Origin: a bacterium
GTDB taxonomy: Bacteria; Hinthialibacterota; Hinthialibacteria; Hinthialibacterales; Hinthialibacteraceae
DNA length: 64,000 bases
Reading direction: 5' to 3'
NCBI GenBank assembly: GCA_963663405.2
Contig: CAXXSM010000092.1
Location: 105,404-169,403 of the forward strand
A program made the translations under genes and the position numbers. Below the pieces are notes generated by a model. The model had not been told where the DNA came from, ran no database searches, and saw nothing but the letters and a program-made list of their open reading frames with translations. Positions within the stretch are counted from its first letter, which is position 1, and every line of letters begins with the position of its first letter. Below are positions 1 through 64,000 of the stretch, piece by piece.

Positions 1-1096
1 GTTTTTTATAGATTTTAAGAACGTCTCGCGCCATAGTCTCTTGGCAAAACAACTGCGCCGCTCGCGTTCGCGCCGCGTTTCCATATTGAATTCGCAGTGT
101 TTTATCCGCGAGCAGTTGATTCAGCGCATCCGCCAGCTGTTTCTGATTGTTTGGGGGAACAACCAAACCCGTCTCTTTATGTAGATTTACATACGATGTG
201 CCCGTTCCCAGTTCCGTCGAGACAAGAGGCCGCCCGCAGGAAGCCGCTTCCGCCAATACTAATCCAAACGCTTCTGAACGGTAGATCGAGGGAAGACAAA
301 ACACATCCGACGCAAAATAGTAAGGCCGTACTGATTCGACCTGTCCGAGAAAGATCACCCGGTCCGTCAGGCGCAGACGATTTGCAAATTCCATCAGATT
401 TGCTAATAATGGCCCATCCCCGACGATTAACAATTTTCCTTCCACCTGTTTCATTGCTTCGATTAATACATGCAATCCCTTGTAATAGCGCAGGATTCCG
501 ACGAATAGCACTAACCGGTCTCCATACCTTCGCCGGATCACCTGCGCTTGTTCGCCGATTTCAGGATTAAAAGTATACCGGTTTAAGGGGATACCTAGCG
601 GGACCACATCACATTTATTTTGATACGGCCGTAAAACATCGGATGTTTGGAGATAGTTGGGTGAGGTGACGATAATCCGGTCCGCTTGGTTCAAAAACGC
701 TTTCCGGAACGGATCGTAGAAAGCGAGCCATCTCTTTTGCCGGATGATGTCGCTGTGATAATGAACGACGATCTTTCCGCGAGGCCGAACCAATAGATGG
801 GACAGCACCGCTGTTGGATTGGGCAGGTGATAGTGAAGAATATCCGCCTTTAATTTTTTGAGCCAATAGGGAAAATAGGGAGACATCGGCGCGGATAAAA
901 ACCGCCCCCACTCTCCCGCCTTGTACACGGTGGTTCCTTCCACCTCGGCGATTTCTGATTTCCGCTTGCGGCTGCAAATTAAAACTGAAACGTCCTCGCA
1001 TTCATCGCGGATTCCTTCAATAATCCGATTGATCGCGATTTCGATCCCCCCGCAGATGGGTGGATAATAATCTTTATAAACATGTAAAATCCGCAC
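1..1096 (-). CDS. GT4 (GT-B fold) glycosyltransferase, 3' end runs off the window
   Basis: Absent from the ORF track; translated by hand from GTG at 1096: MRILHVYKDYYPPICGGIE...HYHSDI...LFVGILRYYKG...FCLPSIYRSEAFGLVLAEAASCGRPLVST (GT4 E-x7-E motif). No stop before base 1. Confidence 0.9.
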   Translation of the reverse strand, partial: MRILHVYKDYYPPICGGIEIAINRIIEGIRDECEDVSVLICSRKRKSEIAEVEGTTVYKAGEWGRFLSAPMSPYFPYWLKKLKADILHYHLPNPTAVLSHLLVRPRGKIVVHYHSDIIRQKRWLAFYDPFRKAFLNQADRIIVTSPNYLQTSDVLRPYQNKCDVVPLGIPLNRYTFNPEIGEQAQVIRRRYGDRLVLFVGILRYYKGLHVLIEAMKQVEGKLLIVGDGPLLANLMEFANRLRLTDRVIFLGQVESVRPYYFASDVFCLPSIYRSEAFGLVLAEAASCGRPLVSTELGTGTSYVNLHKETGLVVPPNNQKQLADALNQLLADKTLRIQYGNAARTRAAQLFCQETMARDVLKIYKK

Positions 1097-1140
1097 TATA
1101 ACAGGCCTTGAAAAGCATTCAGTGTGGGTTGGAATAAAAG

Positions 1141-1296
1141 ATTGTCTGAACCATGATTTAAAATCAGGAAAATCAAGAGAATCATGTAAACCATCATGAT
1201 CGAGATCACAACTGCAAATGAAAATGAATTGCGATAGAAATCGCGAACGAGCTAGTCTCGGAAATTCATTTTCATATAAATCAAGGTTCGGACAAT
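1141..1296. repeat. Family B-like inverted-repeat shell enclosing family A copy 1
   Basis: ATTGTCTGAACCATGATTTA (1141-1160) and TAAATCAAGGTTCGGACAAT (1277-1296) are an 18/20 inverted pair with the same TTGTCTGAA/TTCAGACAA termini as the elements at 4109 and 8004. Confidence 0.6.
1188..1280 (+). repeat. Dispersed palindromic repeat family A, copy 1
   Basis: AAACCATCATGATCGAGATCACAACTGCAAATGAAAATGAATT...AATTCATTTTCATATAAA; aligns by eye with five other copies. Confidence 0.85.
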
Positions 1297-1395
1297 CACA
1301 TTCCGGCAATCACCCAAGAGTAGATAAAAAAACCGGAACCACTTCTACAAAATACTAGCCAAATATATTCGCAATTAAAGTTGCTGTAAATTCTT

Positions 1396-1490
1396 TTTAT
1401 ATGAAAATGAGTTCCTAAAGCAGTCTCGTTCGAATTCGCTCCCACAACTCATTTTCATTTGCAGTTGTAATCTTAAATCATGCTGGTCTA
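1396..1490 (-). repeat. Repeat family A, copy 2 (inverted relative to copy 1)
   Basis: TTTATATGAAAATGAGTT...CTCGTTCG...AACTCATTTTCATTTGCAGTTGTAATCTTAAATCATG. Confidence 0.85.
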
Positions 1491-1665
1491 TATGTGAGCA
1501 GCCCTTACAATGTCCCGGCTTTCCATGATAAGTCCACATAGGTAAATCTACCCCGATTCACTTGACAATCGCAACGCCCCATCAATACTTTCAAAACAGA
1601 TGAATAGTGGGACATACAGTGAATCCAGTAGTATATAAATCTGTTCCCCATAAGGATAGTAACTC

Positions 1666-4029
1666 ATGAAGGAAGCGATCCCTCTCGATACGTATTCCAA
1701 CCCAGACACGTTATTAAAGACGCTTCGGAAGAATGGCCTTTCGCTGACGCCGGACGAAGCGAGAAAAATCTGCGAACGCATCGGACGCGCGCCGACCTGG
1801 GCGGAACTTTTCGTCTTCGATATTGAATGGAGCGAACATTGCTCCTACAAAAGCAGCAAAGCCCTGTTGAAAACCTACCTTCCCACATCGGGAAGCGCCG
1901 TCATCCAAGGGCCGGAGGAAGACGCGGGGATCGTGTTCTTTACAGAACATGAAGGGCGCCGTTATGGGATCGTGATCGCGCACGAAAGCCACAACCACCC
2001 TTCACAAGTCCTTCCATTTGAAGGCGCCGCCACGGGTATTGGGGGCATTGTCCGCGATGTGGATTGCATGGGCGCGTCTGTGATCGCTGTCGCTGATCCA
2101 CTGCGCTTTGGTAATCCAAATGGACAATACGCGGATCGGACGAAATCCATCGTAAGCGGTGTCATCGAGGGAATCTGGAGTTACGGCAACGCGCTTGGAG
2201 TGCCGAACCTGGGCGGCGATGTGGTGTATCATGAAGGATACGACGACAACTGTCTGGTGAACGTTGTCGCGATGGGAATTCTTCCCGAAGAGGACATCAT
2301 CCACAGCCGTATCCCCGAAGACGGCGTTGGTTACGATCTAATTTTAACCGGCAAACCGACGGATCGATCCGGATTCGGGGGCGCGTCGTTCGCTTCCGGC
2401 ACATTGGACCAGGAAGACGAAGAAGAGAACAAAGGCGCCGTCCAAATTCCCGATCCCTTCTTGAAGAATATTTTACTTCACTATAAAGCCACCCACGCGG
2501 TCCGCCGTCTCGCCAAAGAACGGGGAATCACGATTGGGATGAAAGACCTGGGAGCGGGAGGGATCGCATGCGTCTCTTCGGAAATGGGAGCCAGCGCCGG
2601 TTTGGGTGTCGAACTCAATCTCGATAAAGTTCATATCGCTGAAAAAGATCTGCCTCCGGAAATTATTCTCTGCGCCGAAACGCAGGAACGCTATCTCCTG
2701 GCGGTTCCCCCCGAATTCACACCAGACGTTCTCCGGATCTACAATGAAGATTGGGAACTCCCAGCGATCTGTTCAGGAGCGGGAGCGTTTGTCGTTGGTA
2801 AAGCGATTGATGAACCCGCCATGCGCGCCAGTTACCGTGGAGAAACCGTCGTCGATCTTCCCATTGATTTTGTTGTTGAAGGCATTCGATACGACCGCGA
2901 ATCCGCTGCCCCGCAAGTTAAATTCACCGAACCGAAATTCCCAGTTCCCTCCGATTTGCAAGAAGTGTTTCTCGATCTTCTCGCTCATCCGAATATCGCG
3001 TCGAAAGAGGATATCTATCGCCATTACGATACCGAAGTGCAAGGCAGGGCGGTTATTCGTTCAGGTGAAGCCGACGCTGGATTGATGCTGCCTCTGCCCG
3101 ATTGTCCGGCGGGAGTCACGCTTTCAGTGGATGGCAATCCATTCTATGGAGAGATTTCCCCCTTCTGGGGAGGCGCCGCCGCCGTCGCGGAAGCGATGCG
3201 AAACACAGCCGCTACGGGAGCCACCCCGAAAGCGCTCACGGATTGTCTCAATTACGGCAATCCCGAAGTGCCCGAAGATTTCTGGGCGCTGGAAGAGGGG
3301 ATCAAAGGCATTTCCGAAGCGGCCAAGAATCTATACGATCCCCGGCGCGAAGCCGAACCGGTTCCCTTTGTTTCCGGCAACGTGTCTCTCTACAATCAAT
3401 CCACCAGCGGACGGTCGGTTCCTCCATCCACCATTATCGCCTGTATCGGCGTGATCGATGACGCATCAAAAGCGGTGACGCAGGAGATCAAAGAACCGGG
3501 CAATCATCTCGTCCTGATCGGCTCCCGCTATAATGAACTTGGCGGCTCTCAATATTACCAGACGCTTGGAAAAGGAAAGAGCGCGAATGTCCCCATTGTG
3601 CGCTATGAAAACGAGCGTGGAATCATCTATGGCACAATCGAAGCGATTGACCAAGGCCTTGTCCGGTCCGCCCACGATATCTCCAATGGTGGATTGCTGA
3701 CATCGGCGGCGGAAATGCTTCTCACGAATCACCCCCGCCATCGCGCCGGTTTGGAATTGCGTCTGAATACGCTCGAATCCGATTTACGAATCGACACGCT
3801 GCTCTTTTCCGAATCAAGCGGGATGCTTCTTGAAGTGGCGCCAGACAACCTAGAATCGCTGCGGACGGTCTATCAACAATTCTCTATGGATATTTATATA
3901 ATCGGCAAGACAACAGACAACAATCAACTGCGTGTGTATAATCAAGAAGACGCGCTTCTCTTCGAACTGCCCATAGACACAATGCGGAAACGATGGAGAG
4001 GCGATTTCGGCTTAACCCTGGCCTCGTAA
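1666..4029 (+). CDS. purL: Phosphoribosylformylglycinamidine synthase subunit PurL
   Basis: WSEHCSYKSS, ESHNHPS, GAATGIGGIVRD, DLGAGG, ETQER and SGNVSLYN motifs; 787 aa. Confidence 0.97.
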   Translation: MKEAIPLDTYSNPDTLLKTLRKNGLSLTPDEARKICERIGRAPTWAELFVFDIEWSEHCSYKSSKALLKTYLPTSGSAVIQGPEEDAGIVFFTEHEGRRYGIVIAHESHNHPSQVLPFEGAATGIGGIVRDVDCMGASVIAVADPLRFGNPNGQYADRTKSIVSGVIEGIWSYGNALGVPNLGGDVVYHEGYDDNCLVNVVAMGILPEEDIIHSRIPEDGVGYDLILTGKPTDRSGFGGASFASGTLDQEDEEENKGAVQIPDPFLKNILLHYKATHAVRRLAKERGITIGMKDLGAGGIACVSSEMGASAGLGVELNLDKVHIAEKDLPPEIILCAETQERYLLAVPPEFTPDVLRIYNEDWELPAICSGAGAFVVGKAIDEPAMRASYRGETVVDLPIDFVVEGIRYDRESAAPQVKFTEPKFPVPSDLQEVFLDLLAHPNIASKEDIYRHYDTEVQGRAVIRSGEADAGLMLPLPDCPAGVTLSVDGNPFYGEISPFWGGAAAVAEAMRNTAATGATPKALTDCLNYGNPEVPEDFWALEEGIKGISEAAKNLYDPRREAEPVPFVSGNVSLYNQSTSGRSVPPSTIIACIGVIDDASKAVTQEIKEPGNHLVLIGSRYNELGGSQYYQTLGKGKSANVPIVRYENERGIIYGTIEAIDQGLVRSAHDISNGGLLTSAAEMLLTNHPRHRAGLELRLNTLESDLRIDTLLFSESSGMLLEVAPDNLESLRTVYQQFSMDIYIIGKTTDNNQLRVYNQEDALLFELPIDTMRKRWRGDFGLTLAS

Positions 4030-4073
4030 TCGATAGTAACAACTCAGCAAATATAGCGATTAGATATTGAATT

Positions 4074-4301
4074 ACTGATGTTACGCAACTTCATTGATTG
4101 AGATTTTTTTGTCTGAATCAGGATGGCCAGGACAACCAGGATATTCAGGATAGGTATTATCAGAGTGATATTGATCATCGAATAGTAAAATTCATACTCA
4201 AAGTTTTTTATCCTGGTTATCCTTTTCATCTTGGGTATCCAGATTCAGACAAAAGCGGATTCAGAGAAGAACTTCAATCTATTGGTTTGCGTAACATCAG
4301 T
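4074..4301. repeat. Composite nested inverted-repeat element (family B)
   Basis: Outer IR ACTGATGTTACGCA (4074) / TGCGTAACATCAGT (4288-4301); inner IR TTGTCTGAATCAGGAT (4109) / ATCCAGATTCAGACAA (4237-4252), with CAGGA/ATCCT sub-repeats. Confidence 0.85.
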
Positions 4302-4357
4302 GAATTAGTATAAACAAAACATTCAGAGGGCTGTACAATTATTAAAGAGGAACGGTC

Positions 4358-5392
4358 ATGACTGAACCCATTCGAATAGGAATCGTCGGAGCCGGAGCCA
4401 TCGTGCGCGACCGGCATGTTCCCAACCTGCGCAAAATCGATGGCGTCGAACTTGTTTCCGTCTGCAACCAAAGCCGCGAATCATCCGAACGCGCCGCCAA
4501 GGAATTCGGAATCCCGAAAGTCTACGATTCATGGTGGGAACTCGTTCACGCGGATGATATCGATGTGGTCTGGATCGGAACATGGCCATACATGCACAAA
4601 CCGGTCACGCTCGAAGCGTTCAACACGGGCAAACACGTCTTCTGCCAAGCCCGCATGACGATGAACCTCAGCGACGCGAAAGAAATGCTGGACGCTTCAA
4701 AAAAGACAGACCGCGTATCCATGCTCTGCCCCCCACCGATGGGTATGAAGGGTGACCGGTTGATGAAGAAATTGATTCATGAAGACGGCGTTCTGGGCGT
4801 ACTCTACACAATCCACTTCCAAGCGTTATCCGCCGGACTCATCGATCCCGAAACGCCCCTCCATTGGCGGCAAAGAGAAGAACTATCCGGCGTGAATGCG
4901 CTCACAGTCGGCATATACGCCGAGATCATCCACCGCTGGTTCGGCTACACTAAATCCATCACCGCCGAAGCGAAAACCTTCATCCCCGAACGCCCCACGC
5001 AGGAAGGCCCGCGAAAACCAGTCATCCGCCCCGATGTGGTATTCTGCCTCTGCGAAATGGAAAACGGAGCCCTAATGCGCTGCGAATGGAGCGGCCTCGC
5101 CCGCCCCACTTCAGGAGACCAGATCGAAGCCTACGGAAGCAAAGCCGCCCTCCGCTATAATTTCACAACCGATGAAATCCACCTCTCTAAAGAAGGCGCC
5201 CCCTGGCAAAAACAAGAAATCCCCACCGACCTCGCTAAAGAATGGACCGTTGAACAAGACTTCATCGATTCCATCCGGACAGGGAAAGAAATCCATCCGG
5301 ATTTCTATGATGGGGTGAAGTATATGGAATTTACGGAGGGGGTATTTAGGGCTGTTGAGGGGGGGAGGCGGGTGGAATTGCCTTTGGATTGA
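4358..5392 (+). CDS. Gfo/Idh/MocA family oxidoreductase
   Basis: N-terminal IRIGIVGAG Rossmann motif; GKHVFCQARM variant of the EKP motif. Confidence 0.9.
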   Translation: MTEPIRIGIVGAGAIVRDRHVPNLRKIDGVELVSVCNQSRESSERAAKEFGIPKVYDSWWELVHADDIDVVWIGTWPYMHKPVTLEAFNTGKHVFCQARMTMNLSDAKEMLDASKKTDRVSMLCPPPMGMKGDRLMKKLIHEDGVLGVLYTIHFQALSAGLIDPETPLHWRQREELSGVNALTVGIYAEIIHRWFGYTKSITAEAKTFIPERPTQEGPRKPVIRPDVVFCLCEMENGALMRCEWSGLARPTSGDQIEAYGSKAALRYNFTTDEIHLSKEGAPWQKQEIPTDLAKEWTVEQDFIDSIRTGKEIHPDFYDGVKYMEFTEGVFRAVEGGRRVELPLD

Positions 5393-5553
5393 TTGTCTAT
5401 GGACTACGCCAGGAAACACAAGAGTCGTAAATCTTCAATTCCAATTCGTATTGCTTAAGTACTTAATTTGTCTTTCAGCTTTTGTCAGGCGTCAAGCGCG
5501 ACTGGATGCTGTTGTTTGCATGACCTAGTTAAATGCGGCGTTGGCTTAGTCAA

Positions 5554-6234
5554 TCACTTTTCATCTTCATTGGTGCGTAAACCTTCAGTCCACTCACAGA
5601 ATGCTCTTACACCTAACGTGTATAGAATCACAACGACCGCTGCAATGACTGGCGCGCCTACTATACCGAGTATGGGAATGGTTTGAACTAGATAGGCGCC
5701 TAGCGCCAGTCCCCCACTTCCGACAACCATTTCCGGTGTAATAGTTGGAATAGTTTTATCCCCTTTCGCTTGCTCAATCGCGCTTTCGACCTTCTTTCGG
5801 ATCTCAGGATTACCGCAGATATATTTTCGTAGGATGCGCGCGAAGTATCCAAAGAATCCCGTTTCACATTGGGCGTTTTCAGCCAATTCATAAACGGAAA
5901 AGCTATTGAAATAATTTGAATCAACAGTTAGTTCTTGCCGTATCTGCGCCAGTGTTTGATATTGCCAAGTCTCTTTCTTTTCAGGGATCTCGAACTGCTC
6001 ACGAGATTCAAGATTCCATCCACGATATGCGCCAGTGTGTTCCGAGGGTGTAGAGAATGATTCCAGTGTGGCAAAAGGTTGCTTCATCATTACCCCTACT
6101 AGCCGACCAAGACGCTCAGCGCATCGCTGTGGATTACTGTCACTCGCGATATCCTGTAATGATTCACGGTACTCATCCTGAGCTAACGAGCTAAGCTCGG
6201 AAAAACCCTTCAGAAGTGTTTGATCATCCATCAT
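5554..6234 (-). CDS. Hypothetical protein with hydrophobic C-terminal helices
   Basis: 226-aa ORF with SD AAGGAG upstream; hydrophobic GGLALGAYLVQTIPILGIVGAPVIAAVVVIL segment. Confidence 0.7.
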   Translation of the reverse strand: MMDDQTLLKGFSELSSLAQDEYRESLQDIASDSNPQRCAERLGRLVGVMMKQPFATLESFSTPSEHTGAYRGWNLESREQFEIPEKKETWQYQTLAQIRQELTVDSNYFNSFSVYELAENAQCETGFFGYFARILRKYICGNPEIRKKVESAIEQAKGDKTIPTITPEMVVGSGGLALGAYLVQTIPILGIVGAPVIAAVVVILYTLGVRAFCEWTEGLRTNEDEK

Positions 6235-6632
6235 TTAAACTCCTTTTTAAGCGCCTGGCATTCATAAAAAACTTTCAAGGCCAATCGGCGAATTAATCTC
6301 TCAACTTACTTTCATGTAGAACCGATCAACGACGAGGATTGCTTAACTTGAAAGATTTTGTAGTAACTTTAGTTTCAAATATTTTGTGTTAGGATTGATC
6401 CACCAAGCATGTGGCATTTTAATGTAAATAACCACTGTGTCAAGAACATTTTTTTGGATTATTCGAATTTATTATTTATTAATTTTAAGGAATGTTTTGA
6501 TATACAATAAATGAAGCATCACACCTTGAACCATATAAAGCGAATCCTTCCTCTGTAAAACCGGTGACATTGGACGCATATCCAGTTGCCTTCGCCTATC
6601 AGCTGGCTTTCCCAACGATCTCTTCAAGTCGC

Positions 6633-7484
6633 CTATTCTTCGGTTCGAAGAATTCTATACTTATCGGCTAGTTTCTGGGCGCGTGTTTTATTGTAATCGT
6701 AATGATACAGCGCCTTTTCAAAGTTTCCGTAGAGAGGATTTGGGATGAGAATCCACTTCGAACCCCAGCGCGATTGATGCGCGAGCGTTTTTTTAATTCG
6801 TTCCGCTGGAGATACTTTGCCTAGATAAGCGAAGTCATTGTAATCATCGCCCACGAGTAATAGGATTCTATGCGTTTTGGCGATCTCCATTCTGCGGGAC
6901 GTCTTGTCTGATCCCCAATCATCTTGCTCATTCTTACACAGTACATCCCCGGCGGTTATTTTCCGATCAATCACCATTTGAAGATTCTTTACAGTAGGCG
7001 CTTCCAGTTCCCGGTTGGTGACATAGAACACCCGAACGCCAAGATCCCGAATCTTGGTGATAAATTCCTTTGCGCCGGGCACTGGCATGGCCTTCTTTTT
7101 ATTTACCCATACTTTCCACTCTTCGGGTTTGAATTCAATATTCTTTTTTACGAGACCAGCCTGGAAAGGAGAGTTGTCAAGAATCGTCTCGTCAACATCA
7201 ACGATGATTGCGGTTGGAAGGTTCTCATATCCCGCCGTCTGCTCAATCGCCGCCGTCCAATTGGGATCCTTCAATCCTTGCTCCACACAAGCGAGCGCAT
7301 TGGAAAAGGCCTGATGGCAGGCAAACCGGTACTCGGCTGATGTCTGTACCCAGTTGACTCCATTGAGCAGTTCATGGGTTTTCTCGCAATCACGTACCTG
7401 AGCGGTTCCTTGCGTGTTATTATGTATTGACACGCATCCCCCAAGAAAGATAAACAGTATGAAAATACTTGCTCGCACCTTCAT
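6633..7484 (-). CDS. 5'-nucleotidase/acid phosphatase lipoprotein, e(P4) family (HAD class C)
   Basis: Lipobox LGGC; DVDETILDN, VTNR, GDDYNDF and IPNPLYG motifs. Confidence 0.9.
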   Translation of the reverse strand: MKVRASIFILFIFLGGCVSIHNNTQGTAQVRDCEKTHELLNGVNWVQTSAEYRFACHQAFSNALACVEQGLKDPNWTAAIEQTAGYENLPTAIIVDVDETILDNSPFQAGLVKKNIEFKPEEWKVWVNKKKAMPVPGAKEFITKIRDLGVRVFYVTNRELEAPTVKNLQMVIDRKITAGDVLCKNEQDDWGSDKTSRRMEIAKTHRILLLVGDDYNDFAYLGKVSPAERIKKTLAHQSRWGSKWILIPNPLYGNFEKALYHYDYNKTRAQKLADKYRILRTEE

Positions 7485-7549
7485 TTGAACGTTCTCCTTT
7501 CAATCTTCCGCGATGATTACAACACTTATTCAATCAAAACATTTATTTT

Positions 7550-7918
7550 TTATTCTTGATCCCGGTGAACGGTTTCCAGCGAAAAGGCGGGGAGACAGAC
7601 GGCGATGTATTCGGTGTCAACGTCAGGTGTGCTGTATTGAATCCATTCATCCGCCTTGGCGATCACGGCTTCTCCCGCATGTATATTTACGATCTCAGTT
7701 TTTGTCTTGACGCGCAAGGTTCCCTGCAGGACAACCGTGTATTCATCGAATTCCGGTTTTTGTCCGGGCTCTTCCCAGCCTTTTGGACTCTTCATGCGGG
7801 CGATACTTAAATCCTGCGTTTTTGAATTCACGCGGCCGATATATTCTTCGATTGTTTTTGGCTTATTGCCCGCGGCTGTGATGATAGTGGGCTTCTCGAT
7901 TTTTACAGCCATAATCAA
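7550..7918 (-). CDS. Cupin domain protein
   Basis: GWEEPGQKPEFDEYTVVLQG...AGEAVI...YIAVCLPAFS; exact start uncertain. Confidence 0.85.
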   Translation of the reverse strand: MIMAVKIEKPTIITAAGNKPKTIEEYIGRVNSKTQDLSIARMKSPKGWEEPGQKPEFDEYTVVLQGTLRVKTKTEIVNIHAGEAVIAKADEWIQYSTPDVDTEYIAVCLPAFSLETVHRDQE

Positions 7919-7953
7919 TTTGATCCTTTTTTTTAATTGTGTAGTCAGTTTAA

Positions 7954-8218
7954 TAACTGATGTTACGCAAATCTACCAATAGAGATTGATTTAAGGATTG
8001 TTTTTGTCTGAATCAAGATGGCCAAGATTAAAGGATGTTCAGGATTTTTTTCACTTGATTAATGGATTTTGCCATCCGCTGATGGATTCCACTCTGATGA
8101 TTCGTATCCTGAAAATCCTAATCATCCTGGACATCCTGATTCAGACAACGAAAGGTGAATCAATCTATTTTCTCTGTAAATTAGTGGATTATTTGTCGAA
8201 TCTGCGCAACATCAGTTA
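7954..8218. repeat. Composite nested inverted-repeat element (family B), second copy
   Basis: Outer TAACTGATGTTACGCA / TGCGCAACATCAGTTA; inner TTGTCTGAATCAAGAT (8004) / ATCCTGATTCAGACAA (8133-8148). Confidence 0.85.
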
Positions 8219-8337
8219 AATAATGTTGTTCCAGGACATCGTCAAAGTAAAGTGAAACCGCTTCTCTTTTCCCACTCAAAGTATATAATTTCTTATTTAT
8301 CCAAAAATCACCTTATCGGAAGCGAGATTGTTGGTTT

Positions 8338-9753
8338 ATGAATGAATCTATGCGCGCCATTCATTTTTTGAATACGGAATCGAAGCGGAAAGAGGCGTTT
8401 GAGAGTCTTGAACCGGGGCATGTCCGGATTTATACCTGCGGGCCAACGGTGTATGACAACGCGCATATCGGAAATTTCCGGGCGTATGTCTTTGAAGACG
8501 TGATGCGGCGGTATTTACAATACCGGGGCTACCGGGTTACACAGGTCATGAATCTGACCGATGTGGAAGACAAGATCATCCGCAATGCGCGGGAACAAGG
8601 CGTCTCCATCTCCGAATATACCGCGCCCTATGTGACAGCGTTCTTTGAAGATCTCGATACGCTCAACATCGAACGCGCCGAACTCTACCCCCGCGCCACC
8701 GAACATATCGGCGAGATGATCGAATTGATCCGCACTCTGAAAGACAAGGGATACACCTACGAGAAAGACGGATCGGTCTATTACAAGATCGCGCAGTTCC
8801 AATCCTACGGACGCCTATCCGGAATCAAAGTAAACGAGGTCCAATCCGGCGCCCGCATCGATGTGGATGAGTATGAAAAAGACGACGCCCGCGATTTCGT
8901 CCTTTGGAAAGCCCGGAAAGAAGGCGAACACTTTTGGGAGACGGAATTCGGCGAAGGGCGCCCGGGCTGGCATATTGAATGCTCCGCAATGGCGATGAAA
9001 TACCTCGGCCCGCATTTCGATATCCACTGCGGCGGTGAGGACAATATCTTCCCCCATCACGAAAACGAGATCGCGCAGAGCGAAGCCTGCAGCGGAGAAA
9101 CCTACGTCAACTATTGGCTGCATTGCCGCCATCTGCTGGTGGAAGGTGAAAAAATGTCGAAGTCCAAAGGCAATTTCTTCACCCTGCGGGACCTGATCGA
9201 GAAAGGCCATCACCCGATGGCGATCCGCTATCTCCTCGTCTCGAACCATTACCGCACGCCGCTGAACCTAACGGAAGAAGCGCTCCACGCCGCGCACGCC
9301 GCCTGGACGCGCATCATGGATTTCCGCCGCCGCATCCAAGAGACGATCGAAGCGGACGCGGGCGCGGAACGTGTGGAACAACTCGATCGAACGCTCCCCG
9401 CTTTCATCGATCTGTTCAATCAGCGCATGGATGACGATCTCGACACCCCCGGCGCGCTGGCCACTCTTTTCGATTTTATCCGGGAAACAAACAAACTGTT
9501 GGATGAATCAAGCCTGCCCGCCGCGCAAGCGAACAAACTGCTCGAAACGATCGAACGGATCGACACGGTCCTAGGAGTGTTAAAAGAAGAAGAAACTCTC
9601 CTCGACGAAGAGATCGACGCCCTCATCCAAGAACGCCAGCAAGCCCGAAAGAACAAAGACTTCGCCAAGGCCGACGCGATTCGCGACCGCCTCGCGGAGG
9701 AAGGGATCATCCTCGAAGACACCCGCGATGGCGTCCGCTGGAAACGGCGCTGA
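8338..9753 (+). CDS. cysS: Cysteine--tRNA ligase
   Basis: CGPTVY, HIGN, GRPGWHIECSAM, HHENE and KMSKS motifs. Confidence 0.98.
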   Translation: MNESMRAIHFLNTESKRKEAFESLEPGHVRIYTCGPTVYDNAHIGNFRAYVFEDVMRRYLQYRGYRVTQVMNLTDVEDKIIRNAREQGVSISEYTAPYVTAFFEDLDTLNIERAELYPRATEHIGEMIELIRTLKDKGYTYEKDGSVYYKIAQFQSYGRLSGIKVNEVQSGARIDVDEYEKDDARDFVLWKARKEGEHFWETEFGEGRPGWHIECSAMAMKYLGPHFDIHCGGEDNIFPHHENEIAQSEACSGETYVNYWLHCRHLLVEGEKMSKSKGNFFTLRDLIEKGHHPMAIRYLLVSNHYRTPLNLTEEALHAAHAAWTRIMDFRRRIQETIEADAGAERVEQLDRTLPAFIDLFNQRMDDDLDTPGALATLFDFIRETNKLLDESSLPAAQANKLLETIERIDTVLGVLKEEETLLDEEIDALIQERQQARKNKDFAKADAIRDRLAEEGIILEDTRDGVRWKRR

Positions 9754-9854
9754 ATCGACATCCCTCCAAAAATAATGTTGAAATCCGGCATTTTTTGTTC
9801 TTTAATGACGAAATAATGTACTATTATATTTTGTCATTAGCCGGGTGATGAACA

Positions 9855-10727
9855 ATGGAATTACTAAATTATGTCCATCTCGAACTATTAGAGAAACTAG
9901 ATGAGGGTGTTTATTTTGTAGATAATAAACGCACGATACAGTACTGGAATCAGGGTTCGGAACGAATTACAGGATATACTAAAGAAGAAGTGATCGGTAA
10001 ACACTGCATTGACAACATTCAAAATCACGTCGATGAAAATGGAAATAATTACTGCCAAACAGAATGTCCACTTCTCAAAACAATCAACACCGGTAAATCC
10101 TGCACAATGAATCTATTCCTCCATCACAAAGATGGACACCGTGTGCCGATCTCCATGCGCTCCTTTCCAATCAAAGACTCGAATGGAAACATTCTCGGCG
10201 CGGTCGAAATCTTTAAAGGGACCAGCGAGAAGATGTTCGATGAGTCTAAGATGAAGGAATTAGCGCGGATGGCGTATATCGATCCACTGACGGGTCTACC
10301 GAACCGTAATTTCTTATCTATGAAAATGGAAACATTCCACAAAGAAGCGGAGATCATGAATTCTTCGACCGGTTCGATCTTGTTACGAGTAAAAAACCAT
10401 GGTCAGATTGTCGATGAATATGGAGAAAAAATCGCCGGGCAAGCCCTGAAAATCACGGCCAAAACGTTGCTCCACAATTCCAAACAAAATCATCTATTAG
10501 GGCGGTGGGATGATACTGCGTTTCTATCCTTAATCCCAGGCGCGGGTGAAGGTCTGCTCCAAACGTTGGCAAAAAAATATCTACGATTACTTGAACATAC
10601 CACCCTTTCCATCGGCCGAACCACCATTCCCATACATCCCCGCGTGAAATACAATCTCACCTCCGCGAAAATGAGCATACTCGAAAGCGTCAAACAAATT
10701 GAAGAGATACCATATTCAGATTTGTAA
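9855..10727 (+). CDS. PAS + degenerate GGDEF domain protein
   Basis: PAS (WNQGSERITGY...HKDG) then DPLTGLPNR; the A-site reads RWDDTAF instead of RxGGDEF. Confidence 0.85.
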   Translation: MELLNYVHLELLEKLDEGVYFVDNKRTIQYWNQGSERITGYTKEEVIGKHCIDNIQNHVDENGNNYCQTECPLLKTINTGKSCTMNLFLHHKDGHRVPISMRSFPIKDSNGNILGAVEIFKGTSEKMFDESKMKELARMAYIDPLTGLPNRNFLSMKMETFHKEAEIMNSSTGSILLRVKNHGQIVDEYGEKIAGQALKITAKTLLHNSKQNHLLGRWDDTAFLSLIPGAGEGLLQTLAKKYLRLLEHTTLSIGRTTIPIHPRVKYNLTSAKMSILESVKQIEEIPYSDL

Positions 10728-10742
10728 ACGCAAATCAAATCC

Positions 10743-11423
10743 TCAAAGAATAAACTTATATCCCATCCGGTGAACCGTGATAACATGACAGGGGTTTTCG
10801 GGGTCGTCTTCGATTTTTTGGCGGAGTTTGGCGATGTGGTTGTCGACGGTACGGGTGGTGGGGAAGTTGGTGTAGCCCCAGACTTGTTCTAGAAATTGCT
10901 CGCGGGTGACGATTTCGCCTTGGTTCTCGACAAACAGGCGCATCATCTCAAATTCACGAGGGGACATCTCGATGGGTTTCCCATCCTTGCTCGCTTGATA
11001 CCGGTCGAAATTCAGGGTGATATCGCCGAAAGAAAATTCATGGACGCTGGGGGGATCTGTCTTCACGCGGCGCAGAATCGCTTTTACCCGCGCCAGCATC
11101 TCCCGCAGACTGAACGGTTTGGTAATGTAATCGTCCGCGCCCGCTTCAAGGCCGGCGATTTTATCCTCCTCCGCCCCGCGTGCGGTGAGCATAACGATCG
11201 GCGTCGTCGAACCGGATTCCTTTAGATGCTTGCAGACCTCCATCCCATCCATGCCGGGCAGCATGAGATCGAGGAGGATAAGATCGAACGGCTCTTTCTG
11301 CGCCAGCCGCAATCCCTCCGTCCCATTCGCGGTCGTGACCGTTTCGTAATTTTCAAATTCGAGATTGTCCTGCAATCCCCGCCGCATATCCGGTTCGTCT
11401 TCAATGATGAGTATGCGCGTCAT
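10743..11423 (-). CDS. OmpR/PhoB family response regulator
   Basis: ILIIEDE, LLDLMLP, GADDYITKPF, TRTVDNHIAKLRQKIE; likely ATG at 11423. No adjacent kinase. Confidence 0.95.
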   Translation of the reverse strand: MTRILIIEDEPDMRRGLQDNLEFENYETVTTANGTEGLRLAQKEPFDLILLDLMLPGMDGMEVCKHLKESGSTTPIVMLTARGAEEDKIAGLEAGADDYITKPFSLREMLARVKAILRRVKTDPPSVHEFSFGDITLNFDRYQASKDGKPIEMSPREFEMMRLFVENQGEIVTREQFLEQVWGYTNFPTTRTVDNHIAKLRQKIEDDPENPCHVITVHRMGYKFIL

Positions 11424-11716
11424 TCTTACTTCTCTCTTCACTCAATTGATAATTGTTTTATCTTAGCGTTTTTTTCAATCGGCGTTTCTATATTCTACTC
11501 CCGGATTGTAAAAAGATGTACGGACTCGATCTACCAACCAAATGACCATTTTCCTTTCTGCATAGTTTTTTTTTGCATTGACCATCATGATTCATGATTA
11601 TTGTATGCAATAAAATGGCTGTTTTTCAATGGTTTTTTTGCATAAAAGGGTTTTCCAGATTATGGAAAAAAGGTATAACATGCTAAGAACCATTAATGAT
11701 ACAAGGGGAGAAAAAC

Positions 11717-13576
11717 ATGCTTAAACTCAGTGGATTTGGTGATGAGATCGTTGAAGATTTTGAAGGCCAGCTGCGTGAAATGCGCAAGATGAATCTCAAT
11801 CACATCGCCCTGCGCAATTTATGGGGCGTCAACATTCTCGATTTGAACGCCAACCAGAAAACCAAAGCGCGAAATCTTCTCCGGAAATACGGCATGGGCG
11901 TATCCGAAATCGGCACGCCGTTAGGCAAAGTCATGATCACCAGCTCGTGGAAGAAAGAATGGACGCGGTACGAAAAAGCGATTGAGATGGCGCACTTCTT
12001 TAATTGCCCCCGTATCCGCATGTTCTCATTCTATTTCCCAAAAGGCGATCCGCCCGAAAAACACCGCGCGACCGTGATGAAACGCTTGAAAGAAATGGCG
12101 GATCGGGCGGAGAAAGAGAATATCCTCCTGCTGCATGAGAACGAAGCCAACATCTATGGCGACACCGGCATCCGCTGTAAAGACCTGGTCGAAACGATCG
12201 ATTCCCCTAATTTCAAACTCATTTTCGATCCCGCCAATTATGTTTTCATTGGAACCGAAGCGTTTACGCAGTGGTATGAAATGCAGGCTGAACACATCGC
12301 CCATTTGCACATCAAAGATGTCACCTTCGATATCGAATTCACTCCCCCCGGCAAGGGAGATAGTGAGATTCCCGAGCTGATCGAAGCGCTCGCGAAAAAG
12401 GGATTTGACGGCTACGCCACAATGGAACCGCACCTTGCCCGCGGCGGCCAGTTTGGCGGTTTCTCCGGGTCGGAGCCGTTCGCCGAAGCGACGGAAGCGT
12501 TCCGAAAAATCTGTGACAATGCGGGGATGGAACACCGCGAAGTCCGCACGAGCGTCATCGGCATGGGCTTCATCGGCATGTTCCACTGCGACAGCATGCT
12601 GGAAGTCCCCCAAGCGCATCTCGTAGCGGTGGCGGACATTCAAAAAGTTCCAAATCTGAAAAAAGCTCAGACGAAATTCAACGTCATGGCATACGACAAT
12701 CCCACCGAGATGATGAAACGGGATGATATCGATATGGTCACCCTCGGCACGCCCAGCGGACTGCACTGTGAATGGACCGTCAAAGCGGCGAACCAGAAAA
12801 AACATGTCCTGACCGAGAAACCGATCGAGGTCTCTTTAGAGAAAGCGGACAAAATGATCAAAGCCTGCCGCGACAACAGCGTCAAACTGGGCGTCATCTC
12901 CCAACGCCGCTGGGATCCTGGCGTGCGGGAACTGAAGGAAGCGATCGAGCAGGGGAAATTGGGGAAACTCATCTTGGGTGACGCCTATATTAAATGGTAC
13001 CGCACGCAGGAATACTACGACAGCGGTGGATGGCGCGGCACGTGGAAACTCGATGGCGGCGGCTGTTTAATGAACCAGAGTGTCCACACGGTCGATTGCC
13101 TCCAATGGGTTATGGACGATGATGTTGTCAGCGTCACCGCGCAGACCGTCCTGGCCGCGCATAAAAAGATCGAAGTCGAGGATATCGCCCACGCGCTGCT
13201 GAAATTCAAAAATGGAGCTCTCGGAACCATTGTCTCCTCCACCGCCGTCTATCCGGGTATGGAAGAGCGGATCGAAGTTTCCGGAACCAAGGGCACGATC
13301 ATGATCGAGAAGAACCAGATTGTCGTGCGGGAGATCATGGGTGAGAAGAAAGCCGAAAAAGAAGAAACCACCGAACGGGGCAGCGGCGCCGCCGACGCCC
13401 AAGCCATCACCAACGAAGGCCACGTCGCCCAAATCACAGACTTCTGCCAAGCCATCCTCGAAGACCGCGATCCCCTCATCACCGGCGAAGCCGGCCGCAA
13501 ACCTTTGGAGATCATCCTCGCGGTCTATAAATCAGCCAAAACGGGGAAGACGGTGACGCTGCCTTTGAAAAAGTAA
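11717..13576 (+). CDS. Fusion of sugar phosphate isomerase/epimerase (AP_endonuc_2 TIM barrel) and Gfo/Idh/MocA oxidoreductase
   Basis: N-terminal HENE, FDPAN, HIKD, MEPH; C-terminal IGMGFIG, TEKP, GGGCLMNQSVH. SD GGGGAG before ATG 11717. Confidence 0.9.
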   Translation: MLKLSGFGDEIVEDFEGQLREMRKMNLNHIALRNLWGVNILDLNANQKTKARNLLRKYGMGVSEIGTPLGKVMITSSWKKEWTRYEKAIEMAHFFNCPRIRMFSFYFPKGDPPEKHRATVMKRLKEMADRAEKENILLLHENEANIYGDTGIRCKDLVETIDSPNFKLIFDPANYVFIGTEAFTQWYEMQAEHIAHLHIKDVTFDIEFTPPGKGDSEIPELIEALAKKGFDGYATMEPHLARGGQFGGFSGSEPFAEATEAFRKICDNAGMEHREVRTSVIGMGFIGMFHCDSMLEVPQAHLVAVADIQKVPNLKKAQTKFNVMAYDNPTEMMKRDDIDMVTLGTPSGLHCEWTVKAANQKKHVLTEKPIEVSLEKADKMIKACRDNSVKLGVISQRRWDPGVRELKEAIEQGKLGKLILGDAYIKWYRTQEYYDSGGWRGTWKLDGGGCLMNQSVHTVDCLQWVMDDDVVSVTAQTVLAAHKKIEVEDIAHALLKFKNGALGTIVSSTAVYPGMEERIEVSGTKGTIMIEKNQIVVREIMGEKKAEKEETTERGSGAADAQAITNEGHVAQITDFCQAILEDRDPLITGEAGRKPLEIILAVYKSAKTGKTVTLPLKK

Positions 13577-13698
13577 GTTTTCGAAAGCGATTCTGATTTT
13601 TTTTTCAGGGATGGTTATTTGATGTGAATAGAGATTCACGCTAAATAGGGATCGTTGTATGATACCTAAATCATTAATCGATTGATCGGAGGAAAACC

Positions 13699-14844
13699 AT
13701 GAAATCCTTCATCTTTACAATATTTCTCATTTTTATTTCCACAAACGCATTTCCCCAGAACATTAACACACCAGAGAACTTCCCCGATCCGAACTTTCGG
13801 GCGGCGGTTGAGAAATTTATGGGGGTGGCGCCGGGCGGCGAATTCACGGCGGCGAAAGCCTCTATAAAAGATGGGACATTGGATTGTTCCTGCTATTACC
13901 TTGAGCAAAAAATTGAAGATATGACTGGGATAGAACATTTTCCCGCGTTAACTGGACTCTACTGCTGGAACAATCAATTAACCAGCCTGGATGTCTCCCA
14001 CAACACCGCTTTGGAATTGCTCTACTGCGCGGAGAATCAATTAAGCAGCCTAGATGTCTCCAACAATCTCGCTTTAACTCAATTCTGGTGCGGTGGTAAT
14101 CAATTAACCAGCCTGGATGTCTCCCACAACACCGCTTTGAAAAACCTCAATTGCGGGTACAATCAACTAACCAGCCTGGATGTCTCTAACAACCCCGCTT
14201 TGACTAACCTCTACTGCTATGAAAATCAATTAACCAGCCTGGATGTCTCCAACAACATTGCTTTGACTTATCTCAGCTGTGGTTTTAATCAATTAACCAG
14301 CCTGGATGTCTCCAACAACATTGCTTTGACTTATCTCAGCTGTGGTTGGAATAAATCAACCAGCCTGGATGTCTCCGGAACCACTACTTTGGAACAGCTC
14401 TATTGCGACTGCAATCAATTAACTAGTCTGGACGTCTCCCACAACACCGCTTTGATAGACCTTAATTGCGGGTACAATCAACTAACCAACCTGGACGTCT
14501 CCCACAACACCGCTTTGAAAAACCTCAATTGCGGTGGAAATCAATTAACCAACCTGGACGTCTCCCACAACACCGCTTTGACTATACTCGACTGCTATGA
14601 AAATCAATTAACCAGCCTTTCAAGTCTTGTAACCAACGAAGGTCTTGGGCCAGGAGACGAAGTGGATATTCGAAACAATTACATTGGTTGTGTTGATCCT
14701 GACGCCTCTATGAGTGATATCCAAATTCTTGTAGAGCGATTTGGTGAGGCCGTCTTCGACACCTGGGGAAATCTTGAATCCGGTTTCGCCTTCTCACCCC
14801 AGAAAAGATGTGAAACGGCGGTATTGGCTTGGTCCTTGCATTGA
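13699..14844 (+). CDS. Secreted leucine-rich-repeat protein (21-aa LRRs) with C-terminal TAVLAWSLH motif
   Basis: Signal peptide, FPDPNFR cap, ten NQLTSLDVSxNxALxxLxC repeats. Confidence 0.92.
   Translation: MKSFIFTIFLIFISTNAFPQNINTPENFPDPNFRAAVEKFMGVAPGGEFTAAKASIKDGTLDCSCYYLEQKIEDMTGIEHFPALTGLYCWNNQLTSLDVSHNTALELLYCAENQLSSLDVSNNLALTQFWCGGNQLTSLDVSHNTALKNLNCGYNQLTSLDVSNNPALTNLYCYENQLTSLDVSNNIALTYLSCGFNQLTSLDVSNNIALTYLSCGWNKSTSLDVSGTTTLEQLYCDCNQLTSLDVSHNTALIDLNCGYNQLTNLDVSHNTALKNLNCGGNQLTNLDVSHNTALTILDCYENQLTSLSSLVTNEGLGPGDEVDIRNNYIGCVDPDASMSDIQILVERFGEAVFDTWGNLESGFAFSPQKRCETAVLAWSLH
13972..14617 (+). repeat. Coding 63-bp tandem repeat, 10 full units plus one partial
   Basis: The AATCAATTAACCAGCCTGGATGTCTCC framework recurs every 63 bp (13972 to 14602 = 630 bp). 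Confidence 0.95.
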
Positions 14845-15007
14845 GAAAAAAATGAGGGGTTAATTGACGAGAACAGCGTTTCACGCTAACTAGTGAATTT
14901 TCTGCTTATGAAAATGGCCGGAATCAATAAGATTCCATTTCCATATTTTTCAATCTGCGCGAATTATCAAGTCTCAGTAATTCCACTCGCAAGAAGAGGA
15001 ACACGTT

Positions 15008-15550
15008 GTGTGTCGAGAAGCATTTCTCTCCAGCCTTCAATCCTACACACCTTCCAATGAAAAAGAGATACAGTTTAAAGATTCAATCATAGAGTTTGTA
15101 AGAATAAATCCTTCCTGCTTCGAGAGATCGTCTGAAGATGGACATATCACAGGCTCCGCGTTTATTCTTGATTCCAATAGACATTTTGTATTGTTAACTC
15201 ATCATCGTAAATTGAACAAATGGCTGCAGCCTGGTGGACATGCGGATGGGGAATGCGACATTTATCAGGCAGCGCTGCGGGAAGCGAGGGAAGAATCAGG
15301 ACTGAAAAGCATCAAGCCCATTTCGAAACAGATTTTTGACATCGATATCCATCCAATTCCGGCGCACGGGAATGAACGCGAACATCTTCATTACGATATT
15401 CGATATCTATTTGAAGCGGACCGCGAAGAGGAAATCATTGTTAGCGATGAATCCAACACCGTTGAGTGGAAGCCCATTTGTGATATCGATACGTTGTCAT
15501 TCAATGAATCGATCATTAGAATGGTTCAAAAAATCATTGGGATGAAATGA
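15008..15550 (+). CDS. NUDIX hydrolase
   Basis: GHITGSA, WLQPGGHADG and AALREAREESG Nudix box. Confidence 0.92.
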   Translation: MCREAFLSSLQSYTPSNEKEIQFKDSIIEFVRINPSCFERSSEDGHITGSAFILDSNRHFVLLTHHRKLNKWLQPGGHADGECDIYQAALREAREESGLKSIKPISKQIFDIDIHPIPAHGNEREHLHYDIRYLFEADREEEIIVSDESNTVEWKPICDIDTLSFNESIIRMVQKIIGMK

Positions 15551-15662
15551 TTTTTCATGATATTGTTGCTTAAAAGCGCCAAGTTGTCGGCATCGAAAAA
15601 TCCTTGCACTCGCTTAAACGCGCATGAAAATCAAGCGACCCTAATGTTCTTCCCATGAGTTC

Positions 15663-16685
15663 ATGATGGCTATTCAAAATCGTTTAATCCTTTCCGTTTT
15701 GATTCTAGGTCTATTCGTAGAATTTTCTCGAGCTCAAATCTATCCAGAAAAAGAGTATTTTAATTCCGAAGACCAATCGATTGATACCTATTTCATCTCA
15801 GACGATCATTCACTCATCGTTTTAGGATCCGAGATGGTTCGAATTCTCGACGCAGCCACCAGCGATACGATTCAGACAATTGATCTGAAAGGAAAACGCG
15901 CAAGGAGTCTGTCTCTATCACCGGACAATCAAAAATTACTGATAGGTCTCGATCGAGCGAAAGTCAAATTATGGGATGTCAATAACAATGTAGAAGAATA
16001 CACATTTGAAACATCAACTAAAAACGCTATTTATTTAGGTGGCCCAGCGCCTGTAGTTGCAACGGCCTTCCATCCAGACAATAATATATTTGCAACTGAA
16101 GAGAATTATCCTGCAGAATCATATTTGCAAATTTGGGATATGGTGAACCGAGTAGAATTATTAAGAGTAATGAAACATACCCCTGTGGAGAGATTAATTT
16201 TTTCAAAAGATGGTAGGTACCTGTTAGAACGCTCTCTCCAAGATTCACGCGTCATATCTACTGAAACAGGAGAAATTCTACTTGATGTGAGTGGCGCAGG
16301 AGGAGTACTGTCAGATGATGGTAATAGTTTGTATATTGTTAATACTGGAAGCAAACCTGGTGAAACAGCCATTTTACGAAAATATGAAATAAGTAGTGAT
16401 AAGATAACTTATACATCCGATGAATTTATGTCACTTGGTCCATATATTGAAGTTCTTCCAAATGGAAAATACCTATTAGCGCTGGATGAATCATAGACCT
16501 CATTAGTAATACTCGATATAGAAAACAACGATATTACGCATACACTTGAAAACAAGAATAATGACGAGATTAAATACCACTCCTTTTGGAACAGCGCAAA
16601 TCTGGTTTATGCTTTAAGTGGAAACAAAGTCTATAAATGGAAAATTCCCGGCTTAGATTCAGCTGTAGATTATCCTTTTTTCTAG
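15663..16685 (+). pseudogene. Secreted WD40/beta-propeller protein interrupted by an in-frame TAG
   Basis: Signal peptide and WD repeats (LSPDNQ..VKLWD, FHPDN..LQIWD, FSKDG). After TAG 16494-16496 the same frame stays open for 62 codons to ...VYKWKIPGLDSAVDYPFF TAG at 16685. Confidence 0.75.
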
Positions 16686-16882
16686 ATATCGAGGCTGATA
16701 GCGTTCAAGAATGGGGAAAAAACACTTTCCTATTGTTTCCCGGCGATTCCTCCCAAACCATAAAAATCCTACATCCCCAATTTTTTGCGAAACTATTTCC
16801 AGGCGCCTTCGTTTTTATGAGGGGGATCGATATTCTATTTTGGGATCGGTTGGATCGATTCCATTGAAACAAAGAGATTGAC

Positions 16883-17656
16883 GTGGGAGTGGTTATGAGC
16901 GCGCAAACGGCGGATACGCTGTCCAATACACAGGTTTCGAATGAGAGCCATGTGGATTTCCGCAGGTTCTTTTTAATTGTTTTTAGTGTTGTGGCGGGGG
17001 TAATCCTCGTTGAAATGACGCTGACGATACTTATTGTCAATGTCATAGGCTATCAAGATCTTCCTATCCGGGGCGAGATGATACGGGACGACAAAGGAGA
17101 ACCCTATTTCGAACCGTACTACTCCAATCTCTATTTCCGTTTCCGGGTAGATGAGAACCGCAGAGAACAGCCCACCGAGACGAAACTCACGCGCGCCGGC
17201 GGATTGGCGACGGGGATCTTCTTCTACACCGTTCTGAACGCGCCCCATTGGATCTGGGAGATGAAATTCCGCAACATCGGCGCCATGGCCGCGATCCCCT
17301 TTATTGGAATCGTCTTTGCCTGTTTTTTCTTATACGCGAATTATCTACCCAACCGGCTGAAACCATGTGACAAAGCGGTGGCGTTTTGTACGACGGTGGG
17401 GATTCTGCATAGCTTAATTGTAGGCGCTCTGCTTTTTCTCATCCAATTGTTAGGTCTGATCTGGCCGGATGCGGCGAGCCTTTACGAGTATCCCACAGTT
17501 TATTATGGGCAATTCACCGGCGCCCTTTTGCCCGCCGCTGTCATCATGTTTCTCACTGGCATTGTTTATGGAACCATCACCGGCGTTCTCCTATACCCGT
17601 TCGCGGGCTATGTCACAGCGTTCAACCAGGAATTGGAAAAAGCCAGGAAGGAATAA
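16883..17656 (+). CDS. Hypothetical integral membrane protein
   Basis: Several hydrophobic helices; ends 3 bp before the next gene. Confidence 0.75.
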   Translation: MGVVMSAQTADTLSNTQVSNESHVDFRRFFLIVFSVVAGVILVEMTLTILIVNVIGYQDLPIRGEMIRDDKGEPYFEPYYSNLYFRFRVDENRREQPTETKLTRAGGLATGIFFYTVLNAPHWIWEMKFRNIGAMAAIPFIGIVFACFFLYANYLPNRLKPCDKAVAFCTTVGILHSLIVGALLFLIQLLGLIWPDAASLYEYPTVYYGQFTGALLPAAVIMFLTGIVYGTITGVLLYPFAGYVTAFNQELEKARKE

Positions 17657-17659
17657 TCG

Positions 17660-19282
17660 ATGTGGCGCCGATGGCTTCCACTGCGTTCCGTCCAATGGAG
17701 CCTCGCCGCATTCCTCATTACGCTCCACTTCACACTCGGTATAACCAGCGCTTTGAAAAAAGCGCCCACTGCGGATGAATACTCCTACATCGCCACTGCC
17801 TACATTTATGTAAAAACCGGCGATTTCCGTCTCGACCGCACCCACCCGCCTCTCATTCGTCTTCTAATTGGCTTGCCGCTTCAATTGACTAAACCTTGGC
17901 TGCCCCCCCTCCAGCGGAACCAGTGGGATTCTCCCATGAGTTACACGTACGGTTACCGCCTTGGGTGGGAGATGCTGCTCGCTGGACGCAACGCCTGGGA
18001 GCCAATTCTGCTGCTTGCGCGAATCCCCATCCTTCTGCTTTCGTGCGGTCTCGCATTGCTGCTCTATCTTTGGGCGCGGGATTTGTATGGAGACGCGGGC
18101 GGGTTGCTCTCGCTCTTCTTGTATTGTGTCTCTCCCAATATGCTGGCGCACGCCCGGCTTGCGACGATGGACGTAGGACTCTGTTTTTTCTTCTTCGCCG
18201 CACTCTTCGCATTCTATCACTATTGGAAAACACGCCGCGTGCGTGATCTTGTCCTAGCGGGCGCGATAACAGGATGCGCGCTCGCGGCGAAAGTAACCGC
18301 CGTTCTGCTGCTTCCCCTGCTCGCGGCCGGATTGTTATGGACCTTCGCGCAAAAAGGTGTTTCGCTGAAAACAATCCCTCCCGCGCAATACATTAGCCGT
18401 CTCTCCATCCTGCTGGTCAGCGCTTTGGCCGCGTTGCTGCTCATTTATGGTTTCCCATTCAAGCCTTGTTATTATCTTGATACGGTCTCCAACGTCTTTT
18501 TTAAAGCCACGCATTCCGGCGCGGGAGGAAATGAGATCGCAGGGATGCCTCACCTGAATTACGCGTACTACCTCTTGGGGAATTATTCATCCAAGGGATG
18601 GCCATATTATTTCCTGATCGCCGCGTTGGTGAAAACGCCATTACCAGTTCTTCTTGCGCCGCTTGGTTTATTTCTAGTGAAGCGTAAAAAATGGATGGGG
18701 GCGCCGGATGTGTTGATTCTCGGCGCGATCGGGATTTTGCATGTGGCGGCGATGTTCAACCGCATGAATATCGGTCTTCGGCACGTGCTTCCCTTTTATC
18801 CGTTTCTATTCCTTTATCTAGGCCGGTTAGTCTTCATCGAAAAACGATGGATCAAACAGAGCGTTCTCATCCCTCTCACCATTTGGGCGTTGGTGGATTG
18901 TCTCTGGATCTATCCTGATTACCTCGCCTATTTCAATCCACTCGCAGGTGGACCGGCGAATGGGCAGGCGATTCTCGACGATTCAAATATCGATTGGGGA
19001 CAGGATTTAGCCCGGTTGGGGCCGGTACGAAACCAATATCCAAACGAACCATTTTACGTCGCGACAAATTGGATGTTCGAACCAAAAGCGTTCCACATCG
19101 ACGCCCAACGTCTGCAAGAAGACCAGATCGCCTCTCCCCCAAAAGGCGTTGTAGCGGTGGGAAAACATTGGGCCATCCGGCGCCGGATCTTTAAAGGCTC
19201 TTCAACCTATTTCGACTGGTTTGAAAAATATGAGCCGATCGGTCACGTAGGCCATTCGATTTTGCTGTACCGGTTTGAGTGA
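17660..19282 (+). CDS. GT-C fold (ArnT/PMT-like, GT39/83) membrane glycosyltransferase
   Basis: PTADE, HPPL, SPNMLAHARLATMD, ALAAK, IGLRHVLP, DSNIDWGQD; many TM segments. Confidence 0.88.
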   Translation: MWRRWLPLRSVQWSLAAFLITLHFTLGITSALKKAPTADEYSYIATAYIYVKTGDFRLDRTHPPLIRLLIGLPLQLTKPWLPPLQRNQWDSPMSYTYGYRLGWEMLLAGRNAWEPILLLARIPILLLSCGLALLLYLWARDLYGDAGGLLSLFLYCVSPNMLAHARLATMDVGLCFFFFAALFAFYHYWKTRRVRDLVLAGAITGCALAAKVTAVLLLPLLAAGLLWTFAQKGVSLKTIPPAQYISRLSILLVSALAALLLIYGFPFKPCYYLDTVSNVFFKATHSGAGGNEIAGMPHLNYAYYLLGNYSSKGWPYYFLIAALVKTPLPVLLAPLGLFLVKRKKWMGAPDVLILGAIGILHVAAMFNRMNIGLRHVLPFYPFLFLYLGRLVFIEKRWIKQSVLIPLTIWALVDCLWIYPDYLAYFNPLAGGPANGQAILDDSNIDWGQDLARLGPVRNQYPNEPFYVATNWMFEPKAFHIDAQRLQEDQIASPPKGVVAVGKHWAIRRRIFKGSSTYFDWFEKYEPIGHVGHSILLYRFE

Positions 19283-19344
19283 AACAATGGGGGAAAAGAG
19301 AAAAAGATCGACTCAATTCAACCTTGATCGGAATTATACACATT

Positions 19345-19398
19345 GCTCCCAGGATTAAAATCCTGGGCTATTATCTTTTGTCCCAAAGGGACTTTAGC
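19345..19398. repeat. REP-like double hairpin (family C)
   Basis: CCCAGGATTAAAATCCTGGG followed by GTCCCAAAGGGAC; the same pair occurs inverted at 55774-55829. Confidence 0.65.
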
Positions 19399-19483
19399 TA
19401 CTCGCTTTTCATAGCTTTGTAATCTAGCAATATATGATTAAGAAGGCTTATTATTACGTATTCACAGATCAGATAATCCACAA

Positions 19484-20500
19484 TTACTTGATTAAAACAG
19501 TTTTTCCTTTTTTCGCGGACTCATAGGCGCCCAAGACAACTTTCATGGAAGCGATGCCCGCGTCGAGTCCCATTGCAGGTTGTTCGCCCTTGCGAACAGC
19601 TTTCACAAATTCATCGATCTCAATTGTCCAGCCGCCCTCCGTCGGTTTATTCTCTAGAATTTTGGTCCGGCTGATTCGCTTACCGGAAGGCGTTGTTGTC
19701 CCTTTGATCGTATAGGCGGTCGTGTTGTAATCGACGACTAACGCGCCTTCACTTCCATAAATCTCCACACCAGAGAATCCCTGCTTGGTCGTCCATCCCA
19801 CTTCGGCGTATCCTAACCGCTTCTCATTAAACGCGAATTGCAGGATCGCATTATCTTCCAAAGGGATATCTTTGGCGAGAGTGCCGGTCATTGCATTGAC
19901 CTTCGTGATCGCGCCAAAGAAAAACGCGGCGAGATCGATAGCGTGAATGCCCATATCGAACATAGCCCCACCGAAAGCCGTATCCGGTTTATAAAACCAA
20001 TCGCTCATCGCCCAGCCGGGAATCGGACCTTGATGCGCAAATCGGACGCGAATCATGAACGGCTCTCCAATGATTCCTTTATCCAATTCCCGCTTGGCTT
20101 TCATATTGCCTTTCAGCAGCCGGTTGCTGAACGCCACCATAAAGATCGTCCCCGCTTTATCCGCCGCCTTTTTAATCGCGGTCACTTCTTTCATACTCAC
20201 GCAAATCGGTTTTTCACAAAGCACATGACAGCCCAGTTTCAAAGCCGCAATGGCCTGTTCAGCATGAAAACGATTGGGCGAACAGACGGTGACAAGATCA
20301 GGCTTTTCTTTGTCCAGCATCTCCATCGGATCCTGATATCCTTTGTCGATACCGAATTTCTCACAAGCGGATTTTAAGTTCTCTGGAGAAGGATCGGCGA
20401 TGGCGGAAAGCTCACACCATCTATTTTTCTGATAACCAGGAATATGACAATGATGGGCGATCGCCCCGCATCCAATCACAACAGCTCGCATTTTTTTCAT
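19484..20500 (-). CDS. Gfo/Idh/MocA family oxidoreductase
   Basis: VIGCGAIA, HVLCEKP, GGAMFDMGIH. Confidence 0.93.
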   Translation of the reverse strand: MKKMRAVVIGCGAIAHHCHIPGYQKNRWCELSAIADPSPENLKSACEKFGIDKGYQDPMEMLDKEKPDLVTVCSPNRFHAEQAIAALKLGCHVLCEKPICVSMKEVTAIKKAADKAGTIFMVAFSNRLLKGNMKAKRELDKGIIGEPFMIRVRFAHQGPIPGWAMSDWFYKPDTAFGGAMFDMGIHAIDLAAFFFGAITKVNAMTGTLAKDIPLEDNAILQFAFNEKRLGYAEVGWTTKQGFSGVEIYGSEGALVVDYNTTAYTIKGTTTPSGKRISRTKILENKPTEGGWTIEIDEFVKAVRKGEQPAMGLDAGIASMKVVLGAYESAKKGKTVLIK

Positions 20501-20679
20501 GACCAGTCTCCTCTAATGAATGTCTCTTGATTTAGGTTTCCTTAACTGTGCCAGAGGAGAAACACGCTTGTCAAGTAAAAAAACAATTTTCTATGAAATA
20601 TCTATTGTTTTTTTTTGAGAAATCGATTGCATTGCCGAGGAAGACACATGTTTGCGTAGGATGGTGAGGATTGAATAAT

Positions 20680-21972
20680 TTAGGATTTCGTTTGATTTTT
20701 TTGCGCTTGTTTCCGGCGTTTGCGGGTGGCGAATTCGGGCGCTTCTTTGATACATTGGCCAAGAATTTTAATTCCCTTCCAAAGCAGTTTTCCCGTGGCG
20801 CGGATAAATTTCGCCGGTCCTTCACCGACATCGGCCCAGCCTTTTTCATCCGGCTGTACCTTCTCCCAATTATGAAACAAGCGTCCCCATTCGCTGCGCA
20901 ACGCCTCATGCACACGTTTGCTTCCATTTTTTGGATACCAGTACATATCGTGATAAAGAACGCTGGCGATATAGGCCCACGGCGCCATCCATGTCTTTAA
21001 CGACCATTCAATCCACGTTTTCAATTTTCCCCAATAAATCTGATGCTGCATCCGGGATGCGAACGTCATTTCCTTAAACGGCCCTTGGAACGCCCAATTC
21101 TCCGCCGCGGCGTCTTCATCGCCAACGATTTCGATCTCTTTTAGATCGCCGCAGCCGAGTCCTTTTTCATGCGCGATCCGCACAAATTTTAGATCGCTTA
21201 GTGGATCGAAGCCCATCAATTTCGCGGCCACCGCGTCGATCGCGACCTGATCCTCTGAAGCCAGCAATACATTTTTTACATGGGGGATCATACACCGGGG
21301 CCCCGGCCCGTCTCCAGCGAATGTCCCATCCATCACGGCGAAAACGCTTCGGTGAATCTTCTTTTGAATCATTAATAAATCCACTAACGTCTCATGAATG
21401 ACGGGATGCGTCCAATGCCGGTGCTCGTTCAGCAACCCTCCAAACGCGTTTTTCATCGCGCCGGTCGTAGTGGTGAACACATGCGTTTTCACTGTCGGCA
21501 GATGAATGATATTCTCTCCAATAAAACGCTTTGGGATCGAGAATCCTTTTGGATAGACTTCGTTCAGGCAGATAAACTCATCGGCCAGATCGCCCACCGC
21601 GTCCCGTACATTGATCCACTCTTCTCCTTCGTACAGATGCACGTTTCGAAGCCCATGCGCTTCGACCACGTTGATCTGTTTGTTCTCCCGCTCACCGAGA
21701 TGCGAATCGATGACCACCGTCCGGTTATGGCAGCCATGAATCAAATTCGGATCGTATCCATCCTTCTTCATCGTCCGGATCACACCCTCCAACTGCCAGG
21801 GTGTAGTCGAGCAGGCGGGGAAAAAGAAATGCCAGCTGATATTGATCTTCAACGCCGTATCGGCGTCCTTCGCAACCACGTTCTGATATCCGGCTAAGTT
21901 CATCAACCGGTGATAATCTTCTAATACTGTTCGAGGAGTTGTCCGAACCACGGCAACTTTTGATTGAGACAC
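20680..21972 (-). CDS. DUF362 family (putative Fe-S binding) protein
   Basis: LKINISW, LPTVKTH, TGAMKNAFGG, GDGPGP, DQVAIDA. Confidence 0.85.
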   Translation of the reverse strand: MSQSKVAVVRTTPRTVLEDYHRLMNLAGYQNVVAKDADTALKINISWHFFFPACSTTPWQLEGVIRTMKKDGYDPNLIHGCHNRTVVIDSHLGERENKQINVVEAHGLRNVHLYEGEEWINVRDAVGDLADEFICLNEVYPKGFSIPKRFIGENIIHLPTVKTHVFTTTTGAMKNAFGGLLNEHRHWTHPVIHETLVDLLMIQKKIHRSVFAVMDGTFAGDGPGPRCMIPHVKNVLLASEDQVAIDAVAAKLMGFDPLSDLKFVRIAHEKGLGCGDLKEIEIVGDEDAAAENWAFQGPFKEMTFASRMQHQIYWGKLKTWIEWSLKTWMAPWAYIASVLYHDMYWYPKNGSKRVHEALRSEWGRLFHNWEKVQPDEKGWADVGEGPAKFIRATGKLLWKGIKILGQCIKEAPEFATRKRRKQAQKNQTKS

Positions 21973-22155
21973 GATAAAACTCCTTTTCTATAATTCGTTC
22001 CAACTAAAAAGGTAAGCCAAGAGAGTCACGCCGAAACCATTCTTATTATAATTATTGTACATAGACGGTGTTTTCCATCAACTTTTCCACACCAACATCG
22101 TTTTCTTAGTTACGACAACGATCTCCGAGATTAGTGAGTAACCGCTCATGGAATA

Positions 22156-22250
22156 TTTATATGAAAAAGAGTTTCTAAGGCTTACTCGTTCGAGATTTCT
22201 ATCGCAACTCATTTTCATTTGTTCGTTGTGTTCTCAAATCATGATAGTTT
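22156..22250 (-). repeat. Repeat family A, copy 3
   Basis: TTTATATGAAAAAGAGTTTCTAAGGCTTACTCGTTCGAGATTTCTATCGCAACTCATTTTCATTTG...CTCAAATCATGATAGTTT. Confidence 0.85.
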
Positions 22251-22257
22251 ATACACC

Positions 22258-22294
22258 GAAAAAAAGTCCCAGCAAAAACTGCCGGGACTTTTTC
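22258..22294 (-). terminator. Intrinsic terminator
   Basis: AAAAAGTCCCAGCA-loop-TGCCGGGACTTTTT hairpin about 22 bp after the stop at 22317. Confidence 0.75.
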
Positions 22295-22316
22295 GATTGT
22301 TCTAAATCACTAATGA

Positions 22317-25109
22317 TCAGTAGTTTTCCCACAGAGACGCTTTCGAATCAGTAAGAGTATTCGCATCGGTGACAACGTGCAGGAAGAAATCCTGTTCGAC
22401 CGTGTATTCTTCATTAATAATGGCGAGCAGGCGGACAAAGGCGCCGGCCGCGTTGTCAGGAACTTCCCAGTATAAAGTACCATCTTCCAGAATCGTCATT
22501 CCCTCCGGACCGTCGAGTAATTCGAAGGTCACGGTTTCTGGATCCGCCAACACGCTGGGTTGATAGGAGAACAACGAATTTTCATGAACCGTCGAAGCGG
22601 GATACGTAATGAAAACGTGCGGATGCTCGTCAAGCCCCGATACAACATGGGGACTTGCGACGTTAACGGTAAATTCCTGAACGGCCTCTTCGATCCCCAG
22701 TCCGTTATCCTGCGCGTAATGATCGACCAGTTTGATCGTAACGGCATGGTTTCCTATCTGCGCCTCGGTTGGTGTCCAAAGAAGGGTTCCCGATTCGTGA
22801 ATCGTCATCCCTTCCGGCCCTTGGACAATTTGCCATTCATACGATACATCGGTTAAACTGTCCTGAACCAGATGATGGAAATCGGCGTCGAAAAAGACAG
22901 GATGATAGAAATAGGGTTGGTTGGCGACCGCGTTTGTTTGGGGTTTGGATACGATGTACGGATGGTTGTTCCCCTGCGCGTTATGGGGTACGGCGCGCAC
23001 AATCGTAACCGGTTCCGAAGAATAATTGTCTTGATTCACAGCGATTACCGAGAACAAGAAAGGCAATCCGTTCGGCAGCGAGGGAATCGTTACACTGTTC
23101 ATTTCCGGTGGAAGCGCGATCAGATGCGTCAACTCCCAATGATCGCCTTCCAAACCATATAGAATATTGTACTGAACCACGGTGGGATCATCGAGTGTTT
23201 TCCATGACAATTTGACGCTTTGATCCCCTTCGTACACGGCAATATCCGTTATATTTTCGGGGGAATTCGGATTTGAGATATGGACAGGAATAGGGGAATA
23301 CGCGTACTGAGGAGCGTTGACGCCATCGTCGATTCTCGCGTATACGAAATAATAGCCCGGCGCGAGATCCCGCTCATTCGCATCCAGAAAAATGGTATTT
23401 TCCTCACCATCTTCTTCTGCGCTGGTGATGAAAAATCCGTCTTCCCCTTCCTGATCGGTATCGAGATAGAAACGAATTTCCGCATTATTATCGGAATCTT
23501 CATCAAACCAGGTCACTTCGAACACATTCGAAGTCTTGGTTTCGGTTATCGTTTGAATCTCCACATACGGCATATCATTTTGGATCAGGGTTTCCACACT
23601 GTATTCCCCTAGTTGATCCGCATTCGAAATGGTGACAGTATACGAACCGGGATCCGGCTGATGAAGGAAGAAACTGGCGTCGTTTCCTTCCAGATTCATA
23701 ATGCTGAAACCGGCAATATTCTCATAACCAACGGGCAGCAAACCATCGGCGATATCCAAAATCGTTCCGTCCGGCAGAGTCAGAGTGGCGTCGACATTCG
23801 TCACATCGTCATTGGCGTATCCAATACGGAAGATGACGGCGGGGACGCCTTCATCGAGCGTAAATGATGTAACCGGCTCCCCAGTGGGACGAATTTGGAA
23901 TGTCCGCATCGAGTTTTTCGTCAAGGTTCGATTCAACACAGACCAGTTCGTCATAAACCGGAACGCCTGACCGCTTTTAGGATCTACATAAACTTTATTG
24001 TTGTTAAATTCCCAAGGATTCTCCGGTTGATTTTCGCTCAACGAGAATGAAATATCTCCATCCATAAACGAGAATCCAACATTGATGCTGAAATACGCGG
24101 GATTCGGCACACACACATCCGGAAGACAAACTTCCGGCCCACAGCCGACAATCGGCAGGCAGGGGGGAACGTGGGAACAACCACCCGGCGTACATAATTT
24201 TTTGGGAAGTGGAGCCACTGAAACGCTGCCGGAAAAACCATGCGTGTTAATAGTCGCTTTCACTTCACCGACGGATATGCTGCCCACGACGGGCAATGAG
24301 GGAGTCTGCAAATCACCCGTTAACGTACCTTCGAAAGTATTACGATCGATCACGAAATGGATATCCGCTGAATAGATAGAGACGAATTCAGCATGGGCGT
24401 CAACCGTAAGCCGCTTTTGGGAAGGCAGAAAAACCGCATTTAGCGTGTCCCCTGTATCCACGCCAAAGACCTTCGCCGATCCGTTTATATCAAATTGCCC
24501 GGCTTCAGCAGCGATCGATGATTTTAGATGAATGACAAATTCAGCGTCGATTTCAAGCGGACTCACTAACAATCCGGCGTCTCCAATGTCCGGGCCGGCT
24601 GTGATACCGACTCGCCCGGAAAACGTCTCATCGGAACTGAAGCCTACTAATCCAAGAATTTGATTTTTTAATTTATTCGCGGCGTTCAACATCATACACA
24701 CGATATCAATAGAATTTTTGGGCACGCAAACGTCCGTGATTAAAGCGTTCGAATACCCGATTCCAATAGAATCAAGAAACGCCCCGGTATCGGCGATCGG
24801 GATATTCAATCCGCTGACCTCCGCATCAAGTTTTAACAATTGTTCATTGCCCGCGTCATATTCGATATCCGCGTCGAAGCCGTATAGGCTATTCTCCCCT
24901 TCTTCTGGGAAATAGGGAATTTTTAGCACCGCGTGGCCCTTATAGATATCATCCGCCGCATCGTACTCGAGACTGACTCCCGATAACGCGCCGACATAGG
25001 GAAGAGAAATATCCGGTGTAATCACAATTTCTTGGGCGGGAACAGTAGATGGCAATACCAAAACACTAACCAATACAACGAAACGGATCGAAAAAAACTT
25101 CTTCATCAT
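22317..25109 (-). CDS. Large secreted modular protein (beta-rich N-terminus, Cys-rich segment, Fn3 and putative Ig repeats) ending SKASLWENY
   Basis: Signal peptide from MMKKFF (25109); VKLSW..YNILYG..FSVIAVN Fn3; two GPEGMTI..G.L.W Ig repeats. Confidence 0.85.
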   Translation of the reverse strand: MMKKFFSIRFVVLVSVLVLPSTVPAQEIVITPDISLPYVGALSGVSLEYDAADDIYKGHAVLKIPYFPEEGENSLYGFDADIEYDAGNEQLLKLDAEVSGLNIPIADTGAFLDSIGIGYSNALITDVCVPKNSIDIVCMMLNAANKLKNQILGLVGFSSDETFSGRVGITAGPDIGDAGLLVSPLEIDAEFVIHLKSSIAAEAGQFDINGSAKVFGVDTGDTLNAVFLPSQKRLTVDAHAEFVSIYSADIHFVIDRNTFEGTLTGDLQTPSLPVVGSISVGEVKATINTHGFSGSVSVAPLPKKLCTPGGCSHVPPCLPIVGCGPEVCLPDVCVPNPAYFSINVGFSFMDGDISFSLSENQPENPWEFNNNKVYVDPKSGQAFRFMTNWSVLNRTLTKNSMRTFQIRPTGEPVTSFTLDEGVPAVIFRIGYANDDVTNVDATLTLPDGTILDIADGLLPVGYENIAGFSIMNLEGNDASFFLHQPDPGSYTVTISNADQLGEYSVETLIQNDMPYVEIQTITETKTSNVFEVTWFDEDSDNNAEIRFYLDTDQEGEDGFFITSAEEDGEENTIFLDANERDLAPGYYFVYARIDDGVNAPQYAYSPIPVHISNPNSPENITDIAVYEGDQSVKLSWKTLDDPTVVQYNILYGLEGDHWELTHLIALPPEMNSVTIPSLPNGLPFLFSVIAVNQDNYSSEPVTIVRAVPHNAQGNNHPYIVSKPQTNAVANQPYFYHPVFFDADFHHLVQDSLTDVSYEWQIVQGPEGMTIHESGTLLWTPTEAQIGNHAVTIKLVDHYAQDNGLGIEEAVQEFTVNVASPHVVSGLDEHPHVFITYPASTVHENSLFSYQPSVLADPETVTFELLDGPEGMTILEDGTLYWEVPDNAAGAFVRLLAIINEEYTVEQDFFLHVVTDANTLTDSKASLWENY

Positions 25110-25396
25110 ATACCAATCTCCAATCATAGATCGAATAAATTTCATGTAATTTAACATTATAGCGATCTTTTTCAAATATATTCAAATATAGTTATTGAAA
25201 AAGAGAAAAAAATAGGTAGAAATGTGGAGGATTATCCTCAAATTATACGAGAACATGCTACAAATCAGCGTTCCGTATATATATAAACGATATGATTTAC
25301 TACTTGTCTACAACCAATTCTTCTCTAACATTTTTTTATAATATTTTTTATACATAATAAAACTGAAATAAAACAAAATGGAGCCACTAAAACAAT

Positions 25397-26023
25397 ATGA
25401 AAATCCGTAAGATGACATTCGCCTTCACGCTAATCGAATTGTTAATTGTCGTCGCCATCATTGGTATTCTAGCGGCGATCGCGGTCCCCAATTTCCTCAA
25501 TGCGCAGATTCGGGCCAAAATCGCGCGATGTAAAGCGGATATGCGTTCGTTCGCCACGGCGTTTGAATCGTATTATGTGGATTGGAACACATTCCCCGAT
25601 CCCGCGTGGGATTATGATATCATGGCCTTCCGTGGATTTCACAAATTAACGACACCGGTGGCGTATATGAGCAGCATCCCCGACAATCCGTTCGGGGAAT
25701 CGATGGAAAATTCAGGGGAAATGATGAAAGGATACGAATACGGCGCGGGCAAAGCGGGCGTTGGAGCCCGGATTCATCCGATGAACACTTACATTTTTGA
25801 ATCACATGGCCCCGGGAAAGTCGAACTCACCCACGGCTCAATCGCGACAATGTCCTATCCCGGCGGCGGTTGGCAAACCTATGACGCGGCGCGTTTACTC
25901 GGTCTCATCTATCATCCTTCTAATGGCGTGAACAGCCGGGGTGAGATCATTTCCGTTGGTGGTATAGCCCCTCCCGAACCAGGCGTGAACCGGTTCTTCC
26001 AAGTTGTAAAGGGTGGATTGTAA
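25397..26023 (+). CDS. Prepilin-type N-terminal cleavage/methylation domain protein (pseudopilin-like)
   Basis: AFTLIELLIVVAIIGILAAIAVPNF with E at +5; LTTPVAY; YHPSNG motif. Confidence 0.92.
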   Translation: MKIRKMTFAFTLIELLIVVAIIGILAAIAVPNFLNAQIRAKIARCKADMRSFATAFESYYVDWNTFPDPAWDYDIMAFRGFHKLTTPVAYMSSIPDNPFGESMENSGEMMKGYEYGAGKAGVGARIHPMNTYIFESHGPGKVELTHGSIATMSYPGGGWQTYDAARLLGLIYHPSNGVNSRGEIISVGGIAPPEPGVNRFFQVVKGGL

Positions 26024-26062
26024 AAGAATTTTTAAAATGCTATTCCCTTGAAATAAAGTCCA

Positions 26063-27872
26063 TCATTCGATACGAAAGATATCTCCCCTCGGCGTGAACG
26101 GTAACCGGCTGTAGGAAGGGATCAAAAAAGCATGTTCGCGCCGAATACTCAATCGGTCGCACCAACCATCAGTTATAATCAGCAGGGGGGCGTCTTTTGG
26201 AAAATCTTCCGCTTGTTGAAGTAGATTAATTCCCGGTTGAAGGATGGTCCCACCTCGCCCTTTGATTTTTACATGTTCACATAATTCTTCGGGCGCTATA
26301 TATCCTTGATCGTAAGTCGCAGCGTCACAAAATACCAATCGAATACGATTCACATCGCGGGAAAGACTATAACTGGCGATCGCTCCCAACGCCCGGGCAA
26401 GCAGGTTTCGATCCATGGAGCCGGATGTATCCAGTACTACGCCAAAGGTCCGGTTTTCCTCAGCGCCCCATCGCGGCACATAATGAGGCCGTGGAATATC
26501 CGGACTGCCAGACTGCCGGCGGCTTGGTTTCGCATAGGACCGGATCTTTTCCAGCGGCGTAAAATGCCCATCAAACCACTTCGCCAGTTCCACATCCCAA
26601 GGAATCGGTGGGTGCGCTAACGCGTTGATTTCCTCAATCAGCCCAGCCGGTAAGAAGCCTCTTTCTTGCTCGGAATGATACTCCAATCCCTGTATCAAAC
26701 AGCGCCGGTAAAAATATCCAGATCGCTTCCGGCGCCATGCGCCCACCAATCCGGCACTTGTGGATCTAACATATCCCCCTTGCCAATCCCCCGTAATGTA
26801 GCGAGTTTACGAATCCGCCGCAGATCGGCGGCAATGATATCATAGACCGATTCCGCGGATTCACCCTTTAATTTCGGATCATAGAGAGCGCCGAAAGCGG
26901 GCATGTCGCCACACTGCATTTCCATCAGCCAACCATTGATGACATAATCACAAGCGGCGTTCCAAAGAAAGGGATCCCGTCCCTGCCGCCTGGAATCATG
27001 GCGCAAACCCACGTGAAGCAATTCATGAGCGATTACAAATTTACTTTCTTCTTCGGTTAAGCTCATCGCGGGATTCAGATAAATCTCCTGCAGTTCCGCG
27101 TGAACGGCCGCCACCGAAATATCCATCCGGTGACATATGGATTGATCCTCAATGATTTTAAAACGGATGGCTAACGAACCCAGCAAAGGATACGAATTGA
27201 TGAACCAGCTTCGCGCCCGTTGCGCGCTAGTATTTTCATACTGTTCCGAATCGATCGTTTTCTGTTTCCCCGCCGCCACATTAACCGCGCTGGTTACAGC
27301 GTTGCGCAAGCCGATTCCCAACAGTTTTTTCCAATCGGGCTCATTGCCAAAGAAATAATATCGCCTCCTCTCAAATATCATATCCGATTGACCTGGATTC
27401 CCCGTCCCAAAACTCATGAATCGTTTGGGCAAACCATTCGCTAGAAATTCTTCATAGAGTTGCTGTTCCGAATTGATAGGCAGGTCCATTAAAATATAGG
27501 TTTCGCCAGCCGATTTTGTCCGAGTTTGAAATCATCTAGAAACTTCGCTATGGTTAAATCACAAGCGGTATTCCACAGATCCGGCCGAGGTTTCTGCTTA
27601 AAATGCTCGAATCCTAAATGCAGCAAACAATGCGCAAACACATAAACCCACACATCTACTTCTTCATGCCGTTTCGGATGAGCGCAGATCATGCCATCTA
27701 TTGTAACAATCGCATATCCTTGGTCTGGATACAACACATCCTTAGTACGATAAATATCAACCGAATCCATAAGTGGGGCAAACATCGGATGCTTACTGAT
27801 AATCCTCTCCGCATCCAAAAATTTTTGAGCGGCTGGATCGATTTTGTTTTTCGGCTTGTTTTTCCGCGCCAC
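26063..27872 (-). CDS. vWA-like domain/putative metallopeptidase (DUF2201-type), split into three ORFs by frameshifts
   Basis: AHELLH and WNAACDYVIN; C-terminal DTSGS, GRGGT and ITDG MIDAS motifs. Frame changes near 27520 and 26712. Confidence 0.85.
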
Positions 27873-28932
27873 CTATTTCCTCTCCTTCGCCAATCGGGGC
27901 AAGTCACGGATGATCCGGACTAAAAACCAATCCGGCAATACGCGCCCATCGTCACTTTGAGTGACGACCATCTGCGCGATCTCCAAGCTGATCGTGGATA
28001 ACTCTTTCAATAGATTTTTGGCTTGATGGGCAAGCCGCTTTTGATTGTCAGAGAGTTTGGTATCGTCATCAGGTAACTCTTTGATCAGATGCGCGCGAAA
28101 ACTTTGCGCTAAAAAATATAACACATCCCGATCTCCCACTCCGTCTGGCCACCGGTCTTCACCTTTTAGAATTTTGGCCAAACCGAATTTGTTCCGAATT
28201 TGTTTCACAAACGCTTTGAATTGCCCCGCATGTGTAGGCGATACACAGCCATGCGCCAACGTGTCTATCGTTTCGTCCGAAATATCTTCTCCATGCGCTT
28301 TGAGCGTATCACTCAAGATATGCCACGAACGGGGGGAGGAAAACGGCTCTTCGTGTTTCGGTGGTTTTTGGTGCAAGTGATCCGGACGATTTTGTATATA
28401 TTCAATGATCCAGTGATGGATTTCCGCCTTCATCGCCCATTCCAGCCAGTCACGATGGGAAGCGCGAAGTTCAATGTGGAACATACGATTAATCAAGGCG
28501 GAGGACATTGGCTTTACAATCGCGCTGTCTTCCGCGCGGTTGCCCGCTCCAATGACAATAGAGCCTGATGGCATTGTGTATTCTCCAACACGCTTATCGA
28601 GAATCAAACTATAGAACGCTTTTTGCACTTCATACGAGCAAGCGTTAAGTTCATCGAGAAAAAGGCAGTAGGGTTCGTCACGCGCAATCATGCTCGGAGG
28701 GCAGAACCGGCTTTTTCCATCGACAATCTGCGGCACTCCGATCAAGTCTTCGGGCGCCAATTGACTGCCTAGCAGAGACACACACGGCAATCCCACTTCA
28801 TTCGCAAATTGAACAACCAGGGATGATTTTCCAATGCCCGGCGGTCCCCCAAATAAAAACAGGTCTTACCAAACCAATATTTAGTAATAATTCGCTTAAT
28901 TCCTTCGGAGTAATTGACGTCGAAAGTTTCAT
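27873..28932 (-). CDS. MoxR-like AAA+ ATPase, frameshift in Walker A
   Basis: Removing one base from the G5 run (28846-28850) restores IWGPPGIGKS; LFLDELN, AGNR, ALINR and SPRSW present. ATG at 28932 with SD GGAGG. Confidence 0.88.
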
Positions 28933-29215
28933 ACAACCTCCATATGACACCATTTTAGCATCCCCCCTTCTCGCTAACATCCCTAAAATCGCCAATTCTC
29001 TTAGAACCTAAAAGTCGAGAAGGAAAAGAGATCATTGATTGGGCGATGGATAATGAGAGAAAAGAGATTCTCTTGCAGGAGAAAAATTAGAAATCAGGAA
29101 AGGATTAATGATAGTAACGATGGATATTGATTAAATTATTCAAACACCATTCAGCGCGGATTCTACGGCCCCCCGCTTTCCTGACTGGCGCGCTGGCGGT
29201 GGAATGAAGTGCGCA

Positions 29216-30409
29216 TTACAACTCGTTCCTCAACACCATATCACAGATGGGGCCGCGGCTGCGATCGCCTTTCAAAACGATATGCCCATAATGAGGTTCA
29301 CCCAAGCAGGTTTTAACGATCCAGTTCAAGCCGTTGTTGAACTTGTTGAGATACCGGTTATCAATCTGCTCCACATCCCCCAGGCATACGCATTTTGTCC
29401 CATGACCCATCCGAGTTAAGAGACTTCGGACTTCTACGCGGGATAAATTCTGTGTCTCGTCTACAATCACAAACGCTCTTTCGATATTCATCCCGCGAAT
29501 GTAAGCGATAGGAAGAATTTCGAAAAACTCTGGATTGAGTTTCAACTTGGCTGGTGTGGAGTCCTCCGTGAAAATCCGGCTGCACTTGCTGTCACGGTGC
29601 TGGTGCAGTTTATAGATTAGACTCCGCATGTATCGTACGTACGGGTCGACTTTATCCTCAATATCACCGGGCAGAAAACCAAGGCTTTCCCCGATTTCGA
29701 TCGTCGGTTTGACCAGATAGATTTTGCTGTATCTTTTCTCCTGGATGACTTTCTGCATCCCCGCCGCCAGGGTGATGTAGGACTTCCCATATCCTGCTTT
29801 TGATTGAATACTCACCAAATGGATTTCGTCATTGAGCAGCAGTTCAAAGGCTAAATTCTGATACACATTCAGCGGTTTCACGTTCCAGACGGAATGTTCG
29901 TAATCGACTGGGTAGCGTTCCGCCGGCGATACATGCATAAACGGTTTGCCGTTCTCCCACGAAAACGAATTGGGGATAAACTGTTTCTGGTCCTCTTGTT
30001 GAAATCCTGTATACAGCTGCGATTCGGATTGATAGGGAATAGAATGTTCGAACGGTTCACTGCGAACGTTATGATACTTGCAGATCACCCGGAAAAGTTT
30101 ATCGTTTGTGACCAGGATCGGTTCTTCGATGTTGGATTGTTTGATATCGTTTAATATCTGCAAATCGCCGGTGACTTTGCCGTTACTGCCTTTCTCTGCC
30201 CTTAATAACGTAACGTAGTCCTTCTCCTCGATCTCATCCACGACCCGCGCGACGAGTGGAGCCAACCGCTTATCATTTTTCAATCCTTCCAATTCGAGAA
30301 TCACGGTATAGGGAAGATAGACCGCGTTTTCACTTCCATTATGCAGGATCTCAATGCAGTTTGGATTGTCCAGAAGAACATTCGTGTCAATTACATAATT
30401 TTTTCGCAT
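29216..30409 (-). CDS. PIN-PhoH family protein (PhoH2-like)
   Basis: YVIDTNVLL PIN, LVTND, AGYGKS, LGFLPGD, IRGMN, DETQN, GDVEQID. Confidence 0.93.
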   Translation of the reverse strand: MRKNYVIDTNVLLDNPNCIEILHNGSENAVYLPYTVILELEGLKNDKRLAPLVARVVDEIEEKDYVTLLRAEKGSNGKVTGDLQILNDIKQSNIEEPILVTNDKLFRVICKYHNVRSEPFEHSIPYQSESQLYTGFQQEDQKQFIPNSFSWENGKPFMHVSPAERYPVDYEHSVWNVKPLNVYQNLAFELLLNDEIHLVSIQSKAGYGKSYITLAAGMQKVIQEKRYSKIYLVKPTIEIGESLGFLPGDIEDKVDPYVRYMRSLIYKLHQHRDSKCSRIFTEDSTPAKLKLNPEFFEILPIAYIRGMNIERAFVIVDETQNLSRVEVRSLLTRMGHGTKCVCLGDVEQIDNRYLNKFNNGLNWIVKTCLGEPHYGHIVLKGDRSRGPICDMVLRNEL

Positions 30410-30822
30410 GAACGCCTCCAACAAATTGGCATAAGGGATAAGCAACCGCAGGCTGGCCGGTGTTACGTGTCAAATAGAAGCAGGAAAAGAAAGGCGCCTT
30501 CAATTGATTTCTCAATCGGTGCTTAGGGGTTATGAGAATGGAACGATTCGTGTTTTGTCTCATTGATTTTAGAACGTGATTCCTTTTTGTTGATCGATAG
30601 GTTCCTCCTTTCCAATCGTATCAAGTGATTGATTGACTCGTTCCTTGGATGCCTTTGTTGCAGCGTTCGATTGGTAACAGCTGTTTCATTCGAATCCCTC
30701 ATCCCTTATTAATAGTCATTAACTAGGTTAGTGTATATCGTTTTTTTGGATTTATGTATCGATCCATGTTGGATTAATAATAATTTAACACAATTTGATG
30801 AGATATTCAAAAAATTTTTTTT

Positions 30823-30934
30823 AACCACCATGATCGAAATTACAACCAGCAAATGAAAATGAGTTGCGGGAGAAATCCTGAACGAGAAAGTCTCGGAAAC
30901 TCATTTTCATATAAAACCATCATGATTGAGATCA
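30823..30934 (+). repeat. Repeat family A, copy 4, plus partial tandem restart
   Basis: AACCACCATGATCGAAATTACAACCAGCAAATGAAAATGAGTT...AACGAGAAAGTCTCGGAAACTCATTTTCATATAAA then AACCATCATGATTGAGATCAC. Confidence 0.85.
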
Positions 30935-30941
30935 CCACAAA

Positions 30942-30978
30942 AATGAAACGCCGCCGTAATACCGGCGGCGTTTCAATT
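30942..30978 (-). terminator. Intrinsic terminator
   Basis: TGAAACGCCGCCG-loop-CGGCGGCGTTTCA hairpin about 20 bp after the stop at 30999. Confidence 0.75.
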
Positions 30979-30998
30979 GGACTCATTTCTAGGCTGGA

Positions 30999-31964
30999 TT
31001 AATAAAGTGACCAAGTATTCACTTCTGAGGTTTCCAGTTGTTCAACGACAAAATTATCCCACAACGCCCAGGCTCGATCTTCCCCATTCGAACCAAATGG
31101 ATCTTCGTGAGCGATTAAAACGCGTCCAGACGTATAGGTCATATCGGGATCTGTATACGTATGAACCTGAACGCCATTCAGAAAAACAGTGACGGTTCCA
31201 TCGACGTATTCCATCGAGACGGTCACCCAACGGTTTCCTGGTGAACCGATAAAATGATCCGCTGCATCCCCAGGGAATAATTCCGCAAATAACGCGTCGT
31301 TGTTTTCTCCATTGGACTCCAGAAGCACACGGCAATCACTAATCGCCGCTGGATCGGCGACTGCCCATTCCCCACAGGAGAAATTGGCGCCGGCGGAACC
31401 CTCTGGGAATCCTTCCGTAAATAAATAATCACCACGGGATCCAGAATCCCCATCCGAATTCATCGAAAAGAAATACCCATCCGATTGGCTGGGTAAATCA
31501 TTGCTGTCGGGCGCATAGACAAAACCTTCCCAACTCACGACAAGATCGCCGCTCTGATAGATTCCGAAATTGAAATTCTCCGTCGTGCCGGAGGTTTCAG
31601 GAATGAAATTCATATACACGTCAACACTCGCTCGAATGTTCCCTGAAAACTCTTCACTGGTATAAAAATTGATCACATCAGCCGTATTATATCCACCGAC
31701 ATTGGCATATACCTGCACGCCTGTGGTCGAGCCATCCGTGGAATTCGGAGCGGGAGAGATTCCCATATCCGAATAATCAACAAATTCCCAAAAATGCTGG
31801 AATCCATCTGGATCTTCTGGATTCTCATAAACTAGAATATCAAAGTTATTTTCAGAATCAGCGCTGTCAAATCCATCGGTGAATAAAACGGTCTGTGAAA
31901 AACAGAGGGGAGAAGCAAAAAGAACTGCCATTGCAAACAGCCAAAAAGTAGTTTGTTTCAGCAT
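30999..31964 (-). CDS. Secreted acidic protein, probable ConA/LamG-like beta-sandwich, ending SEVNTWSLY
   Basis: Signal peptide, SD GGAGG; WVTVSM..VTVFLNG..SGRVLIAHED..WDNFVV pattern. Confidence 0.8.
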   Translation of the reverse strand: MLKQTTFWLFAMAVLFASPLCFSQTVLFTDGFDSADSENNFDILVYENPEDPDGFQHFWEFVDYSDMGISPAPNSTDGSTTGVQVYANVGGYNTADVINFYTSEEFSGNIRASVDVYMNFIPETSGTTENFNFGIYQSGDLVVSWEGFVYAPDSNDLPSQSDGYFFSMNSDGDSGSRGDYLFTEGFPEGSAGANFSCGEWAVADPAAISDCRVLLESNGENNDALFAELFPGDAADHFIGSPGNRWVTVSMEYVDGTVTVFLNGVQVHTYTDPDMTYTSGRVLIAHEDPFGSNGEDRAWALWDNFVVEQLETSEVNTWSLY

Positions 31965-32065
31965 TGTATCCTCCTAAAATGTTATCATTATAAAACCATT
32001 TCAAAAATAGAACTCGTTGTTACAAAAAACCTCCTTTCCAGGCCCGCGTTCCCATCGTTTTCTAA

Positions 32066-32620
32066 TTATATGCCTTCCGGCATAGAATGAATAAATCCTT
32101 TTTGAGAAATCCATATATTGCCATTGCTGATCAATCCATTTGAAGGATCGTAGCAACGCGCTCCATAGGCCCCATTAAAATACGTTTGGTCTGGGCCATA
32201 AGAGCAGGCGCGCCACATCCCATAATGCTTCAGAATGTTTTCCGGCCATCCATATTGTATTATATTATGGTATGTATAATACAATTCATCCTGCGCCGCT
32301 TGATCCGGATCATTGGCGCGCACAAAAGGATCAACTAAAAGCCCCGATGAGAGATAGGCGACCGGTGTCGTTAAGTTATATCGTATATACCCATTCGTGG
32401 GATCGCCGATGGATACATTGGTATTGGGCGGGGGAGAGTTGTGATCCAGTGTATACATTTCAACCGCGGTCGAGACAGCTTTTAAATCCGATTCCGCGCG
32501 GGCTACTTTAGCGCGCATTTGTGCATTTAAAAAATTAGGAACAGCAATCGCCGCGAGAATTCCAATGATGGCGACAACGATAAGTAATTCAATCAATGTG
32601 AAACCCGTTTTCAACTTCAA
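32066..32620 (-). CDS. Prepilin-type N-terminal cleavage/methylation domain protein
   Basis: GFTLIELLIVVAIIGILAAIAVPNF; LTTPVAY; SYGPD; YDPSNGLISNGNI. TTG start with SD GGAG. Confidence 0.92.
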   Translation of the reverse strand: MKLKTGFTLIELLIVVAIIGILAAIAVPNFLNAQMRAKVARAESDLKAVSTAVEMYTLDHNSPPPNTNVSIGDPTNGYIRYNLTTPVAYLSSGLLVDPFVRANDPDQAAQDELYYTYHNIIQYGWPENILKHYGMWRACSYGPDQTYFNGAYGARCYDPSNGLISNGNIWISQKGFIHSMPEGI

Positions 32621-32858
32621 TCTTATCTCCTAGCCACTTTATCGAATACAAACGATGAGCAGAAATTACAATCCAGGCGCCTCGTTTTTGATAGCCTTAT
32701 TACTACTCATATAGTATCAATAACATTTTAACGAAACTTTAATTTATAATTTATAGCCGATTTACTAAAAAATTGAAGCCCACAAAAACCAACACTTTTA
32801 ACATTGGTAAATGCATATCACAAATCACTTAGATATAATTTTACAACTTGTCCAATTC

Positions 32859-32889
32859 TGACAATTTTGTCATATTGACAATTTTGTAA
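32859..32889. promoter_or_regulatory. Putative tandem palindromic operator
   Basis: TGACAATTTTGTCA (32859-32872) and TGACAATTTTGTAA (32876-32889), 17 bp apart, upstream of the prepilin gene. Confidence 0.4.
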
Positions 32890-33068
32890 AAAGAAATGAG
32901 TAAAAGTGAGAATTGATATACAATGAAAAAACGGTGATATAAACGATGGGTAGAAAACCTGTTAATTTTAATTACGGAAGTTATTAGGACGGGATATGAG
33001 ATATTGAGTCGCTTCACTACGCTCTAATTGAATGAAAACTAAGAATTACATTTCTCGAGCAACTTATT

Positions 33069-34928
33069 TTAAAACAATCGGTTTAACACTCCCACTTCGA
33101 TATTGCTTGGATACGCTTCCGATCGATATACGCTGTTCGTCACGGGGATAAAATCATCTTCATCCGCTTCAAAAATATTTGGAACGAACTTCTGTGGATT
33201 GCGATCGAAGAAGGGGAAATAAGTGCTTTGCACATGAACCATGATCCGGTGACCGCGCTTGAAGGTATGCAGCACATCCCATAACTCAAAAGAAACTTCG
33301 GTGATCTCGCCCGGTTGGAACGGTTTGGGATGCTCGTAACTCTCCCGGTACCGTCCCCGGAAACCTTCGAACCGCACGAGCGTATGCTGCGCCCCTTTTG
33401 AACCGAGATCATCCGGATACACATCGATTAGTTTCACAATCCAATCCGAATCGGTTCCGGTCGTTGAAACAAAAAGATTGGCTTTGATCGTTCCCGCCAG
33501 CGTGACGTCTTCTTCCAGAATTTCCGTCTGATACACCAACACATCCGGTCTCCGTGAGGCGAATCGCTGATCCTCCGCATAAAAAGTATTGTGGAGAAAA
33601 CTCGAATTATCCCGCGTATGGGGCACCGGTTTTTCCGGATCGCTGACATACGAATCGCACGCGTCTTCCGTTTCTTCAGGCGGTTCGTAAGATAATCCGC
33701 TTTCTTTCTGGAAATAGAGTTTTGTCCGCTCTGCCGCCGCTGGGGGCCATTGATCAAATCGCCGCCACCGGTTGGCGCCGGTCTCGAACATAAACGCTTC
33801 GGGAAGGTTCAAATCACTTTCTTCTTCTTTCAGAAAATGTTTGAAGAACTGGAGATCGACATGATCTTGAAAATATTTCACCGTCGGGAATCCAAAATTC
33901 GAGTCTCCTAACTCTTCTCCCGAATCCCGCACCCATCCGCCATGCCGCCAAGGCCCCATGACCAGGATGTTGAAAGTATCCGGATTCTGTTCCTCGATGC
34001 ATTGATAGGTCTTCAACGGACCATACAGGTCTTCCCTATCGTACCATCCCCCCACGACCATCACCGCCGCTTTGATATTTTTAAGATGAGGTAGGATATT
34101 GCGTTTTTGCCAGAATTCATCGTAATTGGGATGTTGGGTGACATTCGTCCATAATTTGGATTTCTTCTCAAAATACGATTTGTCCACATTCTTTAACGGT
34201 CCGACATCCATGAAAAACTTATACGAATCCTGTGTTTCAATTTCGTAATACGGTTCCGGCCGTTCATCGATCAATCCATCACGGGTTTGATGCATCCAAT
34301 TCAAAAAACTGAACCAGTGATTCAACATAAAAGCGCCATGATGGAACACATCATCCCAATAGAAATCAGAGACCGGCGCCTGGGGCGAAACTGCTTTCAA
34401 CGCGGGGTGTGAATCAATCGCGCCGGAGGATGTATAAAAGCCTGGATACGAGATCCCCCACTGCCCTACCCTTCCGTTATGATTGGGCACATTCTCTAAT
34501 AACCATTCTATCGTATCGTACGCGTCGGTGCTTTCATCGACATCCGTTTTACTTTTCTTATTCGCGACGTGAGGAGTCATGTGAACGAAGTCCCCTTCGG
34601 ACATATACCGCCCCCGCACATCCTGATAGACAAAAATGAAGCCTTCTTTTTCAAACTCCTCATGCGGGCTGATTTCCCACCGGTATTGATCCACCCCATA
34701 GGGACTCAGGCTGTAGGGTGTACGCAATATCAAGATCGGATATTTCTTCGAAACATCATTCGGCGTATAGATCGCCGTAAACAACTTCACCCCATCCCGC
34801 ATTGGAATCCGGTGTTCGAATTTCGTATAATTCTCCCGGACATAATCTTGCCGCTCGCCAGCCGAAGCAAAACCAACCAACACCAGAAAGACTACAAAAA
34901 CGCTTATGCAAATCGTACGATTCAACAT
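33069..34928 (-). CDS. CocE/NonD family hydrolase (Xaa-Pro dipeptidyl peptidase/glutaryl-7-ACA acylase-like), secreted
   Basis: IPMRDGVKL, RTPY, QDVRGR, GISYPG nucleophile, GGWYD, GPWRH. Confidence 0.93.
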   Translation of the reverse strand: MLNRTICISVFVVFLVLVGFASAGERQDYVRENYTKFEHRIPMRDGVKLFTAIYTPNDVSKKYPILILRTPYSLSPYGVDQYRWEISPHEEFEKEGFIFVYQDVRGRYMSEGDFVHMTPHVANKKSKTDVDESTDAYDTIEWLLENVPNHNGRVGQWGISYPGFYTSSGAIDSHPALKAVSPQAPVSDFYWDDVFHHGAFMLNHWFSFLNWMHQTRDGLIDERPEPYYEIETQDSYKFFMDVGPLKNVDKSYFEKKSKLWTNVTQHPNYDEFWQKRNILPHLKNIKAAVMVVGGWYDREDLYGPLKTYQCIEEQNPDTFNILVMGPWRHGGWVRDSGEELGDSNFGFPTVKYFQDHVDLQFFKHFLKEEESDLNLPEAFMFETGANRWRRFDQWPPAAAERTKLYFQKESGLSYEPPEETEDACDSYVSDPEKPVPHTRDNSSFLHNTFYAEDQRFASRRPDVLVYQTEILEEDVTLAGTIKANLFVSTTGTDSDWIVKLIDVYPDDLGSKGAQHTLVRFEGFRGRYRESYEHPKPFQPGEITEVSFELWDVLHTFKRGHRIMVHVQSTYFPFFDRNPQKFVPNIFEADEDDFIPVTNSVYRSEAYPSNIEVGVLNRLF

Positions 34929-34980
34929 GTCTTCCTCCTCATTGATTTTATTATGAAATAAAACAATTCACTTCCTAATA

Positions 34981-36138
34981 TCACCAACCTTCGAAATATC
35001 GCCCGAAATAACTGAGTATTGTCATAGCTAATAGAAACACGCCAATAAGAGAATGAAATCCAGAAACAGTACGAGTCCATCCATAAGCTTCGAAATCAAT
35101 TTTCCATGGCAAAAGTAACCGGAACCAACGGCCAAAATCAAGATCTTTAAAACTTATATTGAATGTACAAAGAAGACTAAAGAAAAGAGATTGAAAAAAT
35201 AAAATCTTAAGATTACTACTTAAGGGTAATTTAGAGCGAATTGGTACCTCTTTATCATTTTTATATTCAATAATGATTCCACTTTTAAAAGGGAGAAGTA
35301 TCATTATCCAATATATTATACTAAATATAACCATGTTCACGCATAACAATATTAACGGCCACCAATAATTAGAGCCGTATTCACAGGTTGCATCAAATAA
35401 CAAATATTCCACACAACCCATAAACCATCCACTATTATATTTTCGATAACATCGCTTAAATGCAGTATTAACAAGTTTGGATTGCTGATAGAAACCACTA
35501 TCATAAAGTTCTTTGCTTAAACGAATCAATCCAGAGGGATCATTCTTATAAATCATCCCTCCAAGACCATAAGAATATGCAATATTCGCTGGTTCGGGAT
35601 TAGTAAGGGGTTCAAAGAGGACAGCATTAAGATTTGTATTTTTGAATTCTGCCCTATTAAGTATTGTTCCATCAAAAGTACTGCCACATAAGTTTGTATT
35701 TACAAATAACAATACAATTTTTTCTTCTACTATACTATTTCCAAAATCCGAATTATCAAACGCGCAACCACGAAGGTCTTTATCACTAATGATAATAGGA
35801 TGCATAGCACCCTTATTTCGAAAATCAGCTCTGTCCGGATCGATTTTTAGTTCATCTGGTATGTTATTATTAACAAAATAGAAATTGATATCTTCAACAC
35901 CATTTTTCTCGGCATAATCTGAAAGTTTTTTTAACCAGTTCTGATGTTTATTAATTATATTTTCTACTTCATTATTAGATATAGAGAAGTAGGCAAAGGA
36001 GCAAGGAATGAAAAATGTGAAAGAGAATTGTAAAAAACAAATATATAAAATCACAAATTTTATTTGTACAATGTTACATATTAAAAAACACATTCTATTA
36101 ACAATTCCGTTATTTTTCTCCATGATCTCTTGCTCCAA
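34981..36138 (-). CDS. AT-rich membrane protein with pentapeptide repeats
   Basis: ADFRN/DLRGC/AFDNS/NLCGS/AEFKN pentapeptides; CEYG motif followed by TM helices and a pore-like FFQSLFFSLLCTF segment; start uncertain. Confidence 0.75.
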   Translation of the reverse strand: MEQEIMEKNNGIVNRMCFLICNIVQIKFVILYICFLQFSFTFFIPCSFAYFSISNNEVENIINKHQNWLKKLSDYAEKNGVEDINFYFVNNNIPDELKIDPDRADFRNKGAMHPIIISDKDLRGCAFDNSDFGNSIVEEKIVLLFVNTNLCGSTFDGTILNRAEFKNTNLNAVLFEPLTNPEPANIAYSYGLGGMIYKNDPSGLIRLSKELYDSGFYQQSKLVNTAFKRCYRKYNSGWFMGCVEYLLFDATCEYGSNYWWPLILLCVNMVIFSIIYWIMILLPFKSGIIIEYKNDKEVPIRSKLPLSSNLKILFFQSLFFSLLCTFNISFKDLDFGRWFRLLLPWKIDFEAYGWTRTVSGFHSLIGVFLLAMTILSYFGRYFEGW

Positions 36139-36156
36139 ATTACATAATGTAATCCC

Positions 36157-37269
36157 TTACGCCAATCCCCGCTTCGCAAGTTCCTTCGCGGCCTCATCGA
36201 ATTTGTCTTCAGCGGTAGTCGTGTGAGACCACTCTACTAAATCTTTCATGCCATCCAAAAGCGATACTGATGGCTCGTATCCAAGAGCGGCTTTGATTTT
36301 CGTGAGATCCGCGTAGCAATGGCGGGTGTCGCCTTTGCGATACTTAAGGGTAATTTCCGGCTCCAGCGGGGAGTCATACACTTTGGCGAGGGCTCGCGCC
36401 ACTTCATCGATTGATGTCGCCAACCCCGTTCCCACATTGAACACCTTGTAATTTGCTTCATCCTTCTCCATCGTGAGGATATTCGCCTGTACAATATCTT
36501 TCACGGAAATGAAATCGCGCGTCTGCAATCCATCTTCATACACGACGGGCGGATTCCCATTCGCCACGCGGCTCATGAAGATCGCAAGCACGCCCGTGTA
36601 AGGATTGGACAGCGATTGGCGCGGACCATAGACGTTGAAATACCGCAGCGCCACGGAAGGGATGTCATACGTCTGTCCGATACTTAGAACCATATCCTCC
36701 TGATCCCGCTTCCCGATCGCGTAAATCGCCCGGCAGTCCATCGGCGTGGTTTCCGGGGTTGGAACCGGTTTCATCACGGCGCCGCATTGGGGGCACTCGT
36801 GCTCCCAGCGATGATCCGCCAACTGCTCTTCCCCACGGAAATCCGGTTTGACGGCGCCATGCTCTGGACACGCGCAGCAGCCCTCGCCGTAGCTGGACTG
36901 CGACGCGGCGACAACGACCTTCTGGACGGAATGTTTCGTATTGACCAGCAGATCCAACAGATTCGCCGTGCCGCCGGTATTGACGTCCACATAATGTTTG
37001 ATCATATATTGTGACTGCCCCATCCCCACAGCGGCGGCTTCATGAAAGACAACTTCCTGGCCGTTCAACGCTTTCCCCAGCGCGTCGATATCCCGCACGT
37101 CGCCTTGGATGAATTCCGCTTCTGGATTCAGGTATTCCGGTTTTTCCCCATTCGGATGAACCTGCGGATCAAGGCTGTCAAAAATACGAACCGAATGCCC
37201 GCGCTGAATCAATTCATCGACAAGATGCGAACCAATAAATCCCGCGCCGCCTGTGACTAGAATCTTCAT
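36157..37269 (-). CDS. NAD-dependent nucleotide-sugar epimerase/dehydratase
   Basis: MKILVTGGAGFIGS (ATG 37269), YAIGK, LRYFNVYGP, TRDF; CxCxxH..CxxC insert. Confidence 0.93.
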   Translation of the reverse strand: MKILVTGGAGFIGSHLVDELIQRGHSVRIFDSLDPQVHPNGEKPEYLNPEAEFIQGDVRDIDALGKALNGQEVVFHEAAAVGMGQSQYMIKHYVDVNTGGTANLLDLLVNTKHSVQKVVVAASQSSYGEGCCACPEHGAVKPDFRGEEQLADHRWEHECPQCGAVMKPVPTPETTPMDCRAIYAIGKRDQEDMVLSIGQTYDIPSVALRYFNVYGPRQSLSNPYTGVLAIFMSRVANGNPPVVYEDGLQTRDFISVKDIVQANILTMEKDEANYKVFNVGTGLATSIDEVARALAKVYDSPLEPEITLKYRKGDTRHCYADLTKIKAALGYEPSVSLLDGMKDLVEWSHTTTAEDKFDEAAKELAKRGLA

Positions 37270-37461
37270 GGTATTTCCTTTTCTTTTCCTGTTTTCCTCT
37301 TGCCTGGATAGATATAATGTTACAGATTTATAAAGTAGGATGGGCTGAAAATTAATCACGCCCAGTATTCCTTCTTTAGAATGTACAACGTTTGGATACG
37401 CGCGCAAAGTAGAATAAACTGGGAATCCGTTGCGTATTCGATCCGATGTAAGGACAAAACG

Positions 37462-39607
37462 ATGAAAGTGGCCATTGTCTACAACCGGGATAGCAACCGG
37501 GTCATCAACCTCTTTGGGATTCCAAACCGGGAAAAATATGGAATGAAATCGATCCGGCGAATCACGGATGCGCTTAGAAAAGGTGGACATCAGGTTAAAT
37601 CGTTTGAAGGGGATAAAGACCTGGTCGATAATCTGGAGCATTTTATGCCGCGTGTGATGAAAGGGGAATTACCCGGCATGGTGTTCAATATATCATACGG
37701 CATTCAAGGACAGGCCCGGTATACACACGTCCCATCGATCCTGGAGATGGTCGGGATTCCCTACGTTGGTTCCGGACCGCTCGCGCATTCTCTCGCGTTG
37801 GATAAAGTCGTAGCGAAAATGCTATTTCAACAGCACGGCTTGCCCACTCCTGAATACACGGTGTTGGATTCCCCAGACTTCTCGATTCCAGATCTTCAAT
37901 ATCCACTGATTGTAAAACCGAAAAATGAGGCTGTCTCGTTCGGCATTCAAATCGTCAATTCAGACGATGAACTGCACGACGCCGCGTTGATTATCTTTGA
38001 TAAATTTCAACAACCGGTGTTAGTGGAACGATACATTGAAGGACGCGAAATCAACGTCGGAATCCTCGGCAACGGGAATCCAGAAATCTTCGCGCCGGTC
38101 GAACTGATCTTTGGTGAAGGCGGTCCGAATATCTATACAATGGAAGATAAAAAACGGATTTCTGGCCGGGAGGTCGGTTATCAATGTCCCGCGCCAATTA
38201 GCCAAGATATCGCTGCGAAAGCGCAAGAGATCTCGCTGCAAGCCTTTAAAGCCCTGGGCTGTTATGACTGCGCCCGGATTGACATGCGTTTGGATGCGGA
38301 GGGTAATTTATACATCCTTGAAATCAACAGTCTGCCCAGCCTGGGCGAACACGGCTCTTACCTGGTTGGCGCGGAACAGGCGGGCTTGAATTTCAAAGCT
38401 GTGGTGAACCGGTTGGTCGAAGTCGCCAACGCGCGATATTTCGGCTCTCCCGAACCGCCTCCCTTAACCCGGCGGAAAGAAAAATTAGATTCCGCTATTT
38501 TCTCGTTTATCACACAGCGGCGAGACCGGATTGAAGACCGCCTGGCCCGCTGGATTCGGTTCAACAGCCGGACGGAAAATCTCGTAGGTATCCGAAACGC
38601 TCAACGTGAAATGAACTCGGTTTTTATCGATGTAAAAATGAAACTGGTTGAGGATCTCTCTGATGATCCCATCGTATGGACATGGGAAACCAACGCGGGA
38701 TTGAATGGAGGAACACTCATCATCGCCCATCTGGACGTTCCATTAAAAGCGATTGAACCGATTCAACCCTTCCGGCGCGATCCCGAATTACTCTTCGGAG
38801 AAGGGATTGGCTCCTCACGAGGCCCGTTGGTTGAAATTGAATTCGCTCTCCGGGCGCTGCAGTTTGCCCGGTCCTTGACCAAGCGGCGTTTAGGCGTTCT
38901 GTTATACAGTGACGAAGGGTTGGAATGCCGCTATAGTTCCGATCTGATTGACAACGCGATCCGGCGCGCTACGCGGGTGATTGTGATTCGCCCAATCATC
39001 CAAGAGGATTCGATCATCGTCGAACGCCGGGGACAGCGGCTCTATCATTTCGTCGTCGAGGGCAAAGGACGACGGATCGATAAAAATGTTAAAAAGGATG
39101 ACGCGTTCCGTTGGGGAAGCGCGAAACTGGCGGCGTTTTCCAATTTGAGTCTCAGCGAAAAACGATTATCCATCGCCGCCGTGGACGTTCATACGCAATC
39201 GTTCCCCATGCAATTGCCCCACCGCTTGGAGGCGTCCGTCATCATGAATTATATCCGGCGTCAAAACGCGGATGACGCCGAAAAAAAGATGCGGGCGATT
39301 CTCCAGCAAAGAGAATTCAACGCCGAACTTGAACTTGTGTCAGACCGGCCACCGATGATTAATACCCGCTTGGTTTCAAAAATGGCCAAAGATATCCTCC
39401 AATTGGCGGAATCGTGGGATATCCCCCTAACGGAGCAATCATCGGCTGTTCCCTCCGTCGCTGGAATGGCGCCCTCATCTATACCTGTCATGTGTGGTAT
39501 GGGGCCGATTTGTAACAACCTGTATACTCCCAATGAATCCATAAGCCGGATCAGCCTGTTGCAGCGCACGTTGCTATTAGCGCAGTATCTGGCGGTAAAA
39601 AGAGTAA
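37462..39607 (+). CDS. D-Ala-D-Ala-ligase-like ATP-grasp domain fused to a degenerate M20 peptidase domain
   Basis: ATG 37462; GIPYVGS, LDK, IVKP, GREINV, ARIDMR, EINSLP; then AHLD..GIGSSRG..SDEG..YTPNE. The true stop is probably TAA 39605-39607 after removing one A; the track ORF reads on into the GGT N-terminus. Confidence 0.8.
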
Positions 39608-39612
39608 AATAT

Positions 39613-41224
39613 ATGACAGATAACGGCTTTTTACAGACAGCGGAATACCTCGATACACCTCACGAAGAAATGTATCCACAAAAAATCGCTGTTTCTTACC
39701 CGCGGGATGGTTACGACGGCGCACCCTTGCGCGACGGAAATCGGCTGCGCTGTTCTTGAAGAAGGGGGGAACGCGATCGACGCCGCGGTCGCAGCCGCGT
39801 TCGCCTTAGGAGTATGCGAACCGCAAGCGTCCGGTCTGGGTGGCCAGACCATGATGCTGATCCACACAAAAGATCCCAAACGAACATTCGCCTTGGATGG
39901 CTCATCAAGAGCGCCGAACCGGGCGGCCCCTGGCATGATCCCCCAAAAAGAACGCAACCGCGGCCATCGCGCGACCACCGTGCCAAGCACACCCGCCGTC
40001 CTAGAATACGCGCGAAAAACCTACGGAATCCTTCCTTTGGAGAAGATCCTCGAACCGGTCATTGAGTTAGCGCAAAAAGGATATCCTATTACTGACTTGC
40101 AAAACCGGTTGTTACAACGAGAATTGAAATATATGGCGGCCCGTTCCGCCGGATCTTTTTTTCTTACCGATTCTCAAGCGGCCTACCAACCAGGAGACAT
40201 ATTTCAACAACCTGTCCTCGCCGAGACATATACACAGTTAAAGAAAAAAGGGATTGAAGATTTCTACATGGGTGAAATCGCCCAGATCATTCATAATGAT
40301 ATGGAAAAAAATGGAGGTTTAATCCACCTGGACGATCTCGCCCAAATCCCCTGGCCCATTGAAAGACGCCCAGTTAGTGTCCGCTATGAAGGAAAGCGTT
40401 TTAATCACATTCCCTCCCCCTGGCTCAGGCCGGACATTGATCGAAATGATCAATCTTTTCATGTCCATTCCTGAAAAGGAACGCAATTTTGACACGCCCA
40501 GAGGGGCGTTCTTCTTAGCGGAAGTCATCCGCCGCGCCTTCCTTGACCGCCGGGACCGCCCCTTTGATCCCAGTTTCTATCCCCAAGTCGACGATCGAAA
40601 AATGCTAAGCGAAGAATATACACGGCTCGTCGCAAAACAGATTCGAAGACGAATCCGGACACATGGCGATACAACGCATCTCTCTGTCATGGACAAAGCG
40701 GGTAATGTTGTGGCGCTGACGCAATCCATTGAAAAAGTGTATGGCTCATTCGAAGTGGCGCCGGAACTGGGCTTTTTATATAATAACTACATGAGCGCGT
40801 TCGAATATACGGATATCTCGCATCCCTATTACCTCCGTCCCAACGCGGTTCCCTGGGCCAGTGTCGCGCCGACGATTATATTTCAGGGAAGACGGCCTTG
40901 GCTGGCGATCGGCTCACCTGGCAGCGATCGAATCACCTCTTCCATCCTGCAAGTATTAATGCGCCTGGATAAGCAATACCCCCACTTGACGCCGTGACCG
41001 CGCCCCGGCTGCATTGTTCCCTGCAAGGAACCGTCCATCTGGAAGCCTCCCGGATGCGAGATGATATCCCACGTTTTTTAAGCCGGCATGGATTTGATAT
41101 TAAAATACGAGAACCGTTTTCCTTCTATTTAGGCTGTATTCAACTGGTGATGCAGGATCGGAGAGAATTCATCGGCGTAGCGGATCAACGCCGGGATGGA
41201 TCGGCCAAGGGGCCGCAAAAATGA
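39613..41224 (+). CDS. ggt: Gamma-glutamyltransferase family protein, split by three frameshifts
   Basis: GGNAIDAAVA, EPQASGLGG, DTTHLSVMD (catalytic Thr), TQSI, GSPGS, APRLH, GVADQRRDG across consecutive frames. Confidence 0.88.
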
Positions 41225-41937
41225 AACTTCCCTTCCTAATCTCCGTCCCTCACGCCGGTTTGGAGATTCCTCCAGAGGCGCAATCCTATTGTACACTGAC
41301 CCATGAAGACATCATCAAAGACGGAGACGAACACGCCGCGGATATTTATTCCATCCAAGAAGAAGTTGATCATTATGTCACTACGCATATTGCGCGGGCC
41401 ATTGTCGATCTGAACCGGCGCACTGATGACCGGCGTCCCGATGGAGTCATCAAAACACATACATGCTGGAATGTGCCCGTTTACCATCCACCACTGCCAG
41501 ATCCCATCGCCGATCAATTGTTAGAAAACTACTACCATCCCTACCATCAGAAACTAACAAAGAAAAGTAAGGATGCAATACTAGGAATTGACTGTCACAC
41601 GATGGCGGCGTATGGGCCACCAATAGGCCCCGGTGAAAATCTAAAACGCCCAGCAATCTGTTTAAGCGATGGGAATGGTTTAACCCTTCCCAAAGGCTGG
41701 ATCAAACATTTCGCAACGTTTTTTGAAGAAACGTTTGGTTTTAAAACCGCTGTCAACGATCCATTCAAGGGTGGGTATATTATACAAAGTCATTACCAAG
41801 AGATTCCCTGGCTTCAATTAGAAATCCGCCGCGATTTCTTCCTATCAAATGCAATAAAAAAAGAAAAAATCATCCAAGCGTTCAGAAAAATATTTACATT
41901 CATCCAAGAAACATCAACATCAAGTCGGGAGGATTAA
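41221..41937 (+). CDS. N-formylglutamate amidohydrolase family protein
   Basis: ISVPHAG, RAIVDLNR, YYHPYH, DCHTM, NDPFKGGYI, QLEI; overlaps the ggt stop. Confidence 0.92.
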   Translation: MKLPFLISVPHAGLEIPPEAQSYCTLTHEDIIKDGDEHAADIYSIQEEVDHYVTTHIARAIVDLNRRTDDRRPDGVIKTHTCWNVPVYHPPLPDPIADQLLENYYHPYHQKLTKKSKDAILGIDCHTMAAYGPPIGPGENLKRPAICLSDGNGLTLPKGWIKHFATFFEETFGFKTAVNDPFKGGYIIQSHYQEIPWLQLEIRRDFFLSNAIKKEKIIQAFRKIFTFIQETSTSSRED

Positions 41938-42027
41938 AACTACCAGATGGGCGCCCAGGGGAAGGCTTTATCCTCCCCTGGCATACTTCCAACATACCAT
42001 CACGTTCATTCAATTTCCTCTAATACC

Positions 42028-44212
42028 CTACCCACGCTTCCTACCGAGAAATTTACATTTCTTCCCCCCGCCTATTCCTTTCAAATTCACTGTACATTTG
42101 GTTTTAAGAAATCTTTTCCCCCGCGCTGTTTTCAATCGAGGAACTCGTTTGCATGAAAGAAATGCCCTTGATTTCGCGCGCAGCCTCTTTTTAGCCTTCG
42201 GGCGAGTTACGTACGCCGCTAAGGATTCAGATTCGATATCCGTATCATCCTCTTCAGCGCCTTCAAATTCCACAAATCCATGTTTCTCTAAAAATGTAAA
42301 CCACGCGGGGATACATTCGCGGTAACGTTCGATATCCAGCCGCGTTAACTGTTCAATCTCACCCACTGTGCGCTGACCATCCACCAGCCACCAAGAAAGA
42401 ATAAACGGCAGGTTGCTATACGGAGCCGTTTTCACAGGCGACCCCCAATTCTCATACGGGATCGAATCAAGCGTAATCGTGCAGAGCGATGTCCCATCCG
42501 GCAGGGGCACTCTCTCGTCAGCGGGCGCAGGCCGTTCCAACTCATCCCACTCCGGCGATGCCCCCAACTGTTCCGCGCGCGCGTCCAGGTGAGACCGGAT
42601 CAAATTCAACGCTGACTCAACCGCATCTTCGAGCGCGCCATACAGTTCATGGACGCAGTCCCATTCCGGTTTCACGGCGATATTCTCTTCCAGCGTCTCC
42701 AGCGTCCGCAGCGTTTGACCTTCCGCCTGCATACGCAGTGAAAGCCGCTGCGCCGCGTCCTGTTTGATCTCCTTTAATTCTGTCGTGGATTGCGTCGAAT
42801 CGATCCGTTCCATATATTGCGCAATCTCAGACTGGATCGATTCTTGCGCAAGTTGGTAGTTCCATAAGGCGGTTTGCGGCAGGCTTTGCGTGTCCAGCGA
42901 AGCGATTGTGTAAAGTGTCGAAGCGGCCGCCACCGTCAGATCAATCAGGGAACGGCGGTCCACAATTTCCGGCGTATCAAGGCTTGTGTAACGTACCTCA
43001 TCGGGTGTGCCGCCGGTCAGCCACTGTGTAGGAATACCGATCGCGGGATCGTTGAAGAAGAGATCCGCCGCGAGCGAGAACGGCCGTCTTTCAAGATGCC
43101 GCTGAGGACGAAATCGGGCGAGCAACCGTTGGCAAATATGCCAGCCGACTCCATCTGAGAAATGGCGCGCGCACACGGGCGCGGTCCGGTAACTCCATCG
43201 CGACCAAGAATAATCGGGATTCCCTGCGCCGGTTTCAACACAGAGGAGCGAACAGGTTCCGATCCAGAATCGATTTCCGTTCGTGCGCGAAGCCGATGGA
43301 GCCATACGTTTTCGGAGCCAATAGAAATCGGATTCCAAAACGAGGACGCGGCAGCCGTCCACTATCAAACAGATCCTTCAAAACACGAGCGGTTTCCAAC
43401 GCCACTGCGGCGGCGGCGGCGTTGTAGTTCGCGCCAGGGCCATACAACGGCGCGATCAACATCACCTCGCGTTCGGGTATCTGTCCGGGGATTACACTAT
43501 GAATAAGCGGCAGCGTGCCCGGTTTCAACTCCGCTTTGATCTTTACGCGAATCCGGACATTCTGTTCCGCCGCCATTTGTATGAGTTCATTCCCAATCTC
43601 AGGAGAAACCGCCAGAGCGATTAAGGGCTTTTCATCCTTCTTCGTTCCCCAACCGCCGGGATTATTTGAATTGTTGTGAATCCATTTGCGTTGCGGATGC
43701 GTTGGAAGGATTGGGGAGCCAACCACTAAGCACGCCCAGCGCGCCCCGGTTAGACGCCACCCGCCGGATCGCCGGAAAGCGTTCCGGGCGTGTAGACGAA
43801 TTTTCCTTCTACGTCCATCCGCTCCAGATCGCCCGTTCCCAAGATAACCAGATCACCTTCCAATCCTTCCGGCGGTGTGCCTGGAGACCACATTCCCACA
43901 AGATTCGGCGTATCGCTCCACTGACTGAGGACTTTCGATTCCGGTTCGATTAATTCAAGCGACCCGTCTTCACAATCCCAGGCAAGCGGCATTACCATGT
44001 CACCGTAAGTAGTCTCTCCATCCGCCTTGAAATCTAGCCGCTCCACCTCCAATCCATAATCCCGCAACTGCTCGAAGACGTAATCCGCATTCAATCCATA
44101 CTGATGAAAACTCGAAAGCCGGTTATTCTCCCAAATACGATTGAGATGTTCCTGAATCCGGACGGCGTCAATCGGTTCTACAACCGTTGAAAGAAGGGTG
44201 TCCTATATTCAC
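42028..44212 (-). CDS. DUF4910/M28-like peptidase domain protein, fragmented by several frameshifts
   Basis: Pieces: PLAWDCEDGSL; IPGQIPEREVMLIAPLYGPGANYNAA; PRPRFGIRFL; FNDPAIGIP; YTSLDTP; DGQRTVGEI winged-helix. Canonical metal ligands look degenerate. Boundaries approximate. Confidence 0.65.
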
Positions 44213-46066
44213 AATTCGTTTCGCTTTCTATCGCCATATAATATTTTATCAAATGCTTTCGTCATTTCTGTCCAGTCATCTTTTCCTTTTTCTTTGACAT
44301 TATCTAATATTCTCTTTTCCGCTTCCTGTTGGAGCAATTCCAATACCTCATCATGAGATTTTTTTATATCTTTCTCATCGATTGGCAGTGGATCAACCAG
44401 GATATCATTGGTTATCGGCAACCGTTCGGATATCGGCGATCCTCTTAAACGCGATTTCATCTTCTTGGTCGGGGAACAAATTCATTATTTTTGCATTAAT
44501 ATCTTCCTTGGTGGAGAAGTTAGCATTAAGGATCGTCCGTATGAGTCTGTCCAATTCAGTTTTCTCATCGATCAATTCAAACCAATTCGATATCTTTGTT
44601 AGTTCCTCTTCCGAAAATACTTTTAAACTGCTTTTCCCTTCAATATTCTCCACAGTAACTAAGCCATAGTGAAACGATAACAATCGAAGCAGCATCTCTT
44701 TTGTGATATCGGAATGGCGTTTTACTTGTTTTATAGGTACCGATTCCACATCATTCGTTTCACGCATGCGGCGATAGACGCTTTTCTCCAAGGCTTTCGC
44801 AACGGATTGCTGCAAAACAGCGGCTTCACTGCCAATGCGATCCGCTAAGATCCGGATATAATCCTGGCGGATATACGCTTCTGAAATCCGCGCCAGCAGA
44901 GGCAGCATACCGTTCACGATTTCAGATTTCCCCGCTGGGGTGGAAGTATTACGCCCGATCAGCATCTGCGAAAGATAGAACTCAAATCCATCCGGCGCCG
45001 TTTCAAGCAACTGTTGAAGTTCTTCTCTTCCCCGGCTTTTTAGAAAATCATCCGGATCGAGCCCTTCCGGCATCAAGACCACTCGAACCGCCTGCCCCGC
45101 TTCGAAAAATAATTCCACACCCCGTTTGGCGGCGTTGATCCCGGCGGTATCCCCATCGTAGAGCAGCGTGCAATCTTTCGTGTAGCGTTTTAGAATGGCA
45201 AGGTGCTCTTTCGTCAGCGCCGTGCCAAGTGTAGCGACGGTCTGTTCGAAACCGTGTACATGCAAGGCGATAGCGTCCATGTATCCTTCCACAATCACAA
45301 CGCCATTGTCTTTGATGACTTTCTTCGCCCGGTCCAAGAGATACAGCACACGCGATTTGTTGAAGAGAGACGTATCGTTGCTGTTCAGATATTTCGCCTG
45401 TTCGTCAGAACGCAGCGCCCGTCCACCAAACGCGATCACACGCCCCAGCGTATTCCGGATCGGAAACATGATCCGATGCCGGAACCGGTCATAAAAACCG
45501 TTCCCCTCTTTGCGGGGGATAATCAATCCCAATTCACTTTGGACCGCTTCGGGAAAACCCCGCTGCTTCAGCGCGTGCAAAAGACTGTCCCACCGGTCCG
45601 GCGCATAGCCCATGCCAAACGTCCGCGCGTGTTCTCCCGTCAACTGCCTTGATTTGATGTAGTCAATGGCGGTCTGGTTTTCACTCAGCCATTTCACATA
45701 CAGCTGCGCCGCGATGTCCATCACCTGATAGCGGTCGATCTCCCCATGCGGCCGGTCCCGCCCGCGTTGCTCTTCGATACGGATCCCCAGTTTCCCCGCC
45801 AGAAACCGCTTCGCTTCCGGAAATGTCAGGTTTTCCACCTCCATGACAAAATCAATGGCGTTTCCACTTTTGCCACAGCCGAAACAATGAAAAAATTGGC
45901 GATCGGGATGAACGCTGAACGAAGGAGTTTTTTCTTTATGGAATGGACATAGGCCGAACAGCCGCCCCCCAGCTTGTTTCAACCGCACATAGCTGGAGAC
46001 GATATCCGCCAGATCGGCTTTATTCAGGATTTGTTCTTTAACGGTGTCGGTTTGGCCATCCCTCAA
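44209..46066 (-). CDS. dnaG: DNA primase, C-terminal frameshift near 44420
   Basis: CPFH..FHCFGC zinc finger, DRFRHRIMFPI, KYLNS, VEGYMD, YDGD, DPDD. ORF 44209-44460 is the likely C-terminal continuation. Confidence 0.95.
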
Positions 46067-46157
46067 TCTTCAAGACAATAAATGAATTATGATCATATCT
46101 CTAACTACAGTGTATACGGAATTTCAACCACGTCAAAACCTAAAAGAGGGCCGAATT

Positions 46158-47027
46158 TCAAAAGAGACATTCCCAACACGACGCATCAAACCCACTTTTC
46201 TTTAATTCTTGAACCACCCGCTTCGCTTCTTTTAAATCAGTAGTCAAGCTGAATAGATTGGAGCCGGAGCCGGAAAGGAGAGGTTTCGTCGGGCTGATTT
46301 CGCAGAAAATATTATAGACGTTTTGAATCGATGGATACGCCTCGTAAATCACCGGTTCAAAGGAATTGAATAAATACTCAGGCAGGCGGTCAAACCGCTT
46401 CTCTTGAAGCGCAGCAATCAACTCTTGAGGCGATCGATGGATCTTAGACGCGCTTTCATCCCAGAGCTGATAGGCCTTTTTTGTTGATACACTCTCTTGG
46501 GGCGAACAAAGAACAGCATAACAAGGGATAGTCTCCTCATCCCAAAAGTATGACTCCAAAACCTGTTCCCCCACCCCACCGAGCAGGCAACAGCCCTTCG
46601 CTAAAAAGAAAGGCACATCCGCTCCAATACCCTCTCCGATATGCCGCAGTTCCTCATCAGATAAAGGATAATCAAAGAGCTGATTCAATGCTTGCAGGAC
46701 GGTGGCGGCGTTGGCGCTGCCCCCGCCCAATCCTCCTTCCACGGGGATCTGTTTCTCAATCACAATACGAACGCCGGTATCTTGGCGCGACTGTTCTAAA
46801 AAACAGACCGCCGCTTTGTGCGCCGTATTGCGTTCATCCGAGGGAACGCTAGGATGATCCACCATAATCAGAACGTCGTTTGATGAGATGAATTGGATCG
46901 TAATACGATCGTGCAGTGAGATTCTTGTATTCACCATACAGAGCGTATGATATCCATCAGCGCGCTGCCCAAGGATATCCAGAAAGAGGTTCAGTTTGGC
47001 GTAGGAATTGAATTGAAACTGTTTCAT
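46158..47027 (-). CDS. ispE: 4-diphosphocytidyl-2C-methyl-D-erythritol kinase
   Basis: AKLNLFL, DGYH, GGLGGGSANAA, GADVPFF, LSGSGS. Confidence 0.96.
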   Translation of the reverse strand: MKQFQFNSYAKLNLFLDILGQRADGYHTLCMVNTRISLHDRITIQFISSNDVLIMVDHPSVPSDERNTAHKAAVCFLEQSRQDTGVRIVIEKQIPVEGGLGGGSANAATVLQALNQLFDYPLSDEELRHIGEGIGADVPFFLAKGCCLLGGVGEQVLESYFWDEETIPCYAVLCSPQESVSTKKAYQLWDESASKIHRSPQELIAALQEKRFDRLPEYLFNSFEPVIYEAYPSIQNVYNIFCEISPTKPLLSGSGSNLFSLTTDLKEAKRVVQELKKSGFDASCWECLF

Positions 47028-47746
47028 AATGACTGCCGTTGCTTTACTTCATGACGGATCATTTGAAGAACCGCTTCGGCCAAGGGGATATCCTCCGGCG
47101 TCGTGATCTTCATATTTTGATACGAACCGGGAATCATGAGAACCTCCTGACCGGCGAATTCCAATACCTCCCCATCATCCGTGGGGTAGGGGGGAGGGGT
47201 GAGAGATCGGTACGCTTCGAGGATCACGGAATACTGGAATGTTTGAGGCGTTTGCGCAAGCCAAAATTGACTGCGGTCACGGGTGGCCGTGACACGCGCT
47301 GAGGCGTTTGTCTCTTTCAGCGTATCTTTCAAAGGAACGCCGACGACACAGCCAGAAACCTCTCGCAGCGCCTGTAAAGAATCCTGTATGTAATTCTCAC
47401 GAAGAAATGGCCGCGCCGCATCCTGAATTAAAACCGCGTCCGGTATATGGGAGGAGAGATAGGCAAGACCATTTTTCACGGATTCAAACCGCTCACAACC
47501 ACCGGGAACAAAATGCCCACTGGCTTTGGGACAATAGCGTTCCATAATCCGTTCGACCTCTTCCCGGTCTTCTTCCCGGCCAACAACGGTTACAATAGAT
47601 ACGCCGTCACAACATTGAAAGACTTCCAGGCTATACGAAAGGATGGGCCTTCCCCCCAGACTTTGGAGCGCTTTATTCCGCCCGCCCCCCATACGGCGGC
47701 TTTTCCCCGCTGCGACGATCACAGCTGCTGCGCGAAGATCCGGCAT
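47024..47746 (-). CDS. ispD: 2-C-methyl-D-erythritol 4-phosphate cytidylyltransferase
   Basis: AAGKSRRM, DAARPF, AQTPQ, TDD, KITTPED. Confidence 0.96.
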   Translation of the reverse strand: MPDLRAAAVIVAAGKSRRMGGGRNKALQSLGGRPILSYSLEVFQCCDGVSIVTVVGREEDREEVERIMERYCPKASGHFVPGGCERFESVKNGLAYLSSHIPDAVLIQDAARPFLRENYIQDSLQALREVSGCVVGVPLKDTLKETNASARVTATRDRSQFWLAQTPQTFQYSVILEAYRSLTPPPYPTDDGEVLEFAGQEVLMIPGSYQNMKITTPEDIPLAEAVLQMIRHEVKQRQSL

Positions 47747-47950
47747 GATTTCTCCAACTCAAGTCCATCGATTTAAGAGATAGGACGAAACGGGATGAAA
47801 TTTAATGAAAAATCGAGAGTTTGGGACCAAAGAATGACACCAGACAAACTATAACATAGATTCGTGATAACGGAACCGTTTCGTTTTTCCAAACAACGAA
47901 AACGGCCCCCTCGAATGAAGAGGCCGTTGGTAATTGATCGTATGCAACAA

Positions 47951-48029
47951 GTAGGTTGGATCGCGATTAACCGATCCACCAGTTACTATTATATGATTTG
48001 GCGCCTCATAAAGACGCGGCCTACCCTAC
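47951..48029. repeat. Possible GTAG-type REP doublet
   Basis: GTAGGTTGGATCG..CGATCCACC and ..GGCCTACCCTAC termini between ispD and rpsT; single occurrence in the window. Confidence 0.35.
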
Positions 48030-48049
48030 GCGGCTATACGCGGATTCAG

Positions 48050-48319
48050 TCAATTCTTTTCAATACTATTCACTAGCCGCATCAAGCGGGATTTCCGCCG
48101 GGCGGCGTTGCGTGGATGAATGATGTGTCGTTTCGCGGCGGTATCCAAAGCCGAGACAGCGGTTTGCAACCGGTTCTTGACATCCTCCACACGTTTCTCA
48201 CTTACAGCCGTTCTAACTTTTTTGACTAATGTGCGGATTTTGGATTTTACCGAGACGTTGCTTTTCTGCCGCCTGACGTTTTGCCGTAGACTTTTCTCTG
48301 TCGCTTTATGGTTGGGCAT
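48050..48319 (-). CDS. rpsT: 30S ribosomal protein S20
   Basis: MPNHKATEKSLRQ...KSKIRT...IIHPRNAARRKSRL. Confidence 0.95.
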   Translation of the reverse strand: MPNHKATEKSLRQNVRRQKSNVSVKSKIRTLVKKVRTAVSEKRVEDVKNRLQTAVSALDTAAKRHIIHPRNAARRKSRLMRLVNSIEKN

Positions 48320-48361
48320 GGTTCCTATACCTCGCATCAGGAAATCCCTGAATGAATCTCG

Positions 48362-48454
48362 TTATATAAAAATGAGTTTTGCGCATTCATCGTTTGCAAT
48401 ACTATACGCGGCTCATTTCATTTGCGCATTGCGATCTTAAATCACAATGGTTTT
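48362..48454 (-). repeat. Repeat family A, copy 5 (degenerate)
   Basis: TTATATAAAAATGAGTTT...CTCATTTCATTTGC...GATCTTAAATCACAATGGTTTT between rpsR and rpsT. Confidence 0.7.
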
Positions 48455-48469
48455 CTACGTTTCCGTATT

Positions 48470-48883
48470 CTATCTTCGTGTAAAGGATAGAAGGGCGATG
48501 TTGCGCGATTGCTTGATTGCGCGAGTCAGCATCCGTTGATGACCTGCGCAGTTCCCTGTGATGCGCCGGGGCATGATTTTCCCCCGCTCCGTCAGAAAAT
48601 CACGCAGCAGACGGTAGTTCTTATAATCGATATAAACCACTTTGTCTACACAGAACCGGCATACTTTCCGCCGCCGGAATCCCCGGCGCATGGGACGTCT
48701 TTTCTGCATACCGCCTGGACCACCGCTATTGCTACCTCCACCACGAGGGCCGCCTCGACCCTGTCCGCCTCCACCGTGTCCGCCTCCACCGTAAGTCCGG
48801 GGCCCGCTTCTATGCATGGATGGCCGGCTCGGCGCCGCGCTCGTTTCTGGTCTCTTTCCTGTTGATTCGTTTATATCAGACAT
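48470..48883 (-). CDS. rpsR: 30S ribosomal protein S18 (zinc-binding type) with Gly/Arg-rich N-terminal extension
   Basis: [30 protein letters not shown]. Confidence 0.96.
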
Positions 48884-48913
48884 GAGATTGACTCACTCCT
48901 TTGTATTCAATGT

Positions 48914-49354
48914 TCAGAATGGCAAATCACTGTTATCATCATCCATCGCAGGTCCCATGGATGAGGGTTCGGGTGGCGGGGGAGCGTCCGCATCGGAATG
49001 CGAAGGCGCGGGGCCATCCATACCCTTGCCCGATCCACCTCGATCGAGAAACTGAACGTTTTCCGCCTGCACTTCATAAGCCGTACGATTCTCGCCTTCA
49101 CGAGTCTGGTATTTTCTCATCTGAAGCGATCCCTCGACCGCGATGAGCCGGCCCTTTTTCATATATTCGCAGATTAATTCCGCCAATTTGCGCCACGCGG
49201 ATATATTGATGAAATCGGTCTCCCGTTCCCCCGCCGCATTTTTATAATTCCGGTCCACGGCGATACAGAAACTGGAGACGGGAATACCGCTTTGCGTATA
49301 GCGCAGTTCGGGATCCGCCACGAGACGTCCAATCAATACGATCCGGTTTAACAT
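48914..49354 (-). CDS. ssb: Single-stranded DNA-binding protein
   Basis: MLNRIVLIGRLVADPELRYT (ATG 49354)...DDDNSDLPF acidic tip. Confidence 0.96.
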   Translation of the reverse strand: MLNRIVLIGRLVADPELRYTQSGIPVSSFCIAVDRNYKNAAGERETDFINISAWRKLAELICEYMKKGRLIAVEGSLQMRKYQTREGENRTAYEVQAENVQFLDRGGSGKGMDGPAPSHSDADAPPPPEPSSMGPAMDDDNSDLPF

Positions 49355-49356
49355 AA

Positions 49357-49997
49357 TTATTTTTCCGGTTCGGGAGCGGGCCTTCTCCGGCTCAGGTGGA
49401 GAAGCGGTTTCCTCGGTTTCCACGGCGGGTTCCGCCGCTGGTTTGGGTTCAGTGCTTTCTTCCGGCGCGGCTGGAGCGGATTCTTCCGTGGCAGGCGCCT
49501 CAGCGGGTGTCTCCTCATTGGAAGCGCTTTCTTTTGCTTCTTCCGCGGCTTTTTCAGCGGCGGCTTTTTCAGCGGCGGCTTTTTCAGCGGCGGCTTCTTC
49601 AGCCGCTTTCGCTTCAGCGGCCAGCGCCGCTTCCCGTTCTTTCTCCGCTGCCTCTTTCTTCGCTTGCAACGCTTTTGCGTCGCGTTCTTCCTGGATCAAT
49701 TTCGCTTTGGGGACTTTGAGGATTAAATACCGAAGCAAACCGCTGTGTGTCCGCTCGTACTCCCGCAGTTCTTCCGGCAGTTCGGGAGACGCTTTGCACT
49801 CGATGTTAATATACGTCCCGTCGTTCTTTTTTCTTGATTTCGTACGAAAGTTTCCGGGTTCCCCAGTTCACTTCTTTGTCGATCACCCCATCAGAATCCT
49901 TGATTAAAGTACGGATATCCTCCAGGATCTGTTGGGAAGCGTCTTCTTCCAAGGTGGGATCAATGATGAGCATGGCTTCATACAATACTTGAGCCAT
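49357..49997 (-). CDS. rpsF: 30S ribosomal protein S6 with long Ala/Glu/Pro-rich tail, two apparent single-base insertions
   Basis: YEAMLIIDP..WGTRKLSYEIKK; removing one base at the T run 49827-49832 gives KKKNDGTY..LLRYLILK; removing one base near 49382 gives ..PAPEPEK TAA (49357-49359). Confidence 0.9.
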
Positions 49998-50002
49998 AGA
50001 CT

Positions 50003-50050
50003 GCCTCCTTCGGTCTGTTGGCCCGTATCATTCAATACGGGCAGGATTCG
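50003..50050 (-). ncRNA. Probable S6:S18 (rpsF) ribosomal protein leader
   Basis: Minus strand UCCU-GCCCGUAU-loop-AUACGGGC-CA-ACAGA-CCG-AAGGAGG directly before rpsF: a hairpin with CCR triplets and anti-SD/SD pairing, as in the known rpsF leader. Confidence 0.6.
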
Positions 50051-50295
50051 CAATTCGGAATAGAGACCCAAAACGGTCTTCAATTATGATTGGTATATAA
50101 GCAAACCAATATTAAACTCGCAAAGACTCATTCGATCAAGGGGGATGAGAGCGAATGGATCAAAAAGATTGTGAAGAGCGGCTCATTTAACAAATCTTAA
50201 AAATATCCTAATATTGAATGGGATTACAACGATGAATCCCTTCGCTAAGGTCCAGAGAATTGAAACACAGTCCCAAAAAACATAGGAGATAAAAC

Positions 50296-51231
50296 ATGAC
50301 GATAAATCGAGCGCAAGGCTGTCTATTAGGACAACTCGCCGGTGACGCTCTGGGCAGCTTAGTTGAGTTTATGCCTCCAGAAGAGATTCAAAATAAATAT
50401 CCTGAAGGGATTAGGAGGATGGCCGATGGAGGTACTTGGAATACGATAGCTGGTCAACCCACAGACGATTCAGAGATGGCGCTATTGCTTGCACGAATGC
50501 TTATTGAAAACGGAACCTACGATCCTGACTCCGCCCGGAAAACATATATTTTCTGGCTGAACTCAAATCCTTTCGACTGTGGAATGACAATAGCCGCAGG
50601 CCTTCGAGGACACCCAAACCATGACAGCCAAGCCAATGGAGCCATGATGCGGGTAAGTCCATTAGGGATTTTTGGATCGAACTATGAGTTACATCAAGTA
50701 GCTCACTGGGCAAAGCTTGACGCTTCAATAACTCACCCTCACATAGTTTGCCTGCAAGCCAATGCGCTATATACCATGGCGATTTCTCATGCCATCAACA
50801 CTGGGATTAATCCCCAATTGCTGTACCAAACAATTTTGACATGGGCTAATGAGATAAAGGTCGAACCAGAACTAATGGCGTCAATCCATTACGCCGCCGA
50901 TACCCCTCCAACAGATTATGTTCATCAACAAGGCTGGGTTTTAATCGCATTCCAGAATGCGCTCTGGCAATTAATTCATGCTCCAAACTTCGAAGCAGGT
51001 ATAATTGACACTGTGATGCGCGGTGGGGACACCGATACCAACGCCGCCATTTGTGGAGCGCTTCTAGGCGCTGTGTACGGTTCGGAATTCATTCCAGTTC
51101 AATGGACTGATTGTGTTCTAAATTGCCGGCCCGAAGCTGAAAATCCCGTTGTTTACCGCCCACGTCCCCAATGCTTTTGGCCAGTAGACGCTATTGATTT
51201 AGCAAGCCGGTTAATCAATCAAAATCAATAG
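50296..51231 (+). CDS. ADP-ribosylglycohydrolase family protein
   Basis: GDALG, GQPTDDSEM, ANGAMMR, GGDTDTNAAICGALLGA. Confidence 0.93.
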   Translation: MTINRAQGCLLGQLAGDALGSLVEFMPPEEIQNKYPEGIRRMADGGTWNTIAGQPTDDSEMALLLARMLIENGTYDPDSARKTYIFWLNSNPFDCGMTIAAGLRGHPNHDSQANGAMMRVSPLGIFGSNYELHQVAHWAKLDASITHPHIVCLQANALYTMAISHAINTGINPQLLYQTILTWANEIKVEPELMASIHYAADTPPTDYVHQQGWVLIAFQNALWQLIHAPNFEAGIIDTVMRGGDTDTNAAICGALLGAVYGSEFIPVQWTDCVLNCRPEAENPVVYRPRPQCFWPVDAIDLASRLINQNQ

Positions 51232-51470
51232 TACTAATGCGAAGTTAGAAAAGAATCATCTCTTTGACAAAAGAAAAAAATGCAAGAGTAATAATAGTAG
51301 ATCCCGCAAATAATCGTATTTCGCGTCTATTCAATCAAAAAAACAGCCTGCTTCTAGCAATCCCCAAATCACCTCCGATAGAAAACAATAGAACATTACA
51401 ATCGATTGTCTAAATGTTTCGCCAATGAATTCCGTATGAATTATTATAAGCTGAGAGCAAGGGGGAAATC

Positions 51471-52412
51471 ATGAAACGAATGGGAAAACTCTGGTTTGGA
51501 TTTGTACTCTGCATTCTCATCATCACGGGCTTCCAGGGGTGTTTCATCGCGGAAATCGTCGAAACGGTTGTCGAAGTCCCGATCACCGTGGTCGAAACCG
51601 CCGTCGATATACCCGTTTCCATTGTGGAAGCCGCTGTGGATATCCCGCCCGATTTACGATGCAAACATACCAAGCAACAAGAATGGGTATTGGATAGCGA
51701 AGAGATTACCCAAATCGACGCGGAAACAGTCAATGGCTCGATTGAAGTCATTGGAACGGATTCCAATCAAATCCTCGTTCGATCATGGATTGATATTCAT
51801 GGCCGAAGTGAAGCCGAGGCGGAACGGTTCGCGGACCAAGTCTACATCAATGTAGTCCGGCAGGGAAATACGATGCGGATTTATAAATCCCACCCCAGCC
51901 GCCGCAAGCATATTCATATCTCCGTCCGGTACGTTATCGAAACACCTCACAACATAGACCTGGATCTCAAAACCACAAATGGCCGAATACGCGTCTGCGA
52001 CACGCATGGAAACGTTAATATCAAAACAACAAATGGAAGAATTGATATCGATCGAGTCCAAGGCGCCGTTTACGCCAACACATCCAATGGTCCCATCCAT
52101 CTCGACTCGAACCGACTTGATAGTGGATTCACACTCTCCACAACAAATGGCTCAGTCGATGCGATTGTCCGGGAAGGGATCGCCCCAATTGAAATCACAA
52201 CAACAAACGGCTCCATCAACCTGAGTCTGCCCGATTATTTCAATGGATATTTAAATGCGCGAACCTCAAATGGAAACATCCGTTCTGAAGCGCCGGTTTC
52301 CGTTTATGAGATAAAAAAGAACCGGCTGAACGGTCACATTAACGGCGGGGGAAACACGAATGTCATCTTAAAAAGCACGAACGGTAATATCCGGATCCAT
52401 AAAACGCTGTAA
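51471..52412 (+). CDS. DUF4097 (adhesin-like beta-solenoid) lipoprotein
   Basis: Lipobox FQGC; repeated T-[TS]-N-G-x-I motifs. Confidence 0.85.
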   Translation: MKRMGKLWFGFVLCILIITGFQGCFIAEIVETVVEVPITVVETAVDIPVSIVEAAVDIPPDLRCKHTKQQEWVLDSEEITQIDAETVNGSIEVIGTDSNQILVRSWIDIHGRSEAEAERFADQVYINVVRQGNTMRIYKSHPSRRKHIHISVRYVIETPHNIDLDLKTTNGRIRVCDTHGNVNIKTTNGRIDIDRVQGAVYANTSNGPIHLDSNRLDSGFTLSTTNGSVDAIVREGIAPIEITTTNGSINLSLPDYFNGYLNARTSNGNIRSEAPVSVYEIKKNRLNGHINGGGNTNVILKSTNGNIRIHKTL

Positions 52413-52418
52413 CTATTC

Positions 52419-55400
52419 TCAACGCGGCGTTGTTTGCCACAATCGCAGGTTATCCACCTTAATCGAAGAAAAGATCCCCGGCCCGGCGTTTTGGAAAACA
52501 AGAATTGGATTCATCGCTGGATTGGGGACAAACATCCGGCCACCAAGCCATATCGTTTTCGACGGTGTCTCCTCATTCAGATTGTATCCATCTTCAAACA
52601 CGGCGAGTGTCTCCTGCCCGTTTGTCATCACAAACGCCAAAGTTCCTCCAGCGCCCAACGAACGGCGCGCGCCGATTTCCGCGGTAAAATAGCCTGGCAT
52701 CCATGTATTCGCCGTTTCCGCCCAGACCCCGATATTGGCGGCCAATTGGCTTTCATGAACGGACAACGCCAATTCCCAGTTATTCCTCGATTTCATGAGA
52801 GATCTGCACGCTTCCATCCACAGCATTGATATTCCGCACGAGAGCCGAGAGACTCTCATCAAAAGATCCATCCGGATTTAAAGGCAGTTCTGACTGTTCG
52901 TATTCGAAACATGTATCCTCGATCCGCAGCCGGTCAAGCAGCGCATTTACGGTTTCAGTTGAATAACTGGGATTCGCCACTTGAATCCCCAGCCGGACCG
53001 CCCCACTGGGCGGCTGGTAAAATAATTCCATTTCATGTTCTGTAACCGCTGGCAGACCATCCCGTTCCGCCATGTAATACCCGAACTGACCGTCCATCGG
53101 ATCGTTAAATCCAATCAACGCCACCGAAGCGATATTGGAACTGACAAACACAGAAGTCTTGATCCACGCGGTGTCACAGGTTAGTTCAGTGCTCAACTTT
53201 GAAATCAAAAGAACCGCCTCACCCGGTTCAACCTGGACGAACAGAGCATTCCCCTTGAACAAATCTGATTCCCCCGCGTCCGCCGTCTGGACCAAAGCGT
53301 CCAGAAAACCATTCGGCGTCAAAATGTCAAACTGCTCATTTAAATAATCGAAATCTTCAAACTCGAATCCCAACGGCGTGGGGGTGGGGGTGGGGGTCGG
53401 CGTATTCGTCACAGTCGGCGTTGACGTGATCGTGGGTGTTTCCGTTATCGTCGGCGTCTGAGTAACGGTAGGAGGGCGCGTGCTTGTTGGAATCGGCGTA
53501 GGCGCTGGAGTTACGTACACGGTCGGCGTGGGCGAATGTGAAGGATTGGGCGTGGGCGTAACCGTCGGAAAATCGGATTGTAGAAATCCAATGTAATCGA
53601 TGGAAAAATAATTTAACGGTTCCCCCATATCGATCCGCACACTCTCGGCAATCCCGAAAAAGGGAAACAACGGCTGGAAATTGACATGCAGCGTTTTATA
53701 CTCAAATGGCGTGTCGTAGTCCAATTCAATGGGCCCGACCACTTCCCCACCACTCTTTACAAAAGAAACTGTAAGCGTCGAAGCGTTCGTCATGAAGATA
53801 CGCATTACAAATTCTTGCTGTGTGAAACTATCAATATGTAAATTCGAACGAAAGATGGTCGGTCCACGATCCGCCGTCGCCGCGCTGTAGGTTCCATTCT
53901 CCACCAACACCGCCTGCACTTCCGAATTATTCTGCCAGCCTTCCGCATCCCCATTCGTGTTGAATTCAAATAGCGGAGACAGCGGCGCGGTCACATTAAA
54001 CGTAAATGTTCGATCCACATGGTCTTTACCATCCGAAACAGTAAACTTCACATCATACTGATCCCGGTACTGATCGATTCCAGGCGTAAACACAAACCGT
54101 CCCGTTTCAGGATTAAATTCACTATTCGGAGGCAATGCGTCCACTTCATACGTCAACGTATCGTTATCCAGATCCGAAGCGAACACCAGGAGATAAAACG
54201 TATCCCCCGCCTCCACAGCGCCTCCCATTTCTGGATTGAAGTAAACTTCCGGCAGGCGATTTTGATCGATCACATGGATTTCCCGGTGAGCCGCAACGGT
54301 GTCGTGTCCATCTGAAACGAGAAAATCGATGGGATATTCACCAGATTGGAAATAGTCCGGCGTGAACACAATCTGCCCCGTCTCTGAATCGATGGTCAGA
54401 TTCCGTAATTGGGGCTCCACATCAAACCGCAATATATTATCTGTATCGAAATCGAACGCAGTCACTTGTATCGCAGCGCGGTCGCCTTCCCGCACTTCCA
54501 GCACATCACGGAAACTCACTTGGACGATGGGAAGACGGTTGTTATCCAGCACATCAACTTCCGCCTTGGTTCCGAATTCAAAAAACCCATCACTGGCCGA
54601 AAAGTAAAATGTATACTGACCAGCCTGCAGATTGTCCGGCGTAAAATAGAACAATCCATGATCAGAATCGAATTGCACATTCTCAATGATGGGATAACAG
54701 CTGTATTGATAGGGATACGCACCTGGATTCTCAACTTCTACTTTCAACGTCAACGGCTCATTTTCCAAAATCGAAATGGAATCGTCTGGTAAGACGATCA
54801 AGTGTGTGCTCGTATCTTCACTCACTTCAACCGTCGCGGAATGGACAAATTCCGTTAGACCGTCACTCGCGGAAAAGACAAAGGAATACACTCCCGCCTG
54901 CCGTGAATCAGGAGCGAATTCAAAGATCCCCGTTTCTTCATTCAAGATCGAATTCTTTATAACGGGAGTTACTGAAAAAACCGCAGATGATGTCCCTGGA
55001 TTCTCGATCCGAAGTTCCAGTGTAGTTTGGTCATTTTCTTCTATAGATACAGAATCCGAGGGAAGAATAATCAATCGAGGAAATTCCACTTCCTCGACGA
55101 TGATGGTGGCGGAGCGGACTAATTCCGAAGCCGTCTCCTGCGCCTTAAAATTAATAGTGTATTCACCGGCTTGGGTATAATCCGGGGTGAATTCGAAGAC
55201 ACCGGTTTCCGAGTCTATGGTGGCGTTGCGAATCAAGGGCTCAAACGAAAAAAGATATTCCGTATCGCCGGCATGTTCCACTTCCAATTCAAGCCGAATC
55301 TGTTCCTTGGCGAGAAGCGTTACAGAATCAGATGGATGGATAGTTAGGCTGGCCAACGGCACATCTTCCACAGTGATCGTCGCGGAAGAAACAAGTGACA

Positions 55401-55743
55401 TAGAACCGTCTGTAGCCGAAAAGATTAACGGATAAATCCCGGCCTGATTGAAATCCGGTGTAAACTCAAAGATCCCCGTTTCTTCATCCAAAACTGAATT
55501 CGCAAGAGGGGGAGTGACAGAATATATAAATGTAGCGGCTTCTGGCGGATTCGCCACTTCCAGTTCCAATGTAAGCTGTACATTCTCGCTGACACTGACA
55601 ATCTCCGCTGGATGAATTAATAAACGAGGCGCTTCCGCCGCGACTGAAAGCAATTGGAAATAAGGATCGGGAACCATCCCCCAACTGGAAGAGGCTGCGC
55701 TCCAAATCACTGCGCTGATATACAAAAACCGGATAACTTTCAT
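52419..55743 (-). CDS. Large secreted protein with about six Ig/cadherin-like repeats and a Thr/Pro linker; frameshift near 52787
   Basis: Repeats ETGxFEFTPDxxQAGxY..FSAxDG; PTPTP linker. Removing one G gives SHEIENNWELALSV, joining ORF 52419-52871. Confidence 0.82.
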
Positions 55744-55773
55744 TCGTTTCCGAATTTAAACAATGGACTCACT

Positions 55774-55829
55774 TTTTGTCCCATAGGGACATTAGATTAA
55801 ATACTAGCCAGGATTTCAATCCTGGGCGA
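55774..55829. repeat. REP-like double hairpin (family C), second copy
   Basis: GTCCCATAGGGAC then CCAGGATTTCAATCCTGG; reverse arrangement of 19345-19398. Confidence 0.65.
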
Positions 55830-55901
55830 TTAAGCATTTCATTAGGGTGGCAAGGGCACGTACCTGCGTATGTGTCCAAGCATTATTATTCTGCCTTTGT
55901 A

Positions 55902-58703
55902 TCAATCCACCTGCCACACAAGCCGGAACCCAATCGCCACAAACCGGTTGTTAGGTAATTGAGCCGATCGCTTCGCGGAGCGGCAGAAGACCGCGTCACT
56001 GCTCCAACTGCCTCCCCGGACCACTTTATGCGATCCGGTATCCGATCCCTGTGGATTCTGTTTCTTTTCTGTGGAGTACGTGCCGTACCAATCATTGCAC
56101 CACTCGAAAACATTACCGTGCATATCAAACAGACCGAACGCGTTCGGCTCTTTCAATCCCACTTCTTTTGTGCCGTACTTATACTCTTCGTAATTATTGT
56201 TCCCCAGCCACCACATATGAGTATCGAATTCCTCACAATAATCACTTGAACTGTCACTGCAATCCAACGCGTCTCCAAACGAAAAGCGGGTCTGCGTTTC
56301 CGCACGGCACGCGTACTCCCATTCCGCTTCGGTGGGAAGACGGAATAAGCCTTTCCTGACCTGATTGTTCAATTCCGTAATGAATGCTTGACAATCATTC
56401 CAAGACACTGTCTCGACTGGATTGTTTAAACTGCTCCCAAACCAGGATGGATTGCTGCCCATTACAGCGCGCCACTGTCCTTGCGTGACTTCATAGGTTC
56501 CGATATAAAAATTGCGCGTCATTTCGACGTCTTTGATTAGCGTCTCGTCAAATTCATGCCCTCGTTCCTCTTCCGGGCTTCCCATGTCAAACGTCCCTAA
56601 CTCAATCAACGTCAATTTTAACGGTTTCAAATTCCCCGATACACCTGGCAGCACAACCAATAAGGAATTCCCTCCCGGTCCGGACGGGACTAACGTATAT
56701 GGATTCATCGGAACCGGGGTCGATGTTGGTGTCGCGGATGGAGTGCGCGTGGGAGAAGGCGGCGCTGTCGGGCTGGGCGTGGGAGTAAAATAGCTCACGT
56801 CCTGATAGTAATACAAGACGCCACTCACCAGATAATCATTCTCCCCTTCACGGGGAAGCAGAACAGCCCGGAATTGATACGCTTCATCGTGTTGGGGACC
56901 TGAACGGTATTTTTCCGCGGTATAGAATTCATTTTTCGAAGACCAGAGGAAATAATTCGTTTGATTATCGTTGGTCTGACCGAGATGTTCGAATTTCTCT
57001 TCCCCTTCCCGCCGGACCTGCACGTGATACTCCAAAACAGCGGATGGGTCAACCGCAAAATTCCATGCGATATTGATCGCCGCGCTGGATGGTTTATCCA
57101 TGTCCATTCCGACGCCCCCTGTCGGAGCCAAATCATCTCCCCCCAAGATATCATCATAAATGACGATCTTCCGCCGGTTTAAATTGGGAAACTCGGGATT
57201 GGATAATTTCACCGCGCTGCTCCCCAAAAGATTGAATCCTACGGGATACGTCTGCTCATAAAAATCATCCGAAGTTAGATGATCGTCAATTCGAATCACC
57301 CGAAACATGTACGACGAATTGAAACTCGGTCCGTTTTTAAATTCGGAACTCAAATTCGGTTCACCGGGATACCAATCATACCGGCGGCTCTCGCCATTCC
57401 CCGTTCGGCCTAAATACTTCTTCCCACCAAAGCCCGTTCGGACATAGACGTGCCAATCAGAAGCGGTTTGGGAAGAATCCTCCCATCGAATTGTGAGCTG
57501 CCGGTCCTCAACGGTGTCAAAATCCGTCGATCCTGTCAGATCGACATACGCCGCCTCATCATCCGTCACAATCAATTGTTGAAATTCGATTGCAACCGTT
57601 GGCTCGGATGTAGGCGTAGAACTCGCAGTAGGGCTGGGAGTAAAAGAAGGGACGATCGTCGGTAAAGTGGGATCGCTTACGACTTCAACAGATATTTCCT
57701 GCTGACTGAAATGGCTTCCATCATACGCGTAGACCACGAACGAATAAACGCCCAATTCAGTTGTATCCAATTTAAATTCCGTAAAATTATAATGCGGCAC
57801 ATTTTCAATGGATGTAAACCAGGCGCGGGCGTTTGGAGATAGCCAGACATCAATCGAATCCCCATCATCCTGGTCATACGCGACGACCAGCACGATCACT
57901 TCCTGTCCTTGCAGAATCCGGTATTTCTCTTCGGGGATCACAAGCAGCAATGGAGGATGGTTGCCGGGACGAGGCGTGTTGGTCGGCGTCGGGGTAAACC
58001 GGGGATCAATCGTCGGCGTCGATGTGACAGCGATAGTCGGTTTAATCGAGGGCGTATGGGTAGGTGTCTGTGTCGGACTCGCTCCTTCCGTCGGACTAGG
58101 ACCTTGCGTTGGTGTATATGTTGAAGTAGGTGTGGGCGGCTCACCCGATGTACTGATTGTCAACGTCGAATTGGCAGGAGACATCGGGATTGCGCCATCA
58201 TTTAAACGGGATAGACTGGAATCGAAGGTCAGAGGATAAACTCCATCCGCCGCGTCCCCTTTGATCAGTACTTTAAACGACATCAACACACCCGGTCCAC
58301 TGGAAAGCGCCGGTTCGATCCCGGCGGTCTGCGTAAAGATCACAAAGCCCCGCTGTTCGGTTAAATTATTCTGAACCATCGGGCTCCACAATGCCGTCAA
58401 CGCGTCAACGCTCGATCCACTATCCGTAACAAATGCAAAGGGATCGTCCGGATCCATCTGGACCGCGACTCGAAAGGAACTAACGCCTTCCGCGTTATCA
58501 ATCGAGACCTTAATCGTCACTTCATCACCGGGCCGTCCAACTAGATTCGACGAAAAGGAGATCGTTCTCGATTGCGCAAGGGCGTTGACCTGAAATTGCG
58601 CGGTCACAACGAAGAAAACCACCAAACGAGAGAAATACAGAACAAAGCGTGGCGATGAATTCACGGCAATCCTCTTTCTCCTCTTCCGTTGATCGTTCTC
58701 CAA
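55902..58703 (-). CDS. Secreted protein: cohesin-like domain, Thr/Pro linkers, two unknown repeats, C-terminal FGE-sulfatase (SUMF1) domain
   Basis: GRPGDEVTIKVSIDNAEGVSSF cohesin; FDMGS, YEVTQGQW, RLPTEAEWEYACR, FGLFDMHGNVFEW, RGGSW, IGFRL. Start uncertain. Confidence 0.88.
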   Translation of the reverse strand: MENDQRKRRKRIAVNSSPRFVLYFSRLVVFFVVTAQFQVNALAQSRTISFSSNLVGRPGDEVTIKVSIDNAEGVSSFRVAVQMDPDDPFAFVTDSGSSVDALTALWSPMVQNNLTEQRGFVIFTQTAGIEPALSSGPGVLMSFKVLIKGDAADGVYPLTFDSSLSRLNDGAIPMSPANSTLTISTSGEPPTPTSTYTPTQGPSPTEGASPTQTPTHTPSIKPTIAVTSTPTIDPRFTPTPTNTPRPGNHPPLLLVIPEEKYRILQGQEVIVLVVAYDQDDGDSIDVWLSPNARAWFTSIENVPHYNFTEFKLDTTELGVYSFVVYAYDGSHFSQQEISVEVVSDPTLPTIVPSFTPSPTASSTPTSEPTVAIEFQQLIVTDDEAAYVDLTGSTDFDTVEDRQLTIRWEDSSQTASDWHVYVRTGFGGKKYLGRTGNGESRRYDWYPGEPNLSSEFKNGPSFNSSYMFRVIRIDDHLTSDDFYEQTYPVGFNLLGSSAVKLSNPEFPNLNRRKIVIYDDILGGDDLAPTGGVGMDMDKPSSAAINIAWNFAVDPSAVLEYHVQVRREGEEKFEHLGQTNDNQTNYFLWSSKNEFYTAEKYRSGPQHDEAYQFRAVLLPREGENDYLVSGVLYYYQDVSYFTPTPSPTAPPSPTRTPSATPTSTPVPMNPYTLVPSGPGGNSLLVVLPGVSGNLKPLKLTLIELGTFDMGSPEEERGHEFDETLIKDVEMTRNFYIGTYEVTQGQWRAVMGSNPSWFGSSLNNPVETVSWNDCQAFITELNNQVRKGLFRLPTEAEWEYACRAETQTRFSFGDALDCSDSSSDYCEEFDTHMWWLGNNNYEEYKYGTKEVGLKEPNAFGLFDMHGNVFEWCNDWYGTYSTEKKQNPQGSDTGSHKVVRGGSWSSDAVFCRSAKRSAQLPNNRFVAIGFRLVWQVD

Positions 58704-58970
58704 AACGGTATCAACATTAAATCCGTATGTCTCATCGATTGTTATCCCAATCCAATATAAATATGTCTGAACAATCCTTGTGGCAAGAGATGATTAGATG
58801 GTTTCCTATCGATAAATACACGCTCTCCCTCTTCTGTGGAAGAGTCAAAGAGCGTATCCGGTTTTCTATTCCCTCTGATCCAGGCTGCAACGTTATTTGA
58901 TCCTGCATGCAATCTCTTATAATTATTGTCCGAATCGATCTAAAACTTAAATTTACTGCTCATGAAAATA

Positions 58971-59000
58971 AGAAAGAGGGCGCCGGAACGCCCTCTTTCA
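58971..59000 (-). terminator. Intrinsic terminator
   Basis: GAAAGAGGGCG-loop-CGCCCTCTTTC hairpin about 33 bp after the stop at 59033. Confidence 0.7.
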
Positions 59001-59032
59001 TGAACTGATTCATCGATATCTTTAGGGATACG

Positions 59033-62000
59033 TTAGTAGAGCCCCCACGTATCAACCTCTGTGTTTTCCGCCAAGTCGATCGCCGCGACTTCCTCCGCTG
59101 TCAATTGAATATTGCCGTCATTAATTCTTGTCAACGTTGGATCGACTTCCAGCAGGAGAGCGTCTCCCGATGGATCTTGACCGGGCGCTGATCCCACTTC
59201 CACGGACAGAAGATTATTCGGTCCCGCTGGAAGAGGCTGACTGAGCGCACAGACAACCGCATATTTCCCGGCAGTTAGATTGTTCGTCACCATCCGGCTT
59301 TGTGAATCACCAACGAGAAGTTTACAGGAATCATCGTTCACCACGAGCGATTCACTATCATAATTGAGGATCACTCTCAAACTTTGAATCCCACTCGCAT
59401 CATCCACTCCCAGTTTCACCAGCCAAGCGGTTTGGGAACCTCCCACTGGTTCTACTGAGGCGATCATCTTCACAAGGGGAACCACGCCTGCGCCAGTCCG
59501 GCTCCTGCTCTTCGACGCCTGATCCTCCGGCCCATATCCATCGTGATCGGTATCCGCCGGGAAGTATTCAATGAGGAATGAATCGTATTGTATCAGCAGA
59601 CCGGCGTCGTACGCTCCTGTTACGCCATCCCCACTGACATCCGCCGAAGGCGGCGCGCTCGGAGGCGAAATGCTCCATGGCGCGCCGTTCCACGGAGCGG
59701 GCCAAGCCGTAAGCATGAAGATGTCGTTTTGAAGGATATAGTTCGCATCCAATGTACCGGGAATGGAGTCATCATTCACATCACCCCACATGAACAATCC
59801 ACTGCTGCCCTCATACCCAACCCATGCGATGGGGGAGGGGAGAATCCCCTGGCGGTCGTTATACGCGCCTTCCGGTGTCAGGGACTCGGATGTTTTCACA
59901 TGCGTTAAATCACCTTCCGTGATGTTCGTCGCGATGACCTTATTCTGATCGACAAAAGATTTGATCAACAAATTCGCGTTCGTCTTCGAAAGCGAGTCTG
60001 TGGAGCACTCAATTCGAATCTCCGCAGGCACATCATGTGTCACAACACCTGTAGGGAACGTAGCGGTAAATTGGAACAACGCCCCTTCACCAGAGGACAG
60101 TCGTGGATTCGTTCCCCGCTGACCAGTGACGATTGTCCACGTTTCACCCGTTGGAATTGGATTCGGAACACTATTACCAAATGCGGTTTCATATGAGGCC
60201 TTTGTATACTGTGAGAAGTTCGTCAAAGCCCAATCTATCGTCGCCGTGTTCGTAACCGCCACGGTATTGATCGCGACCCGGTTATCCGTCGCCGCGAGAA
60301 CGATACGGAAGGAGCCGACTCCGCCCAAATCATCCATTCGCACGGTAAATGTTTTATCCGAGCTTGCCACACCTCGATCAATGTAATTACTGAAATCTGG
60401 CACAACGGAAAGTCTAAAATTACCACCACTGGCGACCGGATAAAGACGTCCCGAACCATCCGCGCTGCCCGAAAGCATCGTTTCTCCATTGTTCGAGAAA
60501 GCAACCGAATTCAGCGCCCCGTTGCTCGTGCTGAAGGTCCGGACCAAGGCGCCACTTGTGATATCCCAAATCTTACCCGTGTTATCCTCACTCCCGGAGA
60601 CGATCATTGTTCCATCCGCGGAGACATTCACGGATGTGATCGTCTTCGAATGCGCGCTGATTTGGCGGTTCAATCCACCCGACGCGGGATCCCAAACGAT
60701 CAAGGTTTCATCATCACTGCCAGTAATCACAGTACCGGAATTCGGTGTGAAGACACCTACAGTGACTTCATCAATATGACCCGTCAACGTGGATACCAAA
60801 GCGCCTGTCGAGACATTATAAACATACGCGATGTGCGCATTCGCATCCACACCACCTGTCAGCAAGTAATTCCCGTCGGGTGACAAAGCAAGGAATCGCT
60901 GCATAATAGACGAGCCGATCTGCGTGCCATTGTATTGCCAAAGCCGGACGGTTGTTCCACCAGGACTGGCGGTGATCACGACTGAACGGTCGGCTGTGAA
61001 CGCGACGTTCGTTACATTCCCCGCATGCGCATATTCACGAATGTACGAGCCATCATTCGCATCCCACAACCGGGCTTTGCTGTCTGAGTGACCCGTCAAC
61101 AACCGCTCCCCATCCGCCGAGATCGCCACACTCAATATTTCACCCATCAAACCAGACGGATCTTGATCGATTGTAAAGGCCGCCGCTCCGGTGCTGACCA
61201 CCCACATTTTCGCGATCCCGTTCCCCGATTCATCAGCCCCCCCTGTAAATAGGTAGGTTCCATCGGGGGAGAAGACACCGTCATTGGCTCGTATTGCAGA
61301 GTCTTGCGCGCCAGTGTCAACCGTCCATAATTTCCCTGTGCCATCATCCGTAATTGTCAAGACTTGCGATTCATCCGGAGAATAGATACTCTTAATGATC
61401 GCGCTTGTGTGCCCTTCAATCAAATCACTGATCTCACCCGTGTGCAGGGTCCACAAATTCATCGCTTGACGGTCAACAGTCAGTAATTCCCGGAAGTCCA
61501 GCGATGTATCTAAATAACGTCCTGAAAAAGTATAAAGAATCGCGCCGGTGCTCACATTCCAGGTTTTTGTATCCGTGCTGCTGCTCGTGAGCGCAATATC
61601 CGCTGTGGGTGAAAAGACGACACTATTCACCGCTGAAGTATGCCCATTCGCGCCGGATAGTGTAAAGAGCGCCACACCGCCCGCCGCGTTCCAGATAATC
61701 GCGGAATTGTCATCACTGCCGGTCAACGCCCGGCTGGCGTCGTTTGATAACGAAACGCTGTTGACGTTGTCCGTATGACCGGTCAGTGTCTGCACTGTCC
61801 CCGCGCTGTAATTCCAGAATTTCGCCGTATTATCCTTACTCCCGGTCAAGACCAACGTACTGGCCAGCGTGCCGGTGTTATATAGATCAATGCTTGTGAC
61901 ACCGTCCGTGTGCCCATCCAATCCAGCGAACGTACGAATTACATTTCCTGTCGCGGCGTCCCACAGTTTGGCGGTAGCGTCATCGCTTCCCGTAAGAATC

Positions 62001-63211
62001 CAATTCCCATTGTCAGAGAATTGAGCGACCTGAATTTCACCGGAGTGACCGGTTAACGTTCGTAGCACGTTACCCGTAATGGTGTTGTACAACACCGCGT
62101 CTTCCCAGAGCGCGGTCAACACCTGCGTCCCATCCGGTGAGAACGCGAGGAAACGGCCATTGTAGGTTTGCAGTGTCGTACCAGACGTGGCTTCTACAAT
62201 CCGGCATGTCGCCGCCCCCGAATTGTTCCCCGCCATAATCCACTTGTTGTTCGGCGAAAATCCGACTAAGTCATAAATACTCGTGCTGCTCTCCCAGCGC
62301 ATCATTTGCGCCGTATACCCGTCCCATAAGAAAGAACCAAGCCCCCCACCAGAGACAATCTGCTTCCCACCCAAACGCTGATCGGGAGGTAGAGTGGCGG
62401 CTTCTTTCGTAAACTTAGCCGCAGCGACCGAACCCAGTCCGAGAATTTTTTCACCGTCAGAGCCAAACAACGGCGTCGTATCCGGTTCGCCTGATTCATA
62501 AAATTTAAAGTTTCGGAAGTGTTTTCCCTGCGTGGCGTTTCCACCTTCGAACTGGATATAGAAACTCGTCACAGCCGCGATCGTGGTCGCGACTTCCGCC
62601 GGGGTCAACGTCGAGTCTTCAAACTGGATCGCCACTTCATTATCCACAAACGTCGTGACGTAAACAATCGTATTCGCGGCGACAGCGGGATCGGGATAGG
62701 ATTCCATCTCGATTTTCACATGCCGCCATGTGTCCAGATCGAAATCCGTCTGATTCAAATTATACGTGCCGACTCGATCGTATAAGGTATTGGCTAAATC
62801 AACTCGTTCCAAGTACCATTTCCCCGCGTCGACACCGGGATTTCCCATTGTTAAACGGTAATGCCGCAACGAAGCGGATGTAAGATCCGCAGGTAAGAAA
62901 TTGATAATTCGCCGCCCTTGATTCCCGTCTCCAGAAATCTTCGTTTCAAATTCCCAGACTCCGCTGAGCGCAGCTGGGGCTTGAATCGCTGGATTCCAAA
63001 TCGCGACACCGGTTCCATTGATAACCGTATTCGCGGCGTAGTACATCTCATCCCCATCCACATGAAACCACGGCGCATTATAAGTATAAGACCAATGCGC
63101 AGAATCCACAGTATAGGGATAATAACGAGTGTAATCGGCTTGGGCAGTCATCACGCTGCCGAGCACCGATGCGAATGCAAATAGTAATATGACCGTCCAC
63201 AGTTTTCTCAC
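59033..63211 (-). CDS. Secreted WD40 repeat protein with cohesin-like and dockerin-like domains, ending TEVDTWGLY
   Basis: Signal peptide; many GH..V....FS.DG..LTGS.D.TA..W repeats; GDVNDDSIPGTLDANYILQ and ADVSGDGVTGAYDAGLLIQY EF-hand-like pair; cohesin-like segments on both sides. Confidence 0.9.
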   Translation of the reverse strand: MRKLWTVILLFAFASVLGSVMTAQADYTRYYPYTVDSAHWSYTYNAPWFHVDGDEMYYAANTVINGTGVAIWNPAIQAPAALSGVWEFETKISGDGNQGRRIINFLPADLTSASLRHYRLTMGNPGVDAGKWYLERVDLANTLYDRVGTYNLNQTDFDLDTWRHVKIEMESYPDPAVAANTIVYVTTFVDNEVAIQFEDSTLTPAEVATTIAAVTSFYIQFEGGNATQGKHFRNFKFYESGEPDTTPLFGSDGEKILGLGSVAAAKFTKEAATLPPDQRLGGKQIVSGGGLGSFLWDGYTAQMMRWESSTSIYDLVGFSPNNKWIMAGNNSGAATCRIVEATSGTTLQTYNGRFLAFSPDGTQVLTALWEDAVLYNTITGNVLRTLTGHSGEIQVAQFSDNGNWILTGSDDATAKLWDAATGNVIRTFAGLDGHTDGVTSIDLYNTGTLASTLVLTGSKDNTAKFWNYSAGTVQTLTGHTDNVNSVSLSNDASRALTGSDDNSAIIWNAAGGVALFTLSGANGHTSAVNSVVFSPTADIALTSSSTDTKTWNVSTGAILYTFSGRYLDTSLDFRELLTVDRQAMNLWTLHTGEISDLIEGHTSAIIKSIYSPDESQVLTITDDGTGKLWTVDTGAQDSAIRANDGVFSPDGTYLFTGGADESGNGIAKMWVVSTGAAAFTIDQDPSGLMGEILSVAISADGERLLTGHSDSKARLWDANDGSYIREYAHAGNVTNVAFTADRSVVITASPGGTTVRLWQYNGTQIGSSIMQRFLALSPDGNYLLTGGVDANAHIAYVYNVSTGALVSTLTGHIDEVTVGVFTPNSGTVITGSDDETLIVWDPASGGLNRQISAHSKTITSVNVSADGTMIVSGSEDNTGKIWDITSGALVRTFSTSNGALNSVAFSNNGETMLSGSADGSGRLYPVASGGNFRLSVVPDFSNYIDRGVASSDKTFTVRMDDLGGVGSFRIVLAATDNRVAINTVAVTNTATIDWALTNFSQYTKASYETAFGNSVPNPIPTGETWTIVTGQRGTNPRLSSGEGALFQFTATFPTGVVTHDVPAEIRIECSTDSLSKTNANLLIKSFVDQNKVIATNITEGDLTHVKTSESLTPEGAYNDRQGILPSPIAWVGYEGSSGLFMWGDVNDDSIPGTLDANYILQNDIFMLTAWPAPWNGAPWSISPPSAPPSADVSGDGVTGAYDAGLLIQYDSFLIEYFPADTDHDGYGPEDQASKSRSRTGAGVVPLVKMIASVEPVGGSQTAWLVKLGVDDASGIQSLRVILNYDSESLVVNDDSCKLLVGDSQSRMVTNNLTAGKYAVVCALSQPLPAGPNNLLSVEVGSAPGQDPSGDALLLEVDPTLTRINDGNIQLTAEEVAAIDLAENTEVDTWGLY

Positions 63212-63694
63212 CGTAACCTTCCTCCTTAATCCGTAAAACTAAATTGCTTGTTTCTCGATCGCCTCAAAAAATAAATAAACAAAACATCCACCTCATACTG
63301 AGGCGCTATTATGCGCTTGGAAGTAAGTCCGCGTTTACGTTTTAACTCCTAAGCGTTCCCGAAAACCCAATCAAATAAAGATCATCAGAAAGTCATCACT
63401 CAACCAATTCAACATACTTCCGAGGTTTTAATTACAAGACACTTTTACCGGTATATCTCCCTTTATCGGCACGTTCTTAATATCCTTTAGCTAAAAATTC
63501 ATTTTTTTTATTTATTTTTCACAATCCTATAACATATTGATTTTTTGGTACTTACAACCCCCTTTCTTTAACAGGTCACAGTAACGCGTCGAAAAAAAAA
63601 TTGCATTTATTTCTCTTTTTTTCTCAAAAAAATCGTTTTTTCTATTTCTGAATTCACTTTTGACAGACTTTTTTGATGTAAATCCAGTGTAAGT

Positions 63695-63787
63695 TTTAAT
63701 TGAAAATGAGTTTCCAAGACTTGCTTGTTTCAGGTTACTCCCACCACTCAATTTCATTTGCAGTTGAGATCTCGATCATGATAGTTA
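63695..63787 (-). repeat. Repeat family A, copy 6
   Basis: TGAAAATGAGTTTCCAAGACTTGCTTGTTTCAGG..ACTCAATTTCATTTGCAGTTGAGATCTCGATCATGATAGTT. Confidence 0.8.
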
Positions 63788-63847
63788 AAATACAAAACTC
63801 TGAATTACAATATATAATAGGATTTACATTGAGGATTTTAATAAGAT

Positions 63848-64000
63848 GGTTCCTCAGAGAAATCAGTGGGTAAACAAGAGGGAATGCTGAAGAAGGAGAG
63901 ATAGAAAAGGACATCCGGTAACGTATCCTAAGAAGATGGAGTCGACGAAGACAAACCATCAATCAGGAGGCCACCGGATGCAAGTAAAAACTATCCTCAA
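63848..64000 (+). mobile_element. Probable left end of an ISL3-family insertion sequence (truncated by the window edge)
   Basis: GGTTCCTCAGAGAAATCAGTGGGT resembles ISL3 GG-starting termini after an AT-rich target; SD AGGAGG then ATG 63978 MQVKTIL, similar to MQLKTILN-type ISL3 transposase starts (from recall). Only 7 codons visible. Confidence 0.5.

Follow-up and report, generated by a model that had tools for sequence, protein, structure and literature searches.

A short C-terminal tag on unrelated, signal-peptide-bearing bacterial proteins: a candidate address label for sorting or docking at the cell surface

Many unrelated proteins encoded in the genome of the uncultured bacterium analysed here end in the same nine-residue tail, a C-terminal signature far beyond chance. 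From its position and from the proteins that carry it we infer a role in secretion or attachment, and with a probability of roughly 55% we read the tail as a short address label, placed at the extreme C-terminus and devoid of a transmembrane (TM) helix, that serves surface sorting or docking. A preliminary description of the window (the whole analysed stretch of 64,000 nucleotides) had proposed a secretion or surface-attachment signal on the basis of a few proteins; the in-silico tests that it suggested support this proposal.

Tagged proteins of the window

Four window proteins had been described as sharing the motif. Translation confirmed the quoted C-termini and the signal-peptide-like N-termini of all four, and three of them, the LRR, ConA-like and WD40 proteins, scored strongly with a position-specific matrix of the tag (Table 1). 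The fourth, the Ig/fn3-domain protein, carries at best a divergent and doubtful form: 10 of the 11 relatives examined retain a Trp close to the C-terminus, mostly in the form W-x-x-[LMI]-polar or a similar one, and do not fit the consensus. The motif is absent from the other window proteins, the remaining 43 of the 47 ORFs having matrix scores of -15 or lower. The end SAVDYPFF had been taken as a variant of the motif; lacking the Trp and being off by one in register, it was not counted.

In the homologues of the ConA-like protein the tag core is kept in 7 out of 7 cases, with V and W invariant, and 2 of the 7 end in a non-aromatic residue followed by one extra polar residue. This family was not found in the five tag-poor genomes searched. 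The dockerin-like repeats of the WD40 protein were seen by eye only, without a confirming model.

Table 1. Tagged proteins, doubtful or rejected ends and prepilin-like genes of the window (window positions)
Feature	Coordinates	Strand	Remarks
LRR protein, 381 aa, signal peptide	13699..14844	+	LRR_4 match; matrix score 23.8
Tag TAVLAWSLH of the LRR protein	14815-14841; stop 14842-14844	+	from translation
End SAVDYPFF, behind an in-frame stop of WD40-like ORF 15663-16496	16659..16682	+	not a tag member
Large secreted Ig/fn3-domain protein, end SKASLWENY	22317..25175	-	matrix score 2.7
Second prepilin-like gene, near the 22317 gene	25397..26023	+	
ConA-like/3-keto-disaccharide-hydrolase-like protein, 321 aa, signal peptide	30999..31964	-	matrix score 20.1
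Tag SEVNTWSLY of the ConA-like protein	31002-31028	-	from translation
Prepilin-like gene with a GspG/PilA-type N-terminus; immediate upstream neighbour of the ConA-like gene, same strand	32066..32620	-	
Large secreted WD40 protein, 1392 aa, WD40 propellers	59033..63211	-	matrix score 18.0
Tag TEVDTWGLY of the WD40 protein	59036-59062	-	from translation

Genome-wide detection of the tag

The position-specific matrix, built genome-wide, yielded the consensus (E/P)-[TVS]-x-[VI]-x-[DN]-W-x-[LVIM]-[YFH]-COOH, which retains the register and the Trp of the pattern first given, [ST]-x-[VA]-x-x-W-x-x-[YH], and refines its other positions. The source genome is 82% complete and contains frameshifts. Within it, the exact consensus C-terminus was found in 156 ORFs, and the consensus followed by one extra polar residue in 27 ORFs. 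When the 9-mer matrix was run over all 2,357,009 positions, 4, 2 and 3 matches were followed by two, three and four residues, respectively, none by 5 to 30 residues, and 21 lay deeper inside; the exact C-terminal end accounts for 85% of the tags. A Trp at position -4 was observed 285 times for about 117 expected.

The genome is large and polysaccharide-degrading, and the tag occurs on about 2.5% of its predicted ORFs. By BLAST, the carriers group into 71 unrelated families, including 44 singletons. The shared motif on unrelated secreted proteins is real and much larger than first seen. The proteome scan proposed in the preliminary description gave, with its own pattern, 97 matches among 7,079 selected ORFs versus 2 among 11,883 unselected ORFs. 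At the DNA level the tag pattern had 78 matches, versus 3 for a reversed-pattern control. The DNA copies differ at synonymous sites, which indicates that selection acts on the protein.

In the likewise suggested search for an existing model, no Pfam or NCBIfam model fell on the tag in fourteen 50-residue tails at E-values up to 10, and no publication describing such a C-terminal tag was found in our literature search.

Carrier proteins

A signal-peptide-like N-terminus was detected in 127 of 162 tagged ORFs versus 2,357 of 6,917 others (odds ratio 7.0, p 5e-30) by a crude rule, most of the remaining 35 tagged ORFs being visibly truncated or having missed signals. The enrichment among exported proteins that had been anticipated is thus borne out. 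Carriers mostly have Sec/SPase-I signals, with a single Tat-like and a single lipobox-like signal among the 162 tagged ORFs. The full-length sulfatases, mostly equipped with Tat signals, illustrate the selectivity of the tag, with 1 tagged and 1 weakly tagged protein out of 38.

Among 40 cargo representatives, 20 had no Pfam match. The domains detected were CBM9, LRR, LTD+CotH, WD40, LamG/ConA-like, FG-GAP, NHL, beta-helix, papain-type protease, GH5 and esterase, which are typical surface or extracellular modules.

Structural context and position behind anchor domains

In the AlphaFold model of the ConA-like protein (pTM 0.81), the last strand, confidently modelled, spans residues 300-309 and residues 314-321 form a coil with pLDDT below 50. 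Some tags of the genome directly follow Pro/Thr linkers in the list of tails. As modelled, the tail is an unstructured add-on to a folded protein.

Its location resembles that of known anchors. In the best 120 LRR relatives, the C-terminus carried the tag in 5 cases, PF18962 (the T9SS C-terminal domain, CTD) in 31, SLH in 6 and dockerin in 2, and at least 5 ended in a TM+basic tail as judged by eye. The family name of the NCBIfam choice-of-anchor Q domain presumably marks a slot for variable anchors. In 4 proteins of the genome this domain stops 12-16 residues before the C-terminus, and in all 4 the tag follows, in a strong form in 3 and in a weak one in the fourth. In other genomes, the same domain is followed by TM+basic tails (G173, G082, G185), a T9SS-like end (G214) or a dockerin (G033), and within the phylum by the tag and its variants (G032, G009, G003, G006); the choice-of-anchor comparison covers these 4 proteins and a handful of loci elsewhere. 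A dockerin-like motif was found in the last 90 residues of 16 proteins of the genome, none of which is tagged. The tail thus looks as if it takes the slot occupied in other bacteria by T9SS CTDs, LPXTG/PEP-CTERM-type signals, SLH domains and dockerins.

Occurrence in other genomes

At least 10 matches to the DNA pattern were found in 31 of 35 genomes of the uncultured phylum (probably Hinthialibacterota/OLB16) and in none of 201 genomes of other phyla. A weak hint from a protein atlas at Poribacteria as the source was dismissed: the closest named relatives of the CysRS, at 68-73% identity, bear the label Omnitrophota/Omnitrophica. OLB16 was formerly placed in that group according to PMC9324843, the main text of which contains neither "C-terminal" nor "secretion". 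Genome G028 was considered as a tag-free member of the phylum and rejected: a 393-kb sample (330 ORFs) shows 2-3 tag-like ends without Asp/Asn. The DNA pattern under-counts tags in this genome, and the phylum holds no clean negative genome.

In a second phylum, the tag was detected in about 28 of 75 genomes. The signal had been called lineage-specific, a description that has to be widened to this second phylum. Judged by these matches, the tag spans the whole phylum and part of a second one, the latter occurrence being new here.

Proposed function and alternative explanations

In the reading that we favour, an address label for surface sorting or docking, the protein would be exported by Sec across the inner membrane and its signal peptide removed by SPase I, as its N-terminus suggests. 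It would then fold in the periplasm and leave its last ~10 residues unstructured and exposed, consistent with the structure model and with the tags located behind Pro/Thr linkers. The free peptide might be bound as an extended strand by an outer-membrane or surface receptor, which would pass the protein outward or hold it on the surface. Conservation extends to both faces of such a strand, Thr/Val/Asp lining one and Trp/Leu the other, and to the terminal aromatic. That 27 proteins tolerate an extra residue speaks against a requirement of the reader for the aromatic's carboxylate in a fixed register. The analysis brought to light no receptor, transporter or processing enzyme for the tag. A more specific and tentative proposal, to which we give clearly less credit, is that the tail signals an undescribed periplasm-to-surface pathway in PVC-like diderms, read by a new outer-membrane translocon or receptor or by a type II machine. 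Of the two forms that the favoured reading of surface sorting or docking could take, we slightly prefer non-covalent docking to a surface receptor over recognition by a type II secretion machine.

The latter alternative, which we hold to be unlikely, would make the tag a linear type II secretion signal recognized in the periplasm by the vestibule of GspC-like proteins and GspD N-domains or by the pseudopilus, possibly via prepilin-like proteins, the cargo then leaving through the secretin. According to PMC10128026, substrates of type II secretion depend on a Sec or Tat signal, and no signal common to them is known. The genome is well equipped for such a route, with 7-8 secretin genes, at least three clusters of GspG/J/K/L-M-like, GspC-HR-like and GspD genes, a Tad cluster, and 128 (by regex) or 153 (by BLAST family) prepilin-like N-termini. 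A prepilin-like gene is the immediate neighbour of 16 of 162 tagged genes, for 5.2 +/- 2.2 in random sets (maximum 12 in 300 draws) and 6.2 +/- 2.3 (maximum 13) for untagged signal-peptide-like genes. The order of a pilin-like gene followed by a tagged ConA-like gene, seen in the window, recurs in a different family of the phylum (G021). A complex prediction for this window pair scored 0.00, which gives no answer either way. Over 35 genomes of the phylum, prepilin and tag counts correlate with a rho of 0.67, but genome size does so almost as strongly (rho 0.63), and the genomes, being related, do not count as independent observations. Even the tag-poorest genome of the phylum has secretins and the prepilin-like family, as do all the others. 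In the second phylum, prepilin-like counts of 10-131 do not track the tag, tag-poor families having equal or higher values; secretins occur in 75 of 75 genomes, with the fewest (2-4) in the tag-rich family f36. A T2SSK match was obtained in only 3 of 13 f36 genomes, a weak indication as the model is short and unspecific. The PDZ domain of GspC was rejected as a reader of the tag: the GspC-like proteins have an HR-type domain only, without PDZ, and 0 of about 11 PDZ proteins are encoded beside a secretin. Type II and prepilin-like genes are thus abundant and mildly linked to the tag by adjacency, but do not co-vary with it.

It is improbable that the tail is instead a site for an enzyme modifying or clipping the C-terminus, either a B12-dependent radical SAM enzyme acting on the Trp or the terminal aromatic before export or a C-terminal processing protease. 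A precedent exists in the mycofactocin radical SAM maturase, which acts on a C-terminal Val-Tyr. In the genome, 3 of the 14 genes of a class-B radical SAM family lie directly upstream of tagged genes in the same direction, more members are found no further than three genes away from a tagged one, and the best model of one member is tryptophan 2-C-methyltransferase (255 bits for a cut-off of 500). However, about 0.75 such adjacencies were expected, so that 3 of 14 is barely above chance for a family found after viewing many; all scores are under the family cut-offs, the family is heterogeneous, most tagged genes have no radical SAM neighbour, and a modification would still need a purpose, possibly sorting again. 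A quality-control or stress signal, read in the periplasm by a PDZ-domain protease without any routing, is highly improbable. An aromatic C-terminal residue after hydrophobic residues does resemble PDZ ligands, and in E. coli the YxF ends of porins that have failed to assemble are recognised by DegS. The genome encodes about 11 PDZ proteins, and ECF sigma genes show some enrichment in the vicinity of tagged genes (8 of 25). Nevertheless, the conserved tag positions 0, -1, -3, -4, -6 and -8 (the last residue being 0) depart from the 0/-2 rule of PDZ ligands, 27 tagged proteins have one extra residue behind the aromatic, the TonB-dependent receptors of the genome carry different, classical beta-signal ends, and both the cargo set and the evidence from the anchor slot would be left unexplained. 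As for coincidence, by chance or by composition, or a structural cap inherited by common descent, nothing speaks for it beyond the few window cases first seen. It is already refuted by the pattern and Trp counts given above, the 156 exact ends for 21 deep internal matches in 2.36 million positions, the 71 unrelated families and the 78 DNA matches for 3 in the reversed control. The conservation in two phyla and the modelling of the tag as a free coil also speak against it.

Implications

Annotators and cell biologists rely on C-terminal sorting tags to recognise surface proteomes and, to our knowledge, every such tag described so far has led to the discovery of a machine for processing or transport. 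The tag has none of the features by which known machines recognise their cargo, namely a TM helix, a folded domain or a barrel strand. If the undescribed periplasm-to-surface pathway exists, the tag would be the first C-terminal signal for export or attachment that is linear, devoid of a TM helix and only about 10 residues long, common to at least two phyla. If the address-label reading is true, the secreted and surface proteome of these bacteria could be defined from sequence alone, and the peptide would provide a handle to fish out the envelope machine as well as a very small portable tag. Should a type II machine read the tag, it would represent the long-sought linear secretion signal of that system. 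Because the tag is distributed patchily in the second phylum, phylogenetic profiling offers a directly tractable route to its reader.

Comparison with known systems

As the preliminary description had argued, the tag fits none of the known sorting signals, having no TM helix, basic tail or folded CTD and differing from the beta-signal. With the tripartite signals (LPXTG/sortase, PEP-CTERM/exosortase, GlyGly-CTERM/rhombosortase, MYXO-CTERM/myxosortase) it shares a short signature found lineage-wide on unrelated signal-peptide proteins; like them, it is placed after choice-of-anchor domains and surface modules. However, no TM helix or basic cluster follows the motif, the protein ending at it or one residue behind, and no membrane-embedded processing enzyme can be deduced for it. 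PEP-CTERM had no match in the genome, a weak result since the control was silent everywhere, and models of curated signals (e.g. PF07589) had none on the 14 tails at E-values up to 10. The WxL domain of Gram-positive surface proteins is also C-terminal, but has roughly 150 or more residues and two WxL motifs, for 9-10 residues and a single W-x-L in the tag; no WxL-type Pfam family was detected on the 14 tails at E-values up to 10.

The T9SS CTD (type A, PF18962/TIGR04183) likewise marks Sec-exported diderm cargo for the surface and is located at the very end of surface proteins, LRR proteins among them. It is a folded beta-sandwich domain of about 75-100 residues, whereas the tag is a coil of 9-10 residues. 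PF18962/TIGR04183 matched neither whole proteins nor the 50-residue tails, and PF18962 had no match in the genome, again weak as the control was silent. The beta-signal of outer-membrane proteins is similar in its terminal aromatic after hydrophobic residues on a Sec-exported protein, but it forms the final strand of a beta-barrel, where hydrophobics alternate and the terminal residue is usually Phe; in the genome, this classical form is seen in the two TonB-dependent receptors (...SVSATF and ...GITARF). In the tag, Leu and Tyr are adjacent and a Trp stands at -4, and its cargo consists of soluble domains (lectin, LRR, propeller, enzyme) without barrels. Type II substrates are comparable as Sec-exported, folded, soluble hydrolases and binding proteins, and the genome has several type II clusters; they differ in having no known linear signal, their recognition being thought conformational according to PMC10128026.

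The dockerin-cohesin system resembles the docking that we favour in its non-covalent C-terminal fastening of secreted enzymes and binding proteins to a scaffold, and dockerin ends and tag ends appear as alternatives (no tag on the 16 dockerin-like proteins; the dockerin of G033). A dockerin measures about 60-70 residues, consists of a duplicated calcium-binding loop-helix repeat (D-x-N-x-D-G type) and has cohesin as its partner, unlike the tag, which has no such repeats. A possible further parallel is offered by the WRPW/VWRPY motifs, Trp-containing linear peptides at the C-terminus that are bound by the WD40 propellers of Groucho/TLE. Secreted WD40 propellers are unusually common in the genome, but the Groucho system is eukaryotic and nuclear, and several of the propellers found here are themselves tagged.

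The tag in the window proteins

The preliminary description quoted four C-termini sharing a nine-residue Trp-containing tail (the tag), and all four were found exactly as given, on proteins that each start with a signal-peptide-like segment, as had been stated. Three of these proteins carry the motif by matrix score. The fourth, the 22317 protein, was taken to have a divergent form only; at their ends, 10 of 11 relatives examined have W-x-x-[LMI]-polar or a comparable sequence. The other 43 of the 47 window ORFs score -15 or lower, so that the window holds no further carrier. SAVDYPFF*, proposed as a variant of the tag, lies behind the in-frame stop of a WD40-like ORF and was treated as a non-member. 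This stop follows codon 277, the frame then staying open for about 60 more codons, and the interruption either marks the gene as a pseudogene or reflects an error in the assembly.

In the tagged WD40 protein, dockerin-like repeats were recognised by eye only. This protein adjoins a 933-residue protein with a cohesin domain and a C-terminal FGE-sulfatase-type domain, with which it could form a cohesin-dockerin pair.

Features of the window and of its genome (G000; C, contig; L, locus)
Feature	Position	Strand	Description
13699 protein	window, gene 13699		LRR protein; matrix score within 18-24
22317 protein	window, gene 22317		Ig/fn3-type domains; matrix score 2.7
30999 protein	window, gene 30999		ConA-like/3-keto-disaccharide-hydrolase-like; matrix score within 18-24
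59033 protein	window, gene 59033		WD40, 1392 residues; matrix score within 18-24
WD40-like gene	window, 15663-16682	+	in-frame stop
SAVDYPFF* ending	window, 16659-16682	+	non-member
Cohesin protein	window, 55902-58703	-	adjoins the 59033 protein
Prepilin-like gene	window, 25397-26023	+	GspG/PilA-type N-terminus
Prepilin-like gene	window, 32066-32620	-	GspG/PilA-type N-terminus
Type II cluster (L062)	C118:113-116 kb		GspC-like with HR-type domain only, without PDZ
Type II cluster (L068)	C133:24-28 kb		GspC-like with HR-type domain only, without PDZ
Type II cluster (L065)	C29:1-11 kb		GspC-like with HR-type domain only, without PDZ
Radical SAM gene	C88:6431-7831		upstream of a tagged gene; outside window
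Radical SAM gene	C88:49691-51571		upstream of a tagged gene; outside window
Radical SAM gene	C92:78358-79782		upstream of a tagged gene; outside window
Dockerin-ended family	C6:23-37 kb		tandem, at least 5 proteins

Genome-wide statistics and consensus

The window's genome spans 8.44 Mb in 170 contigs and is 82% complete. ORFs of at least 80 residues were called in it, and a greedy selection without overlaps retained 7,079 of them. The originally proposed pattern held up in this proteome scan, matching 97 of the 7,079 selected ORFs against 2 of 11,883 unselected ones. Trp at position -4 was observed 285 times for about 117 expected, the neighbouring positions giving 76-159. An iterated position matrix settled on 157-162 ORFs; as a control, only 1 of 21,237 random internal 14-mers reached a score of 4. 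Running a 9-mer matrix over 2,357,009 positions yielded 156 matches at the exact C-terminus and 27 more tags with one trailing residue, nearly always polar. Two, three and four trailing residues were found in 4, 2 and 3 matches, respectively, 5 to 30 in none, and 21 matches were located deeper inside. The consensus was refined to (E/P)-[TVS]-x-[VI]-x-[DN]-W-x-[LVIM]-[YFH]. A DNA pattern formed by the tag and a stop codon gave 78 matches against 3 for the reversed-pattern control, and these matches vary at synonymous positions, so selection operates at the peptide level.

Carriers of the tag

With the tail removed, the 162 carriers fell into 71 BLAST families (44 singletons; largest families of 27, 15, 12 and 9 members). 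Domains detected in 40 family representatives comprised CBM9, LRR, LTD+CotH, WD40, LamG/ConA-like, FG-GAP, NHL, beta-helix, FGE-sulfatase-type, papain-type protease, GH5 and esterase, and 20 of the 40 had no Pfam match. Enrichment among exported proteins was borne out: using a crude signal-peptide rule that also counts membrane proteins, a signal-peptide-like N-terminus was assigned to 127 of the 162 carriers against 2,357 of the 6,917 remaining ORFs, an odds ratio of 7.0 with p 5e-30. About 10 of the 35 carriers without a signal by this rule plainly have a missed one; most others begin mid-domain, which fits the frameshifted assembly seen in split GspD genes.

Sulfatase domains are matched 68 times genome-wide, and most of the 38 full-length ORFs looked at have twin-arginine (Tat) rather than Sec signals. 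Only one of these 38 is tagged and one weakly tagged, and among the 162 carriers a Tat-like and a lipobox-like N-terminus occur once each. Taken together, these counts indicate that the tail marks a subset of exported proteins and not export itself.

Several tails are directly preceded by Pro/Thr linkers. Among homologues of the 30999 protein the linker is variable and the tag core is kept, with V and W invariant, and 2 of 7 finish with a non-aromatic residue and one additional polar residue. The AlphaFold model of the 30999 protein (pTM 0.81) is a confident beta-sandwich up to residue 309, residues 314-321 being coil with pLDDT below 50. As anticipated, no existing Pfam or NCBIfam model covers the tag: fourteen 50-residue tails searched at E up to 10 matched flanking domains only, and so did complete proteins when the E limits were 1 and 0.1.

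Distribution across phyla

The tag, confirmed for three of the four window proteins, is now extended to two phyla and to about 160-190 proteins in each genome. In the window's phylum (35 species genomes, one class), 31 genomes had at least 10 DNA-pattern matches (range 10-78, controls 0-9) and the remaining four had 1-8. The poorest, G028, showed 2-3 tag-like ends without Asp/Asn in a 393-kb sample, so the DNA pattern under-counts there. None of 201 genomes of other phyla reached 10 matches. One of them, G064, had nine, all reading as perfect tags of the form V-x-D-W-x-L-Y/F; of three checked (loci L131, L135 and L139), two had a full N-terminal signal peptide and the ORF of the third runs beyond the locus.

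Within the phylum of G064 (75 genomes), 28-29 genomes had at least 8 matches. The tag there takes the form G-V-x-D-W-x-L-Y/F, in some families only: f36 (8-40 matches), f188, f196-f199, f202 and f203 are tag-rich, and f189-f195, f186 and f201 have 0-4 matches. Such patchy use supplies clear contrasts with which a cellular reader of the tag could be sought by phylogenetic profiling. The closest named relatives of the window CysRS share 68-73% identity with it and carry the label Candidatus Omnitrophota/Omnitrophica or just "bacterium"; according to a passage of PMC9324843, OLB16 is now Candidatus Hinthialibacterota and was earlier placed in Omnitrophota. Membership of the window's genome in Candidatus Hinthialibacterota is therefore probable.

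Search for the reader of the tag

The window's genome encodes 7-8 secretins, at least 3 type II clusters and one Tad cluster. The GspD gene is fragmented in two of the type II clusters, probably through frameshift errors of assembly. Prepilin-like proteins of about 200 residues form a very large family (128 members by N-terminal motif, 153 by BLAST family); they are of GspG/PilA type at the N-terminus and have in common the motifs LTTPVAY, DPF, S-x-GPD and YD-x-SNG-x-x-S-x-GD. An immediate prepilin-like neighbour was found for 16 of 162 tagged genes, against 5.2 +/- 2.2 in random sets and 6.2 +/- 2.3 for untagged signal-peptide-like genes. The prepilin-like gene at 32066 precedes the tagged 30999 gene, an arrangement found again in the genome G021.

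Every genome of the window's phylum has secretins and the prepilin-like family, the latter with 29-210 pattern matches per genome (10-131 in the second phylum). Tag counts correlate with prepilin-like counts (rho 0.67) hardly better than with genome size (rho 0.63). In the second phylum, prepilin-like counts do not track the tag, and every genome has secretins, the tag-rich family having the fewest. The T2SSK model, short and unspecific, matched in just 3 of the 13 genomes of the tag-rich family f36, and none of the roughly 11 PDZ proteins of the window's genome adjoins a secretin. A link of the tag to type II and prepilin-like genes is supported by adjacency and nothing further.

Modification of the tag is a weak lead: in 3 of 14 cases a class-B (B12-binding) radical SAM gene immediately precedes a tagged gene on its upstream side, in the same direction, and one of the three has its best match to a tryptophan 2-C-methyltransferase model (255 bits for a cut-off of 500).

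Comparison with known anchoring signals

The best-supported reading is still the one first proposed, a sorting or attachment signal devoid of a TM helix and of a named model, to which we give a probability slightly above one half (about 0.55). Its candidate concrete forms are two, surface docking and export linked to type II secretion. A literature search, supplements lying outside its scope, found no published description of the tag.

From its position in the sequences, the tag appears to occupy the anchor slot of surface proteins. When the LRR protein's 120 best relatives were compared, the tag was the ending of 5, a T9SS C-terminal domain was present in 31, SLH in 6 and a dockerin in 2, and at least 5 ended in a hydrophobic helix plus basic tail, by eye. 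The genome's two TonB-dependent receptors have classical beta-signal ends, unlike the tag. A dockerin-like motif occurs in the last 90 residues of 16 proteins of the window's genome, none of them also tagged. These dockerin-ended proteins form a set apart; the tandem family on C6 ends in near-identical double dockerin-like repeats.

One tail scan matched the NCBIfam "choice-of-anchor Q" domain just ahead of the tag; we take the family name to mean a domain placed ahead of alternative anchoring signals. Of its 13 occurrences in the window's genome, four have 12-16 residues behind the domain and these are the tag (three strong, one weak), three end 5 residues past the domain and the others run more than 100 residues on. 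Behind the domain, same-phylum relatives (G032, G009, G003 and G006) have the tag or near variants of it, and other genomes have helix-plus-basic tails (G173, G082 and G185), a T9SS-like end (G214) or, in G033, a dockerin.
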